DNA from: a virus
Taxonomy: Duplodnaviria > Heunggongvirae > Uroviricota > Caudoviricetes
Reading direction: 5' to 3' (one strand)
Length of the DNA stretch: 18,202 nt
IMG/VR virus record: IMGVR_UViG_2617270976_000013
Location: 1 to 18,202 of that record
Shown piece after piece: positions 1 to 18,202 of this stretch. The position numbers were made by a program, and so were the translations under genes. How positions within the stretch are numbered: the stretch's first letter is position 1; each line of letters begins with the position of its first letter. The notes beneath the pieces were generated by a model. It ran no database searches. It saw nothing but the letters and a program-made list of their open reading frames with translations, and was not told the origin of the DNA.

Positions 1-1254
1 ATGCTGGAACAAATGGGCATTGCCGCGAAGCAAGCCTCGTATAAATTAGCGCAACTCTCCAGCCGCGAAAAAAATCGCGTGCTGGAAAAAATCGCCGATG
101 AACTGGAAGCACAAAGCGAAATCATCCTCAACGCTAACGCCCAGGATGTTGCTGACGCGCGAGCCAATGGCCTTAGCGAAGCGATGCTTGACCGTCTGGC
201 ACTGACGCCCGCACGGCTGAAAGGCATTGCCGACGATGTACGTCAGGTGTGCAACCTCGCCGATCCGGTGGGGCAGGTAATCGATGGCGGCGTACTGGAC
301 AGCGGCCTGCGTCTTGAGCGTCGTCGCGTACCGCTGGGGGTTATTGGCGTGATTTATGAAGCGCGCCCGAACGTGACGGTTGATGTCGCTTCGCTGTGCC
401 TGAAAACCGGTAATGCGGTGATCCTGCGCGGTGGCAAAGAAACGTGTCGCACTAACGCTGCAACGGTGGCGGTGATTCAGGACGCCCTGAAATCCTGCGG
501 CTTACCGGCGGGTGCCGTGCAGGCGATTGATAATCCTGACCGTGCGCTGGTCAGTGAAATGCTGCGTATGGATAAATACATCGACATGCTGATCCCGCGT
601 GGTGGCGCTGGTTTGCATAAACTGTGCCGTGAACAGTCGACAATCCCGGTGATCACAGGTGGTATAGGCGTATGCCATATTTACGTTGATGAAAGTGTAG
701 AGATCGCTGAAGCATTAAAAGTGATCGTCAACGCGAAAACTCAGCGTCCGAGCACATGTAATACGGTTGAAACGTTGCTGGTGAATAAAAACATCGCCGA
801 TAGCTTCCTGCCCGCATTAAGCAAACAAATGGCGGAAAGCGGCGTGACATTACACGCAGATGCAGCTGCACTGGCGCAGTTGCAGGCAGGCCCTGCGAAG
901 GTGGTTGCTGTTAAAGCCGAAGAGTATGACGATGAGTTTCTGTCATTAGATTTGAACGTCAAAATCGTCAGCGATCTTGACGATGCCATCGCCCATATTC
1001 GTGAACACGGCACACAACACTCCGATGCGATCCTGACCCGCGATATGCGCAACGCCCAGCGTTTTGTTAACGAAGTGGATTCGTCCGCTGTTTACGTTAA
1101 CGCCTCTACGCGTTTTACCGACGGCGGCCAGTTTGGTCTGGGTGCGGAAGTGGCGGTAAGCACACAAAAACTCCACGCGCGTGGCCCAATGGGGCTGGAA
1201 GCACTGACCACTTACAAGTGGATCGGCATTGGTGATTACACCATTCGTGCGTAA
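1..1254 (+). CDS. proA: gamma-glutamyl phosphate reductase (proline biosynthesis)
   Basis: 417-aa ORF beginning [21 protein letters not shown], recognised as E. coli ProA over its full length; the window starts at its ATG. Confidence 0.95.
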
Positions 1255-1260
1255 ATAAAA

Positions 1261-1323
1261 CCGGGTGATGCAAAAGTAGCCATTTGATTCACAAGGCCAT
1301 TGACGCATCGCCCGGTTAGTTTT
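1261..1323 (+). terminator. putative proA terminator stem-loop
   Basis: Inverted repeat ccgggtgatgc (1261-1271) / gcatcgcccgg (1305-1315), one G-U position, followed by ttagtttt. The loop is long, so this is not a textbook terminator. Confidence 0.4.
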
Positions 1324-1368
1324 AACCTTGTCCACCGTGATTCACGTTCGTGAACATGTCCTTTCAGG

Positions 1369-1444
1369 GCCGATATAGCTCAGTTGGTAGAGCAGCGCAT
1401 TCGTAATGCGAAGGTCGTAGGTTCGACTCCTATTATCGGCACCA
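1369..1444 (+). tRNA. thrW: tRNA-Thr (anticodon CGU)
   Basis: 76-nt sequence GCCGATATAGCTCAGTTGGTAGAGCAGCGCATTCGTAATGCG...GGTTCGACTCCTATTATCGGCACCA with cloverleaf features, CGT anticodon in the loop and 3' CCA; located immediately after proA as in E. coli. Confidence 0.9.
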
Positions 1445-1458
1445 TTTAAATCAATAAG

Positions 1459-2622
1459 TTACACATCACTAGTACCTTCCTTATTTTTTGACTGGGACAA
1501 ATTTGGGACCGATGGGTTCAGGATCGAGTCTATTTGCCGTGCATGTTCGGTAAGGTGATTAGGTGCGAGGTGAGCATATCGACGAACCATTTCGATAGAC
1601 TCCCAGCCTCCCATTTCCTGTAACACTGACAACGGGACTCCGGCTTGAACCAGCCAACTTGCCCAGGTGTGTCTCAAGTCGTGAAATCTGAAATCATCAA
1701 TACCTGCTCGTCTCAGCGCCGCTTTCCAGGCTGTGTTTGCGTCATACCGCATCTTCCTGACCGTTGGCGCTTTCGTTCCGTCTGGTTTGGTACAGCTTTC
1801 CTTGTACACAAATACCCAACGGTGATGATTCCCGATTTGTTTTTTCAATACGCGACATGCAGTATCATTCAGCGCAACGCCAATTGCGCGGTTTGATTTA
1901 CTCTCTTCCGGGTTTATCCATGCCACCCGGCGCTGCATATCTATTTGTTGCCATTCAAGGTTGATGATGTTCGAGCGTCTTAAGCCTGTTGCCAGTGCAA
2001 ATTCAACAACAGACTTTAATGGCTCCGGACATTCATCAATCAGCCTTTGTGCTTCATGGGGCTCCAGCCAGCGGATCCGTTTATTCTTTGGTTGAGGCAC
2101 TTTAATAATTGGTGCCTTATCCAGCATTTTCCATTCACGCTCTGCGGCTCTTAGTAGGGCCTTTATAAATGAAAGATGCGTAGCCTTCGTTGCAACGGAC
2201 GCTGGTTTTGGCGTGTATTCTGGAACAGGTTTCCCTTTTTTTCTGCATGCTTCTGCCCTGAGTTTCCAGTTTTCCTCATGACGCCGGTTCGTCATTTTCT
2301 GCATTGCTGAATAAATTTTTGATTCAGTAATGTCTCTTAGTTGCATTCCTGCGAAATGTTGAAGCCAGAATCCGATCCGGCTTTTGTCATCGTCCAGTGA
2401 TTTTTTATGTGCTTTCTCTTCAAGCCACCTGACACACGCTTCCTCGAACGTTATATCAGGTATTTCACCAAGTTTGCTGACCCGCCATGCTTCAGCCTTT
2501 AGCTTGTCATGGAGTTCTGTCGCCTGCCTTTTGTCCTTTGTTCCAAGAGACTGTTTAAATCTTTTACCGTTCGGCAATGTGAAACTGGCGTACCATATTT
2601 CACCTCTGCGGAAGAGTGACAT
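1459..2622 (-). CDS. int: tyrosine site-specific integrase, P22-type
   Basis: 387-aa ORF with C-terminal catalytic motifs ([10 protein letters not shown] ... RRYAHL) typical of phage tyrosine recombinases; SD GAGGA upstream of the ATG at 2622; adjacent to the tRNA. Confidence 0.95.
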
Positions 2623-2849
2623 TTTCTTTCCTCTGTTATGCCATCACCCGCGCTCACCTGGACAGTATGCAGCGGAGACTGAAGCGCCGCAATGCAGGCT
2701 TGCCGTGTTGTGAGGTAAGGATATTTTGGCTTGGTTGGATCTTTACGTGTTGCCTGTAGGCGGCCTGTTCGTATCCAGTTGGTGGCGGTTGGTCTGGATA
2801 TCTTAAGAAACTGACAGGCCTCATCGAGTGTGAGGCTGTATGATTCCAT
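2499..2849 (-). CDS. xis: excisionase, P22-type
   Basis: 116-aa product starting [31 protein letters not shown], an HTH-type excisionase; overlaps the int 5' end; SD GAGGT 5 nt upstream of the ATG at 2849. The ORF track start at 2879 was rejected in favour of this ATG. Confidence 0.8.
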
Positions 2850-3099
2850 GGTTACCTCTGCTTTTTGAACGCATGTCACGTAACTTCTTAATGTGTTCTG
2901 CCGTTTCGATCTCTTCTGCTATCCGATCTGCATCAGCTTTATTCACAGGTTCAAAGTCATGATTAAAGCGGAACATGCTGGCGATACATGTTCTGCCTTT
3001 TCGGATGTAGTGAACTTTGTTGTGGGTAGAACGCAGGATTTTGCAGGGAGTGCCGTGGTGGTCGACGTACCAGGTGTTAGGAAAAATGATTCTGAACAT
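2821..3099 (-). CDS. hypothetical phage protein (92 aa)
   Basis: ORF with SD GAGGTG about 7 nt upstream of the ATG at 3099; no family recognised. Confidence 0.5.
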   Translation of the reverse strand: MFRIIFPNTWYVDHHGTPCKILRSTHNKVHYIRKGRTCIASMFRFNHDFEPVNKADADRIAEEIETAEHIKKLRDMRSKSRGNHGIIQPHTR

Positions 3100-3146
3100 T
3101 TTTACACCTCAGTTGGACGATGTTGAAATTTGCTGCTTTGAGGCCA

Positions 3147-3365
3147 TCACAGTCCCCATTGTTTGTTCTTAAGTTCGATCTCCTCCTGGCAACTTGCACA
3201 AGTCCGACAACCCTGAACAGCCAGGCGTCTTCGCTCATCTATCGGATCGCCACACTCACAACAATGAGTTGCGGATACAGTCTGGTAGTTCAGACGACGC
3301 ATTTTTATTGCTGTATTGCGCTGTAATTCTTCGATTTCTGATGCTGAATCAATGATGTCTGCCAT
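3147..3365 (-). CDS. TraR/DksA-family C4-type zinc-finger protein
   Basis: 72-aa product with CCECGDPIDERRRLAVQGCRTCASC, a four-cysteine zinc finger of TraR/DksA type; SD GGAAG upstream. Confidence 0.8.
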   Translation of the reverse strand: MADIIDSASEIEELQRNTAIKMRRLNYQTVSATHCCECGDPIDERRRLAVQGCRTCASCQEEIELKNKQWGL

Positions 3366-3414
3366 CTTCCATTAATCCCTGAATTGTTGGTTAATACGCT
3401 TGAGGATGAATGCG

Positions 3415-3441
3415 AACAATAAAAAAGGAGCCTGTAGCTCC
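3415..3441 (-). terminator. putative intrinsic terminator (minus strand)
   Basis: Hairpin ggagc-ctgta-gctcc (3427-3441); on the minus strand it is followed directly by a T6 run (plus-strand aaaaaa 3421-3426). Confidence 0.4.
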
Positions 3442-3463
3442 CTGATGATTTTGCTTTTCATGT

Positions 3464-3679
3464 TCACCGTTCCTTAAAGACGCCGTTTAACATGCCGATC
3501 ACCAGGCTTAAATGAGTCGGTGTGAATCCCATCAGCGTTACCGTTTCGCGGTGCTTCTTTAGTACGCTACGGCAAATGTCATTGACGTTTTTATCCGGAA
3601 ACTGCTGTCTGGCTTTTTTGATTTCATAATTAGCCTGACGGGCAATGCTGCGAAGGGCGTTATTATGTTCTATTGTCAT
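3464..3679 (-). CDS. hypothetical protein (71 aa), translationally coupled downstream of the 250-aa gene
   Basis: ATG at 3679 with GAGG about 5 nt upstream, 8 nt after the stop of the 250-aa ORF; product MTIEHNNALRSIARQANYEIKKARQ..., no family recognised. The ORF track extends it to 3817 but that overlaps the upstream gene. Confidence 0.5.
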   Translation of the reverse strand: MTIEHNNALRSIARQANYEIKKARQQFPDKNVNDICRSVLKKHRETVTLMGFTPTHLSLVIGMLNGVFKER

Positions 3680-3686
3680 ATTGGCC

Positions 3687-4439
3687 TCACACTTCGAATG
3701 CCAGTTGAGGGGTAAAGACGTCCCGTTCAGCGTTGTAATTAAGTGAACTGGCACTGTTGAATGATTCAATGCGTTCCACAAGAACTTGCGTACGGGTTTC
3801 TTTACTTGCGGGAGCATATGGCGAACCTACCCAGGATTTGTCGATGCCTATATTTCTTGCGACGTTCGTGCTGTCTGCAGACGAAAGCGGTACATGAGTA
3901 AAAATGTCTTTATTTAACATCCGTAACCCATGAATCTTGGTGATTGGGTAGCCGTACTGATCTACAACATGACGTATAAGATCGCGTAGTTTAGCCCGAC
4001 ACGCTCTCGGTCGTTTTGCATCGTATTCCCCCATCGAGCCGATGCAGACGCGGGGAAACTCATGGCACAGACGAATAAATCGCTCATCTGGTTCGTTCAT
4101 GTGCCACACCGGAGCACCAATAAATTTACCGTGAGGCCATGCCGCAATCAGGGCGTCATTCTCTTCACTGGTTCCGCCGATAACATCCGGGATAACCGCG
4201 AATGAGAAACGAGGGTGATTACCCCAGCGTTCAACAAATCTGTAATATTCATTCCAGTCTATGGCCTTGTTTTTTGTCCAGAATGTGAATGCACCATTAT
4301 CAAGAGCAAATGATTGGGTGACTTCGGAAGCCAGATCAATCTGAGCTGGATTAGCAAAACTGATGAATGCGTGTCTGCCTTTCCAGGCTTTCAACGCACA
4401 GGTATCGGGAGTTATTGGACCACCGTGAAAATGAATCAT
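3687..4439 (-). CDS. 250-aa protein with TGT-superfamily (tRNA-guanine transglycosylase-like) motifs; candidate DpdA-type 7-deazaguanine DNA transglycosylase
   Basis: Ordered motifs resembling bacterial Tgt: LDNGAF (46-51) vs TDSGGFQ, AVIPDVIGG (81-89), CIGSMG (132-137) vs VGGL, KDIFTHVP (177-184) vs IDMFDCVMP, TNVARN (191-196) vs TRNARN. No CxCxxC zinc site. The ORF itself is secure; the family call is from a by-eye alignment. Confidence 0.5.
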   Translation of the reverse strand: MIHFHGGPITPDTCALKAWKGRHAFISFANPAQIDLASEVTQSFALDNGAFTFWTKNKAIDWNEYYRFVERWGNHPRFSFAVIPDVIGGTSEENDALIAAWPHGKFIGAPVWHMNEPDERFIRLCHEFPRVCIGSMGEYDAKRPRACRAKLRDLIRHVVDQYGYPITKIHGLRMLNKDIFTHVPLSSADSTNVARNIGIDKSWVGSPYAPASKETRTQVLVERIESFNSASSLNYNAERDVFTPQLAFEV

Positions 4440-4594
4440 ACACTCTCCCGTTTATTATTTATCTCCTCAGCCAGCCGCTGGGCTTTCAGCGGATTTCGGA
4501 TAACAGAAAGGCCGGGAAATACCCAGCCTCGCTTTGTAACGGAGTAGACGAAAGTGATCGCGCCTACCCGGATATTATCGTGAGGATGCTTCAT
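4436..4594 (-). CDS. small protein (52 aa), lambda orf60a-like position immediately downstream of exo
   Basis: ATG overlaps the exo stop (ATGA) and its stop overlaps the ATG of the 250-aa gene (ATGA); product [52 protein letters not shown]. Below the ORF track length cutoff. Confidence 0.5.
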
Positions 4595-5271
4595 CGCCAT
4601 TGCTCCCCAAATACAAAACCAATTTCAGCCAGTGCCACGTCCATTTTTTCGATGAACTCCGGCACCATCTCGTCAAAATTCGCCATGTACTTTTCATTCC
4701 GCTCAATCACGACATAATGCAGTCCTTCACGCTTCATCCGCGGGTCATAGTTGGCAAAGTACCAGGCATCTTTTCGTGTCACCCACATGCTGTACTGCAC
4801 CTGGGCCATGTAAGCCGATTTTATGGCCTCGAAACCACCGAGCCGGAACTTCATGAAATCCCGGGAGGTAAACGGGCATTTCAGCTCAAGGCCATTGCCG
4901 TCACTGCATAAACCATCGGGAGAGCAGGCGGTGCGCATACTTTCGTCGCGATAGATGATCGGGGATTCAATAACATTTACGCCGGAAGTGAACTCAAACA
5001 CGGTTCTGGCGTCGTTCTCGTACTGTTTTCCCCAGGCCAGCGCTTTAGCGTTAACTTCCGGAGCCACACCGGTGCAAACCTCAGCCAGCAGGGTGTGGAA
5101 GTAGGACATTTTCATGTCAGGCCACTTCTTTCCTGATCGGGGCTTTGCTATCACGTTGTGAACTTCTGAAGCGGTGATGACGCCGAGCCGTAATTTGTGC
5201 CATGCATCATCCCCCTGTTCGACAGCTCTCACGTCGATCCCGGTACGCTGCAGGATAATGTCCGGTGTCAT
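4591..5271 (-). CDS. exo: lambda-type 5'-3' exonuclease (Red alpha)
   Basis: 226-aa product [40 protein letters not shown]... matches lambda Exo along its length; ATGA overlap with bet. Confidence 0.95.
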
Positions 5272-6053
5272 GCTGCCACCTTCTGCTCAGTGGCTTTCTG
5301 TTTCAGGAATCCAAGAGCTTTCACTGCTTCGGCCTGTGTCAGTTCTGACGATGCGCGAATGTCGCGGCGAAATATCTGGGAACAGAGCGGCAATAAGTCG
5401 TCATCCCATGTTTTATCCAGGGCGATCAGCAGAGTGTTAATCTCCTGCATGGTTTCATCGTTAACCGGAGTGATGTCGCGTTCTGGCTGACGTTCTGCAG
5501 TGTATGCTGTATTTTCGACAATGCGCTCGGCTTCATCCTTGTCATAGATACCAGCAAATCCGAAGGCCAGACGGGCACACTGAATCATGGCTTTATGCCG
5601 TAACATCCGTTTGGGATGCGACTGCCACGGCCCCGTGATTTCTCTGCCTTCGCGGGTTTTGAATGGTTCGCGGCGGCATTCATCCATCCATTCGGTAACG
5701 CAGATCGGATGATTACGGTCCTTGCGGTAAATCCGGCATGTACAGGATTCATTGTCCTGCTCAAAGTCCATGCCATCAAACTGCTGGTTTTCATTGATGA
5801 TGCGGGACCAGCCATCAACGCCCACCACCGGAACAATGCCGTTCTGCTTATCAGGGAAGGCGTAAATTTCTTTCGTCCACGGATTAAGGCCGTACTGGTT
5901 GGCGACGATCAACAATGCGATGAACTGCGCATCGCTGGCATCACCTTTAAATGCCGTCTGGCGAAGAGTGGTGATCAGTTCCTGTGGGTCGACAGAATCC
6001 ATGCCGACACGTTCAGCCAGCTTCCCTGCCAGCGTTGCGAGTGCTGTACTCAT
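5268..6053 (-). CDS. bet: lambda-type single-strand annealing protein (Red beta)
   Basis: 261-aa product [66 protein letters not shown]... matches lambda Bet. Confidence 0.95.
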
Positions 6054-6058
6054 CCGTT

Positions 6059-6355
6059 TTATACCTCTGAATCAATATCAAACTGGTGGTGAGCAATGGT
6101 TTCAACCATGTACCGGATGTGTTCTGCCATGCGCTCCTGAAACTCAACATCGTCATCAAACGCACGGGTAATGGCTTTTTTGCTGGCCCCGCAGCGTTGC
6201 AAATGATCGATACAGAGTGATTCAAACAGGTGCTGTGGAAGACCTTTTTCCATGTCGTCTGCCAGTTCTGCCTCTTTCTCTTCACGGGCGATCTGCTGGT
6301 AGTGACGTGCCCAGCTCTGAGCCTCAAGACGATCCTGAATGTAATAAGCGTTCAT
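6059..6355 (-). CDS. gam: RecBCD inhibitor Gam (short, GamS-like form)
   Basis: 98-aa product [47 protein letters not shown]... matches lambda Gam; SD AGGAG 8 nt upstream. The in-frame upstream extension has a stop and no ATG. Confidence 0.9.
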
Positions 6356-6431
6356 GGCTGAACTCCTGAAAATGGCTGTGAAAATATCGCCTGCGAAATG
6401 CCAGGCTGATTAGGAAAACAGGAAAGGGGGG

Positions 6432-6590
6432 TTAGTGATTCAGGCCGTTACCGCGTCCGTCGAGAAAAACTTCCACGAGCAAATCACGGGTATAAGTGCG
6501 CTCGATGCCGCGATGCAGATATAGCCGTCCGCGTAAATTAGCTGATGCAGTCCAGGTACCATCTTTGTGTTTGACCAGCATTCCTGGCAT
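6432..6590 (-). CDS. small ORF (52 aa) in the kil/cIII position, function unknown
   Basis: ATG at 6590 preceded by GAGGTG (5-nt spacer); product MPGMLVKHKDGTWTASANLRGRLYLHRGIERTYTRDLLVEVFLDGRGNGLNH; below the ORF track cutoff. Overlapping alternative ORFs exist in other frames. Confidence 0.35.
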   Translation of the reverse strand: MPGMLVKHKDGTWTASANLRGRLYLHRGIERTYTRDLLVEVFLDGRGNGLNH

Positions 6591-6899
6591 GACCGCACCT
6601 CAATTAACGGTCTGCATTCCGTAATGTTGATGAACCATAAAAACTCCTGCCCGTAAGCTGGGCTGCTGAACATATAGAGACTTCTGCGCGTATTCAGGCG
6701 GTGGATGGCCGCCGGTTGTCATAACTAAGCCGCCTCGTTGAAGCGACTGAGGTATGAAATGTTGAGTTAATTTCAGCTGGTCACACCGACGTTCACGCGT
6801 CCGTTTCACCCCTCGCACTCCCCGAAGCCTGCTGAAATTCAAACTGCGGATCTAAGCGGTCATCGCAACGGTGAATCAGGTAGTTGCCGTATCGTTGTG

Positions 6900-6990
6900 T
6901 TGTTGCGATGAACTTATTTAAAACTACAGTTGTTTTATCGTCAACAACAAAAGTTGTTTTATTGGTTGTTTTAGATATAACTGGTTGTAT
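6900..6990 (-). promoter_or_regulatory. putative leftward early promoter and operator array (pL/OL-like)
   Basis: Minus strand reads TTGACG, 17 nt, TTAAAT; overlapping repeats of TAAAACAAC/GTTGTTTT in direct and inverted orientation (plus strand agttgttttatcgtcaacaacaaaagttgttttattggttgtttta). Confidence 0.4.
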
Positions 6991-7085
6991 TTAGGATGGA
7001 TTTATTTTGTGACTTGAATCGCATAGCGATAACTGAAGCGAGGTTATGGTGGTTTTTTTAACGGTGTGTGTGATGAGGGGGGGGG

Positions 7086-7113
7086 CAAAAGAAAACCCGG
7101 CACGGTGACCGGG
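7086..7113 (-). terminator. putative intrinsic terminator downstream of the repressor gene (minus strand)
   Basis: GC stem cccgg (7096-7100) / ccggg (7109-7113) with an 8-nt loop; on the minus strand followed by TTTTCTTTT and then a C9 tract (plus-strand G9 at 7077-7085). Confidence 0.4.
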
Positions 7114-7234
7114 ATTCTTACGCCGTTAGGTAAAGATATTATTGCGGTGGCTTAATATTACTACCTAGAGCAAAGATAGGAATTAGTTCTTTACTGAATG
7201 AGCACAATGCCCAGTTGATAATTTTTAATTGGTA

Positions 7235-7924
7235 CTACCCATGCTTCCTATATGTCTGCGGCATGCTCCCAATAACCTTACCGAAGATGAACACCCGGTT
7301 CATCTCGTCTTTCTCGATCGGGTCCCACGGTGAGTAGCTTTTGTTATCAGAGATGACCAGCAGCTTATCCTTCATCATTTGCAGGCGCTTTACATGGGCT
7401 GTGTCGTCGTACAGAAACGCATAGATACCATCACCGTCGAAAGATTTAACTGTGATATCAACGAACAGCAGATCACCTGGTTCGATCGTTCCTGACATGC
7501 TGTCACCACGCACGTTAATGATGCGGATATTTTCCGCCTTCCTACCATCGAACATGTGACGAGCATCGTCAAACGAGTACTCAACCGAGCGTAGAACTTC
7601 TACAAACTCACGGTTGATGACTCCCGGCCCAGCACTGACTTCTATATCAAGAACGTCAATCTTGAAGTATTTGGAATGGCTGACAGTTGATTGTATTGGT
7701 TGCACTGTACTGTCTGACATATTTCCAACGCCAGAAGATAACCATTCTGCGCGCACACCCAAAGCGTTCGCGATCTCCACGATTTTAGTTGTTTGATTAG
7801 CTTTCCCTGTTTCGATTTTCTGAATAGCAGCCTGGCTAACCCCGACCAAATCCCCAAGCGCCTTTTGTGTAAGGCCTCGCGCTAATCTGGCTTCTTTAAG
7901 TCTTTCTGAGAGTGTTGTTTTCAT
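7235..7924 (-). CDS. cI: CI-like prophage repressor, HTH plus S24 (LexA-type) peptidase domain
   Basis: 229-aa product MKTTLSERLKEARLARGLTQKALGDLVGVSQAAIQKIETGK... with C-terminal GDSM and VKRL (Ser/Lys dyad context). Start chosen at ATG 7924 (not 7990) to leave a 105-bp operator region; no SD, consistent with a leaderless mRNA. Confidence 0.9.
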   Translation of the reverse strand: MKTTLSERLKEARLARGLTQKALGDLVGVSQAAIQKIETGKANQTTKIVEIANALGVRAEWLSSGVGNMSDSTVQPIQSTVSHSKYFKIDVLDIEVSAGPGVINREFVEVLRSVEYSFDDARHMFDGRKAENIRIINVRGDSMSGTIEPGDLLFVDITVKSFDGDGIYAFLYDDTAHVKRLQMMKDKLLVISDNKSYSPWDPIEKDEMNRVFIFGKVIGSMPQTYRKHG

Positions 7925-8028
7925 AGTCCAAATGTACAACCAAGGTTTTATTCCATCAAACGAAAATGGTTGTTGACTAAAAACAACCATGGTTTTAATC
8001 TTGATTCAAATTAACCACGGAGGTTGTT
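7925..8028. promoter_or_regulatory. divergent promoter/operator region (OR, pR, pRM-like)
   Basis: Three operator-like sites sharing AACCA/TGGTT half-sites (caaccaaggtttt, aaaatggttgttg, aaaacaaccatggtttt with perfect palindrome aaccatggtt). Rightward TTGACT (7973-7978) then TTTAAT; leftward TTGATG, 17 nt, TACATT ending about 7 nt before the repressor ATG. Confidence 0.55.
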
Positions 8029-8259
8029 ATGAACCCAGCTATCAAAACAGCGATCAATATCGTTGGTTCACAAAAGAAACTGGGCGCTGCTTGCGAAGTT
8101 TCACAGCAGGCCGTCTATAAGTGGCTTCACAACAAAGCAAAGGTATCCCCTGAACATGTCGGCAGCATTGTTACGGCTACTGGTGGAGTAGTGAAGGCAT
8201 ACCAGATTCGCCCGGATCTTCCGAAGTTGTTTCCACACACCGAAAAGAACGCAGCTTAA
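8029..8259 (+). CDS. cro: Cro-like HTH regulator (YdaS-like)
   Basis: 76-aa product MNPAIKTAINIVGSQKKLGAACEVSQQAVYKWLHNKAKVSPEH...; SD GGAGG 5 nt upstream; divergent from the repressor across the operator region. Confidence 0.85.
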   Translation: MNPAIKTAINIVGSQKKLGAACEVSQQAVYKWLHNKAKVSPEHVGSIVTATGGVVKAYQIRPDLPKLFPHTEKNAA

Positions 8260-8271
8260 ATTTCCATTTCA

Positions 8272-8284
8272 CGCTCTTTAACAA
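8272..8284 (+). promoter_or_regulatory. boxA-like element (nutR-equivalent position)
   Basis: CGCTCTTTAACAA, 12 nt after the cro stop, closely matching the boxA consensus (CGCTCTTTA / rrn TGCTCTTTAACAA); no convincing boxB hairpin follows. Confidence 0.5.
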
Positions 8285-8328
8285 TAAGCAATCAACTTAA
8301 CAGTCAATTCAAACTAAAGGAGTCAATT

Positions 8329-8868
8329 ATGCAACCACTTACATACCAACAGACTAGCGGATTTAGCCCGACTGCGGTGATAAATCGTTCTCAAACAAAA
8401 CAGGTGCCAGGCCACGAAAAGATCCGTGATGCCGTCCGCGCCTGGTCGGCTGTAGATAATCAGGATGTCGTTGCCACACTCATTGTGAATGAGTATCGGG
8501 AGCAGGGCGGCGGCACCATCGATTTCCCTGATGATGTCAGCCGTGCACGCCAGAAGCTGTTCCGCTTCCTCGATAACAAATTCGATTCTGAAAAATACCG
8601 AAATAACGTGCGTGAACTGACCCCGGCAATTCTGGCGGTACTACCGCTGGAATATCGCGGTTACCTGGTTGAGCAGGATAGCTTCATGGCTAGGTTGGCT
8701 GAAATGGAAAAGGAACTCAGTGAGGCAAAACAGGCTGTCATTCTCAACGCACCACGCCACCAGAAACTGAAGGAAATTAGTGAAGGTATTGTGTCGATGT
8801 TTCGTGTGGACCCAGATCTGGCTGGTCCATTGATGGCGATGGTTACTACCATGCTGGGGGCGATATGA
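8329..8868 (+). CDS. CII-position regulator, YdaT-family
   Basis: 179-aa product; segment ARQKLFRFLDNKFDSEKYRNNVRELTPAILAVLP resembles Rac YdaT ARNTQKIFRWVEKDTPDAVEKMQALLPAIEKSMP; strong SD AAGGAG; follows cro as cII does in lambda. Confidence 0.7.
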   Translation: MQPLTYQQTSGFSPTAVINRSQTKQVPGHEKIRDAVRAWSAVDNQDVVATLIVNEYREQGGGTIDFPDDVSRARQKLFRFLDNKFDSEKYRNNVRELTPAILAVLPLEYRGYLVEQDSFMARLAEMEKELSEAKQAVILNAPRHQKLKEISEGIVSMFRVDPDLAGPLMAMVTTMLGAI

Positions 8869-8954
8869 CAGGTTCAGAAATGGCGAAAGCCGGTCTGCTG
8901 GAACAGAACCGACTTTCAGGTGCAAACCGTAACACACTCATTGCGGGAGGAATT

Positions 8955-9560
8955 ATGGCAAACACTGCTGAGATATTCAATTTTCCAGTGCCGGATGTGG
9001 CACAAAAGGAGCCGCGCGTGGCAGATCTCGATGATGGTTATACGCGCATTGCAAATGAGTTGCTGGAAGCTGTGATGCTGGCCGGATTAACACAGCACCA
9101 GCTTCTGGTCTTCCTGGCTGTCATGCGCAAAACATATGGCTTTAATAAAAAACTGGATTGGGTGAGCAACGAGCAACTTTCCGAGTTGACCGGGATATTG
9201 CCGCACAAGTGTTCTGCTGCAAAAAGTGTTCTGGTAAAGCGTGGGATTTTTATTCAGAGCGGGCGGAATATCGGCATTAATAATGTGGTCAGTGAATGGT
9301 CAACATTACCCGAATCAGGTAAGAAAAATAAAGTTTACCTGAAAGAGGTAAATTTACCTGAATCAGGTAAGAAAAGTTTACCCAAATCAGGTAAAGACGT
9401 TTACCCGAATCAGGTAAACACAAAAGACAAACTAACAAAAGACAATATAAAACCTTTTTCGTCCGAGAATTTTGGCGAATCCTCTGACCAGCCAGAAAAC
9501 GATCTTCCTGTGGTGAAACCGGATGCTGCAATTCAGAGCGGCAGCAAGTGGGGGATCTGA
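8955..9560 (+). CDS. O: replication initiator, lambda O-like (N-terminal origin-binding domain)
   Basis: 201-aa product; VADLDDGYTRIANELLEA...LAVMRKTYGFNKK matches lambda O (VADLDDGYARLSNMLLEA...LRKTYGWNK); SD GGGAGG upstream of ATG 8955; contains iterons. Shorter than lambda O. Confidence 0.85.
   Translation: MANTAEIFNFPVPDVAQKEPRVADLDDGYTRIANELLEAVMLAGLTQHQLLVFLAVMRKTYGFNKKLDWVSNEQLSELTGILPHKCSAAKSVLVKRGIFIQSGRNIGINNVVSEWSTLPESGKKNKVYLKEVNLPESGKKSLPKSGKDVYPNQVNTKDKLTKDNIKPFSSENFGESSDQPENDLPVVKPDAAIQSGSKWGI
9306..9418. repeat. origin iterons (ori) inside the O gene
   Basis: Four to five copies of about 18 bp TTTACCYRAATCAGGTAA (starts near 9306, 9333 degenerate, 9353, 9377, 9400), each internally palindromic (ACCTGA-a-TCAGGT), followed by an AT-rich stretch (9418-9462). 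Confidence 0.7.
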
Positions 9561-9609
9561 ATGGAGCGTTAATGATGCAGCGGATATCATCAGGTGCCTA
9601 GTACGGGTG

Positions 9610-9861
9610 ATGGAGATCATCAAGCAGGATAGCCAGCAGAAAGAAGGTAATCAGGCATTAATGTTGAAACAGTACTTTGTTAATCTGCTAATAATGGAAC
9701 TGTACGAGGAAGTTCATAACGGTGATGCGGCTGATTCTGTTTTTAAAAGTACGGAACCTACACAAGTACTTGATAACTTATGGAGCAAATGGCAGGAGGC
9801 TATAGCTATTTTTGATATTTGGAATTACCCAGTTGCGACTGAGGAAGACTTGGCAGACTAA
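9610..9861 (+). CDS. hypothetical protein (84 aa) in the position normally occupied by a helicase loader
   Basis: ORF from ATG 9610 (MEIIKQDSQQKEGNQALMLKQYFVNLLIMELYEE...); no similarity to lambda P or DnaC recognised; start uncertain. Confidence 0.4.
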   Translation: MEIIKQDSQQKEGNQALMLKQYFVNLLIMELYEEVHNGDAADSVFKSTEPTQVLDNLWSKWQEAIAIFDIWNYPVATEEDLAD

Positions 9862-10055
9862 TTTTCAGCACATTTGATTTCCAATAATCAACCAGCCATA
9901 ATCATGCCATTGGAGCCTGAACAACTCCGGTGACTTCTGCGCTAAACGGGGACGTTTATGCGCACATACAATCCAACCTATCTTCTCCATTCACAGATGC
10001 AGAAATGCACCTGCGTTTTTTTGCATCCAACGTTTGACCTCTGCGGAGGTGAAGC

Positions 10056-10511
10056 GTGAACCTCCCACAAGACGGTATCAAATTGCATCGCGGTAACTTC
10101 ACCGCTATCGGTCAGCAGATCCAGTCTTATCTGGAGGACGGCAAATGCTTTCGCATGGTGCTTAAACCGTGGCGCGAAAGACGCAGTCTTTCCCAGAATG
10201 CACTCAGCCACATGTGGTACAGCGAAATCAGCGAGTACCTCATCAGCAGGGGGAAAACGTTCGCTACTGCAGTATGGGTAAAAGATGCACTCAAACACAC
10301 ATACCTCGGTTATGAAACCAAGGACTTGGTTGATGTCGTAACCGGCGAAATCACTACTATCCAGTCGTTACGCCATACCTCCGATCTTGATACCGGAGAG
10401 ATGTATGTCTTCCTGTGTAAGGTTGAAGCCTGGGCGATGAATATTGGCTGCCACCTGACTATTCCGCAGAGCTGCGAGTTCCAGCTGCTGCGCGACAAGC
10501 AGGAGGCGTAA
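10056..10511 (+). CDS. ninB: NinB/Orf-family recombination protein (YbcN-like)
   Basis: 151-aa product with [17 protein letters not shown] motif (lambda NinB RSLDQNRKLWACLGDVS); GTG start with GGAGG 6 nt upstream. Confidence 0.85.
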
Positions 10512-10681
10512 TGGCTACACCGCTTATTCGGGTCATGAACGGACACATCTACAGAGTACCAAATCGTCGTAAGCGTAAACCGGAGCTGAAGCCTTCCGAA
10601 ATACCAACACTGCTCGGATATACCGCCAGCCTGGTTGATAAAAAATGGTTGCGACTGGCAGCAAGGAGGAATCATGGCTGA
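10511..10681 (+). CDS. ninE: NinE-like small protein
   Basis: 56-aa product [56 protein letters not shown]; SD AGGAGG; TAATG overlap with ninB; below the ORF track cutoff. Confidence 0.65.
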   Translation: MATPLIRVMNGHIYRVPNRRKRKPELKPSEIPTLLGYTASLVDKKWLRLAARRNHG

Positions 10682-10964
10682 TTTGAGAAAAGCAGCGCGT
10701 AGTCGGGAATGCCAGGTAAGAATCCCTGGCGTATGTAATGGCAACCCTGAAACGTCTGTACTGGCACATATCCGGCTGACTGGATTGTGCGGCACCGGTA
10801 CCAAACCGCCAGACCTGATTGCCACCATTGCATGTTCTGCCTGCCACGACGAAATCGACCGCCGCACACATTTTGTCGATGCTGCATATGCAAAAGAATG
10901 CGCGCTGGAAGGTATGGCGAGAACACAGGTTATCTGGCTGAAAGAGGGGGTTATTAAGGCGTGA
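10674..10964 (+). CDS. YbcO-like cysteine-rich protein (DUF1364-type)
   Basis: 96-aa product [34 protein letters not shown]...[11 protein letters not shown] with conserved Cys/His; SD AGGAGGA; same order (ninB-like, ninE, ybcO, rusA) as in the DLP12 prophage. Confidence 0.75.
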
Positions 10965-11323
10965 ATACCTACAGCATCACATTACCCTGGCCTCCGAGCA
11001 ATAATCGCTATTACCGCCATAATCGCGGGCGCACGCACGTCAGCGCAGAGGGGCAGGCATACCGCGATAACGTCGCCCGAATCATTAAAAACGCAATGCT
11101 GGATATCGGCCTGGCTATGCCTGTGAAAATCCGCATTGAGTGCCACATGCCGGATCGCCGTCGCCGTGACCTGGATAATCTGCAAAAAGCCGCTTTTGAC
11201 GCACTCACTAAAGCAGGTTTCTGGCTGGATGATGCTCAGGTCGTTGATTACCGTGTTGTGAAGATGCCTGTTACCAAAGGTGGGAGGCTGGAACTGACCA
11301 TCACCGAAATGGGGAATGAATGA
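10961..11323 (+). CDS. rusA: Holliday junction resolvase RusA
   Basis: 120-aa product [74 protein letters not shown]... closely matches E. coli RusA; GTGA overlap with the upstream gene. Confidence 0.9.
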
Positions 11324-11460
11324 TGTTTGAGTTTTATATGGCAGAACTTCTTCGCCACCGCTGGGGGCATCTGCGCTTATATCGTTTCCCCGGTTCTGTT
11401 TTGACCGATTACCGAATACTGAAGAATTACGCCAAAACCCTGACAGGAGCAGGAGTATGA
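11320..11460 (+). CDS. ylcG: YlcG-like small protein
   Basis: 46-aa product [46 protein letters not shown]; ATGA overlap with the rusA stop. Confidence 0.65.
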
Positions 11461-11545
11461 AGCCAGAGATAACAATCAACTAATACTGTTTTATTGATTT
11501 TTGCTTGTAATTGGCGTTCTGGTCTGATTTTTGTGGAGTAAGTTG

Positions 11546-11929
11546 ATGCGTGATATTCAGATGGTTCTTGAGCGTTGGGGAGCGTGGGCGGCTAATAATC
11601 ATGAAGATGTGACCTGGTCGTCCATTGCCGCCGGTTTTAAGGGATTAATTCCTTCAAAAGTAAAATCTCGCCCGCAATGTTGTGACGATGACGCGATAAT
11701 CATTTGCGGGTGCATGGCCCGTCTGAAAAAGAACAACAGCGATTTGCACGATTTATTAGTAGATTATTATGTAGTCGGTATGACATTCATGTCACTGGCA
11801 GGTAAGCATTGCTGCTCTGATGGTTATATCGGGAAAAGGTTACAGAAGGCTGAGGGTATAATTGAAGGGATGTTAATGGCATTAGATATCCGGTTAGAGA
11901 TGGATATCGTTGTTAATAACTCTAATTAA
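11546..11929 (+). CDS. late-gene antitermination protein Q (QuuD-like)
   Basis: 127-aa product [60 protein letters not shown]... with the Cys cluster of Q-family antiterminators; SD GGAG upstream. Confidence 0.9.
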
Positions 11930-11941
11930 TATGCCAATTGT

Positions 11942-11970
11942 TTACTAAAAATTATTAAAAATGGGGCGTT
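11942..11970 (-). terminator. putative intrinsic terminator for the porin gene (minus strand)
   Basis: Stem ggggcg / cgcccc with loop ttgaga (11953-11970); on the minus strand followed by ATTTTTAATAAT. Confidence 0.45.
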
Positions 11971-12117
11971 GAGACGCCCCCAAAAATAAAGGGTAATATA
12001 TAACAGAAGGTTTATATAGTTAGAAGCAAGTTTGTGCTCATAAAGGAAGTGGTTTGAGGGAGCCATTTATATGTGGGGGAGGAAAAGCCCCCCGCAACAT
12101 ATCTTTTAGTAATCAAA

Positions 12118-13200
12118 TTAGAACTGGTAAACCATACCTACAGCAACGATATCATCGGTAGCAACGCCAGATGCTTTCGTGAAATCGCTCTTATCAATCA
12201 GGTTGATTTTGTAATCAACAAAAGTGGACATATTTTTGTTGAAGTAATAGGTTGCACCTACATCAATATATTCAACCAGGTCCTGATCACCCCACGCACC
12301 CAAGTCTTTTCCTTTAGATTGCAGGTAAGCAACGGACGGACGCAGACCGAAGTCGAACTGATATTGTGCAACTACTTCGAAGTTTTGTGCTTTGTTGGCA
12401 ATATGGTTATTACCAAAAACAGTCATGTTCTGGGTTTCAGAATAGGTGGTAGCCAGATAGATGTTGTTCGCATCATATTTCAGACCAGCTGCCCATACTT
12501 CAGCATTTTGACCAGATGCATTCAGGCTGTTGTTACCGTAGATAACCTGATTATTAGTGCGGTCAGATTTAGCATAGGTTGCACCTACACCGAATCCTTC
12601 ATACTCATAAGTAGTGGAGAAACCGAAACCATCACCATTAGCTTCAGTTACGTCAGTGCGGTCATTTTTACCCTGATACTGAGCAGCAAAGTTCAGACCA
12701 TCAACCAGACCAAAGAAGTCATTGTTACGATAAGTTGCAACACCTGTGGTGCGACCAGTCATGAATACATCTGTTTGGGTCCAGGTATCGCCACCGAATT
12801 CTGGCAGAACGTCGGTCCATGCACCAATATCGTATGCTACACCGTAGTTACGGCCATAATCGATGGAGCCGTAGTCACCGAATTTCAGGCCAGCGAAGGC
12901 AAGACGGGTTTTATCTTTGGAGGAACCTTGAGATTCAGCGCGGTTGCCTTTGAATTCATATTCCCACTGACCGAAACCAGTCAGTTGATCGTTGATTTGG
13001 GTTTCACCTTTGAAGCCAAGACGGGCATAAGTAGTATCACCATCATCTGCATCATTAGAGGAGAAGTAGTGCTTAGCATTAACTTTCCCGTACAGATCCA
13101 GCTTGTTACTGTCTTTATTATAAATTTCAGCTGCCTGAGCAGACATCGCCATCAGTACTGATGCAGTTACAGCAGAAATTGCCACTGTTAATTTTTTCAT
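12118..13200 (-). CDS. OmpC/NmpC-family outer-membrane porin (prophage moron)
   Basis: 360-aa product with signal peptide [23 protein letters not shown], Gly/Tyr/Asn-rich beta-barrel composition and C-terminal F (..VGMVYQF); lies between Q and the lysis genes in opposite orientation, as nmpC does in DLP12. Confidence 0.9.
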
Positions 13201-13626
13201 CGTGAGCCCTTTTTTTGAACTATTATTAAAAAATGATGTCACTGCGCGATAAATATTCATCTAATCAATGTGATTATTTCAAGATGTAAGTTTTGGTTTC
13301 TCATTTGATTTGTGAAGTAGATCTCTATTTTTATCTGAACTTTTTCTATCGAATCCTATTCATGGCTCTTGGCTGAATAAAAATAAATCTATTAGCCAAT
13401 TTATATTAATGGCTGTTATTTATAAGTGCTCTATAATTTGAAGGTTCAATTTAAATCGGCTAAAAATAACGCTGGAAATTATTTGTTGGTTATTTGTTGA
13501 GATTTGCTTATGTATTTGTAGTGGTGTTTTCAATACTCGGTAGCATTCTCGCAAATATCATTTAGTGGTTTACGTACGTAAAAAATTGGTTATGCTGTTA
13601 AGAGTGGTTACTTCGTCACACAGCTT

Positions 13627-13659
13627 AAACCCGCCGTCGAGCGGGTTTTTCCATTTTTT
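13627..13659 (+). terminator. intrinsic terminator upstream of the lysis cassette
   Basis: Stem aaacccgc / gcgggttt with loop cgtcga, followed by tttttccatttttt on the plus strand, about 110 nt before the holin start. Confidence 0.5.
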
Positions 13660-13771
13660 GAGTCTCGATATTAGCTGATAACCCAATACCTGAGTTATTC
13701 ACTGACTCCGAGTCTGTTACGTTTCGTAGTATTCCCTCAATTTACACCCGCTTTGTCTGCGAGGTGGGGTT

Positions 13772-13987
13772 ATGAAATCCATGGATAAGTTAACAACGGG
13801 TGTCGCCTATGGCACCTCAGCAGGTAGTGCCGGGTACTGGTTTTTACAGCTGCTAGATAAAGTCACGCCCTCACAGTGGGCGGCAATTGGAGTGCTGGGT
13901 AGCCTGGTATTTGGCCTGCTGACGTACCTGACAAACCTTTATTTCAAGATTAAAGAAGATAAGCGCAAGGCTGCGAGAGGTGAATAA
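13772..13987 (+). CDS. S: class II holin (phage 21 S-type pinholin) with dual-start motif
   Basis: 71-aa product [71 protein letters not shown]; two TM helices; Met1 and Met4 (MKSM); SD GAGGTGGGG. Confidence 0.9.
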
Positions 13988-14484
13988 TGCCTCCATCATT
14001 ACGAAAAGCCGTTGCTGCTGCTATTGGTGGCGGAGCAATTGCTATAGCATCAGTGTTAATTACTGGCCCAAGTGGTAACGATGGTCTGGAAGGTGTCAGC
14101 TACATACCATACAAAGATATTGTTGGTGTATGGACTGTATGTCACGGGCATACAGGAAAAGACATCATGCTCGGTAAAACGTATACCAAAGCAGAATGCA
14201 AAGCCCTCCTGAATAAAGACCTTGCCACGGTCGCCAGACAAATTAACCCGTACATAAAAGTTGATATACCGGAAACAACGCGCGGCGCTCTTTACTCGTT
14301 CGTTTACAACGTGGGCGCTGGCAATTTCAGAACATCGACGCTTCTTCGCAAAATAAACCAGGGCGATATCAAAGGCGCATGTGATCAGCTACGTCGCTGG
14401 ACATATGCTGGCGGTAAGCAATGGAAAGGTCTCATGACTCGTCGTGAGATTGAGCGTGAAATCTGTTTGTGGGGTCAGCAATGA
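13987..14484 (+). CDS. R: SAR endolysin (T4-lysozyme-like muramidase with signal-anchor-release domain)
   Basis: 165-aa product; N-terminal Gly/Ala-rich weakly hydrophobic segment [18 protein letters not shown] followed by a Glu, Asp, Thr catalytic spacing ([15 protein letters not shown]); TAATG overlap with the holin. Confidence 0.9.
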
Positions 14485-14941
14485 ACAGAGTAACCGCGAT
14501 TATCTCCGCTCTGGTTATCTGCATCATCGTCTGCCTGTCATGGGCTGTTAATCATTACCGTGATAACGCCATTACCTACAAAGCCCAGCGCGACAAAAAT
14601 GCCAGAGAACTGAAGCTGGCGAACGCGGCAATTACTGACATGCAGATGCGCCAGCGTGATGTTGCTGCACTGGATGAAAAATACACGAAGGAGTTAGCTA
14701 ATGCGAAAGCTGAAAATGATGCTCTGCGTGATGATGTTGCCGCTGGTCGTCGTCGGTTGCACATCAAAGCAGTCTGTCAGTCAGTGCGTGAAGCCACCAC
14801 CGCCTCCGGCGTGGATAATGCAGCCTCACCCGACTGGCAGACACCGCTGAACGGGATTATTTCACCCTCAGAGAGAGGCTGATCACTATGCAAAAACAAC
14901 TGGAAGGAACCCAGAAGTATATTAATGAGCAGTGCAGATAG
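14481..14941 (+). pseudogene. Rz: Rz (i-spanin) disrupted by a -1 frameshift
   Basis: N-terminal about 113 aa ([45 protein letters not shown]...) is lambda Rz-like, but the frame runs into ...[19 protein letters not shown] (the Rz1 C-terminus) and stops at 14882; the lambda Rz C-terminus [31 protein letters not shown] is in another frame ending at 14941. Confidence 0.7.
14701..14850 (+). pseudogene. Rz1: Rz1 (o-spanin lipoprotein), C-terminally altered by the same frameshift
   Basis: Embedded [52 protein letters not shown] (49 aa) with lipobox VVVGC; lambda Rz1 continues ...[21 protein letters not shown] (60 aa), sequence that here sits in the Rz frame. Confidence 0.6.
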
Positions 14942-14972
14942 AGCTGCCCATATCGATGGGCAACTCATGCAA

Positions 14973-15266
14973 TTATTGTGAGCAATACACACGCGCTTCC
15001 AGCGGAGTATAAATGCCTAAAGTAATAAAACCGAGCAATCCATTTACGAATGTTTGCTGGGTTTCTGTTTTAACAACATTTTCTGCGCCGCCACAAATTT
15101 TGGCTGCATCAACAGTTTTCTCCTGTCCAATTCCCGAAACGAAGAAATGATGGGTGATGGTTTCCTTTGGTGTTACTGCTGTCGGTTTGTTTCCAACAGT
15201 AAACGTCTGTTGAGCACATCCTGTAATAAGCATTGCCAGAGCGGCAGAAAACAACATTTTTTTCAT
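14973..15266 (-). CDS. bor: Bor lipoprotein (serum-resistance moron)
   Basis: 97-aa product MKKMLFSAALAMLITGCAQQTFTVGNKPTAVTPKETITHHFFVSGIGQEKTVDAAKICGGAENVVKTETQQTFVNGLLGFITLGIYTPLEARVYCSQ with lipobox LITGC; matches lambda Bor. Confidence 0.9.
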   Translation of the reverse strand: MKKMLFSAALAMLITGCAQQTFTVGNKPTAVTPKETITHHFFVSGIGQEKTVDAAKICGGAENVVKTETQQTFVNGLLGFITLGIYTPLEARVYCSQ

Positions 15267-15446
15267 CTTATTATCCTGCATTGTTAAAAACGGCAGAATC
15301 CTATGTGACAACAATTAAACGATAGTTAAATGGATTGATGAAAATTAAAACTATATAGGTGTACGGTCAGACTATTGGAGGTAGTCAGGATTTGAATGTC
15401 AGTCTGTTGTCGGCATTCTGGCAATGCAATTTGGATAAAGCGGGGA

Positions 15447-15569
15447 TTAAAAAGATAGAGGCGAGCCGGTCAGGTAGAAATGAATCAGGCTCAAAGTGAA
15501 GCGGAAAAGGTCTGTGGCACAAGCTGATGCAGCCATAATTACAGCCTGATGATTTGTGGAATGAAACAT
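15447..15569 (-). CDS. candidate small hydrophobic ORF (40 aa), unverified
   Basis: ATG at 15569 preceded by GGAGG with a 6-nt spacer; product MFHSTNHQAVIMAASACATDLFRFTLSLIHFYLTGSPLSF; no homolog recognised. Confidence 0.25.
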   Translation of the reverse strand: MFHSTNHQAVIMAASACATDLFRFTLSLIHFYLTGSPLSF

Positions 15570-15649
15570 GTTGAACCTCCTTAATTGATGTTATTCGAGT
15601 GATGAAGGCATTCTGTCCTTCTATAGTGTCCAGTAAATCAAACAGGAAA

Positions 15650-15705
15650 CTTGTCCAACGTGTTGGACAAGCCTCTCCATTAGTGAGTTGTATTGATCAC
15701 AACTC
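15650..15705. repeat. pair of inverted repeats of unknown function
   Basis: cttgtccaac-gt-gttggacaag (15650-15671, perfect 10-bp arms) and gagttgt-attgatc-acaactc (15685-15705, 7-bp arms); lie between bor and the tail-module remnant with no flanking T-run. Confidence 0.6.
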
Positions 15706-15808
15706 TACAAAGAATTCATTACTGGGTAGATGAAAATAGTTTCACGATGAATGGAGGAGGCTATGTCGGTGGCTTCTTCATTGGAGTATCCGCGAATGCC
15801 TGCAATGG

Positions 15809-15964
15809 ATGATTGATGACGGCGTGGTGTCCCGTATTGATCTGGATATCCGCCGCACCGGGATTAATGAACTGGGTAACAGTATCACTCTCTGGCGTCG
15901 TGACGGACCGGTAATGATTTCTTTTGATGATCTGTGGAGTGCGATAACGCATGGCGGACAGTGA
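15809..15964 (+). pseudogene. truncated ORF overlapping the J start, possibly the 3' remnant of an upstream baseplate gene
   Basis: Open frame from the stop at 15737 to 15964 encoding ...MIDDGVVSRIDLDIRRTGINELGNSITLWRRDGPVMISFDDLWSAITHGGQ; overlaps J by 14 nt as upstream baseplate genes often do; no SD or N-terminal domain. Confidence 0.3.
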
Positions 15965-16871
15965 ATTTCAGCGCCCGACGCTGGCAGAAAATATCAGTAT
16001 GCTCCGTAACGATTTATTCGCCAGGCTGGACGTCAGCGACACGCTCCGGCGCATGGATGAAGACGTGCGGGCAAAGGTGTATGCGGCGGCGCTGCATACG
16101 GTTTACGGTTACATCGATTATCTGGCAATGAACATGCTGCCTGACCTGTGCGATGAGTCCTGGCTGGCGCGACATGCTGCGATGAAACGGTGTCCGCGCA
16201 AGGGGGCCACGGCTGCCAGCGGGTATATGCGCTGGGAAGGTGTCAGCGATGGCCTGAAGGTGACTGCCGGGAGTGTTATTCAGCGCGATGACCTGGTTCA
16301 GTACACGGCAACTGCCGATGCAACCAGCTCCGGTGGTGTCCTGCGCGTGCCGATCGCCTGCTCAAGTGCAGGCGCGGTCGGTAACGCTGACGACGGTACG
16401 TCATTAATCCTGGTCACGCCGGTGAATGGTCTGCCGTCTTCCGGCGTGGCAGACACTCTGACAGGTGGATTTGATACTGAAGAGCTGGAAACGTGGCGCG
16501 CCCGCGTCATTGAGCGGTATTACTGGACGCCTCAGGGCGGGGCTGACGGGGACTATGTTGTCTGGGCTAAAGAAGTGCCAGGCATTACCCGTGCATGGAC
16601 ATACCGCCACTGGATGGGAACGGGGACTGTCGGTGTGATGATTGCCAGCAGTGACCTGATTAATCCCATTCCGGAAGAATCAACGGAAACGGCGGCAAGA
16701 CAACACATTGAGCCACTGGCCCCGGTGGCAGGCTCTGATTTGTATGTATTCAGGCCGGTGGCGCATAAAGTGGATTTTCATATCCGCGTGACGCCGGACA
16801 CACTGGAAATACGGGCTGCCATCACCGCCGAGTTGCGTTCGTTCCTGCTGCGTGATGGTTATCCGGAGTAA
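15951..16871 (+). CDS. baseplate assembly protein J-like (P2 gpJ family)
   Basis: 306-aa product MADSEFQRPTLAENISMLRNDLFARLDVSDTLRRMDEDVRAKVYAAALHTVYGYIDYLAMNMLPDL... recognised as the P2 J / e14 JayE baseplate family. Confidence 0.8.
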   Translation: MADSEFQRPTLAENISMLRNDLFARLDVSDTLRRMDEDVRAKVYAAALHTVYGYIDYLAMNMLPDLCDESWLARHAAMKRCPRKGATAASGYMRWEGVSDGLKVTAGSVIQRDDLVQYTATADATSSGGVLRVPIACSSAGAVGNADDGTSLILVTPVNGLPSSGVADTLTGGFDTEELETWRARVIERYYWTPQGGADGDYVVWAKEVPGITRAWTYRHWMGTGTVGVMIASSDLINPIPEESTETAARQHIEPLAPVAGSDLYVFRPVAHKVDFHIRVTPDTLEIRAAITAELRSFLLRDGYPE

Positions 16872-17095
16872 TCCATGCATCGTATAGATACGAAAGACAG
16901 CTATTAATTAATCAGGCCAACGAATACATGAACAGTAAACAATGGCCCGGTAAAACCGCTATTGGTCGTCTGAAAGGCGAGGAACTGGCGCAATATAATT
17001 CGTGGCTGGATTATCTGGACGCACTGGAGCTGGTTGATACCTCCAGTGTGCCAGATATTGAATGGCCTACGCCTCCGGCAGTTCAGGCCAGATGA
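16872..17095 (+). pseudogene. tail fibre assembly protein remnant (C-terminal part only)
   Basis: Frame open from the J stop encodes ...ERQLLINQANEYMNSKQWPGKTAIGRLKGEELAQYNSWLDYLDALELVDTSSVPDIEWPTPPAVQAR, the conserved C-terminal region of Tfa chaperones, with no N-terminal domain; converges on and overlaps the complete tfa on the other strand. Confidence 0.5.
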
Positions 17096-17669
17096 CATCA
17101 GGCGCGGTGCTGGTATCAGTTGCCGTCACCGCGTCAATGTAATCCAGCACAGCGTTAAGGCTGGTTGTTTCTGCCTGCGTCAGTTTACGTCCGGCCTGCA
17201 ATTTCAGCTGAATCAGACTGATTGAAGCCATTGCAGTATCAATCAGTGACTGGCGCTGTGCTTCTGCTGCATCTACTGCGGCGCTATGCTGTGCTTCGGT
17301 ATCCGTCACCCATTTCTCACCATCCCATTTATCGTATGGCGTTAACGGGGCGATAGTGGTTGTATTATCAGGGTAATCACCCGGAGCTGTGATTTCTTTT
17401 GACTCTCCCGTTTTGGTGCTATAGACGATTTCACCGCGATGGTCTGGCACATATTCCCATGAGTTAAAATTTGCAGAACGACAGATAGCATAACCCGCCT
17501 TATGTGTGCCAGGGGCATCTAAACAGGAATATGCAGGAATACCGACACCAATGGCAAGATATTCAGTTGATGCTGAAATATATTCCTGCGTCTCACTATC
17601 ATAGTTATAAACGGTAATATCCCCCGACTTTGTAGCAATAAGCTCACTATTTAATATTGCTTTATCCAT
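17067..17669 (-). CDS. tfa: tail fibre assembly protein (Tfa chaperone)
   Basis: 200-aa product ending ...QSLIDTAMASISLIQLKLQAGRKLTQAETTSLNAVLDYIDAVTATDTSTAPDVIWPELPEA, the characteristic Tfa C-terminus; start overlaps the stop of the upstream tail-fibre ORF (TAATG). Confidence 0.85.
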   Translation of the reverse strand: MDKAILNSELIATKSGDITVYNYDSETQEYISASTEYLAIGVGIPAYSCLDAPGTHKAGYAICRSANFNSWEYVPDHRGEIVYSTKTGESKEITAPGDYPDNTTTIAPLTPYDKWDGEKWVTDTEAQHSAAVDAAEAQRQSLIDTAMASISLIQLKLQAGRKLTQAETTSLNAVLDYIDAVTATDTSTAPDVIWPELPEA

Positions 17670-18202
17670 TATGCTGCTCTCACGATATAGTTAAATGCAA
17701 TGTTTCGAGGGCGATTCTCTGATGCTGTTGGTACAACCCTGGATGCATCAAAACTGAATCCTGTGTAAGGGGTATTTTTTGTTTCATATGTGCCTAGGTT
17801 ATTATAGATATTTCGCGTAGCTTGAGATGCTAAGGCAAAAGCACCAGTACCAGTCTGTAACCTGAAAGTTGCTGTATCAATGGTGCCTTTAACTTCATTT
17901 ATAAATCCTGTTATATTCCGAATGGTATCTCCCTGTGACGAAAGCAAGCTACGGTTAGTATCAATCCCTCTTCCATCATCCCAGCCACGAATAAACTCAC
18001 CGCGTAAATCAGGCAATTTATTTGTCGGGTAAACCTTTGCCAGTTCCGGGTATTCTTCAGCAGAAAAAGCCGCCCCGTTGCATTTCAGCCAGCCTGTTGG
18101 CGGAGTGGCGGAAGGCCACGGAACAGGCACGCCAACGGGTAATGCCGAACCTTCTCCCAAACCAACGTTTATGAAAATGCAGAAATAACGAGCAAATGGC
18201 AT
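17669..18202 (-). CDS. tail fibre protein, C-terminal (variable) segment with tail-collar domain
   Basis: 177-aa product containing LPDLRGEFIRGWDDGRGIDTNRSL (tail-collar signature); only 177 aa, so it cannot be a whole fibre; the ATG sits at the last bases of the window. Confidence 0.75.
   Translation of the reverse strand: MPFARYFCIFINVGLGEGSALPVGVPVPWPSATPPTGWLKCNGAAFSAEEYPELAKVYPTNKLPDLRGEFIRGWDDGRGIDTNRSLLSSQGDTIRNITGFINEVKGTIDTATFRLQTGTGAFALASQATRNIYNNLGTYETKNTPYTGFSFDASRVVPTASENRPRNIAFNYIVRAA
18152..18177. other. candidate DNA-invertase crossover site (hix/gix/pix-like)
   Basis: TTCTCCCAAACCAACGTTTATGAAAA: 26 bp, imperfect dyad around an AAACC-AA-CGTTT core; resembles hixL (TTCTTGAAAACCAAGGTTTTTGATAA) recalled from memory; lies within the 5' end of the tail-fibre segment. 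Confidence 0.5.

Follow-up and report, generated by a model that had tools for sequence, protein, structure and literature searches.

Is the lambda-like element beside the thrW gene of Escherichia coli a complete phage, a satellite or a phage remnant, and how did it come to lack structural genes? The window, i.e. the whole stretch of DNA that was analysed (18,202 nucleotides), belongs to contig JNQT01000010.1 of NCBI assembly GCA_000704325.1 and contains proA, the tRNA-Thr gene thrW and the prophage in this order (Table 1). An exact 48-bp direct repeat of the attL core is located 5.8 kb beyond the window end and represents attR (positions 17975–18022 of the retrieved source locus L006, in its own numbering). 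The whole element has a length of ~22.5 kb. These repeats are in agreement with integration at thrW by an integrase of the P22/SfV type, for which a tRNA core repeat of ~46 bp is expected. SfI, a cos-packaging myovirus related to e14 and lambda, inserts at thrW, adjoining proA (PMC3636060), and has the same att core. Judged from its sequence, the element is a lambda-like prophage at E. coli thrW whose replication, head and tail genes were lost by deletions at small homologies. Pfam and PHROG profiles reveal the lambdoid order int-xis-recombination-(pL) repressor/cro (pR)-replication-nin-Q-lysis, and the window is collinear with lambda-like phages.

Table 1. Features of the thrW element, in window coordinates.
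Feature	Position	Strand	Basis or remark
tRNA-Thr (thrW)	1369-1444		ARAGORN and Rfam
attL core	1399..1446	+	48 bp; thrW 3' part plus 2 nt
Integrase, P22/SfI type	1459..2622	-	full length, 387 aa; Pfam Phage_integrase E=3e-48
Excisionase	2499..2849	-	116 aa; Pfam HTH_17; PHROG 2907 excisionase
Small early-left accessory genes (group span)	2821..3679	-	profile matches and gene calls
DUF4222 gene	2821-3099	-
TraR/DksA zinc finger gene	3147-3365	-
phrog_303 gene	3464-3679	-
DpdA-like/'queuine tRNA-ribosyltransferase'-family accessory gene	3687..4439	-	250 aa; PHROG 887 E=2e-99
DUF1317 gene, then lambda Red genes	4436..6355	-	Pfam
exo	4591-5271	-	intact; Pfam YqaJ
bet	5268-6053	-	intact; Pfam RecT
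gam	6059-6355	-	intact; Pfam Gam
kil	6432..6590	-	52-aa ORF; PHROG 294 Kil E=2e-26
oL operator cluster	6919..6961		motif search, AACAAC-N4-GTTGTT type
Intrinsic terminator 3' of repressor gene	7096..7113	-
CI-type repressor	7235..7924	-	intact; Pfam Peptidase_S24 and HTH_3
oR operators, three sites	7959..8028		motif search
YdaS-type Cro	8029-8259	+	Pfam YdaS_toxin E=4e-17
YdaT	8329-8868	+	Pfam YdaT_toxin E=8.5e-30
Truncated replication initiator O	8865..9560	+	residues 1-230 of 339; Pfam Phage_rep_O over 51-145
Deletion junction C	9553..9555		microhomology GGA
3' fragment of nin-region gene (phrog_1779)	9556..9861	+	PHROG profile positions 66-169/169; full gene 169 aa
DLP12-type nin/Q block (ylcH-like, ybcN, ninE, ybcO, rusA, ylcG, Q)	9958..11929	+	Pfam
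Q	11546-11929	+	98.4% identical to QuuD
OmpC/NmpC-family porin (moron)	12118..13200	-	intact, 360 aa; Pfam Porin_1 E=4e-153
Phage-21-type holin	13772-13987	+	intact; Pfam P21 holin S E=2e-35; 100% identical to EssD
SAR lysozyme	13987-14484	+	intact; Pfam Phage_lysozyme; 99.4% identical to RrrD
Frameshifted Rz, fused into Rz1 frame	14481..14882	+	matches RzpD residues 1-117 of 153
Rz1 ORF, truncated	14701-14850	+	match over residues 1-45 of 60
Bor/Iss lipoprotein (moron)	14973..15266	-	intact; Pfam Lambda_Bor; 90.7% identical to BorD
Deletion junction A	15787..15788		microhomology GTA/TA
gp46 3' stub and truncated baseplate J	15788..16871	+	gp46 residues 84-141; J truncated at residue 306/352
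Junctions B1 and B2 region	16860..16895
tfa 3' fragment	16892..17095	+	residues 81-147
Inverted tfaE-like chaperone	17067-17669	-	Pfam Caudo_TAP; 91.5% identical to e14 TfaE
Inverted fibre C-terminal module	17669-18202	-	Pfam Collar
Sole surviving Pin crossover site	18151-18170		partner falls in deletion B2

The left arm resembles that of SfI. The DNA from position 1399 to 6438, which covers att, int, xis, DUF4222, traR, the DpdA-like gene, exo, bet and gam, is 98.2% identical to this phage. Over 387/387 residues, Int shares 89.7% identity with its P22 counterpart; for Xis the value is 88.8%. Exo, Bet and Gam share 96.9%, 99.6% and 95.9% of their residues with the lambda proteins. The DpdA-like gene has an equal-length counterpart in SfI (gp34), and sequence searches of its 250-aa product against Pfam, NCBIfam and the PDB gave no match. 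An in-frame TGA is found just upstream of kil (6600–6602), where three relatives have CGA.

The immunity region has the lambdoid design: a repressor with HTH and S24 autopeptidase domains, a cro-like gene in divergent orientation and operators that recur at both oL and oR. The operator motif occurs at 18 sites (9.9 expected), with clusters at oL and oR, and a pL-like promoter (TTGACG/TTAAAT) can be read from the sequence beside the oL cluster. The repressor is 100% identical to cI of phage PhiR34_1. Its start most likely lies at 7924, as suggested by the RefSeq homologue and the position of oR. The preliminary description noted that no clear N is present. There is indeed no annotated N, but this does not mark a defect, since PhiR34_1 has the same early region, likewise without annotated N. 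The absence is therefore normal for this phage group.

Gene O is truncated. It is 98.3% identical to O of the E. coli G1/2 prophage over residues 1–230 of 339, 50.7% identical to lambda O (lambda residues 1–190) and retains five ori iterons (9301–9422). At junction C, the middle of O is joined to a nin-region gene that is present at full length in strain Ec1119. About 3.8–4.3 kb are missing here, comprising the C-terminus of O, P, ren and nin-proximal cargo. A tblastn search with the proteins of an intact relative found neither P nor Ren in the window or the following 8.7 kb. A functional replication module, i.e. full-length O together with P or a helicase, was not found.

The adjacent block is of the DLP12 type. 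Its nin/Q part is 96.5% identical to DLP12 at the nucleotide level, and the whole nin/Q/porin/lysis/Bor block matches K-12 DLP12 with 93–96.5% identity in the same gene order. The spanin genes lack one base of a C-run at ~14827–14829. The resulting Rz allele (133 aa) recurs on at least 14 contigs (8 places among the matches listed, from 8 samples); the frameshift is thus not a sequencing error. The preliminary description had assigned int and xis to the P22 type, recombination to lambda Red, the switch to YdaS/YdaT and O to the lambda type, and had named a DLP12-like nin/Q region and a phage-21-type lysis cassette with frameshifted spanins. The identities and profile matches given here and in Table 1 agree with all of these assignments, as does the missing helicase loader. 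It had also called the element a mosaic. The modules are present as listed, but this composition is not a product of decay: the early and lysis regions are 97–99% identical in PhiR34_1, a deposited phage, and in G1/2, a full-length prophage, and represent the usual modular make-up of the phage family.

The element was compared with the collinear elements of E. coli G1/2, ET201, strain 3036 and Ec1119 and with phage SfI; strain 3036, Ec1119 and G1/2 served to place junctions B1, B2 and C. At junction A, the base 4 nt upstream of the HNH gene abuts codon 84 of gp46, and ~15.6 kb are missing. The lost genes are HNH, terS, terL, portal, protease, capsid, connectors, sheath, tube, tape measure, the DNA-circulation protein and baseplate P and V (hub). 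In relatives, the cos region is located between HNH and terS, inside the deleted interval; by analogy to SfI, cos was probably lost as well. Junction B1 (microhomology TATCCG) removed ~0.7 kb with the C-terminus of J and ymfQ. Junction B2 (GAAA) removed ~0.9 kb with the fibre gene, the left Pin site and the N-terminus of tfa. A 36-nt remnant of the ymfQ end and fibre start is left between them. Pin itself is a stub beyond the window (residues 1–44 of 184), and the intact serine invertase and second inverted crossover site of an invertible tail-fibre switch were not found. The baseplate and fibre pieces are 89–95% identical to e14 and 97% identical to SfI. Their earlier description as e14/P2-like is correct for e14, but not for P2, as they are of the SfI/SfV/e14 (Mu-like) type. 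Four deletions, each with 3–6 bp of microhomology, explain the gaps relative to intact prophages at the same site. Neither junction A nor junction C was found among 5,426 complete E. coli genomes.

The window ends within the tail-fibre region, so that the preliminary description could not look further. It had named structural genes just beyond the window, together with infective particles, as the finding that would speak against a defective prophage. Up to attR, the contig contains the Pin stub, the restriction enzyme GmrSD, gene fragments and a cassette of three genes, followed after attR by chromosomal yagP', paoD and paoC. A tblastn search of the window and the following 8.7 kb gave no match up to attR for 19 packaging, head and tail proteins of an intact relative. 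With 7 proteins of baseplate, fibre and Pin from a second relative included, all matches are limited to truncated O and to fragments of gp46, J, tfa and Pin. Of the HNH-terS-terL-portal-HK97 capsid-sheath-tube-TMP-baseplate module only the flanks remain, namely the sequence preceding HNH and the remnants of gp46 and J. The gtrABC serotype-conversion genes were not found; GmrSD and other cargo form the right end. Alignment to related strains and lambdoid phages, which had been proposed as a check, attributes the missing genes to discrete microhomology deletions. The absence of terminase, portal, capsid, tail tube and tape-measure genes thus extends to attR.

The place where the window stops might suggest an intact, inducible phage with structural genes beyond the window or lost by assembly collapse. 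This is highly improbable, as the source contig reaches attR and chromosomal genes without them, and three independent read-set assemblies are 100% identical across junctions A, B1 and B2 (junction A in runs ERR14760663 and SRR1186598). A helper-dependent satellite of the PICI or P4 kind, with its own integration, regulation and lysis genes and virions taken from a helper, is equally improbable. The compact size, the presence of int, xis, repressor and two att sites, and the lack of capsid genes would fit such an element. However, Pfam/PHROG and tblastn searches found neither an independent replication initiator nor packaging genes for hijacking a helper nor a cos/pac site: the only initiator is truncated O, P or a primase is lacking, genes of the terS, ppi, cpm, sid or psu type are missing and the relatives' cos region falls into deletion A. 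Furthermore, each boundary is a scar within a gene of a known full-length phage.

An origin from two elements deserves more weight, but is unlikely. An older thrW remnant would have provided fibre pieces, the pin stub, GmrSD, cargo and attR, and would have recombined or stood in tandem with a later SfI-like prophage; junction A would then be an inter-element deletion. Across 47 complete genomes, whose thrW occupants differ, the stretch between pin stub and attR at the right end shows 99.7% identity, which suggests that part of the element may come from an older resident remnant. One of these genomes, strain 23CRST010, has another and smaller remnant (int, xis, yfdTSRQP) as the left half. ET201 has a tandem arrangement at the thrW site. 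On the other hand, junction A leads into gp46 and then baseplate J, both 97–98% identical to one SfI-type module, so that a single deletion within one prophage is the simplest explanation. In ET201, the same pin stub and GmrSD end a prophage copy with a set of structural genes (many annotated as frameshifted), which argues for normal right-end cargo of the family. A defective prophage results under either origin.

The element is an ordinary cryptic prophage comparable to e14 and DLP12. Like e14 of K-12, a defective lambdoid prophage derived from an SfV/SfI-type myovirus, it has a large internal deletion, a truncated replication gene, remaining baseplate J (jayE), fibre/tfa, inverted tfaE/stfE and pin sequences, and a type IV restriction gene after pin. 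DNA identity to e14 is 95.5% over the J piece and 89–92% over tfaE/stfE. However, e14 sits in icd, its integrase is unrelated (27% identity over a short stretch) and its deletion ends differ, with O fused to terminase and portal to J. Unlike the thrW element, e14 keeps ymfQ, stfP, both Pin sites and intact pinE; it has McrA in place of GmrSD, and neither Red nor lysis modules are present. DLP12 shares the order ylcH-ybcN-ninE-ybcO-rusA-ylcG-quuD-nmpC-essD-rrrD-rzpD/rzoD-borD, with Q, S and R 98–100% identical at the amino acid level. It differs in its location at argU, in IntD (73% identical), in the loss of the Red genes, in nmpC disrupted by IS5 and in intact spanins, and its remnants are lambda-type Nu1 and terminase instead of an SfI-type tail.

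SfI of Shigella flexneri, grouped with SfV, is 97.4% identical over gp46 and baseplate J and shows the form of the missing structural module (PMC3636060). In contrast to the thrW element, it is a complete, particle-forming myovirus with gtr serotype-conversion genes. Its immunity region, which includes N, rexAB, O and P, is lambda-type, and its nin/Q region differs. PhiR34_1 and the G1/2 prophage are 97–99% identical over Red, immunity, O residues 1–230, nin/Q, porin, lysis and bor, but here O is full length, P and ren are present and the structural module is complete. In G1/2, a full-length prophage at the same thrW site, this is the HNH-to-baseplate module of the SfI type, located after iss. 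In PhiR34_1 it is lambda-type, and the integrase is 73.5% identical.

Very likely, the element descends from a lambdoid myovirus of the SfI/SfV/e14 type at thrW and is now cryptic, with defects in replication and morphogenesis. Its ancestor would have carried P22/SfI-type int and xis, lambda Red, CI/YdaS/YdaT immunity, O and P, followed by a block of the DLP12 type with nin, Q, porin, lysis genes and bor. Behind this block would have come HNH and terminase, probably with cos between them, then a head of the HK97 type and a contractile tail and baseplate resembling those of Mu. A fibre invertible by Pin, cargo and attR would have followed. Four illegitimate, microhomology-guided deletions removed ~21 kb, and the 1-nt frameshift disables both spanins. 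At the sequence level, the integration functions (int, xis and the two att sites), Red, cI and its operators, Q, the genes for holin and endolysin, and the morons porin and Bor are intact. This supports the earlier view of a decaying prophage that retains recombination, immunity, lysis and moron functions, with the spanins as the exception.

In the resting state, CI presumably keeps pL and pR switched off. The porin, Bor and GmrSD would be expressed as morons, perhaps together with the DpdA-like gene. After SOS cleavage of CI, Red, Int and Xis could still be expressed and the element could excise. The excised circle could not replicate, since O lacks the P-binding domain and P is absent, and packaging would be impossible, with every virion gene and probably cos missing. 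Holin and endolysin, expressed under Q, could nevertheless be lethal for the cell, with no particles made. It is doubtful that this remnant is a domesticated SOS-triggered module, i.e. a virion-less device for lysis or release with host-serving cargo. Deletion C would then act like lambda nin5 and bring pR near Q with no replication genes between them, and CI cleavage would lead to Q-dependent holin/endolysin lysis without virions as altruistic lysis or release. Red, the extra porin, Bor, the singleton DpdA-like transglycosylase and GmrSD would serve the host.

As a decaying prophage, the thrW element provides a documented case in which microhomology deletions remove replication and morphogenesis genes. 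This pattern spares immunity, recombination, lysis and cargo and parallels e14 and DLP12. In practice, an annotation should not list an inducible thrW phage for this strain. The NmpC-like porin (intact), Bor, GmrSD and the DpdA-like gene are retained as cargo and may still influence phage resistance and surface properties.

Megablast finds matches to parts of the window in all 5,426 complete E. coli genomes searched, yet at least 80% of it is covered in only four and its full length in none. The prophage begins after thrW with a leftward integrase gene (ORF listing, ARAGORN, megablast). For the sequence past the window end, contig JNQT01000010.1 (128.8 kb, assembly GCA_000704325.1) was used, which encodes the exact truncated baseplate J protein. 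The locus fetched from it, L006, is identical to the window across 12,252 shared bases. The 48 bases of attL are repeated exactly in L006 as attR, 5.8 kb beyond the window end, and the chromosomal yagP', paoD and paoC follow directly. Thus, the element is about 22.5 kb long and bounded by intact attL and attR. When the whole window was scanned with Rfam for nut, put or sRNA elements, the tRNA was the only hit.

Features of the thrW element and its flanks (window positions unless L006 is stated; identities refer to the named reference)
Feature	Position	Strand	Assignment or content
proA	1-1254		ORF listing, megablast
tRNA-Thr thrW	1369-1444		ARAGORN
attL	1399-1446		48 bases
Int, Xis			full length; 89.7% and 88.8% aa identity to P22
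DpdA-like gene, 250 aa	3687-4439	-	PHROG 887 'queuine tRNA-ribosyltransferase', E = 2e-99
Exo, Bet, Gam			96.9%, 99.6% and 95.9% identity to lambda
oL	6919-6961		clustered AACAAC-N4-GTTGTT operator-like sites
Repressor			HTH and S24; 100% identical to cI of PhiR34_1
oR	7959-8028		clustered AACAAC-N4-GTTGTT operator-like sites
Cro / next gene			Pfam YdaS_toxin / YdaT_toxin
O			Phage_rep_O N-terminal domain; 50.7% to lambda O
Deletion C	9553-9555		GGA microhomology; 3.8-4.3 kb; O C-terminal third, P, ren, nin-proximal cargo
ybcN to Q			96.5% nt identity to K-12 DLP12
Q, holin, lysozyme			98.4%, 100% and 99.4% to QuuD, EssD and RrrD of DLP12
NmpC/OmpC-family porin, 360 aa	12118-13200	-	intact; between Q and holin
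porin to bor			93% nt identity to K-12 DLP12
Frameshifted Rz, 133 aa	14481-14882		one base absent from C-run at ~14827-14829
Deletion A	15787/15788		GTA/TA microhomology; ~15.6 kb; HNH to gp46 codon 84
gp46 and J			97.4% nt identity to SfI
J piece; tfaE/stfE			95.5%; 89-92% nt identity to e14
Deletion B1	16860-16868		TATCCG microhomology; ~0.7 kb; last 46 baseplate J codons, ymfQ
Deletion B2	16892-16895		GAAA microhomology; ~0.9 kb; fibre gene, left Pin crossover site, first 80 tfa codons
Pin crossover site	18151-18170		single one left
Pin N-terminal stub, 44 residues			past window end, before GmrSD
GmrSD type IV (modified-DNA-dependent) restriction enzyme, 629 aa	L006 12506-14395	-	intact; PADLOC mREase_IV, E = 0
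Cassette of 221 aa, 132 aa and ParA-like 281-aa ATPase	L006 15326-17227	-	adjoins attR
attR	L006 17975-18022		exact repeat of attL

A preliminary description had read the element as a mosaic, probably defective prophage, and this reading holds: its modules are confirmed, four deletions are resolved and structural genes are absent up to attR. Modules were assigned by Pfam and PHROG searches and by pairwise comparison with reference phages. The P22-type int/xis, lambda Red, YdaS/YdaT switch, lambda-type O and DLP12-like nin/Q proposed earlier are all recovered, as is the phage-21-type lysis region, with a Pfam phage-21 holin domain and a lysozyme whose N-terminus is hydrophobic and of SAR type. 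For the baseplate and fibre pieces the e14 affinity stands; the label 'P2-like' is replaced by SfI/SfV/e14 (Mu-like), since their neighbours in intact relatives include a DNA-circulation protein and a Mu P-like hub, as well as gp46 and a fibre invertible by Pin. Mosaicism is normal in this phage family, whose genomes are modular; the Red-immunity-nin-Q-lysis arrangement is also present, at 97-99% identity, in PhiR34_1 (a deposited phage genome with MG1655 given as host) and in the full-length prophage of E. coli G1/2. The left arm from att to gam, including the 250-aa gene, is 98.2% identical to Shigella phage SfI, a particle-forming, cos-packaging myovirus that integrates at thrW beside proA and has been described as a mosaic of SfV, e14 and lambda (PMC3636060). 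Searches by name or accession found no relevant literature on PhiR34_1 or GCA_000704325.1.

With 97-99% identity, the G1/2 prophage at thrW runs collinear with the window, and downstream of iss it has HNH, terS, terL, portal, protease, capsid, connector, sheath and tube genes and, further on, tape measure, DNA-circulation protein and baseplate genes. Aligning the window with G1/2, ET201, strain 3036, Ec1119 and SfI shows that genes present in intact relatives were lost here through the four deletions. In deletion C, codon 230 of O is fused to a 169-aa nin-region gene at its middle, and all five ori iterons within O are left. Deletion A starts 4 nt ahead of HNH and, by analogy with SfI, where cos sits between HNH and terS, probably removed cos as well. 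The ET201 thrW region (NZ_CP100994) has two tandem prophage copies with dozens of annotated frameshifts; it looks like a noisy long-read assembly and was used for coordinates only, leaving gene integrity aside.

The earlier statement that head and tail-shaft genes are lacking was borne out by tblastn against the window and 8.7 kb beyond. G1/2 supplied 19 query proteins of packaging, head and tail together with P, Ren and full-length O; a further seven, of baseplate, fibre and Pin, came from strain 3036. Just five fragments matched (O 1-230, gp46 84-141, J 1-306, tfa 81-147 and Pin 1-44); none of the other queried proteins had a match in this range.

It is very improbable that the element is a complete phage whose structural genes lie outside the window or were lost through an assembly artefact. 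Structural genes just beyond the window would contradict a defective prophage, but the contig continues to attR and none were found up to that point. The junction regions are matched at 100% identity in independent assemblies, ERR14760663 (window 15675-18073) and SRR1186598 (14846-17079) both spanning A, B1 and B2, and SRR15343552 (15795-16890) spanning B1 only. Junctions A and C are absent from all 5,426 complete E. coli genomes, and an exact 33-mer of junction A had no match among GTDB species representatives. As independent read sets match and complete genomes lack junctions A and C, the deletions are the mark of one lineage and not an assembly artefact. An origin as a phage satellite was tested, found no support and is just as improbable. 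A composite of an older resident right-end remnant and a newer prophage is unlikely, though less so: 23CRST010 and 46 further complete genomes share the right end, Pin stub through attR, at 99.7% identity and have as their thrW element a different remnant, smaller still (int, xis, yfdTSRQP, fibre/tfa). The pattern points to successive occupation of thrW, or to recombination there. The conclusion that the prophage is defective would be unchanged by such an origin.

The GmrSD gene lies 0.3-2.2 kb past the window end. Pin stub and GmrSD also end an ET201 prophage copy that has the structural-gene set and are thus cargo of the family. The cassette with the ParA-like ATPase is flanked by fragments of dinI, umuC and yedK type. 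PADLOC called a defence system for GmrSD only, and not for the DpdA-like gene, the porin or the cassette; apart from a weak PADLOC match to PDC-M28B, no defence-system model matched the latter. The DpdA-like gene, which shares the element with this restriction enzyme for modified DNA, had no match in Pfam, NCBIfam or PDB sequence searches. Its counterpart is SfI gp34, labelled queuine tRNA-ribosyltransferase in RefSeq, and its allele is present in 95 of the 5,426 complete genomes, annotated there as 'hypothetical'. The gene is a possible member of the 'singleton DpdA' group found in gamma-proteobacterial phages (PMC6884629). The porin is intact, whereas nmpC of K-12 DLP12 is disrupted by IS5; the opposite strand also shows a 362-aa ORF (12073-13161), which is an antisense artefact.

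The reported spanin frameshift is genuine. Owing to the missing base, Rz continues in the Rz1 frame and Rz1 is truncated. Sequencing error is ruled out, as the exact 133-aa allele is also carried by at least 14 contigs of other genomes (eight places among the matches listed, from eight samples), including complete chromosomes where it is sited in DLP12-like remnants. The allele is thus real, circulating and defective, and its recurrence in such remnants indicates that the lysis module may have come from a prophage that was defective already, by exchange or by descent.

An 80-aa ORF at 6600-6842 (minus strand) was considered as an N-like antiterminator for its Arg-rich N-terminus and position just downstream of pL. 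It is spurious: upstream of 6600-6602, within 6590-6842 (minus strand), CAG replaces the in-frame TAG of three relatives including PhiR34_1, and the 3' part falls in the kil reading frame. Similarity to lambda N was not significant (best match E = 0.059 over 21 residues), nor was any to P22 gp24. The in-frame TGA at 6600-6602, CGA in three relatives including the deposited phage, lies just upstream of the 52-aa kil ORF. Depending on the start codon used, a longer Kil may be truncated by it; the 52-aa ORF, which has a good Shine-Dalgarno sequence, is not affected. N is absent, as first described, but this is not evidence of decay, being common to PhiR34_1 and the G1/2 prophage.

In the lysogen, CI bound at oL and oR would silence the element, with the porin, Bor, GmrSD and perhaps the DpdA-like gene as candidates for expression under repression. 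SOS cleavage of CI could lead to production of Red, Int and Xis and to excision via the intact att sites. The excised circle could presumably neither replicate nor be packaged. With Q, holin and endolysin intact, lethal lysis without particles may still be possible, probably at lower efficiency for want of spanins. The element is an ordinary cryptic prophage, nearest in kind to e14 and DLP12.

Follow-up and report, generated by a model that had tools for sequence, protein, structure and literature searches.

The TraR family comprises, according to Gopalkrishnan et al. 2017/2022, small DksA-like regulators of the RNA polymerase (RNAP) secondary channel, and proteins of this family complement a dksA deletion (PMC9239242). 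Orf73 of bacteriophage lambda was purified together with four other TraR homologues (Gopalkrishnan et al., mBio 2022, PMC9239242). It binds RNAP, inhibits rRNA and ribosomal-protein promoters and itself complements a dksA deletion. Made from pL during early lytic growth, lambda Orf73 slows host growth and raises the phage yield 3-4-fold, with a burst size increased about 4-fold, an effect that is eliminated by the D3A/D6A substitutions (PMC9239242). The residues reported as critical in TraR and Orf73 are the DxxDxA motif, the C4 site, two arginines and a C-terminal acidic residue; of the two TraR arginines, R48 is assigned to the rim helices and R49 to the beta'Si3 element of RNAP. The level of dnaA mRNA is lowered weakly if at all by Orf73, and effects on replication have been explained as indirect, via transcription (PMC9239242).

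Identity and relatives of the TraR-family gene

The window, i.e., the whole 18,202-nucleotide stretch of DNA that was analysed, carries a 72-codon ORF with an ATG start, whose product is MADIIDSASEIEELQRNTAIKMRRLNYQTVSATHCCECGDPIDERRRLAVQGCRTCASCQEEIELKNKQWGL. The preliminary description had placed a 72-aa ORF at 3147-3365, exactly where it was found; the strand, absent from that description, is minus. The proposed TraR/DksA-like character of the protein is borne out by the HMM search, in which residues 33-64 score 37.3 bits with Pfam PF01258 (zf-dskA_traR; gathering score 24.9, E=2.8e-9), and by a full-length match to PHROG_54, 'DksA-like zinc-finger protein' (E=3.6e-26). Further backing comes from the 86% identity to lambda Orf73, with retention of all residues shown to be important. 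The finger, previously described as a canonical four-Cys motif, does have the C4 zinc pattern, but its string CCECGDPIDERRRLAVQGCRTCASC (residues 35-59) contains six cysteines rather than four. In the alignment, C35, C38, C56 and C59 match the zinc ligands CxxC-N17-CxxC of F TraR (C37, C40, C58, C61), and C36 and C53 are additional cysteines, as in lambda Orf73. In an alignment of 38 homologues (E. coli, Enterobacter and Citrobacter), C53 is nearly invariant and C36 is variable (C/I/A/E/S). This pattern suggests that C53 may have a conserved role, e.g., as an alternative zinc ligand or in a redox function.

The NCBIfam model TIGR02419 (C4_traR_proteo; phage/conjugal plasmid TraR) gives 53.9 bits (E=2e-14), less than its curated cut-off of 59.7, a shortfall that is uninformative against a TraR-like function, since the validated lambda Orf73 also scores under 59.7 (54.7 bits, compared with 80.7 bits for F TraR in the same calibration). 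The shortfall is a trait of the Orf73 branch and leaves the window protein outside the trusted set of this model. With the DksA-type NCBIfam models, the protein falls far under the cut-offs. DksA proper, a protein of ~150 aa with the DxxDxA motif at the tip of a coiled coil, was ruled out, as the window protein has 72 aa and no coiled coil.

The following features of the TraR family are found in the window protein: a size of 72 aa (the class spans ~70-75 aa) with a single N-terminal helix in the model, the DxxDxA motif, the C4 site, the R48/R49 equivalents and the acidic residue of the C-terminal helix. The location on a mobile element is likewise observed, the gene lying inside a lambdoid prophage of an E. 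coli/Shigella-type chromosome. The stretch D3-I-I-D6-S-A8 is invariant in the 38 homologues and aligns with D3, D6 and A8 of TraR; R46/R47 align with TraR R48/R49 and are nearly invariant in the same set, and E64 in the C-terminal helix is invariant in the window protein, lambda Orf73, TraR and all 38 homologues. Every residue named critical in PMC9239242 is present in the window protein, the two extra cysteines of lambda included.

A sequence search against solved structures returned full-length alignments only to the TraR chains of the RNAP complexes 5w1s and 6n57. The AF2 model, obtained with the 38 homologues and of moderate confidence (pLDDT 66.9, pTM 0.38), places helices at 5-27, 44-49 and 57-70 in addition to the zinc region. 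With this moderate-confidence model, the best Foldseek match in the PDB is TraR 6n57_M (probability 1.00, E=1.7e-3, TM 0.52, rmsd 7.2 A), followed by YbiI and DksA. Comparison of codons 1-61 with lambda orf73 yields 8 synonymous and 4 non-synonymous differences and a dN/dS of 0.12, which indicates that the gene is under purifying selection.

Gp31 of Shigella phage SfI matches the protein at every residue (100% identity), and SfI, PhiR34_1, Turner and 3W, all viable phages, carry the same gene. Among 5426 complete E. coli genomes, 3312 (~61%) contain it with at least 90% DNA identity, in up to six copies per genome, under the annotation 'TraR/DksA family transcriptional regulator'. This is also the name given, wherever the source has one, among the 120 listed of 226 relatives in a large protein database. 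The loci returned by a scan of IMG/VR are all 94-100% identical to the query and therefore useless for covariation; the diverse contexts discussed below were taken from contigs encoding relatives and from phage records.

Comparison with described systems and the prophage context

In lambda, orf73 was located here at 30392..30613 on the minus strand, where NC_001416 carries no annotation for it. The N-terminal 26 residues of the two proteins are identical, the finger is identical save for V49A, and the six cysteines as well as the ExxRL and RR residues are the same. The position between exo and xis is also shared, after orf61, the 31-codon ORF and the hairpin t2. The window protein differs by ten substitutions and is one residue shorter, with 6 of the changes in the last 11 residues (EEIELKNKQWGL in the window, EDLELISKQRGSK in lambda). 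Starting at the end of orf61 and up to and including codon 61, the two DNA sequences share ~94-95% identity; beyond this point the similarity drops to noise. A mosaic junction therefore lies within the last eleven codons (62-72, 3147..3179 minus), which accounts for the clustering of the six tail changes. The EEIEL-type tail is commoner than that of lambda across the Enterobacter, Citrobacter and E. coli relatives. In TraR, the C-terminal tail helix contacts betaSi1 (PMC9239242), and a functional difference from lambda Orf73, if any, would most likely sit in this tail. Downstream of the gene, lambda has ea22 and the window a DUF4222 gene; the immunity region of the window prophage also differs and is without N.

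SfI gp31 (YP_009147477.1), annotated as 'DksA-like zinc-finger protein', belongs to an int-to-exo block with 98-99% DNA identity to the window, the DpdA/TGT-like gene included. The similarity stops at about 6438; SfI is a complete phage, and its leftward arm continues past gam with kil, cIII, an ssb-like gene, ral and an orf28-like gene. TraR of the F plasmid (PDB 5w1s, 6n57) is of the same length class and aligns from end to end with 31% identity, sharing DxxDxA, the C4 spacing, R48/R49 and the acidic residue of the C-terminal helix. It differs in having four cysteines instead of six and ExxRK instead of ExxRL, and in being plasmid-borne within the tra operon. Activation of transcription, seen at some promoters with F TraR, was weak if present at all at the promoters tested with lambda Orf73. 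DksA (with ppGpp) has the same Pfam finger family, the same RNAP site and overlapping promoter effects, but is about twice as long, bears DxxDxA on a coiled-coil tip, where the window protein is predicted to have a single N-terminal helix, and requires ppGpp for full activity. The top PDB match by sequence is E. coli YbiI (PDB 2kgo), for the finger only (residues 31-67, E=1.2e-5). The match stops short of the N-terminal helix, and YbiI is chromosomal. To our knowledge, the function of YbiI is uncharacterised.

The gene had been assigned to an early-left accessory region, and this assignment agrees with the map: it lies between exo/bet/gam and xis/int, in the leftward exo-xis region of a lambdoid prophage that follows proA and the tRNA gene thrW (Table 1).

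Table 1. Features of the window, with positions, strands and supporting observations
Feature	Position	Strand	Observations
tRNA-Thr(CGU) (thrW)	1369..1444		after proA, before the prophage
int	1459..2622	minus	
xis	about 2499..2879	minus	excisionase family PHROG_2907
DUF4222 gene	2821..3099	minus	Pfam PF13973 1.9e-19, PHROG_285, SfI annotation; where lambda has ea22
TraR-family / lambda Orf73-type gene	3147..3365	minus	ORF list, Pfam, PHROG, SfI/lambda identity, dN/dS, AF2
Seven-codon ORF MEDGRHH*	3349..3372	minus	read from sequence
Small ORF	3372..3467	minus	29 codons from ATG 3461, 31 from GTG 3467; SfI gp32
Intrinsic-terminator-like hairpin and U-run	3415..3443	minus	terminator scan, RNA fold, identical in lambda
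orf61-like gene (probable extent)	3464..3679	minus	ATG 3679, 71 aa; directly upstream of small ORF
TGT/DpdA-like gene, 250 aa	3687..4439	minus	PHROG_887 'queuine tRNA-ribosyltransferase' 2.1e-99; no Pfam match
Second terminator-like hairpin	4498..4530	minus	inside DUF1317/orf60a-like gene, same leftward operon
DUF1317 gene, exo, bet, gam		minus	leftward genes after TGT-like gene
kil	6432..6590	minus	
Two-hairpin segment (predicted)	6678..6759	minus	z=-2.5
Candidate leftward promoter	about 6944..6916	minus	TTGACG-17-TTAAAT, among AACAAC-N4-GTTGTT palindromes
S24 repressor	7235..7990	minus	
AACAAC-N4-GTTGTT palindrome	7966..7990		
cro, YdaT-like gene, O, nin-type genes, then porin gene and lysis genes		plus (porin gene minus)	genes after repressor
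Replacement segment, ~320 bp	9555..9874		in place of ~3.7 kb of E. coli G1/2 prophage
OmpC/NmpC-type porin gene	12118..13260	minus	between Q-like antiterminator region and lysis genes
bor	14973..15314		
Baseplate J gene, Mu/P2-like	15951..16871		after switch at about 15788
Tail-fibre and tail-fibre-assembly genes	17067..18202	opposite to baseplate J	

The DUF4222 gene is also found downstream in the contexts L005, L007, L094, L095 and L097, and it also follows the TraR-like gene in several prophages of Enterobacter and Citrobacter. The TGT/DpdA-like gene occupies the position of lambda orf63 and the start of orf61 and corresponds to gp34 of SfI; it may serve in the modification of DNA with 7-deazaguanine (anti-restriction). 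The porin gene, whose homologue is named ompC in RefSeq, is placed as in DLP12-type prophages.

The prophage is defective. Relative to the E. coli G1/2 prophage, the C-terminus of O, P, ren and other genes have been replaced by the short segment listed in Table 1, and beyond bor the sequence switches to genes for the baseplate and tail fibres. Genes for terminase and head are missing from the window prophage.

Between the S24 repressor gene and kil (6590..7235, minus strand), neither an N-like gene nor nutL was found, and the two program ORFs of this interval (80 aa and 77 aa) were rejected as N antiterminators, having no PHROG match. The same N-less immunity layout is shared by the viable phages PhiR34_1 and Turner. 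The leftward leader was likewise considered as the site of a put-like antiterminator RNA, an idea that was rejected: Rfam returned nothing, both at gathering thresholds and at E<=1, and the 311-nt leader shows no unusual degree of structure (z=+0.1). Within the leader, a segment of 60-80 nt with two predicted hairpins is kept in otherwise unrelated leftward operons, with 97% identity over 63 nt in HK225 and 85% in phi80, and occurs also in Enterobacter and Klebsiella phages. The segment has no Rfam match and includes the SD and ATG of a short ORF (MTTGGHPPP...). It follows a terminator in both phi80 and HK225. In phi80 this terminator stands just after the N gene, and, as the segment is there downstream of both, it is not a substitute for N.

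The upstream hairpin and the route of transcription

Between the orf61-like gene and the TraR-like gene, 59-62 nt 5' of the ATG, lies a hairpin with arms AGGGAGCU-ACA-GGCUCCUU (3443..3425 minus), which has 8 pairs and a loop of 3 and is followed by UUUUAUUGUU. It corresponds to 't2', a terminator predicted for both lambda and phi24B (Bloch et al., PLoS One 2014, PMC4195576). The hairpin is contained in a small ORF with the product MKSKIIRELQAPFLLFAFILKRINQQFRD, whose TAA stands 6 nt before the ATG of the TraR-like gene and whose lambda counterpart has 31 aa. The C-terminal motif of the small ORF, PFLLxAFxxxRINxQFRE, is found directly 5' of the gene in six other contexts, in two of which a protein of 71-74 aa ends with it. 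The small ORF is conserved as a coding element and is probably translated. In the sequence TAATG, the stop codon of the small ORF and the start codon of the seven-codon ORF overlap; the latter ORF crosses the TraR-like start out of frame, and its equivalent at the same place in lambda reads MKDGRHH*. Ribosome profiling of lambda, as quoted in PMC8614690, yielded a 31-aa orf2313 and a 7-aa orf2311 peptide, with which the two lambda ORFs may, on the match in length alone, be identical. Directly upstream, a program ORF of 117 aa (3464..3817, minus) overlaps the TGT-like gene by 131 nt. PHROG_303 covers only its residues 45-117, so that the orf61-like gene is probably the 71-aa frame of Table 1; RefSeq and phage records annotate a 71-aa orf61 homologue.

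Twelve distinct contexts were compared, and 5 of them have a hairpin with a U-run within 70 nt upstream of the gene; the same-strand background in the same loci is ~0.05 per 70-nt window. Four of these five contexts share a homologous small ORF and are consequently not independent. Lambda and the window share the arms GGGAGC/GCUCC, Enterobacter and Citrobacter both have GGUCGC/GCGGCC, a P22-like Ant context, where the hairpin is intergenic, has GGAGC/GCUCC, and a metagenomic contig has GGGAC/GUCCC. The peptide encoded over the hairpin varies (RELQAPF, RSLKRPF, KGLGVPF) while the pairing is kept, which suggests selection on the RNA structure. A strict column-wise count of covariation proved inapplicable, the hairpins of Enterobacter and Citrobacter being shifted by one in register and having a 4-nt loop. 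On the aligned sequences, the hairpin is a case of structure retained with sequence changed, and compensatory pairs are not claimed. The U-run doubles as coding sequence for the conserved PFLL; the relative in L097 has the same peptide family without hairpin and without U-run. The terminator is not universal: the homologues of Salmonella, Klebsiella and Pseudomonas, which are more distant and overlap the upstream ORF, lack it. Taken as a whole, the hairpin is a frequent, though not obligatory, and probably functional companion of the gene.

In the preliminary description, a terminator bounding the gene from the preceding unit was taken to suggest separate regulation. The hairpin is real; taken alone, it is no sign of separate regulation, and a single leftward operon is more likely. 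A consensus scan of 2400..4600 found no sigma-70-like promoter. Since no credible promoter follows the hairpin, and since the hairpin lies inside an ORF that is conserved, the gene is best understood as the distal member of one leftward operon that requires read-through, and the hairpin more likely gates this operon than marks a separate unit. The second terminator-like hairpin of the operon has the same sequence as 't1' (4530..4508 in the window), which is predicted for both lambda and phi24B (Table 4, PMC4195576). Furthermore, the mRNAs of lambda orf73, ea22 and ea8.5 are lower than those of the upstream genes (Bloch et al., PMC4195576).

It is improbable that the gene is an independent transcription unit, in which the hairpin would end the preceding unit and a promoter over the U-run, p1, would drive the gene and those downstream; the separate regulation that would result, e.g., under oxidative stress, is to be judged equally improbable. 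The hairpin and U-run that such a unit calls for are real and conserved, and p1 (-35 TCATCA, -10 TTTTATTAT) was predicted by BPROM in lambda and phi24B. It was credited with the observation that phi24B orf73 and ea22 mRNAs exceed those of the upstream genes after H2O2 (PMC4195576). However, the -35 of p1 matches at only 3/6 positions, and its -10 is either TTTTAT, which is poor and has 18-nt spacing, or TATTAT with 21-nt spacing; in the window the hexamer reads TATTGT, a further mismatch, and the scan described above returned no promoter-like site. The region is, moreover, a translated-looking conserved small ORF abutting the gene, lambda Orf73 is reported as made from pL (PMC9239242), and the distant homologues with overlapping ORFs have no hairpin at all.

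Expected action, alternatives and significance

Taking these observations together, the ORF is very probably a functional TraR-family member, orthologous to lambda Orf73 and expressed through one leftward operon with read-through of the hairpin. A repressor-controlled leftward promoter would drive this operon, from gam-bet-exo through the orf61-like gene, the small ORF and the TraR-like gene to DUF4222, xis and int, and the conserved hairpin and U-run, 60 nt upstream of the gene, would act as an attenuator needing read-through instead of as the boundary of an independent unit. Upon derepression of the leftward early operon of the prophage, the 72-aa protein would be made. By analogy with lambda Orf73 and TraR, its N-terminal helix with the DxxDxA tip would enter the secondary channel of the host RNAP, and the zinc-bound globular domain and C-terminal helix would contact the rim helices, beta'Si3 and betaSi1. 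The formation of open complexes at rRNA and ribosomal-protein promoters would then be inhibited, with no requirement for ppGpp, and host growth would be slowed and resources turned to phage production. RNAP binding, promoter effects and expression route are thus expected for the window prophage from homology with lambda. Expression in situ is uncertain, because there is no recognisable N and two terminator-like hairpins stand between the putative leftward promoter and the gene.

The view that the gene is an inert passenger of a decaying prophage, intact by recent descent and no longer expressed or useful, carries a small though appreciable probability. The prophage lacks ~3.7 kb, including the C-terminus of O and P, compared with a related prophage; its lysis genes and bor are followed at once by baseplate and tail-fibre genes, terminase and head genes are missing, and no N gene is present. 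On the other hand, nothing interrupts the ORF, which is 100% identical to its counterpart in a viable phage, SfI. Also intact are the S24 repressor, cro, the leftward genes and the operator-like palindromes, and the viable phages PhiR34_1 and Turner have the same N-less layout. Genes of cryptic prophages can, in addition, still be expressed upon SOS induction. The mechanism itself could also be questioned, if the main role of the protein were to block host replication initiation or to bias the choice between lysis and lysogeny via another target. For lambda, Sergueev et al. 2002 (cited in PMC9239242) implicated the segment orf73-ea22-ea8.5-orf55 in preventing the initiation of host replication, and orf73 is called pro-lysogenic by Zdrojewska et al. 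2019 and in PMC8614690. Binding of lambda Orf73 to RNAP and its promoter effects were, however, shown directly (PMC9239242), and the replication and lysogeny effects are downstream phenotypes of the same mechanism, not an alternative one, so that a different principal target is very improbable.

As a discovery the gene is of small weight, since papers on its family, on the mechanism and on the lambda orthologue already exist and the gene is routinely annotated. Its value is that of a positive control, in which family and mechanism were read from sequence alone.

A further proposal concerns the hairpin within the small ORF, which could be a translation-sensing attenuator, although this is improbable. 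Tight coupling of ribosome and RNAP on the small ORF would prevent termination, and an inhibitor of ribosome production would be synthesised; with poor translation capacity, transcription would end before the gene. If true, the attenuator would constitute a feedback loop from ribosome supply to the expression of an inhibitor of ribosome synthesis, and it could explain read-through in N-less lambdoid phages such as the window prophage. Were the arrangement a conditional attenuator, a part of lambda that has been studied in depth would gain a further level of control.

Follow-up and report, generated by a model that had tools for sequence, protein, structure and literature searches.

Three closely packed reading frames of 52, 250 and 71 aa lie downstream of exo at 3464–4594 in a stretch of viral DNA of 18,202 nucleotides (IMGVR_UViG_2617270976_000013:1-18202, hereafter the window), and their arrangement raises the question of what these genes encode and whether they make up a functional unit. 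The interval is the exo–xis accessory region of a lambdoid prophage, a part of the early-left, pL-transcribed genes in which conserved orf60a and orf61 surround a variable slot. Here this slot is occupied by a 775-bp recombinational cassette carrying the gene of a stand-alone phage enzyme of the DpdA family.

Genomic Context of the Locus

The 5′ end of the window is host DNA and includes a 417-aa ORF at 1–1254, which is presumably proA; the lambdoid prophage sits integrated at thrW. Its genes from int to the CI-like repressor are listed in Table 1, and past the repressor the cro/cII/O-like genes run rightward. The prophage in the window is mosaic or defective in appearance. Over 3400–4650, the DNA shares 99.2% identity with Shigella phage SfI and 98.9% with Escherichia phage PhiR5_1. 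Early transcription from pL covers the exo–xis region (PMC8614690), and the exo-to-xis position of the three reading frames agrees with the earlier note, which had placed them in the early-left region together with the Red genes.

Table 1. Features of the prophage locus and its surroundings (coordinates in the window)
Feature	Position	Strand	Evidence or remark
tRNA-Thr(CGU)	1369–1444		Rfam scan of whole window
int	1459–2622	minus	
xis	between int and DUF4222 gene	minus	
DUF4222 protein	2821–3099	minus	Pfam DUF4222, E 1.9e-19; precedes xis and int in transcription order
DksA/TraR-like zinc-finger protein	3147–3365	minus	Pfam zf-dskA_traR, E 2.8e-9; phrog_54, E 3.6e-26; first same-strand gene past the hairpin
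Intrinsic-terminator-like hairpin and T-run	3417–3443	minus	terminator scan; 8-pair stem 3443–3425, 3-nt loop
orf61 homologue (Stx-phage type), 71 aa	3464–3679	minus	phrog_303, E 1.8e-33; own GAGG Shine-Dalgarno
Mosaic cassette, 775 bp	3662–4436		blastn breakpoints versus lambda, ev243 and PhiR30_1
Stand-alone DpdA-family TGT-like TIM-barrel protein, 250 aa	3687–4439	minus	phrog_887, E 2e-99; predicted DNA-guanine transglycosylase
orf60a homologue (DUF1317), 52 aa	4436–4594	minus	Pfam DUF1317, E 1.8e-33; 3′ end cut by cassette junction
exo (lambda exonuclease, Red-alpha)	4591–5271	minus	226-aa ORF; exonuclease annotation at syntenic position in SfI, ev243 and E. coli L73
bet	5268–6053	minus	
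gam	6059–6355	minus	
kil	6432–6590	minus	
CI-like repressor	7235–7990	minus	

Gene Junctions and the Downstream Hairpin

The tight coupling of exo with the three reading frames, described in the earlier note, was confirmed at each junction. The stop codon of exo (TGA, 4593–4591) shares the tetranucleotide ATGA (4594–4591) with the start codon of the 52-aa ORF (ATG, 4594–4592), and the stop codon of the latter (TGA, 4438–4436) shares a second ATGA (4439–4436) with the start codon of the 250-aa ORF (ATG, 4439–4437); GGGGAG is found 8 nt 5′ of the first of these starts and GGAG 5 nt 5′ of the second. The stop codon of the 250-aa ORF (3689–3687) is followed by a 7-nt spacer and the ATG of the 71-aa ORF at 3679, with a GAGG located 5 nt 5′ of this ATG and overlapping the 250-aa stop codon. 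Since each of the three ORFs has a strong family match (DUF1317, phrog_887 and phrog_303), they are real genes rather than chance frames, and PGAP also calls all three in Escherichia coli L73, a genome with an identical copy. A 54-aa reading of orf60a from an in-frame ATG at 4600 was rejected, as PGAP gives 52 aa in E. coli L73, and a 117-aa in-frame ORF at 3464–3817, overlapping the 250-aa gene, is probably spurious, the homologues in ev243 and E. coli L73 being annotated at 71 aa.

About 20 nt past the orf61 stop codon there is a hairpin followed by a T-run, previously placed at 3415–3441; both the terminator scan and RNA folding supported its presence, at a distance of about 2 nt from those coordinates. 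It is a genuine but rather modest hairpin, with a folding energy of −10.2 kcal/mol (z = −2.57), and 2 of 200 shuffled sequences folded equally well. It lies within the flank conserved in 181 phage records, and genes on the same strand go on past it, encoding the DksA/TraR-like and DUF4222 proteins and then xis and int. Closure of the unit at the hairpin, as stated in the earlier note, is putative. Neither a known antitermination RNA (Rfam scan of the whole window, with the tRNA as sole match) nor an N-like gene between kil and cI was found.

A 775-bp Cassette in the orf63 Slot

Comparison by blastn with lambda, ev243 and PhiR30_1 revealed 96–99% homology over 3300–3661 and from 4437 (4429 in PhiR30_1) to 4800, with no match to these phages between the two flanks. 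Because the homology to all three breaks off there and resumes on both sides, the segment between the flanks represents a mosaic cassette, made up of the DpdA gene and the next 25 nt downstream, which include the Shine-Dalgarno sequence and the first 6 codons of orf61; the near junction falls within these codons, while the far junction shortens orf60a from 60 to 52 aa. Lambda and ev243 have orf63 (DUF1382) in the slot, PhiR30_1 has a Dam methylase gene, and the prophage of the window has DpdA. The adjacency of the DpdA and 71-aa genes is therefore a consequence of a cassette swap with one junction inside the start of orf61, and the tight translational coupling reflects where the cassette was spliced in and is not evidence of a functional complex.

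The genes on either side of the slot are well-known lambdoid genes. The 52-aa protein is identical to lambda Orf60a at 49 of 52 positions (94%), diverging only in the last 2–3 residues, and lambda orf60a is annotated with a 4-nt overlap with the end of exo, as here; with the DUF1317 match, this upholds the description of the first ORF as orf60a-like. Pfam and NCBIfam scans of the 71-aa protein gave no match. It aligns to positions 23–93 of the 101 positions of the phrog_303 profile and is 90% identical to ev243 gp35, while its residues 1–24 share 71% identity with residues 33–56 of the truncated lambda orf61. The homologue in PhiR30_1 is annotated as ‘orf61’, and the gene occupies the syntenic position downstream of the orf63 slot. 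Judged by these likenesses, the 71-aa protein is a lambdoid Orf61.

The earlier note counted two proteins of unknown function at this locus. This does not hold as regards their families, the 71-aa protein being Orf61 (phrog_303) and the 250-aa protein a catalogued singleton DpdA, for which an anti-defence role is the most plausible one. Deletions of orf60a and orf61 change the lysis–lysogeny decision and prophage induction, and both proteins have been modelled as small DNA-binding domains (PMC8614690, PMC6213356). In this prophage, the products of orf60a and orf61 would each regulate lambdoid development on their own, as small proteins with predicted DNA binding, and would not be subunits of the enzyme.

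Independent Distribution of the DpdA and orf61 Genes

A pairing of the 250-aa and 71-aa proteins as a dedicated accessory system with two components, in line with the earlier suggestion that the latter may be a partner of the TGT-like enzyme, could account for the adjacency of their genes across a 7-nt spacer, which is seen in all 17 near-identical E. coli and Shigella copies retrieved, and for two more distant loci (L148 and L150) in which a 71-aa homologue of 29–32% identity lies directly downstream. The distribution of the two genes speaks strongly against it: of 5426 complete E. coli genomes, 3248 carry the 71-aa gene, at 4402 places, and 100 (about 2%) the DpdA gene, at 106 places, all of them chromosomal and all at least 99% identical. 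Among the 181 phage records with matching flanks, only 3 carry the DpdA gene. In a set of 156 loci with a DpdA homologue, a near-identical 71-aa gene adjoins it only in the 17 near-identical E. coli and Shigella copies.

Loci of homologues with 84–91% identity sometimes hold a distant relative of the 71-aa protein (29–41% identity) 0.5–2 kb away, as expected from shared lambdoid synteny, and even a weak 71-aa homologue is found near the 250-aa homologue in just 2 of 76 loci from other species. In HK106, BTP1 and Epa33, a DpdA-like gene occurs without the 71-aa gene. Moreover, the 71-aa protein is a conserved Orf61 with a described phenotype of its own (PMC6213356), and a cassette junction lies inside its gene. 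The co-occurrence check thus refuted the proposed partnership by the earlier note's own criterion, and we consider a two-component system extremely improbable. The main value of the analysis lies in this clarification: the supposed operon is the known exo–xis region with one slot exchanged, and the two-protein system proposed for it does not exist.

Identity of the 250-aa Protein

Scans of the 250-aa protein against Pfam, NCBIfam and PADLOC (the latter at E ≤ 1) returned no match, while PDB sequences, searched with phmmer and twice with profiles, yielded only noise (HipT, a designed repeat protein and GCN4) and no TGT. None of 76 diverse family members matched the Pfam TGT domain (PF01702), and when the profile of the family was aligned by hhalign with E. 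coli Tgt as a single sequence, no similarity emerged (probability 0.4%). The protein does match phrog_887 (“queuine tRNA-ribosyltransferase”), which PHROG files under ‘moron, auxiliary metabolic gene and host takeover’, and the DpdA of phage CAjan matches the same family at 8e-96. An hhalign comparison of the 76-sequence profile with CAjan DpdA gave 98.8% probability (E 6e-17, 171 columns, residues 23–195), pairing the motifs LDNGAF/LDSGAF (D47/D63), KLHG/KLHA (H170/H187) and SADS/SCDS (D189/D206). D47 and H170 are invariant in the 76 diverse members, and H5, G6, D85, H113, E116, R173 and D189 each recur in 90% or more of them; in the structure model, all of these residues are located at the C-terminal ends of the barrel strands. 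The acid/base and nucleophile Asp residues are presumably equivalent to D95 and D265 of bacterial DpdA.

The structural evidence was sensitive to alignment depth: with a shallow alignment, AF2 produced a model (pLDDT 76) whose Foldseek matches were all generic TIM barrels, and the model was rebuilt with a deeper alignment. The protein is predicted to adopt a TGT-like (β/α)8 barrel. In the viral structure library, all 30 of the 30 significant matches were phage proteins, 8 of them named queuine/queuosine tRNA-ribosyltransferase and the rest unnamed, while the top structural match was the protein-directed Cap10. Since no Cys or His cluster, and indeed no Cys or His residue at all, follows D189, the protein lacks the structural Zn site. 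Altogether, profile comparisons and the model identify it as a member of the DpdA family with a TGT fold and intact Asp/His/Asp residues, and the earlier description of it as TGT-like was borne out by the phrog_887 match, the CAjan DpdA alignment and the barrel fold.

Against homologues at 81–91% protein identity, pN was 0.07–0.15, pS was 0.77–0.90 and pN/pS was 0.09–0.18, with synonymous sites saturated; the gene is under strong purifying selection. This argues against an inactive passenger, that is, a decaying remnant carried along by recombination, as one might suspect from the mosaic or defective look of the prophage and from the partial copies that are the only ones in 5 of the 100 E. coli genomes. 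The ORF is intact, with at least 99% identity, in 95 complete genomes, and residues of catalytic type are invariant in a family that comprises about 1700 clusters (50% identity); both facts also speak against it, and we regard this explanation as very improbable.

The closest described relative is YP_009147480 of SfI (SfI gp34), to which the 250-aa protein is 99.6% identical and which is listed among the DpdA-only phages in Supplementary Data 1 of Hutinet 2019, together with those of HK106, BTP1, SPN3UB, SEN1, Athena1, PEAT2, SE131 and 7-11. This “third group”, with 76 phages the largest of the census, was called unpredictable with respect to its modification status; a co-encoded preQ0/G+ pathway (FolE, QueD, QueE, QueC/Gat-QueC) defines groups 1–2 and not the DpdA-only group. 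Singleton DpdAs form separate similarity clusters, for which the authors raised functional divergence. In DNA of Salmonella phage 7-11, dADG reached just 50 per 10^6 nt and dPreQ0 was absent, and no modification was found in DNA of mycobacteriophage Orion (Hutinet 2019). A literature search on HK106, SfI, lambdoid singleton DpdA and PhiR5_1 yielded nothing beyond the 2019 catalogue. The enzyme, orf60a and orf61 are all known elements, and the novelty is low; what is added here is the anatomy, namely the 775-bp cassette in the orf63 slot, its alternation with Dam, and its independence from orf61.

Gene Neighbourhood of the DpdA Family

Clustering of neighbouring genes revealed no universal partner gene of the DpdA family, the commonest neighbours being lambdoid backbone genes and methyltransferases. 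In 26 loci, an MT-A70 methyltransferase gene is located directly downstream, overlapping or abutting the 3′ end of the DpdA homologue. A C5-cytosine methylase gene lies 14 nt downstream of the DpdA-like gene in Pseudomonas phage Epa33, and an adenine methylase gene is found near that of Enterobacter phage Phc. Fusions within the family join it to a D12 Dam methylase (P0237) and to QueD/PTPS, an enzyme of preQ0 synthesis (P0250), and, with coupling and fusion taken together, DNA methyltransferases of three classes are repeatedly associated with the family. In SfI-like, HK97-like (HK106) and P22-like (BTP1) phages, the DpdA-like gene is always situated between the recombination module and xis/int.

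The presence of Dam in the same slot of PhiR30_1 and the recurrence of methylase and QueD as fusion partners or neighbours link the gene to DNA modification. With its alternation of orf63, Dam methylase and DpdA, and given the methyltransferase coupling of the family, the orf63 slot stands out as a small “hot spot” of putative anti-restriction genes in the early operons of lambdoid phages.

Predicted Function of the Enzyme

The 250-aa enzyme probably swaps guanine in phage DNA for a host-made 7-deazaguanine, which would enable the phage to evade restriction. The homology to CAjan DpdA, the conserved residues, the purifying selection and the listing of SfI as a DpdA-only phage support this model. 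The location of the gene, which the earlier note considered typical of host-takeover, anti-defence or exclusion functions, fits it as well, and an anti-defence role is the most plausible predicted function.

After infection or induction, the DpdA gene would be translated from the early-left message shared with exo, aided by the ATGA overlaps. The zinc-less TGT-like TIM barrel would use Asp47 (LDNGAF), His170 (KLHGLR) and Asp189 (SADS) for base exchange, replacing guanine in double-stranded, replicated phage DNA with a 7-deazaguanine from the host queuosine pathway (preQ0, possibly preQ1). No preQ0/G+ synthesis families (FolE, QueD, QueE, QueC/Gat-QueC) were found among the window ORFs scanned, and the host would supply the precursor in place of the phage itself. 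In the next host, the modification would then give the phage DNA partial protection from restriction.

Enzymes of the TGT/DpdA type exchange guanine for 7-deazaguanine via a covalent Asp-ribosyl intermediate (PMC10164549), and 7-deazaguanine modifications are known from the literature to shield DNA from restriction enzymes. The DpdA of phage 9g alone in E. coli inserts dPreQ0 into plasmid DNA (PMC6884629), suggesting that the host precursor pool is sufficient. Evidence against the model comes from the tested relative 7-11, with a DpdA 35.5% identical over 70% of the 250-aa protein (tblastn) and only trace dADG, and from Orion, with nothing. The absence of a structural Zn site, of a DpdB-like ATPase partner and of Pfam TGT, NCBIfam or PADLOC DpdA matches also counts against it. 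Considering the mosaic or defective appearance of the prophage in the window, the DpdA gene may never act here on packaged DNA.

The trace modification in 7-11 and the separate clusters of singleton DpdAs would also be consistent with a singleton DpdA that has diverged, a possibility raised by Hutinet 2019, so that the TGT-like pocket acts on a protein (Cap10-like deazaguanylation), on host tRNA or on a different base, or performs excision only. This is unlikely, although we assign it a real share of the probability because of the trace modification in the tested relative, the lack of a Zn site and the protein-directed Cap10 as top structural match. No Cap9/QueC-like or CD-NTase gene was found nearby and no PADLOC match was obtained, while the profile homology is to a DNA-acting DpdA and it is DNA methyltransferases that recur beside the family genes and in fusions with them. 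More generally, one could speculate, though the idea is a doubtful one, that the singleton DpdAs found in temperate phages of enterobacteria, which lack the zinc, form a distinct TGT-like branch and are not bulk DNA preQ0 insertases. They would then use host preQ0/preQ1 to modify only one site or structure, or a few of them, in nucleic acid of the phage or the host, or conjugate deazaguanine to protein as Cap10 does; such a distinct branch would explain the trace modification in 7-11.

The enzyme could alternatively serve the prophage in exclusion or defence, with the host chromosome or foreign DNA entering the cell as its substrate; bacterial DpdA belongs to a restriction-modification system (PMC10164549), and a role of this kind would suit the accessory (‘moron’) site that the gene occupies in temperate phages, and its PHROG category as well. 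No restriction-type partners (dpdD-K-like) are present, PADLOC gave no match, and no promoter-like site was found on the strand of the gene in 2800–5400. Furthermore, the gene belongs to the early operon of pL, and lysogens keep this operon repressed, as established for lambda. Exclusion or defence is thus quite improbable, and modification of the phage's own DNA is the preferred reading. [quoted passage not shown]

Comparison with Known Systems

In the exo–xis region of lambda and Stx phages (orf60a-orf63-orf61-orf73-ea22), the homologues of orf60a and orf61 follow exo directly in the same order as here. The differences are the replacement of orf63 by the DpdA cassette, the length of orf60a (52 aa, not 60) and the start of orf61, which corresponds to residue 23 of the 93-aa Phi24B form; in addition, orf73, ea22 and ea8.5 are absent, with the DksA/TraR-like and DUF4222 genes present instead.

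Among enzymes, canonical TGT (PF01702) has only the fold in common with the 250-aa protein, which has no Pfam TGT domain, CxCxxC...H zinc site or profile similarity. Cap10 of type IV CBASS (PDB 9NTN) also lacks the zinc site and is 10% identical to the 250-aa protein, but its setting is a defence island with Cap9 (QueC-like), a CD-NTase and an effector, whereas here the setting is a phage early operon without them. Bacterial DpdA (PDB 7UI4) has 413 residues versus 250, and its Zn site and DpdA-specific insertions are missing from the phage protein. The Dpd restriction-modification system to which it belongs includes the DpdB ATPase and DpdC, while the neighbours here are exo, orf60a, orf61 and the DksA-like gene, and no PADLOC DpdA match was obtained.

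CAjan DpdA (DpdA1) is closer, sharing phrog_887 and the LD(S/N)GAF, KLH and S(A/C)DS motifs. Its deletion abolishes dPreQ0 in phage DNA, where dPreQ0 accounts for about 32% of G (PMC6884629). The identity to the 250-aa protein is only about 20%, the C-terminal 55 residues of the latter are unrelated to the roughly 95-residue tail of CAjan DpdA, and the genes beside CAjan dpdA (FolE, QueD, QueE, QueC and a preQ0 transporter) are not encoded by the phage in the window. The best counterpart is the singleton group: the 250-aa protein is 68% identical to the proteins of BTP1 and SPN3UB and 36–37% identical to those of HK106 and 7-11, and the group has in common a phage without preQ0/G+ synthesis genes and a host with the full queuosine pathway. 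No difference of substance separates the 250-aa protein from this group (SfI, BTP1, SPN3UB, HK106 and 7-11).

Mobility of the DpdA cassette and possible modification modules of its relatives

A copy of the DpdA cassette identical to that of the window was found in the E. coli genome L73, where it resides in a different prophage with an integration site adjoining a tRNA-Arg gene; the cassette therefore moves between prophages. In the GenBank and RefSeq records of Shigella phage SfI, the orf61 homologue directly downstream of the DpdA gene is given as a 117-aa ORF (3464-3817 (-) in the window; 4065-4418 in locus L001), which shares 131 nt with the DpdA gene. This reading was rejected, and the annotation in the SfI reference record is probably over-extended, since a start at 3679, giving 71 aa, is backed by both the homologues and the PGAP call.

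Two metagenomic relatives carry the DpdA-like domain fused to another domain, D12 Dam methylase in P0237 and QueD/PTPS in P0250, while in other temperate phages DpdA-like genes are translationally coupled to MT-A70 or C5 DNA methylases (L137:4737-5609; L167:5740-7830). These fusions and the methylase coupling suggest combined "double modification" anti-restriction modules, of which no earlier description was found in the literature.

Attachment site and mosaic structure of the prophage

The left end of the window (1-1444) is host chromosome, comprising a 417-aa ORF, presumably proA judging from its size and position adjoining thrW, and tRNA-Thr(CGU), which lies 15 nt from the start of the prophage integrase. 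This prophage/host junction is the thrW attachment site, as used by SfI-type phages.

Features of the window outside the DpdA cassette
Feature	Position	Strand	Remark
417-aa ORF			left host end of window, followed by tRNA-Thr(CGU)
tRNA-Thr(CGU)	1369-1444		after 417-aa ORF
kil	6432-6590		
80-aa ORF	6600-6842		TTG start
CI-like repressor gene	7235-7990		
380-aa protein gene	12118-13260	(-)	phrog_410 match

The prophage is a mosaic. In the segment 13700-18202, no one phage record spans 80%: the lysis genes are 99% identical to mEp332 as far as ~15380, and directly after them, from ~15790, follow P2/Mu-like baseplate and tail-fibre-assembly genes with 94-95% identity to myovirus-type phages. No terminase or head genes were found in this segment between the lysis and tail genes, on which basis the prophage is possibly defective.

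The 380-aa protein gene has the Q-like antiterminator on one side and the lysis genes on the other, a site known to hold morons in lambdoid phages. Its syntenic counterpart in E. coli L73 carries a porin annotation (NmpC/OmpD-like). The L73 prophage with the identical DpdA cassette (locus L164) also contains, downstream of replication gene P, an MT-A70 methyltransferase pseudogene (23377-23961) with an internal stop and, in its nin region, a phosphoribosyltransferase-like/NADAR gene pair.

Interval between kil and the repressor gene

A pL-like TTGACG...TTAAAT is located around 6945-6915. The 80-aa ORF, for which PHROG comparison gave no match, encodes an Arg-rich stretch, RGVKRTRERR, that is reminiscent of the ARM motifs of N proteins. 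From kil to the CI-like repressor gene (6590-7235), no gene for an N-like antiterminator could be recognised, whereas in SfI the kil-to-repressor interval carries N, ral and ssb-like genes.

Follow-up and report, generated by a model that had tools for sequence, protein, structure and literature searches.

A minimal zinc-free DpdA-like protein encoded in the early-left operon of a lambdoid prophage of Escherichia coli

The 250-aa protein encoded on the minus strand at positions 3687–4439 (stop codon included) of the 18,202-nucleotide stretch of viral DNA analyzed here, referred to below as the window, is almost certainly a true DpdA-family enzyme. It may be described as a minimal, zinc-free phage DpdA that is predicted to lie near the DpdA1 type and to belong to a DpdA-only clade of temperate Gammaproteobacteria phages. 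As for its natural role, we somewhat favor the insertion of a host-derived 7-deazaguanine, with preQ0 as the first candidate, into DNA by a double displacement reaction in which an aspartate serves as the nucleophile. The idea is not new, the protein being a further member of the DpdA-only clade that was catalogued in 2019.

Assignment to the phage DpdA family

The 250-aa protein matched the profile of PHROG 887, named 'queuine tRNA-ribosyltransferase', with an E-value of 2e-99, and the DpdA of Escherichia phage CAjan matched the same region of this profile with an E-value of 8e-96. An hhalign comparison of 49 diverse members of the family (alignment A1) with 28 CAjan-type DpdA1 proteins aligned the two over 173 columns with a probability of 99.0% and an E-value of 4.6e-18. 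A pairwise BLASTP alignment of the 250-aa protein and CAjan DpdA was colinear with the hhalign alignment at approximately 21% identity (E = 1e-4). A preliminary description of this DNA, made from the sequence, had proposed a protein of TGT-superfamily fold that belongs to the phage DpdA family. This proposal is borne out by PHROG 887 and by hhalign, where the similarity to DpdA1 is significant, as well as by the predicted barrel and its fold neighbors presented in the next section.

General profile libraries were less informative. Scans of the 250-aa protein against Pfam, NCBIfam and PADLOC returned no matches at E ≤ 10, and a Pfam scan of the 49 family members in A1 returned no TGT match. Thus, neither the Pfam TGT model (PF01702) nor the bacterial DpdA models detected the protein. 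Since CAjan DpdA, a validated enzyme, is likewise without a Pfam match, the Pfam result says little about family membership. The PADLOC models do match both controls, CAjan DpdA at 1.3e-3 and E. coli Tgt at 2e-8. Searches of the PDB sequences with phmmer and with a profile hmmsearch produced noise only (HipT, GCN4), and a DpdA1 profile did no better.

No significant alignment was obtained by hhalign when the family was compared to E. coli Tgt alone or to eight bacterial Tgt sequences retrieved from plasmid entries, nor when a merged phage profile was used. A TGT-like protein from a Picosynechococcus plasmid aligned to Tgt with a probability of 97.8%, to the DpdA-like family with an E-value of 0.01, and to DpdA1 with an E-value of 0.004; the two alignments to phage families were colinear and not significant. 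From these comparisons, a relationship to canonical Tgt appears to be carried by structure and by transitive evidence, the direct sequence statistics being not significant. The family itself is large, clustering at 90% and at 50% identity leaving 6445 and 897 clusters, respectively, and its size and conservation argue for a maintained enzymatic function.

Predicted fold

An AF2 model calculated from an alignment of 104 sequences (pLDDT = 91.5, pTM = 0.88) presents eight β-strands that alternate with helices, consistent with a minimal (β/α)8 barrel of the TGT type. The catalytic side of a TIM barrel is the one to which the C-terminal ends of the strands point. In the model, D47, D85, H113, G134/S135, H170 and D189 occupy this side, each at the end of one of strands 3 to 8 or just past it.

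A Foldseek search of the model against the PDB was weak, with tryptophan synthase alpha as the top match (E = 1e-3). Against the predicted viral structures of BFVD, 29 matches were identified at E ≤ 1e-3, and those that carry a name are nearly all phage 'queuine tRNA-ribosyltransferase' proteins.

Active site

Conservation was counted in two sets of homologues, one of 49 diverse sequences and one of 104 closer sequences, with identities down to approximately 32%. The invariant or nearly invariant positions are H5, D47, F/Y51, W54, P84-D85, N94, H113, E116, G134, H170-G171-L172, P184, S187, D189 and S190. In the hhalign alignment, D47, D85, H113, H170 and D189 pair with the invariant DpdA1 residues D63, D105, H132, H187 and D206, respectively, and the GS pair lies opposite an invariant GG (G153-G154). 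In the bacterial enzyme bDpdA, D95, which is followed four residues later by F99, acts as an acid/base, D130 and H181 read the base, L236 stacks against it, and D256 is the nucleophile (PMC10164549). The order of D47/F51, D85, H113, L172 and D189 in the 250-aa protein fits this arrangement.

The five motifs quoted in the preliminary description are all present in the protein: LDNGAF at 46–51, AVIPDVIGG at 81–89, CIGSMG at 132–137, KDIFTHVP at 177–184 and TNVARN at 191–196. D47 (codon at 4299–4301, minus strand), within LDNGAF, is invariant in both sets (49 of 49 and 104 of 104), aligns with D63 in the LDSGAF motif of CAjan DpdA and is positioned at the C-terminal end of strand 43–47. It is the proposed general acid/base, and F51, four residues further on, is the proposed base-stacking gate; the same D-x3-F spacing is seen in D95 and F99 of bDpdA (PMC10164549). 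D85 (codon at 4185–4187, minus strand), within IPDVIGG, is an aspartate in 48 of 49 and in 104 of 104 sequences, aligns with D105 of DpdA1 and is found just past strand 78–82. Judging from the order of the residues, it may be equivalent to D130 of bDpdA. H113 (codon at 4101–4103, minus strand), in the sequence VWHMNE at the end of strand 111–113, is conserved to the same extent (48 of 49, 104 of 104) and aligns with H132 of DpdA1; it is the proposed base-recognition histidine and the presumed counterpart of His181 in bDpdA.

The second half of the putative active site is formed by H170 and D189. H170 (codon at 3930–3932, minus strand), in KIHGLR, is present in every sequence of both sets (49/49 and 104/104), and its counterpart in the DpdA1 alignment is H187. 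It is proposed to be a hydrogen-bond partner of the nucleophile, with L172 as a proposed base-stacking residue. D189 (codon at 3873–3875, minus strand), in SSADSTN, is equally invariant, lies opposite D206, itself invariant in DpdA1, and, from its conservation, is the likely catalytic nucleophile. A transitive comparison through PADLOC agrees with this placement: residues 147–209 of CAjan DpdA, which include D206, match positions 200–259 of the PADLOC bDpdA model (E = 1.3e-3), and residues 155–272 of E. coli Tgt, which include the nucleophile D264, match positions 149–264 of the same model (E = 2e-8). The colinear, non-significant alignment through the Picosynechococcus TGT-like protein offers a hint only, in which H170 stands opposite the tyrosine of the Tgt motif YLMGVG and D189 opposite D264.

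Of the three catalytic aspartates that had been proposed, D47 and D85 hold, being invariant or nearly so. The third, D178, does not, with an aspartate in just 8 of 49 and 29 of 104 sequences. The pairing of KDIFTHVP with IDMFDCVMP of Tgt, which had put D178 in the catalytic position, is ruled out by this conservation, D189 being invariant in both sets. The set that emerges is composed of three aspartates (D47, D85 and D189) and H113, all of them invariant or nearly invariant and all paired with DpdA1 residues.

The preliminary description was also correct in that the protein lacks a zinc motif and is about 120 aa shorter than Tgt. No CxCxxC sequence is present and the only cysteines are at positions 14, 125, 132 and 147, while E. 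coli Tgt has 375 aa with CDCYTC at position 302.

Gene organization

The open reading frame exists as had been described, with a product of 250 aa, and it is located on the minus strand, which had been left unstated. It begins with an ATG at 4439, ends with a TGA at 3689–3687 and is intact. A GGGAGAG sequence is located 4 nt upstream of the start codon, and the start itself overlaps the stop codon of the preceding open reading frame as ATGA. This upstream frame (4436–4600, minus strand) encodes 54 aa and is of the DUF1317 / λ orf60a type according to PHROG 1998 and to the DUF1317 annotation in other genomes. Further upstream, the annotation of homologous regions places exo at 4591–5271, bet at 5268–6053 and gam at 6059–6355, all on the minus strand (4591–6355). 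These early-left recombination genes are part of the same overlapping string of genes as the DpdA-like gene, and a consensus scan of the minus strand found no promoter-like site between gam and the DpdA-like gene. The DpdA-like gene is translationally coupled within the gam-bet-exo early-left operon.

The downstream gene is of the orf61 type (3464–3679, minus strand, 71 aa), as supported by PHROG 303 and by a 216-nt gene annotated at this position in phage PhiR5_1 and in strain S21. It begins 8 nt beyond the stop codon of the DpdA-like gene. A 117-aa open reading frame at 3464–3817 is the same frame extended back to an earlier ATG. Located 3' of the orf61-type gene is a terminator-like hairpin followed by a T-run (3425–3443, minus strand), a feature identified by consensus scan only.

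Prophage setting

The DNA of the window is E. coli-like, with approximately 98% identity to E. coli chromosomes. A tRNA-Thr gene (CGU) is located at 1369–1444; the lambdoid prophage sits at thrW and the element is DLP12-like. The order of genes begins with proA, tRNA-Thr, the integrase, small early genes, the DpdA-like gene, the DUF1317/orf60a-type frame, exo, bet and gam, and continues with cI, cro, a YdaT-like gene, an O-like replication gene, genes of the nin region, the Q antiterminator, a porin moron and a lysis cassette.

Compared to the prophage of E. coli strain G1/2, the window is without 3.8 kb that comprise the C-terminal third of O, P in its entirety, and ren with the genes that follow it; the O-like frame ends at residue 231. 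From approximately 15788, directly after the lysis cassette, the DNA consists of an e14-type baseplate J fragment, a tail-fiber assembly gene and a tail-fiber gene on the opposite strand. Between the lysis cassette and these foreign tail remnants, no terminase or head genes were identified. With O truncated, P absent and the lysis cassette followed by no morphogenesis genes, the prophage looks defective and appears incapable of replication and packaging. As a result, the suggested modification of the prophage's own DNA is probably not relevant here, as there is perhaps no virion DNA to be modified; the gene itself is intact.

The position occupied by the DpdA-like gene is a swappable slot. The closest E. 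coli prophage, that of strain G1/2, has a DUF1382 gene in its place. In strain S21, the DpdA-like gene is found in a DLP12-type prophage at argU, with 99.5% DNA identity over positions 3400–4700 of the window. Among 5426 complete E. coli genomes, approximately 95 (about 2%) contain the gene. The viable phage PhiR5_1 encodes a protein that is 100% identical and has the same exo-orf60a-X-orf61 arrangement. In RefSeq, the S21 copy (WP_000581108.1) carries the PGAP name 'hypothetical protein'; PHROGs already names the family, and only the PGAP annotation of NCBI keeps the term 'hypothetical'.

Homologous loci and the DpdA-only clade

Nine further loci were compared: HK106, PhiR5_1, E. coli S21, Pseudomonas aeruginosa prophages, three metagenomic phage contigs, an Aeromonas P2-like prophage, and 7-11. 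In every one of these loci, the homologue belongs to the early region of the temperate phage that carries it and lies within a module for replication, recombination or integration; its place is between the integrase and the genes for recombination, or else directly behind the replication gene P2 gpA. This context fits an early function that is directed at DNA and draws its substrate from the host. No partner gene was conserved across lineages among the nine loci, which argues against a two-gene system of the Cap9/Cap10 type. A neighbor of the PAPS-reductase family was considered as a partner and set aside, being confined to the Pseudomonas prophages.

None of the preQ0 genes folE, queD, queE and queC is present in the 18-kb window or beside the homologues in the nine loci, in agreement with the earlier view of a stand-alone gene. 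Without linked preQ0 genes, the protein belongs with the DpdA-only group 3 of Hutinet et al. 2019 and not with the core DpdA1 group. In that study, 182 viruses were grouped, the third group being composed of 76 phages in which DpdA is the sole gene of the pathway, with separate clusters for Mycobacterium phages and Gammaproteobacteria phages (PMC6884629). The authors considered the modification status of singleton DpdA phages hard to predict and noted that function may have diverged (PMC6884629). Phages HK106, SfI, SPN3UB, SEN1, SE131, BTP1, PEAT2 and 7-11 are listed as having DpdA in Supplementary Data 1 of the same paper (PMC6884629). Six of these eight, all except SfI and BTP1, are among the tblastn matches listed for the 250-aa protein, with identities of 68% for SPN3UB over the full length, 37% for HK106 and 35.5% for 7-11.

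The DNA of Salmonella phage 7-11, the only tested member of the gammaproteobacterial DpdA-only clade, contained 50 dADG per 10^6 nt (approximately 0.02% of G) and no dPreQ0, and the DpdA-only mycobacteriophage Orion had no modification (PMC6884629). Beyond Hutinet 2019 and 2023, nothing was found in the literature on temperate or singleton DpdA proteins; for DpdA-only phages, later papers cite the 7-11 result only.

Proposed function and alternatives

In the proposed mechanism, the DpdA-like gene would be transcribed along with gam, bet and exo once the prophage is induced or a cell is infected, starting at the early-left promoter, and preQ0 would be drawn from the host FolE-QueD-QueE-QueC pathway. 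A guanine in double-stranded DNA would then be exchanged for a 7-deazaguanine by a double displacement of the TGT type. [quoted passage not shown] The outcome might be a sparse and probably motif-specific mark that blunts restriction.

That the host could supply the base had been suggested at the outset, and experiments with related enzymes agree. Deletion of dpdA in CAjan abolishes dPreQ0 in the phage DNA (PMC6884629). When expressed alone, 9g DpdA and nt-1 DpdA2 each gave rise to dPreQ0 in plasmid DNA of E. coli (PMC6884629, PMC10516641), and the signal of nt-1 DpdA2 was lost in a queD mutant (PMC6884629, PMC10516641). A phage DpdA can thus work from host preQ0, which is sufficient. Against insertion into DNA as the natural role are the nearly unmodified DNA of phage 7-11, the absence of both the insertion and the zinc site of bDpdA, and a C-terminal region that is shorter than that of DpdA1.

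A different reading is that of a TGT-fold transglycosylase that is active but physiologically acts on something other than bulk DNA. The substrate could be tRNA or another RNA, a 7-deazaguanine-conjugated protein as for Cap10, or a free nucleoside or nucleotide, with a role in counter-defense or host takeover. This reading is unlikely. The missing DNA-binding insertion of bDpdA, the almost unmodified 7-11 DNA and the functional divergence of singleton DpdAs raised by Hutinet 2019 (PMC6884629) are consistent with it; however, the H/D pair and the active-site set are held in common with DpdA1, a proven DNA enzyme, and the gene is always found within phage DNA-metabolism modules. A tRNA substrate has to be reconciled with the absence of the tRNA-binding zinc subdomain and N-terminal lid of Tgt, and a conjugated protein with the absence of a CD-NTase or QueC-like partner nearby.

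An alternative that we consider equally doubtful accepts a true DpdA homologue but limits it to trace insertion of host preQ0 or ADG with little or no protection. The gene would be a drifting accessory of the early-left region, which is non-essential, and, in this window, a passenger in a decaying prophage. The trace level of modification in 7-11 (0.02% of G) would be expected from such a gene, as would its swappable slot (a DUF1382 gene in G1/2), its frequency among complete E. coli genomes (approximately 95 in 5426), and its location in a prophage with a truncated O, no P and no morphogenesis genes past the lysis cassette. Drift is harder to reconcile with a catalytic set that is strictly kept across 897 clusters (at 50% identity) from many genera and several types of temperate phage, or with an intact open reading frame that matches its counterpart in the viable PhiR5_1 at 100% identity.

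A more speculative and rather improbable reading is that the minimal stand-alone DpdA clade is a repurposed Asp/His transglycosylase like Cap10, its closest solved neighbor, and not a bulk modifier of DNA. The target may be a deazaguanylated defense protein of type IV CBASS or QatABCD, in an anti-defense role, or just a handful of particular sites in DNA or RNA. Such a target would explain both the nearly unmodified DNA of 7-11 and the loss of the DNA-binding insertion and zinc site.

Finally, a generic TIM-barrel enzyme without 7-deazaguanine chemistry, with TGT-like motifs that arose by convergence or chance, is highly improbable and close to refuted: the lack of Pfam, NCBIfam and PADLOC matches, the tryptophan synthase alpha match in the PDB (E = 1e-3) and the non-significant hhalign comparisons to eight bacterial Tgt sequences are outweighed by the DpdA1 alignment (E = 4.6e-18) with all active-site residues paired, by a PHROG common to the 250-aa protein and CAjan DpdA, by a Pfam miss that applies equally to CAjan DpdA, and by BFVD neighbors that are phage proteins of the DpdA type.

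If the favored reading, insertion of host preQ0 into DNA, is correct, the gene could represent a one-gene route to 7-deazaguanine DNA in many temperate phages of hosts such as E. coli, Salmonella, Klebsiella, Vibrio and Pseudomonas. This would bear on the evasion of restriction, on sensitivity to modification-dependent nucleases (GmrSD/GrwAB), and on nanopore base-calling of prophage-derived DNA. As an E. coli allele shared in identical form with the viable PhiR5_1, the gene would be an easy handle, in K-12 que mutants, on the DpdA-only question left from 2019. The clade having been catalogued already, the value as a discovery is small and the main use is that of a convenient E. coli handle.

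Comparison with known systems

The canonical enzymes Tgt and ArcTGT (PF01702) have no sequence-level match to the 250-aa protein, and E. coli Tgt is approximately 125 aa longer and contains a zinc subdomain for tRNA binding.

The bacterial bDpdA of the Dpd system (Salmonella Montevideo, PDB: 7UI4) appears to have the same order of functional residues, namely an acid/base aspartate in a D-x3-F arrangement, a base-reading aspartate and histidine, and a nucleophilic aspartate. It differs in its length of 413 aa, its four insertions, its CxCx2Cx22H zinc site and its requirement for the DpdB ATPase, none of which apply to the 250-aa protein. The most marked difference is between strand 8 and the last helix of the barrel. 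In bDpdA, this site accommodates a 128-residue insertion that includes the zinc site and builds a DNA-binding crescent, whereas strand 8 (187–190) and the last barrel helix (213–225) of the 250-aa protein are separated by only about 23 residues. The neighborhoods differ as well, with dpdB and dpdC-K beside bDpdA and λ early genes beside the 250-aa protein, which the PADLOC DpdA models miss.

Cap10 from type IV CBASS (PDB: 9NTN) is similar in fold, is also zinc-free, and has an aspartate nucleophile that is hydrogen-bonded to a histidine located approximately 20 residues upstream. The position of H170, 19 residues before D189, recalls this H226/D248 pair and may reflect a similar arrangement. 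The two proteins have 9% identity, however, and Cap10 operates together with Cap9, a QueC-like protein, and binds a CD-NTase at the deazaguanylated N-terminus of the latter. Genes for a CD-NTase or a QueC-like Cap9 were absent from the window and from the homologue loci.

The DpdA1 proteins of the Queuovirinae (Escherichia phages CAjan, 9g and Bas24) have the same fold, the same invariant set of D, D, H, GG/GS, H and D, and likewise no CxCxxC zinc motif. They are longer (306 aa), with approximately 14 additional residues at the N-terminus and approximately 38 after the aligned core at the C-terminus. In contrast to the 250-aa protein, DpdA1 is encoded next to folE, queD, queE, queC and a preQ0 transporter. 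It replaces approximately 25–32% of G (PMC6884629).

The closest counterparts are the DpdA-only phages, which include SPN3UB, SEN1, SE131, BTP1 and 7-11 of Salmonella, HK106 and SfI of Enterobacteria, and PEAT2 of Pectobacterium. All belong to PHROG 887 and are without preQ0 genes, and they are mostly temperate with the gene in the early region; in these respects, nothing essential distinguishes them from the E. coli prophage copy.

Immunity and replication regions

When compared to the prophage of strain G1/2, the closest one in E. coli, the replication region of the window (8865–9873) lacks 3.8 kb that comprise the remainder of O together with P, ren, and a number of ORFs; 318 bp of different sequence are found at this site instead. 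The product of the O-like replication gene in this region ends at residue 231, and the ORF that follows (9523–9861) matches nothing of PHROG 1779 but the C-terminal part of that profile. The prophage is probably replication-defective.

The cI (7235–7990, minus strand, 251 aa) and cro (8029–8259, plus strand) genes are 99.7% identical in DNA sequence to those of the viable phage PhiR5_1. A HipA-like toxin pair that separates cI from kil in PhiR5_1 is missing from the window. In the otherwise closest E. coli prophages, the gene annotated at the cI position is instead a 229-aa S24-peptidase repressor; the DNA of these prophages aligns throughout at this position with approximately 98% identity.

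Porin gene and right-hand end

An OmpC/NmpC-type porin gene (12118–13260, minus strand, 380 aa) is situated on the opposite strand, with the Q antiterminator on one side and the lysis genes on the other, and is a moron in the style of DLP12. A 362-aa plus-strand ORF that overlaps it is probably spurious.

Similarity to lambdoid prophages stops at approximately 15788, directly past the lysis cassette. The remainder (15788–18202) is e14-type tail DNA with a baseplate J/gp47 fragment (15951–16871, plus strand), a tail-fibre assembly gene (17067–17669, minus strand), and a tail-fibre gene (17669–18202, minus strand). No terminase or head genes were identified in the window between the lysis cassette and these tail genes, and the junction is spanned by none of the complete E. 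coli genomes of the collection.

Neighbours and relatives of the DpdA-like gene

The ORF list includes a 117-aa ORF (3464–3817, minus strand) whose reading frame runs into the 3' end of the DpdA-like gene. Judging from the PHROG 303 match and from homologues that have been annotated, the true gene starts at 3679 and encodes a 71-aa product.

In P. aeruginosa prophages (L008–L011), genes for a 406-aa PAPS-reductase-family protein (PF01507) and an 81-aa protein directly precede the DpdA-like gene, with an SRA/ScoMcrA-domain protein encoded downstream; genes noted in this neighbourhood are at 4523–5743, 5756–6001, and 7036–7899 of L008. PF01507, like QueC, falls within the PP-loop ATP-pyrophosphatase fold group. 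The pairing of PF01507 with the DpdA-like gene did not turn up in the other lineages examined.

A 307-aa "tRNA-guanine transglycosylase" is encoded between two DEAD/DEAH helicase genes on a plasmid of Picosynechococcus sp. PCC 73109 (NZ_CP014001.1; 703–1626 of locus L023). This protein aligns with bacterial Tgt with a probability of 97.8%, has no CxCxxC motif, and presents the phage-DpdA-like motifs LHVFGLG and SVDSSS. A possible reading is a short DpdA of bacterial origin, intermediate between Tgt and phage DpdA.

Follow-up and report, generated by a model that had tools for sequence, protein, structure and literature searches.

Start of the pL operon in an N-less lambdoid prophage lineage of Escherichia coli

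In phage lambda, N, nutL and tL1 occupy the stretch directly downstream of pL and oL and upstream of kil-gam-bet-exo, and nutR is found after cro. Derivatives of lambda carrying nin5 or byp grow independently of N once the relevant terminators have been removed. The lambdoid phages HK022 and HK639 have no N and possess a conserved non-coding RNA, put, that begins at the pL start; put is a two-stem RNA that brings about antitermination without a protein partner, acting through the zinc-binding domain of RNA polymerase beta'. Nus-factor antitermination with a boxA alone has a precedent in CRISPR arrays (PMC7665894).

Here we analysed an 18,202-nt stretch of DNA (IMG/VR record IMGVR_UViG_2617270976_000013, positions 1 to 18,202; the window), which is a lambdoid E. 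coli prophage. The region between its predicted pL and gam corresponds in position to N, nutL and tL1 of lambda, but an N ORF is lacking, the leader carries neither boxA nor boxB, cro is not followed by a boxB, and the first gene is not preceded by a tL1-type terminator. From these sequence comparisons we consider it likely that the pL operon starts without N by design, with an untranslated leader, a kil gene that carries a stop codon in the window copy and no tL1-type terminator.

Early-region layout and the absence of N, nutL and put

The features of the window are collected in Table 1. The gam gene forms the lower boundary of an interval (6356-6850) that an earlier note on this DNA had flagged for its overlapping small ORFs and an arginine-rich frame; further genes on the plus strand are an O-like gene, ninB, rusA and lysis genes. 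The predicted pL sits within the AAAACAAC operator repeats, and the same words occur at pR as the inverted repeats I1, I3, I14 and I15; an automated promoter scan did not list this promoter. From the promoter and the operators we infer that the pL transcript starts near 6909, and it is from 6909/6908 onwards that the window is homologous to phages with other immunity types. A tRNA gene (1369-1441, plus strand; anticodon loop CGU, Thr) adjoins the integrase gene, which suggests that the attachment site lies there; this tRNA was the sole match at the Rfam gathering score in the window.

Table 1 Features of the window (positions are those of the whole stretch)
Feature	Position	Strand	Evidence or remark
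int	1459-2622	minus	
Terminator-like site	3425-3443	minus	Terminator scan; early operon; 8-bp stem then TTTTATTGTT
Terminator-like site	4508-4530	minus	Terminator scan; early operon
exo	4591-5271	minus	
bet	5268-6053	minus	
gam, host-nuclease inhibitor, 98 aa	6059-6355	minus	phrog_259, E 1.7e-59, full length
kil, predicted KilR-type FtsZ-inhibitor gene, 68 codons + stop	6432-6638	minus	ATG 6638-6636, AGGAG Shine-Dalgarno sequence 5 nt upstream
52-codon ORF, Kil residues 17-68 from internal Met17	6432-6590	minus	phrog_294 positions 29-80, E 2.3e-26
77-aa shadow ORF, out of frame over kil	6440-6673	minus	Not a gene
In-frame TGA, kil codon 13	6600-6602	minus	Relatives CGA or CGC (Arg)
40-codon ATG ORF (MTTGGHPPP...)	6600-6722	minus	Nested in the kil frame
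Conserved structured RNA element	6697-6757	minus	Covariation; fold z = -3.9 for 6765-6690
5' leader of the pL transcript	6758-6909	minus	Comparative; holds the arginine-rich frame from TTG 6842
GTG, sole plausible start for an arginine-rich peptide (M)KRTRERRCDQLK...	6807-6809	minus	GGGGAG 8 nt upstream
5'-terminal leader stem-loop (AUCGCAAC...GUUGCGAU)	6860-6909	minus	Fold of 6911-6858: -12.9 kcal/mol, z = -3.0
Predicted pL	6916-6944	minus	-35 TTGACG 6944-6939, 17-nt spacer, -10 TTAAAT 6921-6916
Intrinsic terminator ending the cI transcript, upstream of pL	7096-7113	minus	CCCGGTCACCGTGCCGGG then TTTTCTTTTG
cI, LexA/S24-type	7235-7990	minus	
cro	8029-8259	plus	
Consensus boxA CGCTCTTTAACAA	8272-8284	plus	13 nt after the cro stop
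cII	8329-8868	plus	
Terminator-like site, before ninB	9995-10018	plus	Terminator scan; early operon
Q-like gene	11531-11929	plus	

The earlier statement that the interval holds no conventional N gene was borne out. Profile searches with Pfam, PHROGs and NCBIfam gave no match to an N or CIII family for any ORF in 6356-6920, while returning the Kil match (phrog_294) described below; the stretch from gam (6355-6059) to the predicted pL contains no N-like ORF. In the leader, the minus strand has no boxA with up to two mismatches that could belong to a nutL, and no boxB-like stem with a G...A penta- or hexaloop; the inspection for boxA/boxB-like RNA proposed earlier thus turned up neither.

The comparison with put was made with a covariance model (R1) built from HK022 putL and putR and the putL of HK639, phiEt88, CobraSix and PdC23. 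Scores were 60-102 bits for known puts and 55.6 bits for phiEt88 putR, which had been held out, and the model gave no match in 6590-6920 at E<10 with filters off and none after cro. Nor does the leader have a second copy near pR: in 7990-8900 we found only the operator words and chance matches of 75% over 16 nt. A superficial likeness to put stem I (GAAACGGACGCG...CGTCGG) was ruled out by the same model with its positive control. Like HK022 and HK639, the window lacks N and has a conserved non-coding RNA from the predicted pL start onwards. It further resembles HK022 in the C-terminal domain of its repressor (cI translations compared by eye) and HK639 in carrying the structured element described below, but it differs from both in that its leader fails the put model and has no counterpart after cro.

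The layout cI-(defence moron)-pL-leader-kil-gam-bet-exo recurs in PhiR47_2, PhiR34_1, an O157:H7 prophage and 4A7, and the isolated phages with the N-less arrangement include 4A7 (Bievrevirus), PhiR34_1, Turner and PhiR47_2. The only antiterminator annotated in the complete 4A7 genome is of the Q type. Leader and element together are present in 2235 of 5426 complete E. coli genomes (41%). Since isolated phages and so large a share of genomes have this layout, N-lessness is, judged by its distribution, the norm of the lineage and not decay of the window prophage. The earlier alternative that N had been lost, stranding boxA and Q, is not supported by this distribution in the form in which it was put. 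A literature search on GevT/GevA, Bievrevirus and N-less lambdoids returned nothing specific. A lambdoid lineage present in about two fifths of the sequenced E. coli genomes would thus run its early program without N or a put RNA.

The same data bear on the idea that N was deleted only recently, the window prophage being a dead remnant and its odd ORFs deletion scars. The window copy does show decay, namely the nonsense codon in kil and, relative to 4A7, the absence of P, of Ren and of the C-terminal part of O. However, the pL-leader-kil junction is the same, within a few point substitutions, in complete isolated phages and in thousands of E. coli genomes, so that the absence of N predates the window copy and is compatible with phage growth. 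We regard a recent deletion as almost certainly wrong.

The arginine-rich frame and the interrupted kil gene

The ORFs listed in the earlier note exist, but the relation between them had been misread. The arginine-rich 80-codon frame does run from TTG 6842 to the stop codon 6602-6600 on the minus strand (N-terminus LNFSRLRGVRGVKRTRERR), yet it is not independent of the 52-codon ORF: the two share one reading frame and are separated by the single TGA at 6602-6600. The frame was said to have no ATG and contains two, at 6722 and 6638; that it has no Shine-Dalgarno sequence is not strictly true either, since GTG 6809-6807 is preceded by one. The 40-codon ORF (6722-6600) belongs to the kil frame and not, as had been written, to another one. 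Elsewhere it is conserved only over its first 8-9 codons, and when other phages are read from this AUG, a stop codon comes after 11-33 codons, in frames that differ relative to the conserved downstream nucleotides; judged by these comparisons, at most its first codons matter. The 77-aa ORF (6673-6440) was found in another frame as described. Profile searches gave no family match for it, and the variation across it peaks at the third positions of kil and not at its own.

To follow the leader in relatives, we collected 116 copies via an 18-mer anchor and 125 via an independent downstream anchor. Between TTG 6842 and ATG 6722, 38 of 90 unique variants do not keep the arginine-rich frame open: 33 have a TAG at codon 32 (among the carriers is the isolated phage PhiR34_1), four a 5-nt insertion and one a 1-nt insertion; a conserved first gene of about 100 aa after pL under coding constraint was not found, this broken frame being the only open one. 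Allele counts over the three codon positions are flat, both in the arginine-rich part (11:7:7) and in 6722-6639 (9:9:10). The tblastn search with the arginine-rich peptide found relatives only in 16 near-identical phages, with an amino-acid identity of 84-97% that is lower than the nucleotide identity of 96-99%. No Pfam, PHROG or NCBIfam family matched the frame, except that its last 21 residues are the N-terminus of Kil (phrog_294 positions 4-24).

Judged by these comparisons, the frame is non-coding in the leader, as its interruptions, the lack of a third-position bias and the lack of family matches indicate, and the earlier suggestion of an N that starts at a non-canonical codon is not supported. 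The arginine codons ACG CGT GAA CGT CGG have another source: they make up both arms of a hairpin rich in CG (GACG 6801-6798, loop CGTGAA, CGTC 6791-6788), which was read by eye and has the same pairing in the fold of 6842-6765. We conclude from these comparisons that the 80-codon arginine-rich frame arises by chance, the kil frame happening to stay open on its upstream side across the leader.

A shorter product may be translated from GTG 6809 (MKRTRERRCDQLK..., at least 20 aa) and could in principle be a minimal N-like or Nun-like RNA-binding factor. The GTG directly precedes KRTRERR and has GGGGAG 8 nt upstream, and a GTG or ATG start is kept in 124 of the 125 copies (GTG in 102, ATG in 22; GGG in the remaining one). 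The peptide RTRERRCD resembles RRRERRAE, the arginine-rich motif of lambda N. Against this stands the variable C-terminal end: the peptide has 20 codons in 53 copies (MKRTRERRCDQLK(S/L)TQHFIP) and is longer in the rest, with 29, 41 or >42 codons. Moreover, R-to-C and R-to-W changes occur inside the motif, substitutions are flat over the codon positions, neither leader has a boxB-like target, no family matches, and the GACG...CGTC hairpin accounts for the arginine codons. A peptide of 20 aa would also be without the NusA- and RNAP-binding regions of lambda N. Taken together, we find such a factor very unlikely.

On its profile matches, the gene at the end of the frame is kil. The uninterrupted ORF of PhiR47_2 matches phrog_294, described as 'Kil protein for bacterial septation inhibition', at positions 4-80 of 83 (E 2e-38), the ATG equivalent to 6638 aligns with the start of HK225 Kil, and in the O157:H7 prophage PGAP annotates a 207-nt 'phage encoded cell division inhibitor' from that ATG. 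Allele counts over the codon positions of kil are 38:42:70, with an excess at third positions (p=0.002). The intact 68-aa protein aligns end to end with NF008465, the 73-aa KilR of Rac, and its gene has the same place just upstream of gam in the pL operon. Its score of 63.1 bits lies below the curated NCBIfam cut-off of 92, and there was no Pfam match; by these scores, Kil is a relative but not an equivalog of KilR and does not belong to the family of lambda's own 47-aa Kil.

In contrast to KilR of Rac, the window copy is interrupted at codon 13. The codon at 6602-6600 is CGA or CGC in PhiR34_1, PhiR47_2 and the O157 prophage and TGA in the window; a C-to-T change of CGA to TGA would have split one gene into the apparent pair of ORFs. 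Of 115 copies taken from phage records and IMG/VR contigs, 113 encode an uninterrupted Kil (68 aa, in one case extended to 79 aa), and the window is the only one of the 115 with the stop; it also has a private T8M change. The window kil is thus a pseudogene, and its nonsense codon is the only pathological feature within the flagged interval. The 52-codon ATG ORF (6590-6432, minus strand) is present with GAGGTG 5 nt upstream, as the earlier note had it, although this apparent Shine-Dalgarno sequence is the coding sequence of kil before Met17.

For annotation, this means that the arginine-rich ORF should be called neither N nor, as in one phage record, a long 'Kil', and that the 52-codon ORF is a kil pseudogene fragment. 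The PhiR47_2 record (2576-2962) contains a 128-aa 'Kil' that begins at a GTG inside the leader, which is a mis-annotation, and in the PhiR34_1 record (2584-2817) the out-of-frame 77-aa shadow ORF is annotated instead of kil.

The pL leader and a conserved structured RNA element

On the comparative evidence, the first 271 nt of the pL transcript are untranslated. They consist of the 5' stem-loop, a conserved G-rich leader (6874-6758) and a structured element (6757-6697). The stem-loop is replaced in an O157-type variant that has other sequence upstream of ~6874. The leader core carries 0.25 alleles per site, compared with ~0.59 at the first and second codon positions of kil, and this conservation above that of kil suggests that the core has some function. 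Rfam gave no relevant match in 6300-8500 at the gathering score or at E<=10; the best scores there were 11-20 bits against gathering scores of 35-82 (E 0.8-10).

Such conservation could also be explained if the leader (~6874-6758), possibly together with the element, were a new cis-acting RNA that makes RNA polymerase resistant to termination, as an analogue of put with unrelated sequence. The leader sits exactly at the place of putL or nutL, from the predicted +1, and its start is a module boundary common to phages of different immunity, but it has no second copy downstream of pR, unlike putL/putR or nutL/nutR. Its low diversity is that of a non-coding sequence in 41% of E. coli genomes; however, high identity is typical of recently exchanged prophage modules. 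As for folding, the segment 6842-6765 has z = -2.3, and the common polymorphisms in the predicted stems all preserve pairs (e.g. U-G/C-G 15:28, A-U/G-U 24:19), whereas shuffled sequences fold just as well as the entire 115-nt core (z = +0.76), the changes are one-sided only, some singletons break pairs and there is too little diversity for real covariation. As the O157 variant shows, other sequence can stand in for the first 35 nt. Terminator-like sites downstream in the operon of phages with neither N nor put would fit such an RNA. On balance, we consider it quite unlikely and prefer an N-less start by design.

The element at 6757-6697 stands on firmer ground. BLAST showed that about 60 nt recur, without annotation, in phi80, HK225 and phages of Klebsiella and Enterobacter, and a pattern scan found the element in 17 further Enterobacteriaceae genomes and in HK639. 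It folds into two hairpins. The first has a basal helix UCAUA/UAUGA (6757-6753 with 6723-6719), followed by helices of 2 bp and 9 bp; the basal helix buries the invariant AUG 6722-6720, the ORF of which begins MTTGGHPP(P/T/S). The second is the invariant GGCGG-CCAUCCA-CCGCC (6713-6697). In an alignment of 22 distinct sequences from E. coli, Enterobacter, Citrobacter, Klebsiella, Huaxiibacter, phi80, HK225 and HK639, 98.1% of the cells were paired, seven pairs had double-sided changes and 35 cells were compensatory. None of 500 shuffles reached the observed values, and slid controls gave 28-54% paired. The element had no match in Rfam. By this covariation it is a well-supported RNA motif new to Rfam, with a fixed place in the pL operon of several enterobacterial genera.

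The surroundings of the element differ between lineages. In all 20 copies of other than the window type with a readable flank (16 Enterobacteriaceae genome loci, phi80, HK225, KO-TP1 and HK639; the 17th locus ends at a contig edge), a hairpin with a T-run abuts the element upstream, and the flanking genes differ from copy to copy. The window lineage has the leader in place of this terminator, with the junction at TTTCATACC. We considered the genes upstream of the element in phi80, HK225, KO-TP1 and HK639 as candidates for N, and none matches a named N family; we accordingly make no claim of a joint loss of N and the terminator.

A wider reading takes the pL-kil region as one or two undescribed cis-acting RNAs in about 40% of E. 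coli genomes. The first would be the G-rich leader, replacing N, nutL and tL1 by protein-independent read-through; the second would be the covarying element, widespread in Enterobacteriaceae and always just past the first leftward terminator, which would bury the invariant AUG of MTTGGHPP(P) and control expression of the delayed-early gene that comes first. Such control could conceivably work by stalling of ribosomes at the proline run. We regard this joint reading as unlikely.

The HK639 GenBank record (3688-3716) annotates the invariant GGCGG-CCATCCA-CCGCC hairpin as a terminator. A T-run after this hairpin (AGCATATTTTT) occurs only in HK639 and one Enterobacter copy (L148), and not in the window or the others.

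Nucleotides 5-16 of the predicted pL transcript (CAACAACACAAC; 6894-6905, minus strand) are complementary, over 12 nt without a mismatch, to the GcvB R1 seed GUUGUGUUGUUG, and flanking G-U and C-G pairs could stretch the duplex to ~15 bp. The stretch follows the CACAACA logic of GcvB targets and of the AgvB sponge, and it is absent from the O157-type leader variant. The CA-rich 5' end had raised the suspicion of an AgvB-type anti-sRNA, which we rejected, as AgvB maps 3' of pR' and not at pL. Two further candidates were set aside: EcOnc33 of Sakai (Sp6) is located in the late region and is unrelated, and the likeness of GGCGGCTTAG to the ops/RfaH sequence GGCGGTAG, judged by eye, requires an insertion and is not conserved in KO-TP1.

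Terminators, boxA and decay of the window copy

The terminator scan found no terminator-like site with a stem >6 bp between pL and the end of exo, and a tL1-type intrinsic terminator is absent from the window lineage. Farther along the operon, the sites at 4530-4508 and 3443-3425 precede a DksA-like ORF, xis and int, the latter site being just upstream of this DksA/TraR-like zinc-finger ORF (3365-3147).

In the N-less start that we favour, transcription would begin at pL near 6909 and run through kil (6638-6432) as the first gene, then gam, bet and exo. These four genes would be expressed from pL without antitermination, and N would be dispensable for them because the lineage has no tL1-type terminator. 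This missing terminator is also the likeness to the nin5 and byp derivatives of lambda; those are laboratory mutants, however, whereas the window lineage is natural, widespread and keeps possible terminators downstream. If the downstream terminator-like sites are efficient, some antitermination device would still be needed.

On the rightward side, one candidate is the boxA after cro, at the place that corresponds to lambda nutR. Its 12-mer GCTCTTTAACAA has one exact match in the whole window, and no hairpin with a G...A loop follows it as a boxB. As in the rrn and CRISPR systems, the consensus boxA is found near the start of a long operon, and no phage-encoded partner is evident. Speculatively, it could recruit host NusB/NusE, NusA, NusG and SuhB without a phage protein, and the bound Nus complex could shield pR transcripts from Rho by analogy with rrn operons and CRISPR arrays. 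The window operon differs from those systems in being mostly translated and in that the boxA is missing from sister phages such as 4A7. The cro-cII junction with boxA occurs in only six phages, which share one immunity type and are without exception N-less; since 4A7 has none, boxA cannot be a general solution for the lineage.

Outside the flagged interval, the window lacks DNA of 4A7 in two places. At 9556-9872 and the flanking O-like ORF (8865-9560), about 5.2 kb are missing relative to 4A7, comprising P, Ren, several morons and the last third of O at its C-terminal end: O has 231 aa in the window and 339 aa in 4A7 (annotated 1020-nt CDS), and the ORF after O matches only the C-terminal part of phrog_1779. 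The window prophage is thus probably replication-defective, to judge from these ORFs. Between the cI stop and the cI terminator, 7118-7193 corresponds to the final ~76 nt of the 4A7 gene for ASCH/'GevA', and the rest (~1.4 kb) of the two-gene GevT/GevA moron (toxin-antitoxin or defence) is missing; in this alignment, 7118-7193 looks like a deletion scar.

Two further ORFs may be mentioned. In the left operon, a 250-aa ORF (3687-4439, minus strand) matches positions 11-266 of a 509-position queuine tRNA-ribosyltransferase-like PHROG, that is, the first half only, which may mean that it is a truncated moron. A DLP12-like gene set makes up the late region (ybcN/ninE/rusA/ylcG/Q-like/holin/endolysin/Rz), and in the opposite orientation to it lies a 380-aa ORF (12118-13260, minus strand; phrog_410, unknown function), which stands where 4A7 has an annotated gene for the porin OmpC.

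Follow-up and report, generated by a model that had tools for sequence, protein, structure and literature searches.

The window, by which we mean the whole 18,202-nucleotide stretch analysed here, is a lambdoid prophage integrated beside a tRNA-Thr(CGT) gene (1369-1444). Its minus strand carries int (1459-2622), exo, bet and gam (4591-6355; Pfam Gam match 2.2e-63) and kil (ORF 6432-6590), which matches phrog_294; the Kil family match is confined to this minus-strand ORF and covers profile positions 29-80 of 83, and the frame and length of kil are annotated inconsistently among relatives (6432-6673). Further along lie the repressor gene cI (7235-7924, minus strand, 229 aa), the divergent cro gene (8029-8259, plus strand), a cII analogue of the YdaT type (8329-8868) and then the replication genes. 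An intrinsic terminator downstream of cI (7096-7113, minus strand; stem CCCGGTCACCGTGCCGGG then TTTTCTTTTG) separates the transcript of the repressor promoter PRM from the leftward promoter pL. Both positional claims of the initial annotation hold: the operator array is about 245 bp downstream of the end of the cI ORF at 7235, and upstream of the early-left genes, with kil, gam, bet and exo following on the minus strand.

The immunity regions of phages PhiR34_1 and Turner are near-identical to this one (99.5% identity), and at least 80% of region 6850-8050 is present in at least 1049 of 5426 complete E. coli genomes; the same immunity type was also found in prophages of Klebsiella, Enterobacter, Kosakonia, Providencia and Symbiopectobacterium. 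The interval between cI and the leftward operators (6990-7235) is a cargo hotspot, empty here (245 bp, terminator only), and in relatives with the same or a related cI (loci L003-L009) it holds HipA-like, GevT/GevA, lipoprotein, RexAB, BstA or ParA-like genes; for this defence-gene hotspot, the position of pL and its operators sets the boundary. Several minor features lie in the same interval. Directly past the tail of the cI terminator is a run of nine G (7077-7085; nine C on the minus strand), a homopolymer of variable length that is shorter in the hetero-immune phage 4A7, and the flanking DNA common to 4A7 contains a perfect palindrome, ATCGC-TAT-GCGAT (7021-7033), and, on the plus strand, a weak hairpin with T7 after it (7029-7058).

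CI combines an N-terminal helix-turn-helix domain (Pfam HTH_3, 6.5e-13) with a self-cleaving C-terminal domain (Peptidase_S24, 1.5e-18), and its translation contains an Ala-Gly pair (SAGPG), GDSM with the Ser, and HVKRL with the Lys. Because the Ala-Gly pair, GDSM and the conserved Lys are all present, the sequence implies that CI would undergo SOS-inducible self-cleavage. In a phmmer search of the PDB with the N-terminal domain, the closest solved structure was the 434 repressor (1per_L, 4.5e-9), and 434 Cro was also matched (2.7e-7). The alignment with the 434 repressor is gapless over 64 residues (434 residues 2-65) at approximately 37% identity. Gln31, Gln20 and Arg13 of CI correspond to Gln28, Gln17 and Arg10 of 434, while the equivalents of 434 Gln29, Gln33 and Arg43 are Ala32, Lys36 and Thr46; thus, of the base-contacting residues Gln28, Gln29 and Gln33, only the first is retained (as Gln31). 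Since Gln29 and Gln33 are replaced by Ala and Lys, CI resembles the 434 repressor in its fold and in the geometry of its operators but differs from it in specificity. The CI recognition helix is VSQAAIQKIETGK. Cro belongs to the YdaS family (Pfam YdaS_toxin, 4.1e-17), with a match to P22_Cro below threshold.

Between cI and cro we found a tripartite operator region that overlaps both divergent promoters, a layout kept in seven genera. OR3 (7936-7949, ACAACCAAGGTTTT) overlaps the PRM -10, OR2 (7960-7973, ACGAAAATGGTTGT) has one strong and one weak half, and OR1 (7983-7996, ACAACCATGGTTTT) lies between the -35 and -10 of the rightward promoter PR; the spacing is 24 bp from OR3 to OR2 and 23 bp from OR2 to OR1. 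PR consists of TTGACT (7973-7978), 17 nt and TAATCT (7996-8001), and PRM, on the opposite strand, of TTGATG (7959 to 7954), 17 nt and TACATT (7936 to 7931). OR2 is at about -42 of both promoters, with 42.5 bp between its centre and the cI start codon, where PRM transcription is also predicted to begin; this is the lambda geometry for activation.

Relatives in GenBank annotate cI as 251 aa (7235-7990), and a start at 7990 would fall inside OR1. From the PRM -10 to the ATG at 7924 there are six variable bases in six of seven lineages and seven in Providencia, and no Shine-Dalgarno sequence precedes this ATG; alignments with cI homologues begin at residue 1 or 2 of the 229-aa version. These alignments, together with the conserved PRM geometry lacking a Shine-Dalgarno sequence, indicate that cI is a leaderless gene of 229 codons starting at 7924. 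With the consensus, the promoter positions and the predicted leaderless start defined, annotators can correct over-extended cI starts.

An operator-like 14-mer, ACCACGGAGGTTGT, was also noted at 8014-8027, 31 bp from OR1, with the cro Shine-Dalgarno sequence as its centre. Its outer positions are kept across lineages (ACAAC-CTCC-GT[GA]GT in the cI sense), and Providencia-like phages have a full AAAAC-CTCC-GTTGT at the equivalent place. Lying downstream of the PR start, it may be a weak fourth site.

Predicted leftward operators and promoter

The array was originally recognised from three direct repeats, GTTGTTTTA (TAAAACAAC on the minus strand), which we located at 6929, 6953 and 6965; there are exactly three in the 18.2-kb window, with none elsewhere. 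The inverted copy was likewise recovered, at 6943-6952 (AACAACAAAA), along with a second, weaker one at 6919-6927. The reading of these repeats as an operator array is supported, but the unit is a 14-bp palindrome rather than a 9-bp direct repeat: the TAAAACAAC repeats are halves of symmetric operators of the form ACAAC-N4-GTTGT. Two canonical operators are present. OL1 (6920-6933, AAAACTACAGTTGT; ACAACTGTAGTTTT on the minus strand) matches the symmetric consensus at 9 of 10 positions and OL2 (6944-6957, ACAACAAAAGTTGT) at all 10, with a centre-to-centre spacing of 24 bp, and the third and fourth repeats are lone half-sites, not full operators. OL1 is kept in both sequence and position across seven genera, and OL2 is also conserved across genera. 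The operator consensus is ACAAC-YA/TR-GTTGT.

The comparison with the cI-cro region suggested by the initial annotation bore out its expectation, with related sites recurring at 7936-7996. With at most one mismatch, ACAACNNNNGTTGT has five matches in the window, all within the two control regions, against an expected 0.64, and only 1 of 200 shuffles reached five; the fifth of these matches is the 14-mer over the cro ribosome-binding site (8014-8027). We also scored the window with a weight matrix built solely from the OR sites of six other lineages or genera, and hence independent of this DNA. Its top five sites were OR1 (21.1 bits), OR3 (18.0 bits), OL1 (17.5 bits), OL2 (17.0 bits) and OR2 (15.7 bits), and the best match outside both control regions scored 12.2 bits; for shuffled sequences the mean per-shuffle maximum was 11.5 bits, with 19.15 as the highest in any single shuffle. 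Over 70 halves, the half-site consensus reads A (100%), C (71%, C/a), A (90%), A (99%), C (90%), Y and A (83%), with a variable, A/T-rich centre.

Neither the matrix scan nor the consensus scan of the window found a third canonical operator at OL, so a lambda-style interaction between OL3 and OR3 is unsupported. Two candidates for OL3, at 6975-6988 and 6956-6969, were discarded, their right halves matching at only 2/5 or 0/5 positions. Two further GTTGT copies, at 6894 and 6899, just past the predicted transcription start, were not accepted as operators, since the leader DNA in which they lie is also present in the hetero-immune phage 4A7.

The minus-strand promoter hexamers are as they had been read from the sequence: a -35 of TTGACG (6944 to 6939), a 17-nt spacer and a -10 of TTAAAT (6921 to 6916). 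OL1 overlaps the -10 by 2 bp, and OL2 abuts the -35 with a 1-bp overlap. From the hexamer geometry, the start of pL is predicted at A6909, 7 nt after the -10, where other lineages have a conserved CAT[CG] motif. TTGAC stands at the equivalent position in all seven independently retrieved lineages, TT[AT]AAT is kept in all seven genera with the next base variable, and among 30 E. coli-lineage variants TTAAAT is invariant while the three bases that follow it vary. In phage 4A7 the corresponding promoter, TTGATA-17-TATTAT, is near-consensus and in the same register, TATTAT aligning base for base with TTAAAT.

A generic sigma-70 scan of 6400-8400 did not list pL and reported no promoter. The second position of sigma-70 -10 hexamers is almost always A, and the scan missed pL because TTAAAT has T in place of the required A. 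This T is a genuine oddity, and pL might be intrinsically weak or in need of an upstream element. The alternative -10, TAAATA (6920 to 6915) with an 18-nt spacer, is disfavoured, because lineages differ in its last base but agree in TTAAAT/TTTAAT; TTAAAT is preferred on account of its conservation in seven genera, its invariance in the 30 variants and the register of 4A7. An IHF site considered in the distal block was set aside, being a poor match to WATCAANNNNTTR as judged by eye.

Covariation of operators with the recognition helix

The proposal that a single repressor acts on both arrays is supported by all comparative tests, namely the shared motif, the covariation of operators with the recognition helix, and a natural block swap in phage 4A7. 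A genome scan with the CI N-terminal domain yielded five loci with the VSQAAIQKIETGK helix (Kosakonia, Enterobacter, Klebsiella grimontii, Symbiopectobacterium and Providencia), and all five have three ACAAC-type sites upstream of cI and, 0.85-3.3 kb downstream of its start, an array of two sites followed by TGAC. Among loci with the AQPTIWRL helix, the motif was present at the OR and OL places in 0 of 16. Conversely, when viral contigs were searched with the OL2-TGAC-OL1 pattern, 120 loci were recovered. In 90 of them a same-strand gene 0.9-3.2 kb upstream encodes a repressor with SQAAIQK[IL]E; the others are truncated by the end of the contig or have the close variants TQA[AS]IQKLE, and no mismatched repressor-operator pair occurred among the 120. 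Operator specificity thus tracks the recognition helix over 21 genome loci, 120 viral contigs and the 4A7 swap, where the compared lineages share ancestry and the conservation counts do not represent independent events. The Cro helix co-varies with operator type as well, being VSQQAVYKWLHNK here and VAQPTVWRWLHGG with the other type.

The CI of the hetero-immune phage 4A7 shows 81% overall identity, yet carries the other helix. The DNA of this phage is approximately 90% identical to the window in the flanks of OL and is replaced by a different block of about 95 bp exactly at 6912-7000, the only part of 6780-7200 that is non-homologous in the alignment. The converse is seen in Klebsiella phage ST101-KPC2phi6.1, where a CI with the same helix goes together with the same operators and promoter in unrelated flanks, and prophages of Klebsiella, Kosakonia, Enterobacter, Symbiopectobacterium and Providencia also keep the operators in unrelated flanks. 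The C-terminal domain of cI (7181-7790) has about 95% nucleotide identity with hetero-immune prophages (E. coli genome matches H84-H92). Because this domain is common to hetero-immune prophages, immunity specificity resides in two separate islands, one being OL and the other the cI N-terminus with OR and cro, and the two must be inherited together.

Taken as a whole, the locus has a repressor with HTH and S24 domains and an OL in which the OR motif overlies a leftward promoter, as in lambdoid switches of the CI type, and a 434-homologous N-terminal domain with a 14-bp two-fold operator, as in the 434 type. We consider it highly probable that 6916-6957 is the pL and OL of a lambdoid prophage, with OL1 and OL2 serving a 434-type CI and the same protein acting at OR1-OR3. 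Repressor binding and its cooperativity are here inferred from sequence comparisons. On this reading, CI dimers would occupy OL1 and OL2, probably cooperatively, excluding RNA polymerase and keeping kil, gam, bet and exo silent in the lysogen, and the same CI would also work at OR1-OR3, some 1 kb from OL. Repression would be lifted when RecA stimulates the S24 domain to cleave itself, and Cro would use OL1 and OL2 during lytic growth. The mechanism is ordinary and confirms the lambda/434 paradigm rather than challenging it; the only new element is the immunity specificity, which is very widespread and uncharacterised, and which comes with an OL of two operators and with lone half-sites in one orientation.

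Lone half-sites and competing readings

Upstream of OL2 are two minus-strand copies of the half-site ACAACCA. The one at 6963-6969, which starts 12 bp upstream of OL2, is the third direct repeat of the initial annotation, and the one at 6982-6988, the TAAATACAAC copy, starts 31 bp upstream; both are perfect 7-mer half-sites, and neither has an inverted partner. Among the 30 E. coli-lineage variants, the proximal site is the most variable element of the array (0.067 variants per column) and the distal site is nearly invariant (0.005 variants per column). A forward half-site is found at -30 to -32 in most lineage representatives and at -42 in the remainder. Within 100 nt upstream of OL2, 20 lineage representatives together have 36 forward half-sites and 0 in reverse, with offsets that cluster at -42, -31/-32, -21/-22 and -12, roughly one helical turn apart, and many lineages have ACAACCA-aat-AAAACCA, a 10-bp direct repeat. 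As both copies sit inside the immunity-specific block, we read the lone half-sites as probably being auxiliary, low-affinity contacts for the repressor that replace a canonical OL3.

The strict orientation, the clustered offsets, the 10-bp repeat and the near-invariance of the -31 site would all suit a reading in which the direct repeats are themselves the functional unit, with CI or Cro binding head-to-tail on A[CA]AACCA half-sites about one turn apart, so that OL1 and OL2 form part of a longer phased array in a filament-like or wrapped complex instead of lambda-style dimer pairs. We regard this as doubtful, since OR1, OR3, OL1 and OL2 are clear two-fold palindromes with lambda-like spacing of 23-24 bp, the closest structural relative binds as a symmetric dimer, and the -12 repeat is the most variable element; moreover, the lineages are related by descent, and unit-length indels free of function would give the same phasing. 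Another proposal accepts the palindromes and treats OL not as a shortened lambda-type array but as a distinct architecture, two palindromes plus half-sites in one orientation phased at approximately -12, -21, -31 and -42, which the weak site over the cro ribosome-binding site, 31 bp from OR1, would match. CI with a flexible linker (or Cro) would then place individual DNA-binding domains along one helix face, building a higher-order or looped complex unlike the lambda octamer or dodecamer, a scheme that is speculative and to which we give little weight.

Since AAA[AT] precedes each half-site, a AAAATAAAT block lies further upstream and the spacing is near multiples of 10-11 bp, the TAAAACAAC-type repeats upstream of OL2 could instead be phased A-tracts that bend the DNA upstream of pL, an UP-like or architectural element without protein specificity. 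However, conservation is concentrated in ACAACCA and not in the A-tract, the block is swapped together with the operators in 4A7, and the strict orientation bias fits an operator half-site, all of which makes simple bending improbable. It is very unlikely that CI is inactive at OL and that the sites serve Cro alone or a different regulator, for example the YdaT-like CII: sequence by itself cannot separate the two proteins, given that the Cro helix co-varies with the operators, but the CI helix does so equally well, Kil expressed from an unrepressed pL would be expected, by inference from lambda and Rac biology, to be toxic to the lysogen, and to our knowledge the operators of every lambdoid switch studied are shared by CI and Cro. 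Finally, that the array is a chance AT-rich repeat, or part of a small coding sequence without regulatory function, would draw on the AT-rich composition of the region and on a 36-aa ORF (6884-6994, plus strand) annotated as a CDS in phage Turner, but is effectively refuted by the motif statistics, by the immunity-linked replacement in 4A7 and by sites that are conserved across genera while the flanks and the reading frame are not.

Comparison with known switches and the pL leader

Operators of phage 434 are 14-bp ACAA-N6-TTGT sequences with an uncontacted centre that modulates affinity, as in PDB entries 2OR1, 1RPE, 1PER and 3CRO for the 434 repressor and Cro. The operators described here share the 14-bp two-fold form, the outer ACAA...TTGT and the variable, A/T-rich centre, but differ from those of 434 in having C/G at positions 5 and 10 (ACAAC...GTTGT). 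Also unlike 434, Cro is of the YdaS family and not of the 434-Cro type, OL has two full operators and not three, and the immunity specificity is different, with no classical phage in the collection exceeding 82% protein identity.

The resemblance to lambda extends to the divergent PR and PRM with three operators at 23-24 bp and OR2 near -42 of each, the leaderless cI with a terminator after its operon, the SOS-cleavable S24 repressor, and, some 1 kb from the first, a second operator array over a leftward promoter that precedes kil-gam-bet-exo. By contrast, operators are 14 bp here and 17 bp in lambda, the distance between OL and OR is 1.0 kb as opposed to 2.4 kb, there is no canonical OL3 and no recognisable N gene after pL, and the CII analogue is of the YdaT type.

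An OL of two sites without OL3 is shared with the Shiga-toxin lambdoid phage 933W, which was reported to lack an OL3 site and whose repressor was reported to bind OR1 and OR2 non-cooperatively (PMC5977221). The operator sequences of the two are unrelated, however, and lone phased half-sites are not described for 933W. A second parallel is CP-933P of E. coli O157:H7, in which YdaS and YdaT were shown experimentally to be analogues of Cro and CII, the repressor gene lacks a leader, the repressor operon is followed downstream by a PL-like promoter and its operators, and both direct and inverted repeats were noted in the operators (PMC8630535). The prophage in our window likewise has a pair of YdaS and YdaT types, a predicted leaderless repressor gene and a PL-like promoter with operators; unlike here, the CP-933P repressor PaaR2 is not of the S24 CI type, the repeat consensus is GTTTAGTAA in 18-bp palindromes, and the repressor operon has an embedded toxin-antitoxin pair. 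Searches of the literature for the operator strings returned only unrelated papers, and no description of these operators was found in the literature searched for what is a very common E. coli immunity group. The consensus should aid the prediction of hetero-immunity between prophages and supports the design of reporters and orthogonal repressor-operator pairs.

For the pL leader, we looked for elements of antitermination. No ORF between pL and kil matched the N family, and the leader had no Rfam match. An N-like function was considered for the 80-aa ORF at 6600-6842 (minus strand), whose N-terminus is Arg-rich, and found no support: it has no Pfam or PHROG match, and over part of its length it shares homology with non-coding phi80 DNA (6699-6759 matching the stretch just downstream of the N gene). 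A put-like antiterminator RNA likewise found no support, the fold of the whole leader being not unusual (z = -0.54) and a comparison by eye with HK022 putL giving no convincing overall similarity, the one shared element being a GACG...CGUC hairpin motif some 100 nt from the start of the leader.

Other lineages with the same operators have boxA-like sequences in their pL leaders (CGCTCTTTAA or TGCTCTTTAA), and, in the Providencia locus at least, it is followed downstream by an ORF that is apparently N-like and Arg-rich. In the window, a boxA-like sequence occurs in the right arm only, where CGCTCTTTAACAA (8272-8284) lies in the gap from cro to the YdaT-type cII gene and is not followed by any obvious boxB hairpin. 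A perfect 10-bp inverted repeat (6860-6869, TCATCGCAAC, and 6902-6911, GTTGCGATGA) would fold into a stem right where the predicted pL transcript begins; its arms are invariant and its loop variable in the 30 E. coli-lineage variants, and the repeat is also found in the hetero-immune phage 4A7.

Follow-up and report, generated by a model that had tools for sequence, protein, structure and literature searches.

A lambda-like immunity switch with a predicted leaderless repressor mRNA in a lambdoid prophage

How is a prophage repressor expressed when its start codon follows almost directly on a promoter and has no Shine-Dalgarno (SD) sequence? This question is raised by the short spacer (7925-8028) between a leftward repressor gene and a rightward cro-like gene, with ATGs at 7924 and 8029, in the 18,202-nt stretch of viral DNA analysed here (the window). 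The original prediction, made from the DNA letters, had described this spacer as a lambda-like divergent switch with a probably leaderless repressor mRNA, and had given its length as 105 bp; we counted 104 bp. Our analysis indicates that the locus is very probably the immunity switch of a lambdoid prophage, lambda-like in its working, in which the first base transcribed from PRM is the A of the repressor AUG or a base next to it, and the resulting transcript is leaderless.

Setting and operators of the immunity region

The window is a lambdoid prophage. Its genes, taken from the left, are a host aldehyde-dehydrogenase-family gene, an integrase gene and leftward genes for a YqaJ-type exonuclease, a RecT-family (Bet-like) protein and Gam; the immunity region comes next, followed by an O-like replication gene, a porin gene and ORFs of the size of lysis genes. 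The immunity region has a CI/Cro-type layout, with a repressor gene and a cro-like gene diverging from a short spacer that holds operators and promoters (Table 1). This region was found in 1521 of 5426 complete E. coli genomes (about 28%), 1520 of these at an identity of at least 95%, and in six sequenced Escherichia phages, including Turner, PhiR34_1 and IdasGreatGrand; Turner and PhiR34_1 showed 99.9% identity to it. A literature search that used protein accessions, phage names and operator or peptide strings turned up no paper on this immunity type, and no transcription start site data, transcript 5' end, footprint or reporter assay for it. Outside the immunity region, the similarity to PhiR34_1 ended at 9555, within the O-like replication gene, which encodes 231 aa in the window and 339 aa in PhiR34_1. 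To the right of this gene are the porin gene on the minus strand (12118-13260), a gene for a baseplate-J protein (15951-16871) and one for a tail-fibre assembly protein (17067-17669), and the prophage as a whole seems to be rearranged or defective.

Table 1. Positions of operators, promoters and genes in and around the immunity region
Feature	Position	Strand	Sequence	Description
OL1	6920-6933			Exact consensus match
OL2	6944-6957			Exact consensus match; 24 bp from OL1
PL-like promoter	6916-6944	-	TTGACG (6944-6939), 17 nt, TTAAAT (6921-6916)	
Intrinsic terminator 3' of repressor gene	7086-7113	-	CCCGGTCACCGTGCCGGG (7113-7096), then TTTTCTTTT	T tract formed by the second part
Repressor gene	7235-7924	-		229 aa; N-terminal HTH and C-terminal LexA/S24 self-cleavage domain; ATG at 7924-7922
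Discriminator gap, PRM -10 to ATG	7925-7930	-		Six nt; predicted +1 is the A of the ATG, 7924
PRM -10	7936-7931	-	TACATT	17-nt spacer from -35
PRM -35	7959-7954	-	TTGATG	Directly abuts OR2
OR3	7936-7949		ACAACCAAGGTTTT	Exact consensus match; inside PRM spacer, touching PRM -10
OR2	7960-7973		ACGAAAATGGTTGT	One half-site perfect, the other weak; centred at -42.5 from predicted PRM start
OR1	7983-7996		ACAACCATGGTTTT	Contains the palindrome AACCATGGTT; in PR spacer, touching PR -10
PR	7973-8001	+	TTGACT (7973-7978), 17 nt, TAATCT (7996-8001)	
Possible fourth operator	8014-8027		ACCACGGAGGTTGT	One mismatch to consensus; overlaps cro SD; 31 bp from OR1
cro-like gene	8029-8259	+		76 aa, YdaS family; GGAGG SD at 8019-8023
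YdaT-family gene	8329-8868	+		cII position; Pfam YdaT_toxin 8.5e-30

The spacer contains three 14-bp operators with the consensus A[A/C]AAC-N4-GTT[G/T]T (AMAAC-N4-GTTKT), at centre-to-centre distances of 24 bp (OR3 to OR2) and 23 bp (OR2 to OR1). Exact matches to this consensus occurred four times in the 18.2-kb window (at 6920, 6944, 7936 and 7983), in two clusters that flank the repressor gene. When up to three mismatches to ACAACCATGGTTGT were allowed, five matches were found against 1.06 expected, three of them within 61 bp at the 24/23-bp spacing. The operator repeats thus exceed chance. The original prediction had recognised three operator-like sites built on AACCA/TGGTT, one of them a perfect palindrome. 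The palindrome is present as claimed, at 7985-7994, and the number of three holds for the 14-bp operators; the AACCA/TGGTT motif is also present, but it occurs four times in the interval, the fourth at 8013-8017, and the 14-mer describes the repeat better. Two other features of the region were discarded: a terminator-like hit at 7966-7990 is not a terminator and consists of the facing half-sites of OR2 and OR1, and an inverted repeat that spans both start codons (7916-7926 and 8039-8049) was put down to chance, its cro side not being conserved.

The second cluster (6916-6957) lies beyond the repressor gene and its terminator, about 1 kb away and outside the interval covered by the original prediction. 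It holds OL1, OL2 and a PL-like promoter whose layout copies that of PR, one operator abutting the -35 hexamer and the other lying within the spacer. Judged by this layout, the cluster is the putative OL/PL equivalent, so that the locus has the arrangement of a lambdoid switch, with three tandem operators over PR and PRM (OR1-OR3, 7936-7996) and a second set at PL (OL1-OL2, 6920-6957). Further half-sites (ACAACCA, minus strand) were seen beside OL2 at 6956-6969 and 6975-6988; the latter has its centre 31 bp from OL2, as far as the candidate fourth site at 8014-8027 is from OR1. Between the terminator and OL there is also a non-coding run of nine G (7077-7085; C9 on the repressor strand), directly after the terminator T tract, and a search with its exact flanks matched the window alone among the loci fetched.

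Neither PR nor PRM was reported by a consensus scan of 7100-8400 at a threshold of at least 9/12; both score 8/12, a common value for a PRM that is weak and depends on an activator. Under a looser rule, 7880-8120 yielded one intergenic candidate promoter per strand; the remaining hits were PR shifted by one base and a leftward 7/12 match (7938-7911) with its -10 inside the repressor gene. The leftward promoter of the original prediction (TTGATG, 17 nt, TACATT) is present. Its -10 had been placed about 7 nt before the ATG; six nucleotides (7930-7925) intervene, and the A of the ATG is the seventh base.

Relatives were collected by scanning species-representative genomes with the repressor N-terminal domain and by a pattern scan of viral contigs, which gave 57 distinct spacer versions, most of them closely related, so that counts overstate independent events. 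The same operator type was found in Kosakonia, Klebsiella, Enterobacter, Providencia and Symbiopectobacterium. Across the 57 variants, OR1 and OR3 varied in their central 4 bp but not in the outer 5+5 bp. In the PRM -10, little or no variation was seen at the T, the A and the final TT, one relative having TAGATT, and the PR -10 kept the pattern TA.T.T. OR2 and parts of both -35 hexamers (for PRM, 7956-7959) were fixed by the search pattern, and their invariance is not independent evidence. From 3 kb upstream to 3.5 kb downstream of OR2, the exact motif was confined in the relatives to OR and to a pair of sites 24 bp apart; this OL-type pair lay 0.9-3.1 kb beyond the repressor start, a distance that varied with inserted DNA. 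Such confinement fits operators rather than chance repeats.

The 5' end of the repressor transcript

The distance between the PRM -10 (TAnnnT) and the repressor ATG was 6 nt in 41 and 7 nt in 16 of the 57 variants, and the ATG itself was invariant (57/57). The gap in between occurred in 20 different sequences, with a column entropy of 0.6-1.6 bits, and ranked among the most variable non-coding stretches of the alignment. A fixed distance combined with a free sequence is as expected for a promoter discriminator with the A of the ATG as +1. From this geometry and conservation we infer that PRM starts at or next to the A of the AUG; in the variants with a 7-nt gap, transcription could start one base before it. 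With a start at the AUG, the maintenance transcript would have no 5' leader and no SD.

The translation signals are consistent with this reading. In the window, the 20 nt upstream of the repressor ATG gave an anti-SD duplex of -3.0 kcal/mol, compared to -10.2 kcal/mol for cro, and the means over the variants were -2.9 and -10.0 kcal/mol, respectively. These values confirm the earlier claim that the repressor ATG lacks an SD. In the predicted repressor mRNA, the first 33 nt were unpaired, and the 60-nt 5' end had a minimum free energy of -2.5 kcal/mol, weaker than 189 of 200 shuffled sequences. The locus thus combines a -10 placed for a start at or near the A of the ATG with an AUG start codon lacking an SD, as in a leaderless mRNA.

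The cI mRNA of lambda is a known leaderless repressor mRNA, and the original prediction had called the present arrangement the same as lambda pRM/cI. Operator geometry, the series of -10, 6 nt and ATG, and the domains all agree with that claim. Lambda has TAGATA-17-TAGATT followed by TAACGT and ATG, and the window has TACATT followed by 6 nt and ATG. Counted from the A of the repressor ATG, the operator centres lie at +18.5, +42.5 and +65.5 in the window and at +19, +42 and +66 in lambda, a match within 0.5 bp. In the annotation of phage 434, by contrast, pRM transcription begins 18 nt before the cI ATG and a ribosome-binding site (RBS) is marked, and cI is not leaderless. A leaderless start can therefore not be predicted from homology alone and, since 434 is leadered and lambda leaderless, the layout of the window is lambda-type.

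Short distances were also seen among more distant repressor homologues with different operators, in which a -10-like hexamer stands 6-9 nt before the ATG; in those with repeats around CAATAGC or GCGTATTG the hexamer is TAAATT or TATAAA and the distance 7-9 nt (loci L010, L012-L018, L020-L024, L026, L027, L030, L031 and L033, upstream of position 1501). Given these distances, short or absent leaders seem general in the repressor family. Leaderless mRNAs have been described for other prophage regulators. For paaR2 of CP-933P, 5' RACE and N-terminal sequencing showed a leaderless transcript (PMC8630535). In E. coli K-12, differential RNA-seq identified dicA (Qin), racR (Rac) and ymfK (e14) as leaderless, and these three prophage regulators account for three of the five leaderless mRNAs from that data set (PMC4681348). 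Their mRNAs start within a few nucleotides of the start codon (PMC4681348), as predicted for the window, but they belong to different prophages with different operators.

Start codon, establishment promoter and a possible fourth operator

The repressor gave Pfam matches to HTH_3 (5e-13) and Peptidase_S24 (1e-18), and the motifs VSAGPG, RGDSMSG and HVKRL were read in its translation. Domains and predicted motifs together give the composition of a lambdoid repressor, with an N-terminal HTH and an S24 domain bearing a putative cleavage site and Ser/Lys dyad. Its DNA-binding domain is closest to the N-terminal domain of the 434 repressor (E 4.5e-9), and residue 5 of the 229-aa form aligns onto residue 2 of the 434 repressor, which places the two N-termini within 3 residues of each other. 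The C-terminal half of the gene (7200-7687) is about 95% identical to cI of the lambdoid phages Lambda_4C10, 4A7, D2, 1W and others, and the N-terminal halves of those cI genes match at the protein level only (about 53% in D2 and 1W). By this comparison, a mosaic junction appears to lie between the DNA-binding and S24 domains of the repressor.

Three other accounts of the locus were weighed. The frame of the repressor gene is open upstream to an ATG at 7990, both in the window and in 29 of the 57 variants, and a true start there would give a 251-aa protein and a conventional mRNA leader; PhiR34_1 and some RefSeq records are annotated in this way (PV340559.1, NZ_CP028749.1). The original prediction had named this case against itself, and it fails on several counts. 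Stop codons interrupt the frame at most 66 nt upstream of the 7924-type ATG in 26 of the 57 variants, as in strain KCJ3K291, where the PRM -10 is TAGATT, as in lambda, and supplies an in-frame TAG; in several relatives the upstream ATG is replaced by ATA. The 7990 ATG also sits inside OR1, between the -35 and -10 of PR and upstream of the PRM start, and no SD precedes it. The 22 extra residues have no counterpart in the 434 repressor, and most RefSeq/PGAP records use the short form. We therefore regard a start at 7990 as extremely improbable. These comparisons show that the 229-aa form is the correct one and that the 251-aa records are mis-annotated. Alternatively, the repressor might be made mainly from a leadered transcript of a PRE type, activated by the YdaT-family protein, that begins in or beyond cro and runs antisense through it, the hexamers near the ATG being incidental. 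An establishment promoter exists in lambda, and in CP-933P a PRE under the control of YdaT lies where ydaS ends (PMC9986795, PMC8630535); in the window, a YdaT-family gene occupies the cII position. The spacer between cro and this gene (8260-8328) holds the direct repeat AGTCAATT twice, about 20 bp apart, and a half-match to a YdaT-type inverted repeat (8278-8295), and is a candidate place for a PRE-like promoter or a YdaT site. However, such a promoter would supplement PRM, not substitute for it: the repressor shuts PR and with it the PR-transcribed YdaT-family gene, so that maintenance needs another promoter. Moreover, it would leave the fixed 6-7 nt between -10 and ATG, with its free gap sequence, unexplained, and a long transcript would have no SD before the repressor ATG. 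A search of the window for the CP-933P YdaT operator, TTGATT-N6-AATCAA, gave no convincing PRE sequence; the CP-933P site is not transferable because the two YdaT proteins are distant (E 0.002). On balance, this account seems improbable. Elsewhere in the window, TTGATTTCCAATAATCAA at 9874-9891, just after the ORF 9523-9861, agrees at 12 of 12 positions with the operator consensus of CP-933P YdaT, for which the chance expectation in 18.2 kb is about 0.001.

The remaining account concerns the number of sites and leaves the leaderless conclusion as it is. The function of 8014-8027 is uncertain; if this site over the cro RBS joined in repression, the switch would have four sites and a logic nearer to the four-repeat region of CP-933P than to lambda. 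CP-933P indeed has four equally spaced repeats (PMC8630535). Conservation extends beyond the SD to positions 8014, 8015, 8017 and 8018, in contrast to the variable 8002-8013. The site carries one mismatch in the window, and a perfect consensus was found only in Providencia-type relatives. In most variants, however, the mismatch falls on the third base of the half-site, which is invariant in OR1 and OR3 and is A in every OL site listed, and the GGAGGTTGT part is the cro RBS, which also stands at lambda cro, where it is not an operator. A four-site switch of this kind is possible but rather unlikely. A fuller version, in which 8014-8027 is mirrored by the half-site at 6975-6988, 434-type recognition is combined with lambda-type leaderless expression, and cro is repressed downstream of the PR start, we consider unlikely. 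The reading that we prefer remains a three-operator, lambda-like switch with a leaderless repressor mRNA.

Comparison with known switches and proposed mechanism

The window shares with lambda the divergent repressor and cro genes, three operators 23-24 bp apart, a weak PRM, OL/PL beyond the repressor gene and a repressor of the self-cleaving S24 type. Its operators measure 14 bp and have another sequence, whereas those of lambda measure 17 bp. Unlike lambda, it also has a 434-type HTH_3 domain, a YdaS-family Cro and a YdaT-family gene in the cII position, and it lacks rexAB between the repressor and OL. The cro-like protein matched YdaS_toxin (4e-17) and, below the gathering cutoff, P22_Cro (8e-5). 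Phage 434, the closest solved relative of the DNA-binding domain, likewise has a three-site OR overlapping PR and PRM, and 14-bp operators with ACAA...TTGT-like outer bases. Nevertheless, identity with imm434 was rejected: the N-terminal domains are homologous, but the recognition-helix residues, the operator consensus and the 434 OR sequence differ, and Gln29/Gln33 of the 434 recognition helix, as read from the alignment, correspond to Ala/Lys in the window repressor.

CP-933P of E. coli O157:H7 has a YdaS-family Cro, a YdaT as CII equivalent, and OR and OL operator sets (PMC8630535, PMC9986795), and shares with the window the YdaS/YdaT families and a lambdoid switch. Its operators (GTTTAGTAA repeats) and its repressor PaaR2 are unrelated to those of the window; PaaR2 is a protein of about 15 kDa with a downstream toxin-antitoxin pair, and the window repressor has 229 aa. 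We therefore also rejected a CP-933P-type PaaR2/YdaS/YdaT module with paaA2-parE2, as the window has a 229-aa S24 repressor with a terminator directly after it and only the YdaS and YdaT families in common.

By analogy with lambda and 434, repressor dimers would occupy OR1 and OR2 and thereby turn PR off. From OR2, which has its centre at -42.5 and adjoins the weak -35, the bound dimer would stimulate PRM; an OR2 position of this type is where the lambda and 434 repressors activate PRM. At high repressor levels, OR3 would be filled and PRM turned off, giving negative autoregulation, and Cro would use the same sites in reverse order. Cooperation between OL and OR may also take place. RecA-stimulated self-cleavage of the repressor at the Ala-Gly site would lead to prophage induction. 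The leaderless transcript would be translated from its 5'-terminal AUG, like lambda cI mRNA.

The design of this switch is textbook and leaderless prophage repressors have been documented before; the immunity type was previously uncharacterised. The results leave the understanding of phage switches unchanged, and their value is practical. The operator consensus, the promoters and the correct repressor start can be used for experiments on lysogens, induction and superinfection immunity, and the 251-aa records can be corrected to 229 aa in annotation. The conserved distance between -10 and ATG, together with the free sequence of the gap, forms a clean signature that can be searched for systematically, and the locus is a further comparative example of the association, already known, of prophage repressors with leaderless mRNAs.

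Follow-up and report, generated by a model that had tools for sequence, protein, structure and literature searches.

boxA is the textbook RNA component of the N-nut sites of lambdoid phages and of rrn leaders, and the put mechanism is independent of boxA. To our knowledge, only a few boxA elements that are carried on mRNAs and served by host factors alone have come to light, namely those of suhB, a ParE-like toxin gene and CRISPR leaders. The consensus GYTCTTTAANA has been derived experimentally for gamma-proteobacterial boxA (PMC5725501), and a lone boxA is enough for Nus-dependent effects in vivo (PMC7665894; PMC5725501). It guards CRISPR arrays from Rho (PMC7665894), and at suhB and the ParE-like toxin gene it represses translation, with ensuing Rho termination (PMC5725501). 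Here we describe a consensus boxA in a phage early operon that has no N, boxB or nutL, from a prophage family that about 1,500 of 5,426 complete E. coli genomes carry. We favor the interpretation, to which we would give a probability of about 55%, that this site is an orphan boxA, the remnant of a boxA-hairpin element at the nutR position, which would retain an accessory anti-Rho role served by host factors only.

The window (the whole stretch of DNA analyzed, 18,202 nucleotides) is a lambdoid prophage of the DLP12/PhiR34_1-like type located at tRNA-Thr(CGT), and thus a member of the DLP12/PhiR34_1/Bievrevirus-like lambdoids, which are very common E. coli prophages (Table 1). Its closest sequenced phage is PhiR34_1 (99.5% over 6400-8900), an intact version of DLP12, and the same immunity region is present in PhiR5_1, PhiR47_2, PhiR26_1, IdasGreatGrand and Turner. 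The segment from cro through the spacer to ydaT was found in 1524 of the 5426 complete E. coli genomes (~28%), with an identity of at least 99% in 1378. The cro product matches Pfam YdaS_toxin (4.1e-17) and the PHROG 35 transcriptional repressors (1.5e-27), and its counterpart in PhiR34_1 is annotated Cro; the role of YdaT as a cII analogue is taken from published work (PMC9986795 and PMC8630535). The rightward promoter was placed by reading the sequence, by its location between the divergent cI and cro genes and by a related motif at pL; because it fell below threshold in a consensus promoter scan, we treat it as putative.

The prophage is replication-defective, in that 330 nt (9556-9885) replace about 5.4 kb of PhiR34_1; the O C-terminus, P, ren, the emrE-like gene, ybcK, ybcL and ybcM are lost, and O is cut to 231 aa. 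The kil gene is a pseudogene here, with TGA at codon 13 (6602-6600) where 4A7, PhiR68_2, ETEC1706 and ECOD1 have CGA or CGC, and a 52-aa ORF (6432-6590, minus strand) is its C-terminal remainder. A 380-aa ORF (12118-13260, minus strand) between Q and the lysis genes occupies the position of the OmpD/NmpC-type porin moron in PhiR34_1 and DLP12.

Table 1. Features of the prophage that bear on the boxA site (window coordinates).
Feature	Coordinates	Strand	Remarks
tRNA-Thr(CGT)	1369-1444		site of the prophage
Integrase gene	1459-2622	-	first in minus-strand order
Genes after integrase		-	in minus-strand order: TraR/DksA-like gene, then exo, bet, gam, kil, pL
kil	6432-6638	-	start AGGAG-N6-ATG at 6638
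pL and its leader (~270 nt)	6639..6944	-	no boxA, N gene or put RNA
pL promoter	TTGACG 6944-6939, TTAAAT 6921-6916	-	read from sequence
Terminator of repressor transcript	7113-7096	-	between pL and cI-like gene
cI-like S24/LexA-type repressor	7235-7927	-	Pfam Peptidase_S24 and HTH_3, PHROG 4; same immunity module as cro
Putative pR	7973..8001	+	TTGACT-17 nt-TAATCT, with AAAACAAC/GTTGTT operator repeats; would transcribe boxA
cro analogue, YdaS family	8029-8259	+	stop TAA 8257-8259
cro-ydaT spacer, 69 nt	8260..8328	+	part of immunity module; unstructured, 15 C, 6 G
boxA CGCTCTTTAACAA	8272-8284	+	would be read as RNA on the pR transcript
Putative deletion scar	8297..8305	+	lone TTAACAG repeat 8297-8303; 3' arm CAGTC 8301-8305
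ydaT Shine-Dalgarno (SD) and start	AAGGAG 8317-8322, ATG 8329-8331	+
ydaT, YdaT-type cII analogue	8329-8868	+	first gene 3' of boxA; Pfam YdaT_toxin 8.5e-30; PHROG 163 CII-like activator 3.9e-67
Genes after ydaT		+	in plus-strand order: O-like gene, ninB, ninE, rusA, Q, porin moron, lysis genes
Q	11531-11929	+

The first-pass annotation of this DNA had called a near-consensus rrn-type boxA directly after cro, at the place where lambda has nutR, with no recognizable boxB, and both parts of that call were upheld. The 13-mer CGCTCTTTAACAA is the sole exact match in the 18.2-kb window on either strand, and an exact match arose in none of 200 dinucleotide-preserving shuffles. Matches with one to three mismatches occur in the window at the level expected by chance, and a second boxA is therefore absent. 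The site starts 12 nt past the cro stop and is separated by 44 nt (8285-8328) from the ydaT ATG, which places a consensus boxA on the early transcript at the nutR position, inside the cro-ydaT operon and downstream of the putative pR. Its core, GCTCTTTAACA (8273-8283, plus strand), is a perfect sense-strand fit to GYTCTTTAANA. Compared with the E. coli rrn boxA (UGCUCUUUAACAA), the window boxA deviates at position 1 only, where it has C as in lambda. An rrn-type BoxA binds NusB-NusE more tightly than the lambda BoxA does, and phage 21 uses the rrn sequence (PMC3177189); judged by its sequence, the window boxA is of this high-affinity rrn/imm21 type and not of the weaker lambda type.

Folding agreed with the earlier impression that no boxB accompanies this boxA. 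No boxB hairpin was found in the 44 nt before the ydaT ATG (8285-8328), which have a minimum free energy (MFE) of -3.7 kcal/mol (z = -0.36 against shuffles), and the RNA of the larger region 8255-8345 likewise folds as its shuffles do (MFE -4.1 kcal/mol, z = -0.01). The cro-ydaT spacer contains no inverted repeat, and a boxB in the rrn order, 5' of boxA, was not apparent as a significant hairpin (z = -1.3).

We also searched for the protein partner and the leftward counterpart of a nut site. No member of an N family was recovered when all plausible ORFs of the pL operon were compared with PHROG and Pfam, the matches being to kil, gam, bet, exo, the TraR-like protein and others, and tblastn was negative with each of five N queries (those of lambda and phi80 and three new N-like ones). 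There is no nutL, in that 6600-7000 holds no boxA at three or fewer mismatches on either strand. The one ORF that had been proposed as an N-like partner, an arginine-rich reading frame of 80 aa (TTG 6842 to 6600, "GVKRTRERR"), has a TTG start, no ribosome-binding site and no family match, is in frame and continuous with kil, and contains an in-frame TAG in the plaque-forming phage PhiR68_2. From its sequence, we conclude that it is not a gene but the kil frame running open upstream of its start, where it is not translated. The suggestion of NusB/NusE-dependent processive antitermination with an "atypical or absent" N-boxB partner is thus upheld in part: the partner is absent and not atypical, and antitermination itself is a putative role.

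These results bear directly on the possibility of a canonical N-nut site, with a boxB and an N that went unrecognized or with N supplied by a co-resident prophage. The position and the boxA sequence are exactly nutR-like, and homologous cro modules elsewhere do possess N and nutL. However, no stem-loop precedes the ydaT start, the searches for N, nutL and a conserved ORF with an arginine-rich motif (ARM) came back empty, and N acting in trans would still require a boxB, and we therefore give this explanation almost no credence. Because N, nutL and boxB are all missing, the site cannot work as an N-nut site of the lambda type. It is an orphan boxA, which lacks three of the four features that define a lambda-type nut site.

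N-less lambdoids can carry another kind of antitermination signal, as exemplified by HK639, which has a related YdaS-type cro and uses a put-like RNA. We built a covariance model for put RNA (R1) from HK022 putL and putR and HK639 putL, whose features are a two-stem fold and the conserved string GAACGG...GUCGG...GGCGGG..AGGA..CAAU. Known put RNAs score 70-103 bits with this model, whereas the best matches in the window reach at most 11.6 bits (E >= 0.17) and lie outside both early leaders; in 4A7 and PhiR34_1, two relatives, the same model gave no match in either early leader (pL or pR). A search of the whole window at Rfam gathering thresholds returned tRNA only, and an E-value search of 6300-8500 gave chance-level matches only and nothing for either leader. 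The Nus-dependent phages of the mEpimmI type are unrelated and carry their own N-like protein, Gp17.

The pL leader has noteworthy features of its own. It spans about 270 nt (6640-6908, minus strand) and is common, from about +1, to phages of differing immunity. Within it are a 5' hairpin (UCAUCGCAAC...GUUGCGAUGA) and a long stem (AAUUUCAGC...GCUGAAAUU), in which one-sided G-U/G-C changes preserve pairing; the structure is not put RNA and has no Rfam match. Because two decent intrinsic terminators follow exo in the pL operon of PhiR34_1, a leftward antitermination device may reside in this leader. An element of about 60 nt (6690-6765, minus strand), which ends ATG ACA ACC GGC GGC CAT CCA CCG (MTTGGHPPP...), is conserved 5' of kil in the window's phage family, in phi80 (just after N/tL1A), HK225 and HK639 and in Enterobacter/Salmonella phages (copies at 1485-1580 of L005, 2485-2580 of L007 and 280-375 of L006). 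Either a polyproline leader ORF or the true start of kil could be located here.

Comparison of the spacer among copies of the window's immunity type revealed two main alleles. One, of 69 nt, is that of the window and is present in 110-115 of 120 IMG/VR copies, in about 1463 of 1515 E. coli genomes (~97%) and in all six isolated phages. The other, of 81 nt, occurs in five of the 120 IMG/VR copies and in about 47-52 of the 1515 genomes (~3%), in prophages with the same N-less gene order. It reads CAAC-TTAACAG-ACTGA-TTAACAG-TCAATT and is predicted by folding to form a hairpin, GACUG-AUUAA-CAGUC, 18 nt past boxA. The 12 additional nt, which are bounded by a 7-nt direct repeat, do not duplicate adjacent sequence in tandem, and deletion in the 69-nt allele is therefore the parsimonious direction of change. 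Most parsimoniously, the 69-nt allele arose by a 12-nt slippage deletion between the TTAACAG repeats that removed the 5' arm of the hairpin.

More distant loci suggest where this hairpin came from. Among 11 cro homologues from other genera (63-86% amino-acid identity), five are followed by a consensus boxA 7-24 nt past the stop and then by a stem-loop. In three of those five loci, a boxA-hairpin is also present leftward (nutL), and the ORF after it has an arginine-rich, N-like N terminus, for example MCNFHGYDNARCRRHERRSAKRAAY.... From these arrangements, we conclude that the boxA after cro in the window's lineage was ancestrally part of real nut sites. We also examined 80 diverse YdaT loci from IMG/VR, of which 74 have no upstream boxA and typically have a 30-nt spacer, as do phi80, HK639 and 4A7. 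The remaining six have boxA followed about 20 nt on by GGCUGA-N4-UCAGCC, and boxA without the hairpin was seen in none of the 80. The hairpin of the 81-nt allele aligns with GGCUGA-AUUA-UCAGCC in this element, with a compensatory change from G-C to A-U at the second pair.

A pattern scan recovered 53 further contigs with the boxA-hairpin element, for which we found no description in the literature searched. The gene downstream is either of the YdaT type (MQSLTY/MHSLAY) or of another cII type (MENTTT/MESSTT), and boxA with GGCUGA-N4-UCAGCC 19 to 21 nt further on is present once per locus (IMG/VR contigs L307-L359, and L231, L241, L279, L281, L288 and L306). The hairpins carry 12 different tetraloops (GUAA, AUUA, UUCG, UUCU and others). 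Moreover, 19 of 40 boxA-hairpin loci have upstream a phi80-like nutL hairpin, CACG-UAAA-CGUG, that is unlike the one after cro. Given the variety of loops and this dissimilarity, the post-cro hairpin has the look of a generic stem-loop and not of a boxB specific for N. The search for N in these phages, by tblastn with the five N queries and by an ARM heuristic, pointed neither way. In phi80 itself, N and nutL are annotated, yet the cro-cII spacer is 30 nt long with neither boxA nor nutR (2641-2672 of L225); the short spacer of HK639 lies at 3084-3114 of L003, and most YdaT-type phages are alike in this respect.

Family members whose immunity modules differ from that of the window (4A7, PhiR68_2, Perceval and 1W) have the pL leader in common with it from about +1, and they share its right operon from the ydaT ATG onward, with the boundary exactly there (window 8328). 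Between cro and ydaT they have 30 nt and no boxA, and in 4A7 no boxA was found over some 4 kb to either side of the junction of these two genes; phi80 and HK639 are likewise without a boxA after cro. Because the sister phages have the same operon without the element, this comparison of gene orders indicates that expression of the ydaT-O-P-ren-moron-nin-Q operon does not need boxA. Among the 120 IMG/VR copies of the window's own immunity type, the 13 nt of boxA show one variant (A9G) and the other 56 nt of the spacer about five events, so that boxA is no more conserved than its flanks, in a comparison of very low power (six haplotypes in 120 copies). The A9G variant is CGCTCTTTGACAA, in a spacer that is otherwise identical (L183 / L082, IMGVR_UViG_2636415418_000001). 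The case for function that would have come from conservation of the 13-mer among related prophages is weakened on both counts, by the absence of boxA from sister immunity modules and by the lack of any sign of constraint beyond that of the flanks.

The same observations raise the possibility that boxA is a pure relic, an inert leftover of a nutR-like element that persists since the immunity module is young and nearly clonal. The near-identity of the module across E. coli genomes noted above, a boxA as polymorphic as its flanks, sister phages wholly without boxA and a phage without N are all as this explanation would have it. Loss of the hairpin partner in about 97% of copies, including all six isolated phages, with retention of plaque formation, fits decay of the whole element. 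Nevertheless, a perfect boxA on a nascent E. coli transcript would be expected to recruit NusB/S10/SuhB regardless of its history, a heterologous Citrobacter consensus boxA is active in E. coli (PMC5725501), and the wide distribution of boxA-hairpin relatives suggests function. We consider complete inertness to be unlikely, although it has a good deal in its favor.

The 13-mer and its spacer might alternatively act as DNA, as part of a leftward pRE analogue or of a YdaT operator, and not as an RNA signal. In CP-933P, YdaT protects about 95 bp that extend from the end of ydaS into the first part of ydaT, a region with a pRE-like promoter (PMC9986795, PMC8630535). Here, the spacer has AATCAA/AGTCAA-like half-sites and a direct repeat of AGTCAATT, and the reverse complement of boxA starts with TTGTTA, which resembles a -35 hexamer. 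However, homology with phages of other immunity begins only at 8328, a mosaic boundary, and near-identical YdaT proteins (98.9% over the shared start) coexist with wholly different cro ends and spacers, so that a common YdaT target cannot lie in the spacer. The spacer also has neither an inverted repeat nor a minus-strand promoter-like site, the window's YdaT is too diverged from that of CP-933P for the operator to be transferred (no PDB match by sequence), and the 13/13 match to boxA and the boxA of cro homologues in other genera would be left unexplained. A DNA-level role is accordingly very improbable.

Under the explanation that we favor, an ancestral element composed of boxA, about 20 nt and a short GC hairpin would have traveled with the YdaS-type cro immunity module, and the deletion between TTAACAG direct repeats would have taken the 5' arm of its hairpin in the window's lineage. 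With the hairpin deleted and N absent, host Nus factors are the only route by which boxA could act, if it acts at all. The window boxA should bind NusB/S10, and when pR is active, the nascent boxA RNA would be bound by host NusB-S10; NusA, NusG and SuhB could then modify RNA polymerase without any phage protein, as they do at rrn and at Salmonella CRISPR leaders. The most probable effect would be to counter Rho loading at a tR1-like position, and Rho polarity further along the moron-rich early-right operon might possibly be countered as well. Any such effect would be accessory and not essential. A host-only, non-essential anti-Rho role is thus our best guess.

An effect on Rho seems the most likely one because boxA lies within a rut-like stretch, the analogue of lambda rutA/boxA-rutB. 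The 78 nt from 8233 to 8310 contain 22 C and 7 G and have an MFE of -2.0; among the ten top C-over-G windows listed for 7990-11950, this stretch has the second-highest excess of C over G and is the least structured. By position, the spacer aligns with lambda rutA/boxA and rutB, with boxB missing. The RNA is thus C-rich, G-poor and unstructured as in a rut region, but only 69 nt of it are untranslated. In PhiR34_1, the pR operon has no convincing intrinsic terminator from cro to Q but several 200-nt gaps among AT-rich morons, and a device that acts only on Rho would therefore be adequate. Note that the short untranslated gap counts against the favored interpretation, as do the absence of a lone boxA from the 80 YdaT loci and ydaT translation from a strong SD, which would itself limit Rho. 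On mRNAs, moreover, Nus complexes can favor Rho termination instead of preventing it (PMC5725501).

In another explanation, modeled on suhB, boxA-bound NusB/S10, looped to RNA polymerase, would hinder ribosome loading at the ydaT SD 33 nt downstream. The consequences would be less cII analogue, Rho polarity into ydaT-O and a lysis-lysogeny decision tied to host Nus levels or growth rate. With 44 nt to the ydaT start, the site falls within the published search criterion, a perfect match to GYTCTTTAANA no more than 50 bp before a start codon, and suhB was still repressed when insertions of up to 100 nt moved boxA and the SD apart; repression of the same kind acts on a ParE-like toxin gene, and lambda N is repressed from nutL (PMC5725501). 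The boxA core is also complementary to the SD, GCUCUUU (8273-8279) to AAAGGAG (8316-8322), as boxA itself resembles the anti-SD sequence. The pairing so predicted is weak, however, and belongs to a -4 kcal/mol fold no better than those of shuffles. The site is, furthermore, intercistronic after the translated cro gene and not in a 5' UTR, the same ydaT is regulated without boxA in sister phages, and the E. coli rows examined in the published boxA list (Baniulyte 2017, Supplementary Data) include P22-like cI/cII nut matches and none for this locus or 44-45 nt before a ydaT gene. We judge translational repression of ydaT to be unlikely, although it is, with inertness, one of the two alternatives to be taken seriously.

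A broader proposal, which we offer only tentatively and think rather doubtful, would unite the boxA that stands alone here with the boxA and generic tetraloop hairpin of its relatives as a site at which Nus/SuhB would load, without any phage protein, onto the early-right RNA of YdaT-type lambdoids that are N-less or phi80-like. If true, this would amount to natural antitermination of the rrn/CRISPR style, or to Nus-dependent tuning of the cII analogue, on an mRNA, and would operate in a prophage family of about 28% of complete E. coli genomes. The question is directly testable, as natural alleles with boxA and hairpin, with boxA only and with neither exist in plaque-forming phages. If boxA is active, N would not be required for a lambdoid phage to exploit the host Nus machinery, and the locus would provide a natural system for the effect of boxA alone on a translated mRNA, with Rho either prevented or promoted. 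If it is inactive, the locus documents how a nut site decays step by step once N is lost and cautions against inferring N-type regulation from boxA matches.

Among known systems, nutR/tR1 of lambda (rutA-boxA, boxB, rutB) and the nut sites of P22 and phage 21 resemble the window in having boxA a few nucleotides past the cro stop, on the pR transcript and before the gene in the cII position. Lambda nutR/tR1 shares in addition the embedding of boxA in C-rich, unstructured, rut-like RNA, and imm21 the same rrn-type boxA sequence (PMC3177189). In contrast to lambda, the window has no boxB, N gene or nutL, and its spacer is 69 nt as opposed to 118 nt. The put systems of HK022 and HK639 also belong to N-less lambdoids, and HK639 has a related YdaS-type cro, but the window and its relatives have no detectable put-like RNA. 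Closest in sequence and position is the boxA-~20 nt-GGCUGA-N4-UCAGCC element, which is homologous to the site and whose hairpin the 81-nt allele keeps at the same spacing, whereas the allele of the window has lost the 5' arm through the 12-nt deletion.

The rrn leaders with their Nus-SuhB complex and the Salmonella CRISPR boxA are alike in combining a consensus boxA with host factors only, and Rho is the expected target (PMC7665894). Those boxA elements precede long untranslated RNAs, whereas that of the window lies between two translated genes and, unlike rrn, has neither an upstream boxB nor a downstream boxC. The 5'-UTR boxA elements of suhB and CKO_00699 share with it a perfect GYTCTTTAANA within 50 nt of the start of a protein-coding gene (PMC5725501); the window boxA differs from them in being intercistronic and in preceding a phage cII analogue. 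Taken together, these comparisons suggest that the window boxA would have its closest functional parallels in the rrn, CRISPR and suhB boxA elements, which depend on host factors only.

Follow-up and report, generated by a model that had tools for sequence, protein, structure and literature searches.

The 18,202-nucleotide stretch of DNA analyzed here (the window) very probably carries a complete cis-acting lambda-type replication origin within the deletion-truncated O gene of a lambdoid prophage at thrW, in a replication module that would be unable to initiate by itself. Five copies of the 17-bp near-palindrome TTACCYRAATCAGGTAA are found within window positions 9306-9417 and are followed by an AT-rich region (Table 1). 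The origin is already known in kind, and the element that carries it is an ordinary cryptic-prophage remnant; the result has little significance beyond correct annotation.

The host element is integrated at the tRNA-Thr gene thrW, adjoining proA. Its genes are arranged in the order int, exo, bet, gam, kil, cI, cro, a YdaT-like gene, the truncated O gene (O'), the deletion junction and the remnant of a nin-region gene, followed by ybcN, ninE, ybcO, rusA, ylcG, Q, a porin gene, holin, lysozyme, Rz, and bor.

Table 1. Features of the origin region and of the adjoining deletion junction, in window coordinates
Feature	Position	Strand	Sequence or extent	Remarks
Truncated O initiator gene (O')	8955-9560	+	200 native residues, Ile and stop	From translation
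Iteron 1	9306-9322		TTACCCGAATCAGGTAA	Additional distal copy; starts 29 bp before iteron 2
Iteron 2	9335-9351		TTACCTGAAAGAGGTAA	Degenerate copy, 2 mismatches; positional equivalent of lambda ITN1 from comparison of spacing
Iteron 3	9354-9370		TTACCTGAATCAGGTAA	Perfect 8+1+8 palindrome; conserved in Klebsiella phages
Iteron 4	9378-9394		TTACCCAAATCAGGTAA	Conserved in Klebsiella phages
Iteron 5	9401-9417		TTACCCGAATCAGGTAA	Adjoins the AT-rich region; positional equivalent of lambda ITN4
AT-rich region	9418-9460		ACACAAAAGACAAACTAACAAAAGACAATATAAAACCTTTTTC	Directly 3' of iteron 5; A-biased top strand
Imperfect inverted repeat	9461-9488		GTCCGAGAATTT ... GAATCCTCTGAC	Right of the AT-rich region; read from the sequence
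Deletion junction	9553-9555		GGA microhomology	From BLAST breakpoints and three-way sequence comparison
3' remnant of nin-region hypothetical gene (169 aa)	9553-9861	+	First 67 codons lost	No Pfam match

When up to three mismatches are allowed on both strands of the 18.2-kb window, the TTACCYRAATCAGGTAA pattern is matched 10 times, solely at the five iteron sites; as the sites are palindromic, each is matched on both strands. Only 0.13 matches would be expected by chance and none of 200 shuffles reached 10, which confirms the palindromic repeats at the location given for them by the original prediction. Its count of four clear copies and one degenerate copy is likewise correct, with four of the five matching the pattern exactly and the copy at 9335 as the exception. 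Two of its measurements require correction: the repeat, described as 18 bp long, has a core of 17 bp that is extended to 19-21 bp in copies 4 and 5, and the start-to-start spacing is 29, 19, 24, and 23 bp instead of 23 to 27 bp. Each iteron is an 8+1+8 dyad in which 6-8 of the 8 arm positions are symmetric.

The first iteron begins at codon 118, counting from 8955. The iterons had also been proposed to encode a repeated LPESGKK peptide in O; this is true of iterons 1 and 3, which encode it exactly, and approximately of iteron 4 (LPKSGKD), but iterons 2 and 5 are translated in another frame, as VYLKEVN and VYPNQVN. This difference in frame indicates that the repeat is a DNA repeat rather than a peptide repeat. 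The recurrence of LPESGKK/LPKSGKD in the protein could instead mean that the array is only a peptide motif of the O linker, devoid of function as DNA. We consider this extremely unlikely given that two of the five copies leave the frame, that each copy is dyad-symmetric, that synonymous positions of the origin are far better conserved than those of the N-terminal coding part (discussed below), and that the spacing matches that of the lambda and P22 origins despite the different peptides encoded there.

The AT-rich stretch predicted to follow the iterons is present. It contains 24 A, 8 T, 2 G, and 9 C (25.6% GC), placing it among the lowest 1.5% of 43-bp windows by GC content, where the whole window averages 47.5% GC. 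Two ACAAAAGAC motifs form a direct repeat inside it, and the same motif pair is found in P22. In alignment, the region is homologous to the lambda AT-rich region starting at 39119, and it is a putative unwinding region. The inverted repeat to its right aligns with the lambda sequence GTCAGAGAATTCTGGCGAATCCTCTGAC, a palindrome that we take to belong to ori-lambda.

The lambda origin has been defined as four 18-bp iterons with a 38-bp AT-rich stretch, at 39034-39160 (PMC3349717), and every element of this definition has a counterpart in the window. In both cases the origin is located in the linker-coding part of O, the iterons are dyad-symmetric and 17-18 bp long, and ACACAAAAGAC directly abuts the last iteron. 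Iterons 2-5 are spaced 19/24/23 bp, or roughly two helical turns, compared with 20/24/23 bp for lambda ITN1-4; based on this match, which extends to P22, ITN1 corresponds in position to the degenerate copy 2, leaving copy 1 as one further iteron on the distal side. The AT-rich tract and its right flank are homologous in the two (~88% identical): 9418-9555 aligns to lambda sequence that starts at 39119, immediately past ITN4. Against phage 434, identity over 9408-9555 amounts to 88%. The comparison with ori-lambda suggested by the original prediction therefore bears out its central proposal, a lambda-type origin with iterons inside O, which is also supported by the complete PF04492 domain, the 19/24/23 spacing, and the position of ACACAAAAGAC. 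There are also differences from lambda. The iteron sequences are unrelated (TTACCYRAATCAGGTAA in the window versus ATCCCTCAAAACGAGGGA in lambda), the N-terminal domains of O are merely 48.7% identical, the window has five iterons and lambda has four, and the O C-terminal domain and P are deleted in the window.

The closest other type is P22 gene 18. The N-terminal domain encoded in the window is 58.6% identical to that of P22 gp18, and P22 contains four iterons spaced 20/24/23 bp (L007:1252-1366), which share TTACC/GGTAA-like half sites with the window type and are followed, as in the window, by a doubled ACAAAAGACAAT motif. However, the half sites of the P22 iterons are 1-2 bp closer together, and gp18 has a different C-terminal domain, with the DnaB-like gp12 as its partner. 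The Stx phages 933W and P27 likewise have additional iterons on the distal side of the four that adjoin the AT-rich tract, although their six iterons are of the lambda sequence type and include two extra copies where the window has one. Efficient binding in such Stx-phage origins is limited to the four iterons closest to the AT-rich tract (PMC7466680).

The same origin is found in the intact Escherichia phages PhiR26_1, Lambda_4C10, 4A7, Perceval, 1W, and 3W, as well as in the E. coli G1/2 prophage, which occupies the same thrW/proA integration site. The iterons of these relatives are identical to those of the window, a 141-bp origin segment is 97.9-100% identical overall, and the order cI, cro, YdaT-like gene, O is shared, but the relatives encode a full-length O (309/339 aa), P, and ren, where the window has the deletion at 9553-9555. 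Of 5,426 complete E. coli genomes, 2,422 (45%) contain the 141-bp segment, as do 15 records of E. coli phages and 6 of Klebsiella phages. The five TTACCYRAATCAGGTAA copies and the lambda-like AT tract mark the origin of one of the commonest E. coli lambdoid replication types. The iteron is not listed as a feature in the database records examined, and a full-text literature search with its sequence on both strands returned one unrelated primer match and no paper that prints it. The classical phage 82 origin has five repeats; a literature search for this origin returned noise alone, the papers of 1979-1981 being outside its coverage.

The repeats are conserved in related O genes, a point on which the original prediction had made its proposal depend. 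Klebsiella phages ST11-VIM1phi8.2 and KO-TP1 contain the iteron sequence of the window at the same five positions, with the same 29/19/24/23 spacing (L005:1261-1372 and L008:1200-1311). The N-terminal coding sequence of their O genes is 76-79% identical to that of the window, and the segment comprising iterons 3-5 and the AT tract has 91% nucleotide identity. Third codon positions are identical at 29 of 32 sites (91%) in that segment; for the part coding for the N-terminus, the figures are 67/115 and 62/115 (54-58%; Fisher p = 6e-4 and 8e-5). On this comparison, the DNA of the origin, and not the protein alone, is constrained. The distal iterons 1 and 2 are the degenerate ones in the Klebsiella versions, the counterpart of iteron 1 having four mismatches to the pattern; their degeneration fits the Stx-phage finding on the four AT-proximal iterons.

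In SEN34, P22, and lambda, the N-terminal domains are more distant and different iterons occur at the equivalent place. The iterons thus co-vary with the N-terminal domain of the initiator, being the same in the E. coli and Klebsiella relatives and different in SEN34, P22, and lambda. The array in the Klebsiella phages is linked to an O C-terminal domain of unrelated sequence, and the gene that follows O is a different one, with AAA ATPase as its annotation in ST11-VIM1phi8.2; homology to the E. coli type stops right after the AT-rich tract, forming a clean mosaic boundary. These observations indicate that the N-terminal domain and the iterons constitute one specificity module, which ends directly after the AT-rich tract and travels independently of the C-terminal domain and loader.

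RefSeq-style annotation starts O' 90 nt further upstream, at 8865, resulting in a protein of 231 aa. We prefer the ATG at 8955 as the probable true start: the protein read from it aligns with the beginning of lambda O (MANTAEIFNF versus MTNTAKILNF), the codon is preceded by GGGAGG, and, as in lambda, it overlaps a pO-like promoter on the opposite strand. The Pfam domain Phage_rep_O (PF04492) is matched over profile positions 1-95 of 95 (E = 4e-34), corresponding to residues 51-145 of the 231-aa ORF, and the iterons are located in the linker-coding part after this domain. O' aligns to lambda O residues 1-190 and is ~99.7% identical to full-length O genes over 8901-9555. It retains the N-terminal origin-binding domain and the origin-carrying linker but lacks the C-terminal 109 residues. 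Based on homology and conservation, O of this type likely binds the iterons. A search of solved structures with full-length O of this type returned none at E <= 0.01.

The pO-like promoter (8980-8952, - strand) consists of TTGAAT-17-CATAAT with an upstream TG and overlaps the O start codon; it is conserved and aligns with lambda pO. Downstream of it, a hairpin at 8860-8945 on the - strand is a candidate oop-like antisense RNA, but its fold z-score of -1.8 is weak and we therefore do not claim an oop-like RNA. An Rfam scan of the window identified tRNA-Thr alone, with no match where lambda has oop.

In a megablast of 8900-9900, the matches to hundreds of O genes all end at 9555, the nin-region matches begin at 9553, and no phage record spans the join. 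On the left side, window position 9555 corresponds to PhiR26_1 L001:7656, within O; on the right side, 9553 corresponds to L001:12591. The window reads ...GTGGGGGA joined to TCTGAATGG..., while the intact O gene of PhiR26_1 continues CAGCAGAAGACC..., and both sides share the GGA. The junction connects O codon 200 to the middle of the nin-region gene, so that O ends ...SKWG-I-stop, with the stop codon arising 3 nt past the junction. The near-identical O genes of PhiR26_1 and E. coli G1/2 run 109 residues further; these lost residues (TAEDLTAAEWMF...GVDL) correspond to lambda O residues 191-299. Relative to PhiR26_1, 4.9 kb are missing. The right breakpoint is not placeable in E. coli G1/2, in whose prophage the two genes that flank the junction are separated by the remainder of O, P, ren, and several nin ORFs. 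By tblastn, P, ren, and the O C-terminal coding sequence were not found anywhere in the window (all E >= 1), and searches for a helicase loader with lambda P, G1/2 P, and the Klebsiella AAA ATPase as queries gave no window match better than E = 1. The genes next after O' are the nin remnant, ybcN, and ninE.

The join is present in none of the 5,426 complete E. coli genomes. Nor was the exact junction found in species-representative genomes, which says no more than that it is rare. The exact truncated O protein is on record from a single contig (GCA_000704325.1, JNQT01000010.1). The source is a draft assembly, in which a mis-join at a 3-bp junction is formally possible; against this, the junction is situated inside a 128.8-kb contig recorded for two samples. 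The ~99.7% identity of the remnant to intact genes indicates that the deletion is recent and strain-specific, and the element as a whole is a recent, strain-specific, decaying prophage remnant.

An O homologue without a helicase loader is found in 34 of 314 lambdoid phages, phage LLS among them (PMC12315714), and no loader gene follows O in the window. The locus could accordingly be read as a natural module of this type, which would replicate with O only. This reading is hardly credible here: the O gene is of the P-partnered type, ~99% identical up to the break to O genes with P and ren downstream; the break interrupts both O and a nin gene, at a 3-bp microhomology; and the junction is unique to one assembly.

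The original prediction held that both the origin and the initiator are intact, so that the replication module, though reduced, would still work. The claim stands for the cis-acting origin and for the DNA-binding half of O, and fails for the remainder of the initiator, as O is cut at 9553-9555. In its favor, the origin and the Phage_rep_O domain are complete and the ORF runs open to its stop codon without a frameshift. Nevertheless, a working module is highly improbable, since O' lacks the 109 C-terminal residues present in ~99%-identical O genes, its stop occurs 3 nt after a junction that also truncates the downstream gene, and P is absent. In lambda, the N-terminus of O binds DNA and the C-terminus binds P (PMC6022878). 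Amber mutations in lambda O leave fragments of 205 and 294 aa (Table 1 of PMC6022878), both longer than O', which is equivalent to lambda O 1-190; on our reading of these mutants in non-suppressing hosts, the fragments lack O function. A "replication protein O" ORF can be open, match Pfam, contain a perfect origin, and still be non-functional; such ORFs should be checked for truncation against full-length relatives.

By extrapolation from lambda, each of the dyad-symmetric iterons would be bound in the intact relatives by dimers of the O N-terminal domain, with the four beside the AT-rich tract as the main targets; the resulting O-some would stress and open the neighbouring A-rich region, and the O C-terminal domain would recruit P-DnaB for helicase loading. 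In the window, the O C-terminal domain, P, ren, and several nin genes were lost through a microhomology-mediated deletion at 9553-9555, and a second deletion took the head genes and most of the tail genes. The origin sequence has survived, and its iterons do not differ from those of sequenced phages. The cis site is likely competent, whereas O' would at most bind the iterons. With the C-terminal domain and P missing, initiation would be expected only if full-length O and P came from a co-resident phage of the same type; since such proteins could fire the origin in trans, it is the module, and not necessarily the DNA site, that is dead.

It is conceivable that the iterons, a DNA-binding-only O', and the pO/oop-like unit have been kept as an origin decoy or dominant-negative initiator against phages of the same type. 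Ectopic copies of ori-lambda block lambda replication (PMC4488673), and plasmid-borne oop with ITN3-4 silences rep-lambda phages (PMC3349717). The pO-like promoter at 8980-8952 (- strand) is conserved, and the origin type is so common in E. coli that encounters with same-type phages are likely. However, the published effects came from plasmid-borne origin copies, and the window represents a single chromosomal copy. In addition, O', being downstream of pR, would be subject to the resident repressor, a deletion confined to a single strain gives no sign of selection, nothing observed in the window speaks for such a role, and neutral decay explains the data fully. Retention as a defense is therefore very unlikely, and we favor decay of the prophage. 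It is very unlikely, too, that the remnant interferes with incoming same-origin phages by titrating or poisoning the O-some, or that a co-resident prophage fires it in trans and so amplifies the neighbouring chromosome.

The second deletion is located at 15787/15788 (context 15717-16864), where ~15.6 kb are missing relative to the E. coli G1/2 prophage. The fusion is between the gp46/baseplate-J region and the sequence that immediately precedes the HNH endonuclease and terminase genes; the terminase, portal, protease, capsid, sheath, tube, tape measure, and baseplate V genes are among those lost. The prophage is defective for both replication and morphogenesis.

Several further features were noted elsewhere in the window. 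The cro position (8029-8259) encodes a YdaS-like protein and the cII position (8329-8868) a 179-aa protein with a YdaT_toxin domain; this pair, in place of lambda-like Cro/CII, also occurs in PhiR26_1, where the genes are annotated cro and cII. In the early-left region, 3662-4436 is a mosaic substitution that replaces orf61/orf63 of G1/2 and PhiR26_1, and its ORF (3687-4439, - strand) encodes 250 aa with no Pfam match. The porin gene (12118-13260, - strand) separates the Q antiterminator gene from the lysis cassette, where lambdoid morons are usually located; as called, it encodes 360 aa with Porin_1 and Porin_4 domains, and its relatives are annotated as OmpC. At the end of the window (16904-18202), tail-fibre-related genes with Caudo_TAP and Collar domains occur on the - strand after the + strand baseplate-J gene. 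Their counterpart in G1/2 adjoins a pinE-type invertase gene, and the segment may be an invertible tail-fibre segment in the other orientation.

Follow-up and report, generated by a model that had tools for sequence, protein, structure and literature searches.

A truncated lambda-type O gene with no helicase loader behind it: the probable scar of one deletion in a cryptic lambdoid prophage

How could a lambda-type replication module operate when no gene for a helicase loader follows the initiator gene O? This question is raised by a stretch of 18,202 nucleotides from a virus of the Caudoviricetes (IMG/VR record IMGVR_UViG_2617270976_000013, positions 1 to 18,202), which is referred to here as the window. 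A first-pass annotation, made from the letters alone, noted that no such gene lies between the stop codon of O (9560) and ninB (10056), and offered two readings: either replication depends directly on host factors or the module is defective. In lambda, the iterons are bound by the N-terminal part of O, and its C-terminal part makes contact with P, the protein that brings in DnaB.

The window is 100% identical to part of a draft contig, JNQT01000010.1 (assembly GCA_000704325.1). On its sequence, the element is a lambdoid (DLP12/e14-like) prophage integrated at tRNA-Thr(CGU) beside proA, and the tRNA gene, an integrase gene and a duplicated att core are all present. The att core (56 bp) is repeated 5.7 kb past the end of the window (L012 17975-18030), and the element is about 22.5 kb in size versus about 41.5 kb for the intact prophage G1/2. 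For the integrase and the small ORFs of 1459-2865, the assignment comes solely from homology to the annotated G1/2 prophage. The general layout is comprised of the following features:

Start of the window: proA, with tRNA-Thr(CGU) next to it.
1369-1444: tRNA-Thr(CGU), the sole Rfam match in the window.
1459-2622: integrase ORF.
Listed after the integrase: exo, bet and gam.
7235-7990: S24-type, cI-like repressor gene, full length.
8029-8259: YdaS-like cro.
8329-8868: YdaT-domain analogue of cII.
10056-10511, plus strand: ybcN, a gene of the NinB/YbcN family (orf151 of phage 82) and the first to be intact past the probable scar.
From ybcN onward: nin-Q-lysis block of the DLP12/phage-82 type, with ybcN, ninE, ybcO, rusA, ylcG, quuD, a porin gene (opposite strand), essD, rrrD, rzpD and bor/iss.

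The assignment of ybcN rests on a match to NCBIfam NF007281 over positions 1-151 of 151 (E 2e-82), and the gene is annotated as ybcN in Ec1119 and G1/2. Two intact cargo genes are carried by the decayed prophage, namely an OmpC/NmpC-type porin gene between Q and the lysis genes (12118-13260, minus strand) and a Bor/Iss lipoprotein gene after the lysis genes (14973-15314, minus strand). A cassette at 3661-4437 differs from the G1/2 prophage and has an ORF at 3687-4439 (minus strand, 250 aa). The product of this ORF matches positions 11-266 of 509, the first half only, of phrog_887, labelled 'queuine tRNA-ribosyltransferase', whereas Pfam, NCBIfam and PADLOC gave no match for it; the gene may be truncated or divergent.

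The region between the cII analogue and ybcN contains the following features:

8865-9560, plus strand: O', a truncated lambda-type initiator gene, 231 aa from the upstream ATG, with TGA at 9558-9560.
9306-9422, no strand: five iterons with the palindromic core TTACCYGAATCAGGTAA, inside the O' coding sequence.
9420-9465, to the right of the iterons: A/T-rich stretch including the tandem ACAAAAGACAA (repeat D2), read directly.
9553-9555: deletion joint, a 3-bp microhomology (GGA) common to both parental sequences.
9556-9861, plus strand: 3' remnant of a 169-aa nin-region gene (phrog_1779), codons 69-169 and the stop codon; codon 68 is the GGA of the joint.
9874-9902, plus strand: promoter-like site, TTGATT-17 bp-CATAAT, from a consensus scan.
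9958-10059, plus strand: 33-codon ORF, homologue of phage 82 orf33 (annotated in X92588), overlapping the start of ybcN.
9996-10027, plus strand: hairpin with a run of seven T (terminator-like site 9995-10021), inside the orf33 homologue.

The absence of a loader gene stands, both for the gap between O and ninB, where the tblastn and Pfam records are empty, and for the rest of the element: no relative of P, DnaC or DnaB occurs anywhere in its approximately 22.5 kb. When P (of lambda and of PhiR34_1), ren and the O C-terminus were compared with the window by tblastn, only noise was returned (best E 1.0; for the two P proteins, best E 2.0), and the addition of emrE, ybcK and the P22AR-C protein to the query set gave noise as well (best E 0.37). 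Pfam gave nothing for the ORFs in 9561-10055. For the genes called in window 2865-15560 and over the 8.6 kb beyond the right end of the window, the recorded Pfam families comprise neither helicases nor loaders, and no DnaB-family helicase or IstB/DnaC-like ATPase is found next to the initiator, as in the P22 18/12 type. These statements combine a direct Pfam scan of eight window ORFs and two proteins from relatives with the Pfam families on record for the other genes. The P protein of the relatives matches phrog_109, 'P-like helicase loader'.

The O protein itself has lost its end. O' comprises 201 aa when counted from the lambda-equivalent ATG at 8955. It contains the N-terminal origin-binding domain (PF04492, Phage_rep_O, residues 51-145, E 4e-34; TIGR01610, phage_O_Nterm, E 1e-23) and the acidic linker, and covers positions 1-206 of the 318 of phrog_277. 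In a four-way alignment with lambda O (299 aa) and intact O proteins, the similarity stops at G230, which is equivalent to lambda residue 190. The protein then ends ...SGSKWG, a single foreign codon (Ile) and the stop codon, and is out of frame past the joint. The estimate that O is about 100 aa shorter than lambda O was therefore sound, since the last 109 of the 299 residues are missing; over this part, lambda does not differ from the intact relatives. The C-terminal domain had been described as reduced; the loss is real, but the domain (lambda O ~191-299) is wholly absent, and tblastn finds no trace of it in the window. With regard to other O proteins, PHROGs keeps separate families for an N-terminal part of about 232 aa (phrog_2365) and a C-terminal part of about 124 aa (phrog_2357), which suggests that O is split, or annotated as two pieces, near the post-origin linker in a number of phage genomes.

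The origin has been left in place. The iterons form a direct-repeat family (D1) of five copies, 68-100% identical, spaced 19-29 bp apart and each internally palindromic; the O gene of lambda carries four iterons at this position. By its position, the A/T-rich stretch at 9420-9465 would be the retained counterpart of the origin unwinding region of lambda. The N-terminal domain of O' may thus still bind, or assemble on, the five intact iterons. With neither a C-terminal domain in O' to dock P-DnaB nor P itself, however, recruitment of the helicase would be impossible and the origin dead. Because of these two losses, the origin would be unable to fire on its own, unless a related co-resident phage supplied full-length O and P in trans. 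The lambda mutations Oam8 and Oam205, which leave 205 and 294 aa, respectively, are both listed among the original null O mutations (PMC6022878), and O', the equivalent of 190 residues, would fall into the same class. An induced prophage fragment is also reported to lose origin firing when O or P is inactivated by an insertion or a deletion (PMC3640518).

Intact relatives show what is missing. Plaque-forming phages such as PhiR34_1 and PhiR5_1 encode O (309-339 aa), then P, then ren, and the prophages of G1/2 and of E. coli Ec1119, which occupy the same proA/tRNA-Thr site, have O, P and ren in this order too. The modules of PhiR34_1, PhiR5_1, G1/2 and Ec1119 are of the lambda O-P type and share with the window the same O allele (98-99% at the nucleotide level), the Phage_rep_O domain, iterons within the gene, the A/T-rich stretch and the acidic linker, as well as the same upstream genes (cI-like repressor, YdaS-like cro and YdaT-like analogue of cII). 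P directly follows this O allele in every intact relative examined, and some of the phage records list E. coli K-12 or C as the host. The window differs from these modules in that the C-terminal 109 residues of O, P and ren are absent and the module ends at the 9553-9555 joint.

The joint can be placed to the base. Pairwise BLAST shows that window 8934-9555 corresponds to positions 1-622 of the Ec1119 locus (L002), inside O (98.4%), and that window 9553-15165 corresponds to L002 5001-10648, beginning within the gene for the 169-aa protein; the 4,378 bp between them (L002 623-5000) are missing from the window. When the joint is viewed base by base, both parental arms match perfectly and overlap by GGA alone. 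In a megablast comparison with phage genomes, similarity to the intact phages PhiR34_1, PhiR5_1, 4A7 and others (97-99%) covers the cII analogue and O and ends abruptly at 9555; homology to intact O ending at 9555 is seen with PhiR34_1 (98.7% over 5.1 kb), Ec1119 and G1/2. In Ec1119, O is followed by P, ren, emrE, a small ORF, ybcK, the P22AR-C gene, the gene for the hypothetical 169-aa protein, an ORF of 33 aa and ybcN. Relative to this layout, the window lacks the 109 final codons of O, all of P, ren, emrE, the small ORF, ybcK and the P22AR-C gene, and the first 67 codons of the 169-aa gene. What the ancestor carried from O to the 169-aa gene is a reconstruction from the relatives; G1/2 and Ec1119 differ there, with P directly after O in both. 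As the sequence reads, the joint is the signature of one illegitimate-recombination deletion of about 4.4 kb between two GGA triplets.

The sizeable ORF noted in the gap, described as 84 aa, is indeed present; it is called at 9610-9861 with 83 aa, and its longest frame (9523-9861, 112 aa) begins at an ATG inside O'. It was said to be the only ORF there, which overlooked the 33-codon ORF at 9958-10059. The remnant matches positions 66-169 of the 169 in phrog_1779 (E 3e-59), and the full-length Ec1119 protein matches positions 1-169 (E 1e-102). The ORF is therefore a gene fragment without its own start and first 67 codons. No known recruitment factor emerged from the profile searches that had been proposed for this ORF: neither the remnant nor its 169-aa parent has a match in Pfam, NCBIfam or PADLOC, and in PHROGs they match only phrog_1779, whose function is not assigned. 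Against PDB sequences, the parent gave nothing meaningful (best E 0.026, unrelated helical proteins). The 83-aa product and its parent were also considered as a substitute loader, and this was rejected because intact relatives carry the parent gene alongside O and P.

Downstream of the remnant, the region appears as it does in the relatives. The promoter-like site is native to the nin region and unaffected by the deletion, and the homologous spot in phage 82 (X92588) is annotated as a putative -35/-10. Its -35 element falls in an inverted repeat, TTGATT-N6-AATCAA (9874-9891), upstream of orf33-ybcN. The half-sites of this repeat are invariant across four relatives, and its spacer differs in Ec1119, G1/2 and phage 82. 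The repeat is the sole match in the window, with a chance expectation of 0.12 and at least one match in 23 of 200 shuffled sequences. It agrees exactly with the motif that has been reported for the operator of the CP-933P prophage protein YdaT (PMC9986795). For the YdaT-domain protein of the window (8329-8868), no PDB chain matches detectably at the sequence level, and the specificity of the CP-933P protein is for this reason not transferable to it. The orf33 homologue is a 33-aa hypothetical protein in Ec1119 and G1/2.

The first-pass annotation also placed a hairpin followed by a run of seven T near 9990-10020, and such a structure is present at 9995-10021. It is native to the nin region and unrelated to the deletion, being conserved in Ec1119, G1/2 and phage 82 with the T-run variants TTTTTTT, ATTTTTT and ATATTTT. 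In its best fold (-13.5 kcal/mol, z -4.8), the T-run is paired and makes up the 3' arm, which leaves no free U tail, so that the hairpin is not a canonical terminator; in a weaker alternative fold, the stem is followed by TTTT. A simple scan found one terminator-like site, versus 0.9 expected from shuffled sequences. Given this chance-level count and the paired T-run, the site is unconvincing as a terminator. It lies just upstream of ninB, where lambda has tR2.

A second lesion lies further to the right and is compared here with the G1/2 prophage (L008):

15787-15788: second deletion joint, where the region downstream of bor is joined directly to the GP46/baseplate-J region.

Window 15717-15788 corresponds to L008 31101-31030 and window 15787-16864 to L008 15422-14345. 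The 15.6 kb lost relative to G1/2, from the HNH gene up to the GP46 gene, hold both terminase subunits and the portal, protease, capsid, connector, sheath, tube, tape measure and baseplate genes. A further break at 16864/16913 has truncated the baseplate-J gene (ORF 15951-16871) and removed ymfQ, and the truncated baseplate-J protein is also found in the Logan runs ERR14760663 and SRR1186598. In comparison with intact relatives, genes for lytic growth have thus been lost through both the 4,378-bp and the 15.6-kb deletions. From a dead origin together with the deletion of head and tail genes, it follows that the element would be a cryptic prophage that is replicated only passively with the chromosome.

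Some other observations concern the right end. Between the window and attR (L012 12282-18557), there are a 42-aa resolvase (pin) remnant, a gene for a 629-aa GmrSD-type (DUF262/DUF1524) nuclease, umuC fragments, two ORFs of no assigned function and a ParA-like ATPase, a cargo unlike that of G1/2. Beyond this cargo lie a LysR remnant and then paoD and paoC. A look-up of the tail-fibre assembly protein returned P2-like and Mu-like prophages, which are unrelated.

Taken together, 9561-10055 is very probably the scar of a single deletion in a cryptic prophage, which has left a dead replication module behind. Of the two readings offered at the outset, the defective module is borne out by the mapped joint, the absence of the O C-terminal domain and the loss of P. 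The comparison with intact relatives that had been recommended points the same way, as O, P and ren are present in them and 4,378 bp are missing here. Direct dependence on host factors fails, since the same O allele has P next to it in every intact relative examined and O' ends out of frame.

The occurrence of the joint bears on how this scar should be read. At least 80% of the YdaT-O-P block is present in 2,169 of 5,426 complete E. coli genomes, while the joint is in none of them (no record spans 9400-10200); 180 of the complete genomes match only from 9553 or 9554 onward. The joint was not found in GTDB representative genomes or JGI metagenomes either. The 40-nt joint sequence does occur in the Logan assemblies of SRR1186598 and SRR15343552, whose loci (L015 and L016) carry the joint. 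SRR15343552 is identical to the window over 1,819 bp. SRR1186598 differs by 7 substitutions in 6,252 bp and also has the second deletion. A look-up of the exact O' protein had suggested that the arrangement was unique to one assembly; this was dropped when a look-up of the 83-aa remnant gave the two further runs, which the first look-up had missed because gene callers picked another O' start there. No second remnant of the type 'O N-terminus only' was found among 60 records sampled across 3,627 matches.

Among the alternatives, the one that survives best would make the remnant a domesticated interference module: the retained origin and an O' blind to P could block superinfecting phages with the same iterons, in a dominant-negative manner, by titrating O or occupying the origin. 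The deletion has left exactly the iterons and the DNA-binding domain intact, and effects of this kind are on record. Plasmids with oop and lambda iterons 3-4 are described to exclude rep-lambda phages, an 'inhibition phenotype' (PMC3349717), and ectopic origin copies are reported to arrest lambda proliferation (PMC4488673). However, the published effects are plasmid-borne, whereas the origin is present here as a single chromosomal copy. O' lies downstream of an immunity region whose cI-like repressor gene is full length, and it should therefore be silent in the lysogen. In addition, an Rfam scan detected no oop-like or other phage RNA family in the window. The remnant is confined to one small lineage and no second one was seen in the 60 sampled records, so that there is no sign of recurrent selection. 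On balance, such an interference function is very improbable.

It is more improbable still, to the point of being barely credible, that the arrangement is a natural module that works without a loader, in which a short O recruits host DnaB/DnaC directly or via the 83-aa protein and P is not needed. The complete origin-binding domain of O', its iterons and its A/T-rich region would suit such a module, and the phrog_2365 family attests that O-like proteins of about 232 aa exist. On the other hand, the deletion joint is clean and only a single codon separates it from the out-of-frame stop of O, the 83-aa ORF is what remains of a gene found alongside O and P in intact relatives, the arrangement is seen in none of the 5,426 complete E. 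coli genomes, the lambda ambers with longer products are listed as null (PMC6022878), and the element is devoid of head genes and of most tail genes as well.

An assembly artefact, in which a draft contig wrongly fuses the O gene to the nin region, has an equally negligible probability: although the window is identical to a draft contig and neither the complete E. coli genomes nor the GTDB representative genomes contain the joint, the two sides share 3 bp only, which gave the assembler no repeat to collapse, and independent assemblies of two other runs arrive at the identical joint. One of these runs (SRR1186598) differs from the window by 7 substitutions in 6.2 kb and so represents separate data. 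The deletion is thus real and inherited in a small lineage, since the same joint recurs in two other runs and a 3-bp overlap cannot mislead an assembler.

The deletion reading also has close parallels. DLP12 of E. coli K-12 is likewise a defective lambdoid prophage with a deletion in its replication region, and has the same ybcN, ninE, ybcO, rusA, ylcG, quuD, porin, essD, rrrD and rzpD set as the window, in the order exoD-peaD-renD-emrE-ybcK ... ybcN-ninE-ybcO-rusA-ylcG-quuD-nmpC-essD-rrrD-rzpD. The two deletions are different. K-12 has lost the immunity region, O and most of P, keeps the last 312 bp of P beside an exonuclease remnant, and has kept ren, emrE and ybcK. In the window, it is the immunity region and the origin-bearing N-terminal part of O that remain, and P, ren, emrE and ybcK that are gone. 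The sites differ as well: the window prophage is at tRNA-Thr next to proA, not at argU, the site of DLP12. A laboratory parallel is provided by the lambda O amber mutants and by the replicative-killing-defective (RK-) survivors of induced lambda prophage fragments, both from the Hayes laboratory; in the survivors, insertions or deletions in O or P abolish firing (PMC3640518). These survivors were selected in the laboratory and carry non-excisable fragments, in contrast to the window prophage, which retains its integrase and both att cores.

Other, independent lesions of this region were noted in E. coli (among the loci, L003 1044-1649), including the exo'-'P joint of DLP12 in K-12, a bet-ren joint in strain 300490, a ymfQ'-'P joint in ML35, and insertions of IS1203 or IS3 in P in O157 strains and FT130. 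It seems that prophage decay often strikes gene P. The P protein is reported to be toxic, and cells are killed when the origin of a trapped prophage fires (PMC3640518); recurrent lesions in the P region fit the toxicity of P and of in-situ origin firing, although a single case is no test of the idea. Selection by replicative killing was considered as the cause of the present deletion and downgraded to speculation; because the integrase and both att cores have been kept, neutral decay explains the data equally well.

The locus is thus a case of ordinary prophage decay, an event of an already known kind and not a new mode of replication. It adds one more base-exact joint to the many independent lesions around gene P in E. 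coli prophages, and has little meaning beyond annotation. For annotation, the O gene should be recorded here as a truncated pseudogene, the 83-aa ORF as a gene fragment, and the prophage as cryptic and defective for both replication and morphogenesis.

Follow-up and report, generated by a model that had tools for sequence, protein, structure and literature searches.

An intact NmpC/Lc-type porin cassette lies between the Q antiterminator gene and a predicted late promoter in a lambdoid prophage

Introduction

The closest relatives of the locus described here, the nmpC/lc porin genes, ipeX and the Q-controlled lysis cassette of DLP12, are already known and have been studied since the 1980s. In the DLP12 (qsr') prophage of E. 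coli K-12, the genes rusA-ylcG-quuD are followed by nmpC on the opposite strand, split by an IS5, and then by essD-rrrD-rzpD-bor. Phage PA-2 carries the functional phage version of the cassette, with the porin gene lc (J02580). In published work on the K-12 and PA-2 alleles, the ipeX activity is described as a lowering of OmpC/OmpF by RNA from the porin 3' UTR. For K-12 nmpC, the promoter has been placed between -199 and -1 relative to the ATG, with a start, a 'G', mapped by 5' RACE; this promoter is activated by CRP and repressed by OmpR, IHF and MprA (PMC11677980).

Among antiterminators, Q21/Q933W has been set apart from Q82 and Q-lambda as a family of its own (bioRxiv 10.1101/651190). In the Stx phages 933W/VT2-Sakai, the source of the StxS small RNA, the late promoter pR' overlaps the 3' end of Q. 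The pR' start of the Sakai Stx phages has been mapped by dRNA-seq, and the first hairpin is evidently read through in part, as the mapped RNA end is 258 nt downstream (PMC7547250). Phage 21, for which Q21 structures are available (6P18, 6JNX), has a compact layout, with promoter, Q-binding element, pause element and terminator within ~85 bp (terminator annotated at +3 to +50). Finally, bor and lom are morons for outer-membrane proteins expressed from the prophage and transcribed against the late operon.

Results

The window, i.e. the whole stretch of 18,202 nucleotides analysed here (IMG/VR record IMGVR_UViG_2617270976_000013), carries on its minus strand a porin gene of the NmpC/Lc type, at 12118-13200. 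It encodes 360 aa, including a 23-aa Sec signal peptide (13132-13200). The listed minus-strand ORF extends over 12118-13260; the real start is the ATG at 13200, since the PA-2 lc CDS maps to 12118-13200 and its annotated signal peptide coincides with the one found here. The Porin_1 domain (PF00267) is full length (profile 1-337/337, E 3.1e-153), the NCBIfam 'porin OmpC' subfamily model scores 518 bits against a cut-off of 484, the C-terminus (...VGMVYQF) ends on an aromatic residue as usual for porins, and no frameshift was found in the ORF in the window sequence. An earlier sequence-only reading of this DNA had described a complete OmpC/NmpC-type porin with a signal peptide, encoded opposite to Q (11546-11929, plus strand) and to S/R/Rz (13772-14882, plus strand); both integrity and orientation are confirmed. 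Solved porins matched include OmpK37 (E 2e-137) and OmpC (E 1e-135), and this similarity places the protein among the general bacterial porins (OmpC/OmpF/PhoE/NmpC), with a predicted trimeric 16-strand beta-barrel pore. PA-2 Lc is 90% identical in amino acids, the differences clustering at residues 181-235 and 263-268. Judged by its sequence, the protein is a member of the OmpC family, namely the classical lysogenic-conversion porin NmpC/Lc known from lambda-like prophages of E. coli.

In this lambdoid prophage, Q and the S21-type lysis genes flank the porin, which is on the opposite strand. The late lysis cassette (13772-14882, plus strand), recognised by Pfam and by the equivalent annotation in 434B and phage 21, comprises an S21-type dual-start pinholin (13772/13781-13987), a SAR endolysin (13987-14484) and frameshifted Rz/Rz1 spanins (14481-14882). 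The Bor gene is just downstream (~14973-15314, minus strand). Gene order is that of DLP12, to which the window is 94-100% identical in the spacer, the promoter region and the pR' block; in contrast to K-12 nmpC the porin gene is intact, and the prophage is at thrW next to proA, whereas DLP12 is integrated elsewhere. Using 11400-14000 as a query, the Q-porin-S module was covered over at least 80% in 2387 of 5426 complete E. coli genomes, and likewise in 36 phage records, including PA-2 lc and a 434/DLP12 hybrid (91-94% identity for PA-2 and the hybrid). A 362-aa plus-strand ORF at 12073-13161, 'ORF1' of the PA-2 record, was rejected as a gene: it is the codon-aligned mirror frame of the porin, kept open by the scarcity of TTA, CTA and TCA codons in the porin gene (1, 0 and 1 occurrences).

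Between the porin and Q, the minus strand carries a 3' UTR of the porin that corresponds to the ipeX small-RNA region in DLP12/PA-2 (11947-12117, taking the porin stop codon and the far end of the T tract of the terminator as its limits). Mean column identity over this UTR is 95% in an alignment of six copies, with K-12 DLP12, PA-2 and three phages. An intrinsic terminator of the porin/ipeX transcript is predicted at 11947-11980 (minus strand), with its stem at 11963-11980 and its T tract at 11947-11962. As returned by the terminator scan it reads GGGGCGTCTCAACGCCCC followed by ATTTTTAATA, the stem having 7 pairs, 6 of them G-C, and the stem bases are conserved in all six aligned copies. The hairpin is not a plus-strand terminator, since that strand continues with CAAAAATAAA. 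The feature had been placed at 11953-11970; the hairpin is real, although 10 nt away from there, and terminator-like on the minus strand only. A second G/C-rich stem-loop, at 12075-12093 just past the porin stop codon and inside the ipeX-like UTR (minus strand; sequence and predicted fold), had been located correctly, and diverged copies preserve its stem by changes of the A-T to G-T type. It is not a terminator: no T run is present on either strand and the terminator scan made no call. Terminator-like sites in the scan numbered 3, against 2.4 +/- 1.6 in shuffled sequences, which is not above chance, so the significance of the hairpins rests on conservation and homology. An Rfam search gave a tRNA as the sole match, with no family for ipeX or for the late leader. 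By its conservation with K-12 and PA-2, the porin 3' UTR is of the ipeX type and ends at a predicted intrinsic terminator; a regulatory activity of such RNA is known for its homologues from the literature.

Upstream of the porin, GC content is 29.6% over 13201-13568 and 41-46% over 13569-13771. The AT-rich region, first thought to extend over some 500 bp (13260-13770), is therefore real but shorter, at 13201-13568. That it probably holds the porin promoter is supported by its match to the promoter-bearing region of the near-identical K-12 DLP12 allele. Homology to PA-2 and K-12 delimits a promoter/regulatory region at 13201-13400 (minus strand), almost invariant in the six aligned copies, where mean column identity on this flank of the gene is 95% as it is on the other; the annotated PA-2 CRP site maps to 13308-13328 with an identical sequence. 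PA-2 also shares the downstream UTR and the S21-type lysis genes, and differs by a 17-bp S-leader segment that the window lacks, at ~13725. With a simple sigma-70 scan the porin showed no promoter close to consensus, and a looser scan gave only a candidate extended -10 (TGaAATAAT, 13273-13281), with the G at 13266 as a candidate start. Further upstream, an AT-rich spacer at 13433-13540, which separates the porin's regulatory DNA from the late promoter, is the least conserved part: it contains most of the variable columns of the six-copy alignment, and PA-2 identity is 90% over 13463-13562 versus 98% on either side.

The DLP12 lysis operon is reportedly regulated by RpoE (this is said to be the subject of work by Rueggeberg in 2015). 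A published reporter fragment for that operon is described as spanning -121 to +650; its forward primer maps to 13128-13147, which puts the '+1' near 13249. The fragment runs from inside the nmpC 5' end into essD, and is thus downstream of the porin body. A possible sigma-E-type promoter may be read at 13217-13249 on the plus strand (GAACTA, 16 nt, TCACT; start near 13249).

The Q gene (11546-11929, plus strand, 127 aa) is of the QuuD type and belongs to the Q21/Q933W family (PF06530, E 3.1e-53). Its product is 98% identical to K-12 QuuD and 77-78% identical to the VT2-Sakai/933W-type Q of Stx phages, relative to which it is ~18 aa shorter at the C-terminus; the solved Q21 is a distant match (E 2.8e-7). 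Phage 82 Q, in contrast, is a 229-aa protein of a different Pfam family (PF06323), with no similarity to the window Q detectable by BLASTP (E 8.7). Phage 82 is 95% identical to the window in the nin region (9873-11461), yet with a Q of another family it is not a valid guide to the window qut. Locating the late promoter and qut by alignment to phage 82, as had been advised, therefore cannot work; the comparison has to be made with phage 21 and with Stx phages. For the same reason the idea of an '82-like' Q (82 pR' pause at +25, GCC at +15-17) was dropped, phage 82 (X92588) Q being unrelated. Phage 21 shares with the window the Pfam family of Q, the S21 lysis genes and the compact arrangement of its late control elements. 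Unlike in phage 21, however, the Q21 binding repeats (ATTGAGCA/AATGAGCA) are absent, so the DNA site of the window Q must differ.

Homology to the Stx-phage promoter/qut/terminator, annotated directly after Q in those phages, was found in a single segment of the window, 13568-13650; pR'/qut homologues stand right after Q in the annotations of VT2-Sakai, 24B and Ss-VASD. This defines a putative pR' and Q-utilisation region at 13569-13626 (plus strand), with a -35 TTTACG at 13569-13574, a -10 TATGCT at 13591-13596, a start near 13603, corresponding to the mapped Stx-phage start, and the conserved early-transcribed block AAGAGTGGTTACTTCGTCACACAG. That start lies 258 nt from tR' in Stx phages, in agreement with the predicted +1 and second terminator of VT2-Sakai. 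Over 13596-13650 the window is 96% identical to phage 1720a-02. The stretch 13568-13693 is invariant in six diverged DLP12-type copies, the early-transcribed 12-mer is unique in the window, and GTGGTTAC(T/A)T is invariant across lineages. The PA-2 record has a 'second CRP site' that falls at 13603-13623, on the early-transcribed late block, and late control explains its conservation better than CRP binding. A full-text literature search for the qut 10-mer returned unrelated papers only. The candidate sigma-70 pause element is weak: the window has TACTTC/TTACTT where Stx phages have TACATT, each without one key -10 base (A2, T6). A direct repeat TGGTTA (13586, 13606) was considered as a two-subsite Q-binding element and set aside as probably due to chance, as neither Stx phages nor 1720a-02 have the upstream copy. 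A remnant of the longer 933W-type Q C-terminus was also sought at 13500-13568, where the similarity is only faint (SGVFNTR and a stop, versus TSVFYQRK).

The hairpin previously noted at 13627-13659 stands as described: a stem at 13627-13648 and a T run to 13659 make up a plus-strand terminator-like structure at ~+25 to +57 by scan and fold, homologous to the first terminator annotated after pR' in Stx phages. It would be the promoter-proximal (tR'-like) terminator of the late leader. By homology, the window thus has, ahead of its late genes, a promoter, a Q-utilisation region transcribed early and a terminator close to the promoter, an architecture shared with phage 21. Stx phages have counterparts of the -35, of the early-transcribed block and of the first hairpin, and a second terminator 258 nt downstream, ahead of tRNAs and stx, whereas the window has one hairpin and S after 112 nt. 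Given that the first hairpin is partly read through in Stx phages, it may not be fully efficient as sole terminator in the window. Start site, termination and Q dependence are transferred to the window by homology, at 77-96% identity over 55-83 bp.

From the Q stop codon (11929) to the cognate late-control block (13569) the distance is 1.64 kb, and from the conserved end of Q (...RLEMD) to the pR'/qut/terminator block about 1.66 kb (11906-13568), with the porin in between. This departs from the usual layout, in which pR' and qut directly adjoin Q. Q acts in trans on its promoter, and adjacency of Q and pR' is not mechanistically required. The same block is found after different intervening DNA in four arrangements: the promoter overlaps the Q 3' end in the 933W type, the block starts 38 bp after Q in 1720a-02, ~600 bp after it in PhiR40_1, where the interval holds a reverse 148-aa ORF, and 1.66 kb after it here, where the interval holds the porin.

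Discussion

The sequence-only reading had Q-antiterminated late transcription crossing 1.1 kb of porin antisense. This is not supported, given the position of the sole pR'/qut/terminator homology, at 13569-13659, between porin and holin: Q-modified late transcription very probably starts downstream of the porin and does not cross it. The same high confidence applies to the account of the whole cassette, in which the porin would be an independent minus-strand unit, made of a CRP-activated promoter, a 66-nt-class leader, the porin, an ipeX-like 3' UTR and an intrinsic terminator, placed tail-to-tail with Q and back-to-back with the late promoter. A lysogen would make the porin from the cassette's own promoter, and the RNA of the porin 3' UTR would lower OmpC/OmpF, as in the published K-12/PA-2 work, changing the outer membrane and receptor availability. 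Upon induction, Q would be made from the early rightward transcript, and would act in trans on polymerase started at pR' near 13603, allowing it to pass the 13627-13659 hairpin and to reach S, R and Rz. Promoter use, termination, Q action and porin expression in the strain are what we infer here from the gene identities, homologies, positions and conservation observed. In position the porin differs from Bor: Bor is inside the late transcription unit, the porin upstream of pR'.

Antisense RNA across the porin could nevertheless have another source, which the earlier reading did not claim: early pR transcription reading through past Q, with polymerase that is not Q-modified. During lytic growth it would dampen porin/ipeX expression and feed a low, Q-independent transcription of the lysis genes. 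In lambda, antiterminated pR transcription continues beyond Q. Here Q and the porin are convergent, and no plus-strand terminator follows Q, the 11963-11980 hairpin having no downstream plus-strand T run. Against this, no N-type antiterminator was identified in the window and, in K-12 without induction, placing a terminator between nmpC and quuD caused no measurable change in a read-out that responds to plus-strand transcription (PMC11677980). We regard such read-through as plausible but less likely than not.

It is rather unlikely, in our view, that the cassette is a decaying remnant whose porin is silent. The prophage is defective, with no head genes in the window and an Rz/Rz1 frameshift, and its late control may have lost its importance for this host. 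The nmpC gene of E. coli B was reportedly called 'quiescent' in the title of a 1998 paper, and the upstream DNA, at 30% GC, would suit H-NS silencing. However, all parts of the porin unit, from the promoter region and CRP site through the ORF and signal peptide to the UTR and terminator, are intact and almost the same as in expressed alleles. In K-12, the activity of the nmpC promoter suffices to drive the IS5 transposase (PMC11677980), and nmpC homologues of CFT073 are strongly expressed at 37 C, mRNA and protein both being much higher than at 23 C (PMC12890032). Prophage porins of the NmpC type are, as these homologues show, expressed in lysogens.

Least probable is a pR' and qut right after Q (11930-12117), from which Q-modified polymerase would run through the hairpins and over 1.1 kb antisense to the porin on its way to S: pR' does directly follow Q in most lambdoid phages (as annotated in phage 21 and VT2-Sakai) and the AT-rich Q-porin spacer has -10-like hexamers such as TAATAT at 11994-11999, but motif and homology searches of that spacer found no qut-like motif and no homology to any pR'/qut of the Q21/Q933W family, promoter scans found no plus-strand promoter-like site in it, the ipeX UTR and terminator on the minus strand account for its conservation, the cognate block is present, unique and invariant at 13569-13659, and in PhiR40_1 a second, unrelated reverse-strand insert occupies the same place with the block again downstream.

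The stretch between the Q end (...RLEMD) and pR' has as its known occupants the porin and ipeX in this window, the unrelated reverse 148-aa ORF in PhiR40_1 and the C-terminal Q extension in 933W. More speculatively, it may be a recurrent cargo slot of Q21/Q933W-family phages, shielded from Q-modified late transcription, next to an always-on pR' that would make a 52-57-nt leader RNA (13603 to ~13659) in every lysogen, perhaps trans-acting like StxS; taken together we consider this doubtful. For annotation, the value of the result is that in a widespread module the late promoter would be found 1.6 kb from Q, beyond the porin, and that phage 82 is the wrong reference for this type of Q. When the expression of late genes, porin and ipeX in prophages is modelled, antisense reading of the porin by late transcription should not be taken for granted.

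The late promoter probably lies beyond the porin gene

The sequence-only reading held that late transcription antiterminated by Q would read through the porin gene in antisense. Searches with the spacer between porin and holin spoke against it: 13568-13650 matched, at 77-78%, DNA that hundreds of Stx phages carry right where Q ends, and in VT2-Sakai, 24B and Ss-VASD the matching DNA is annotated as late promoter (pR'), qut site and terminator. Alignment to these phages places, all on the plus strand, a -35 box TTTACG at 13569-13574, a -10 box TATGCT at 13591-13596, a conserved block AAGAGTGGTTAC from 13600, and the late-leader hairpin at 13627-13648. With its T run to 13659, this hairpin is the terminator-like site expected at 13627-13659. 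The 12-mer AAGAGTGGTTAC occurs a single time in the window, and promoter scans revealed no promoter-like site on the plus strand between Q and the porin gene.

To position the transcription start, the Sakai Stx phages are informative: the pR' start was mapped there by dRNA-seq, with a transcript 3' end 258 nt downstream (PMC7547250). The same spacing of 258 nt separates, in VT2-Sakai, the predicted +1 (7 nt past the -10) from the T run of the second terminator annotated there, meaning that the annotated promoter is the one mapped by dRNA-seq. This +1 aligns to position 13603. It is therefore at 13603 that the alignment sets the late start, and we consider it very likely that Q-modified transcription begins near this position, without crossing the porin gene.

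The block 13568-13693 is invariant in six diverged DLP12-type copies, the most variable stretch in the same copies being 13433-13540. The late region is compact, as in phage 21, where the curated -35, Q-binding element, -10, start, pause element and terminator (+3 to +50) all fall within ~85 bp; here the hairpin spans about +25 to +46. Further down, past the late terminator but ahead of the holin start, a 17-bp segment of the S leader (CTGCTTTT-TTGCGATA, at ~13725) is absent from the window and K-12 DLP12, whereas PA-2, Lambda_4C10, PhiR63_2 and ev099 have it.

Antisense RNA to the porin could arise in another way, by early transcription that runs on beyond Q, a gene with no plus-strand terminator after it. 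Against this, a terminator placed there in uninduced K-12 had no effect (PMC11677980).

Four layouts of the interval between Q and pR'

With pR' placed beyond the porin, the interval separating it from Q can be compared between phages. Q is longer in 933W-type phages, and the promoter there overlaps its 3' end; in 1720a-02 the block, 96% identical to 13596-13650, begins 38 bp after Q. In PhiR40_1 the slot of the porin, with a QuuD-like Q on one side and the conserved pR' block on the other, is taken by a reverse-strand 148-aa ORF without Pfam match (990-1436 in locus L008), whereas in the window, DLP12 and PA-2 the separation consists of ipeX, the porin gene and the AT-rich region. The Q proteins of the four layouts share ...RLEMD and diverge beyond, which sets the junction at ~11905. 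It seems improbable to us that the interval recurrently serves as a slot for cargo protected from late transcription, with a 52-57-nt pR' leader RNA playing a regulatory role like that of StxS, the small RNA from the pR' of Stx phages.

The Q protein (127 aa, PF06530) is 98% identical to K-12 QuuD, 77-78% identical to Q of VT2-Sakai and 933W-type Stx phages, and distantly related to the solved Q21 (E 2.8e-7). The Q21/Q933W family was named by Yin et al. as separate from the Q-lambda and Q82 families. Comparison with phage 82 Q (229 aa, PF06323) gave no similarity. Of the two phages proposed for locating the late promoter by alignment, phage 21 offers a comparable layout, while phage 82 has an unrelated Q and resembles the window only in the nin region (9873-11461; NinB-like, NinE, YbcO, RusA and YlcG; 95% identity). 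This likeness stops where Q begins, a clean mosaic boundary past which another Q family is found.

The porin gene, its promoter and its 3' end

The porin ORF was listed at 12118-13260 on the minus strand, but the true start is the ATG at 13200, to which the CDS of PA-2 lc (GenBank J02580) and a 23-residue signal peptide map. Pfam Porin_1 covers the 360-aa protein end to end (E 3e-153), the NCBIfam OmpC-subfamily threshold is passed, solved OmpK37 and OmpC resemble it (E about 1e-135), and it ends in ...VYQF. PA-2 Lc is 90% identical, the differences being concentrated at residues 181-235 and 263-268. The gene is intact, and the proposal of a complete OmpC/NmpC-type porin with signal peptide, opposite in strand to Q and the lysis genes, is upheld; the gene lies between Q and the S21-type holin. 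A 362-aa plus-strand ORF antisense to it (12073-13161), the 5' part of which is 'ORF1' of the PA-2 record, was rejected as a codon-aligned mirror frame, open because TTA, CTA and TCA codons are nearly absent from the porin gene.

Upstream, the AT-rich DNA suspected of holding the porin promoter covers 13201-13568 (29.6% GC) and does not extend to 13770. In K-12 nmpC, deletion of -199 to -1 abolishes promoter activity, 5' RACE gave a 'G' as start, CRP activates, and OmpR, IHF and MprA repress (PMC11677980), which agrees with a promoter in this region. Mapping over 13200-13770 is a sensible proposal, most of which has already been carried out for K-12. At 13308-13328 the window carries, with identical sequence, the annotated CRP site of PA-2, and an extended -10 TGaAATAAT (13273-13281) with start G 13266 would fit as candidate promoter. 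A second 'CRP site' of the 1986 PA-2 record maps to 13603-13623, exactly on the early-transcribed, qut-like pR' block, and late control explains its conservation better than CRP binding.

On the other side of the gene, the hairpin placed at 11953-11970 exists, but 10 nt higher, at 11963-11980. It is terminator-like on the minus strand only, with a 7-pair stem followed by ATTTTTAATAATTTTT; the plus-strand sequence after it is CAAAAATAAA. The second, at 12075-12093, was correctly located, but lacks a T run on either strand and is thus a stem-loop rather than a flanking terminator. Both lie in a 171-nt stretch that opens at the porin stop codon and closes with the T tract of the terminator. Aligned to K-12, PA-2 and three other phages, it has a mean column identity of 95%, and it folds better than shuffled sequence (z = -3.1). 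As judged by sequence, this stretch corresponds to ipeX, with exact ends that we infer here.

In a paper that cites control of the operon by a Q-like factor, the reporter for the promoter of the DLP12 lysis operon is given as -121 to +650. With the forward primer falling at 13128-13147 and the reverse primer inside essD, the +1 of that paper comes to lie near 13249. Just upstream is a plus-strand sigma-E-like motif, GAACTA-16 nt-TCACT (13217-13249), overlapping the opposite-strand 5' leader of the porin. It would fit the RpoE control reportedly exerted on the DLP12 lysis operon.

The surrounding prophage

The window is a segment of E. coli chromosome with proA, tRNA-Thr(CGT) (1369-1444) and then a lambdoid prophage encoding, in order, integrase, Gam, RecT, a YqaJ-type exonuclease, an S24-type repressor, a Cro/YdaS-type protein, YdaT, an O-type replication protein, the nin region, RusA, Q, the porin on the opposite strand, the S21-type holin, a SAR lysozyme, Rz/Rz1 and Bor (minus strand, about 14973-15314, 3' of Rz). 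The segment after Rz (14900-18202) holds a Baseplate_J protein (15951-16871, 55-61% GC) and, beyond it, a protein for tail-fibre assembly and a fragment of a tail-collar fibre; the window has neither terminase nor head genes. The prophage appears truncated, or fused to tail genes from another phage type. In Rz/Rz1 (14481-14882), a 1-base deletion at 14826-14827 relative to K-12 DLP12 and phage 21 (GCAGCCT-CACCCGAC versus GCAGCCTCCCCCCGAC) shifts both overlapping frames: Rz now finishes with the Rz1 C-terminus and Rz1 stops early. Both spanins look inactivated, unless the C run contains a sequencing error.

Distribution and proposed working of the module

The region 11400-14000 is covered over at least 80% of its length in 2387 of 5426 complete E. 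coli genomes (best identity 99.5%) and likewise in 36 phage records, including PA-2 (lc) and a phage 434 isolate carrying the K-12 DLP12 segment with nmpC::IS5. DLP12 shares the gene order: quuD, nmpC::IS5, essD, rrrD, rzpD, borD. This order and coverage mark the module as the classical nmpC/lc cassette, and all components belong to already known systems. The sole substantive correction, pR' beyond the porin, can be read directly off a comparison with annotated phages, and the DLP12 literature probably implies it already.

In the lysogen, a transcript from ~13266 to the terminator at ~11947 would serve as porin mRNA and give rise to ipeX RNA from its 3' end. Expression of nmpC homologues has been shown for K-12 and CFT073. 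Porin and ipeX together would reshape the set of porins in the outer membrane. Consequences of phage porins for receptors and exclusion are described in older literature. Meanwhile pR' would fire constitutively, as reported for Stx phages (PMC7547250), and terminate at its hairpin. Once the prophage is induced, Q expressed from the early transcript would act in trans at pR' and open S, R and Rz.

Follow-up and report, generated by a model that had tools for sequence, protein, structure and literature searches.

A one-base deletion in a shared C-rich segment probably made a pseudogene pair of the nested spanin genes Rz and Rz1 in a defective lambdoid prophage

The nested spanin genes Rz and Rz1 of a defective lambdoid prophage appear to be a pseudogene pair, produced by a one-base deletion in a C-rich segment that is common to both genes, and the probability that this reading is correct and the deletion real is put at about 0.8. 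The prophage lies in the window, by which we mean the whole stretch of 18,202 nucleotides analysed (positions 1 to 18,202 of IMG/VR record IMGVR_UViG_2617270976_000013). Its spanin region (14481-14941) corresponds to the rzpD/Rz gene and measures 461 nt, as opposed to 462 nt in intact alleles. Alignment of the 461-nt gene with those of lambda (NC_001416), the DLP12 prophage of BL21(DE3) and phage mEp332, each of 462 nt, resolves a single gap with no compensating change, with GCAGCCT-CCCCCC-GACTGG in the intact genes and GCAGCCT-CACCC-GACTGG in the window; against the BL21 DLP12 rzpD, 459/461 bases match. An initial annotation, made from the sequence alone, had claimed that one nucleotide is missing in the C-rich stretch around 14820-14832 to the detriment of both genes and had proposed alignment with lambda and phage 21; the alignment above, with lambda, DLP12 and mEp332, places the one-base gap in the window and, together with the division of Pfam matches described below, bears the claim out. 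The same annotation gave lambda a longer C run. This is correct, in that lambda carries six Cs (C6), and needs refinement, in that a C>A substitution at 14828 accompanies the deletion in the window and the difference is therefore more than one of length; no C run longer than three is left at the site. Because Rz1 is encoded wholly inside Rz in another frame, a single indel shifts both frames at once. That the DNA itself lacks the base is an inference. The features that bear on this reading are collected in Table 1.

Table 1 Features of the spanin locus and of the surrounding prophage, in window coordinates
Feature	Position	Strand	Description
Left prophage end	1369-2622		tRNA-Thr (CGT) 1369-1444 (+), integrase gene 1459-2622 (-), directly downstream of proA (1-1254)
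Replication-module replacement	9556-9873		318 bp in place of ~3.77 kb of G1/2 (O C-terminus, P, ren, several small genes)
Holin essD (phage 21-type S)	13772-13987	+	Intact, 71 aa; Pfam PF04971; protein identical to those of BL21 DLP12 and G1/2
Endolysin rrrD	13987-14484	+	Intact, 165 aa; Pfam PF00959; protein identical to that of BL21 DLP12
Frameshifted i-spanin gene rzpD/Rz	14481-14882	+	Rz 1-117 (TMD, CC1, linker) plus 16 Rz1-frame residues, 133 aa; TGA 14880-14882
Truncated o-spanin gene rzoD/Rz1, nested in Rz	14701-14850	+	49 aa, normally 60; TGA 14848-14850
Lesion	14827-14831	+	CACCC vs CCCCCC in intact alleles: one base short, plus C>A at 14828
Orphaned Rz C-terminal coding remnant	14831-14941	+	Rz 118-153 (CC2, C-terminal domain with Cys152), out of frame with the Rz start
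bor/iss serum-resistance lipoprotein gene	14973-15266	-	Intact, 97 aa; Pfam PF06291; 0 aa differences from BL21 and G1/2
Junction of 15,607-bp internal deletion	15787-15788		BLAST and annotation against the intact G1/2 prophage

How is the homology to Rz and Rz1 distributed around this gap? Three frames each hold a conserved piece, and on this point translations and Pfam matches agree with the initial annotation throughout. The first frame begins as the Rz N-terminus at 14481 and ends, at the stop codon closing at 14882, as the C-terminus of lambda Rz1: residues 1-117 are identical to DLP12 RzpD at 117/117 positions and to lambda Rz at 114/117, and residues 118-133 are lambda Rz1 residues 45-60 (16/16). 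The same switch is seen in the domain matches of this frame, where Phage_lysis (PF03245, model positions 1-90 of 126, E 5e-35) is followed by Rz1 (PF06085, positions 24-40 of 41). The second frame, from the ATG at 14701, follows Rz1 to residue 42 (42/42 identical to DLP12 Rz1, 41/42 to lambda Rz1; PF06085 positions 1-25 of 41, E 2e-9), then reads HPTGRHR and stops early at 14850, giving a 49-aa product that retains the signal peptide, the lipobox (VVGC, Cys20), Cys29 and the PPPPP motif. The third frame, open from 14819 to the TAG at 14941, holds the missing Rz C-terminus, which ends in INEQCR, is identical to lambda Rz 118-153 at 36/36 positions and completes the Phage_lysis model (PF03245 positions 91-126 of 126, E 1e-13). 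This frame split of the Rz/Rz1 homology is far above chance level. The PF03245 and PF06085 homology and the order essD-rrrD-Rz, downstream of holin and endolysin, are those of an embedded two-component spanin. Neither subunit is complete: an i-spanin is an ORF of ~153 aa with an N-terminal TMD, both CC1 and CC2 and a C-terminal domain, and this ORF ends at 133 aa; an o-spanin is a lipoprotein with a lipobox Cys, whose mature domain extends to residue 54 or further, and here the Rz1 sequence is lost after residue 42 and the product ends at 49.

Mutational work on lambda allows for a prediction of what these truncations would mean for lysis. Nonsense mutations across the periplasmic domain of lambda Rz are lysis-defective, as are site-directed stops at codons 151 and 152, and the second coiled coil region CC2 comprises residues 121-150, the end of which contacts Rz1 (PMC5295617). 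In lambda Rz1 the sensitive positions are W46, L50 and I54; the nonsense allele W46X is lysis-defective, and only truncations at residue 55 or later are tolerated (PMC5295617). The deletion in the window would remove residues 118-153 from Rz, and with them CC2 and the Rz1-contacting C-terminal domain, and would append the final 16 residues of Rz1 in their place. Rz1 would be wild-type only to residue 42 and would end at 49 aa, with W46, L50 and I54 lost. Because the lambda truncation limits (Rz 151/152; Rz1 55) are not reached, both subunits are predicted to be null, native sequence ending at Rz 117 and Rz1 42, too early for a functional product. The 16 Rz1-derived residues at the end of the Rz fragment cannot make up for what is missing. 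Expression of the cassette should still kill the cell, with holin and endolysin permeabilising the inner membrane and degrading the wall; the outer-membrane step would fail, leaving spherical cells and no lysis under outer-membrane-stabilising conditions.

A fundamental question is whether the missing base belongs to the strain or to its assembly. The window is contained exactly, CACCC included, in contig JNQT01000010.1 (128.8 kb) of E. coli 2_316_03_S4_C2, and the exact 133-aa product of the Rz frame is deposited as KDY21292.1 (E. coli 2-316-03_S4_C2). The isolate is a commensal of a Tanzanian infant, of ST10 and phylogroup A (PMC6222053, methods and Table S1), and its genome is a draft from 100-bp Illumina HiSeq 2000 reads assembled with MaSuRCA (PMC6222053). 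The draft assembly consists of 210 contigs.

The most serious rival to a real deletion is that the strain carries an intact 462-nt Rz/Rz1 and that the draft consensus dropped a C, for example through reads from a second Rz paralogue, in which case the site (14800-14860) would read TCCCCCCG or TCCACCCG. CACCC is indeed private to a single 210-contig draft assembly, and intact alleles have C6 here, a classic spot for indel errors; however, the source platform is Illumina HiSeq, the consensus of which seldom miscalls short homopolymers, and relative to the DLP12-type haplotype of the window both an indel and a substitution are needed, a pattern unlike that of a homopolymer error. Error-laden assemblies do show a -1 allele at this position, among them ET201 and a locus with several split phage genes (L012). 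Between 14706 and 14941, a single C is all that separates the window from the intact CCACCC allele of MEI003, but that allele sits on a different haplotype with 13 other differences. A further point in favour of an artefact comes from the independent Logan assembly of SRR1186598, in which a contig located through the neighbouring baseplate-J fragment matches 14846-17079 at 100% identity, the bor-baseplate junction included, and starts 18 nt past the lesion. The break at 14846, inside Rz, suggests that the genome holds a second Rz-like copy, one matching the window just left of ~14876, by which an assembler could in principle be confused; set against this, the source contig runs unbroken for 128.8 kb through the prophage. 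The initial annotation had itself named a homopolymer sequencing error as the alternative to gene inactivation. That alternative is weakened by the Illumina source, by the substitution that breaks the C run and by a nearest allele that is a C5 (CCCCC) pseudogene recurring in other strains, and we regard it as unlikely.

Errors of this kind do bear on how the alleles of other genomes are counted. ET201 (NZ_CP100994.1) is labelled complete, yet many of its prophage genes within 28 kb carry frameshift flags that are probably long-read homopolymer errors, for which reason C5 alleles should be counted at face value only with caution; some C5 calls in "complete" genomes, such as that of ET201, are clearly assembly errors.

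With that caution, allele counts were made with 61-63-nt queries against 5,426 complete E. coli genomes. The window allele CACCC (-1) was found in 0/5,426 of them by 61-nt megablast, and its exact 34-nt pattern was found 0 times in GTDB representative genomes, IMG/VR and JGI metagenomes. The C5 allele, likewise -1, accounts for 40 of the 4,281 matching complete E. coli records (<1%), in backgrounds as unrelated as O26, O145, O157 and ETEC O6:H16, among others. C7 (+1) occurs in 3 records of ~4,300 and intact CCACCC in one (MEI003), and the majority of the remainder, ~3,600 records, carry the intact C6 allele. C5 is also present in four phage records, namely two from one lambda field isolate together with PhiR30_1 and PhiR63_2; the C5-bearing deposited phages (OR974322.1, PV340558.1, PV340574.1) are either spanin-null phages that were propagated or sequencing errors. 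In all four C5 records inspected (F9792, 2011EL-1370-2, TW10598 and UID2309220031), RefSeq labels the gene "rzpD, frameshifted". The initial annotation had allowed that intact homologues might share this frame structure, and these 4/4 E. coli records are instead recorded as frameshifted pseudogenes.

A look-up of the exact 133-aa protein returned 14 contigs, 13 of which read CCCCC at the DNA level, the source alone reading CACCC. The 133-aa product cannot separate the -1 alleles, as TCA and TCC both encode Ser; the 49-aa product of the Rz1 frame does discriminate between them and was absent from the protein collection searched. At the nucleotide level the window gene is separated by 1 nt from a DLP12-type C5 pseudogene allele that several ETEC chromosomes carry, by 2 changes from intact DLP12 and by 14 from MEI003. 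It belongs to the known class of C5 rzpD pseudogenes, in which a 461-nt gene has lost one base in the T-C6-G tract, as a variant that reads CACCC rather than the CCCCC of the others. Judged from these distances, the simplest history would be that the C5 frameshift was inherited and the C>A came later, when the gene was dead already, although the two changes may have come the other way round or together in one complex event. Descent from the MEI003 allele CCACCC by loss of one C was considered and rejected, for it fits 14706-14941 but leaves 13 other differences upstream, as compared with 1 for the DLP12-type C5 allele. The MEI003 gene (NZ_CP071263.1) is informative in its own right, since its intact rzpD reads CCT CCA CCC, with a C>A that is silent in Rz1 and gives P117T in Rz; the overlap evidently tolerates C>A, and the C6 run is broken there.

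The deletion also has to be seen in the context of the element that carries it. That this is a decaying prophage had been suggested at the outset, and comparison with the G1/2 prophage at the same site, which reveals losses of 15,607 bp and ~3.8 kb, strongly supports it. Integration is at thrW/proA. The G1/2 prophage is an e14/phiP27-like lambdoid prophage that shares this site and the early/late gene order, and it matches window positions 1-15788 at 96.8-98.8% identity in three blocks separated by two gaps. After iss, its order is HNH, P27-type terminase, portal, protease, capsid, sheath, tube, tape measure, baseplate, gp46, J/gp47, ymfQ, fibre, tfa and pinE. The 15,607-bp deletion in the window removes the HNH, terminase, portal, protease, capsid, tail sheath/tube, tape measure and baseplate genes to gp46 and joins 15788, ~520 bp past the bor start codon, to sequence just upstream of J/gp47. 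The baseplate J/gp47 ORF beyond the junction (15951-16871) is itself shortened, encoding 306 aa vs 352 aa in G1/2 and ET201, and next to the replaced replication module the O-like ORF (8865-9560) encodes 231 aa vs 339 aa in G1/2. Genes for replication, packaging and virion assembly are thus lost relative to G1/2, as in a defective (cryptic) prophage, and the element can neither replicate nor build virions. The comparison with the same prophage in a related strain that the initial annotation had proposed was made with G1/2, in which rzpD is intact at 462 nt. The spanin frameshift is one more lesion in a cryptic prophage and represents ordinary gene decay.

Several further features of the prophage are worth recording. 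Positions 3662-4436, between the integrase-proximal genes and exo, align with nothing in the prophages of G1/2 and ET201 (a BLAST gap) and are probably a mosaic replacement. The Q antiterminator gene (11546-11929) is separated from the lysis cassette by an intact OmpC/NmpC-like porin gene of 360 aa (12118-13200, -); at the equivalent position, DLP12 of BL21 has a porin gene disrupted by IS1. Although the surrounding prophage is most similar to that of G1/2, the Rz gene differs from its G1/2 counterpart at 10 positions and, being of the DLP12 haplotype, from that of BL21 by 2 changes. These sequence relationships suggest that lambdoid prophages have exchanged the lysis cassette in mosaic fashion. 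At the far end, 16928-18202 is the remnant of an invertible tail-fibre segment, with assembly genes at 16928-17095 (+) and 17067-17669 (-) and a Collar-domain fibre fragment at 17669-18202 (-). Beyond this remnant the source contig continues with a 42-aa invertase fragment and a GmrSD-type gene.

Could the loss of the base be something other than neutral decay? One hypothesis is that the C6 tract is a recurrent slippage hot-spot at which -1 alleles are favoured in resident prophages, as a one-step taming of a domesticated lysis cassette. Were this so, a single hit would remove the outer-membrane step of lysis and spare holin, endolysin and bor, and the extra C>A of the window would mark an older, fixed instance. 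We consider this decidedly improbable. A related proposal, that the tract serves as a phase-variation or hot-spot switch, was rejected, as the 40 C5 and 3 C7 alleles of ~4,300 records, some of them in error-ridden assemblies, are too rare and too noisy.

The weakest alternative is that the frame structure is functional, either because ribosomes that slip at the C-rich site still make some full-length Rz, for which the CCC-CCC context of C5 might conceivably let tRNA-Pro slip back one base and with which the -1 alleles in deposited phage genomes (PhiR30_1, PhiR63_2 and the lambda isolate) would be compatible, or because the Rz(1-117)-Rz1(45-60) fusion is itself active; it is scarcely credible, given that the A at 14828 interrupts the slippery run, that the arrangement is not conserved (the window allele is unique, and C5 makes up 40/4,281 against ~3,600 C6 records), that a fusion with neither an N-terminal lipobox nor CC2 cannot bridge to the outer membrane, that the Rz1 made from the same sequence is truncated before W46, and that viable phages with -1 alleles need no recoding, spanins being dispensable for plaque formation by lambda in ordinary laboratory media. 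Two specific forms were also set aside. A programmed frameshift or recoding site is contradicted by the broken slippery run at 14828 and by an allele that is private in the window and, as C5, present in <1% of records. A unimolecular spanin of the T1 gp11 type is a single polypeptide that begins with a lipoprotein signal and has a TMD at its C-terminal end (PMC5295617), and the 133-aa fusion has an N-terminal TMD with neither a lipobox nor a C-terminal TMD.

If the deletion is real, as we think probable, the locus should be annotated as an rzpD/rzoD pseudogene pair in a cryptic prophage and not as a gene for a "bacteriophage lysis family protein", and beyond correct annotation its importance is small. 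It provides a clear example of a known liability of nested genes, in which both subunits are lost to one indel. Lesions and assembly errors tend to recur at the C6 tract of the overlap, and awareness of this is useful in the curation of lambdoid lysis cassettes and wherever such cassettes are used to judge the remaining ability of a prophage to lyse its host.

Comparison with known systems places the locus as follows. The gene order is that of lambda Rz/Rz1 and DLP12 RzpD/RzoD, with holin, endolysin, Rz with nested Rz1, and bor in succession; unlike those loci, the window can encode neither a 153-aa Rz nor a 60-aa Rz1. Relative to the lysis-defective spanin mutants of lambda (Cahill et al. 2017, PMC5295617), both truncations would fall within the ranges that abolish lysis, that is, nonsense changes in the periplasmic part of Rz and stops at or before W46 in Rz1. 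Those mutants are engineered or selected alleles of single genes on plasmids, whereas the window has one natural indel that affects both genes and gives each an out-of-frame tail. The G1/2 prophage has the intact 462-nt rzpD, full O, P, ren and the 15.6 kb of packaging, head and tail genes, all of which the window is without. The closest likeness is to the C5 genes annotated as "rzpD, frameshifted", which share with the window a -1 change in the same tract, an identical 133-aa product and the DLP12-type haplotype elsewhere in the gene. The window differs from them in the A at 14828, which makes Rz1 residue 43 His and not Pro, and in location, its pseudogene lying in the thrW/proA prophage and the C5 pseudogenes at the DLP12 site. 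A pseudogenised embedded spanin pair is thus of a kind already recognised and annotated in databases, of which the window is a private nucleotide variant.
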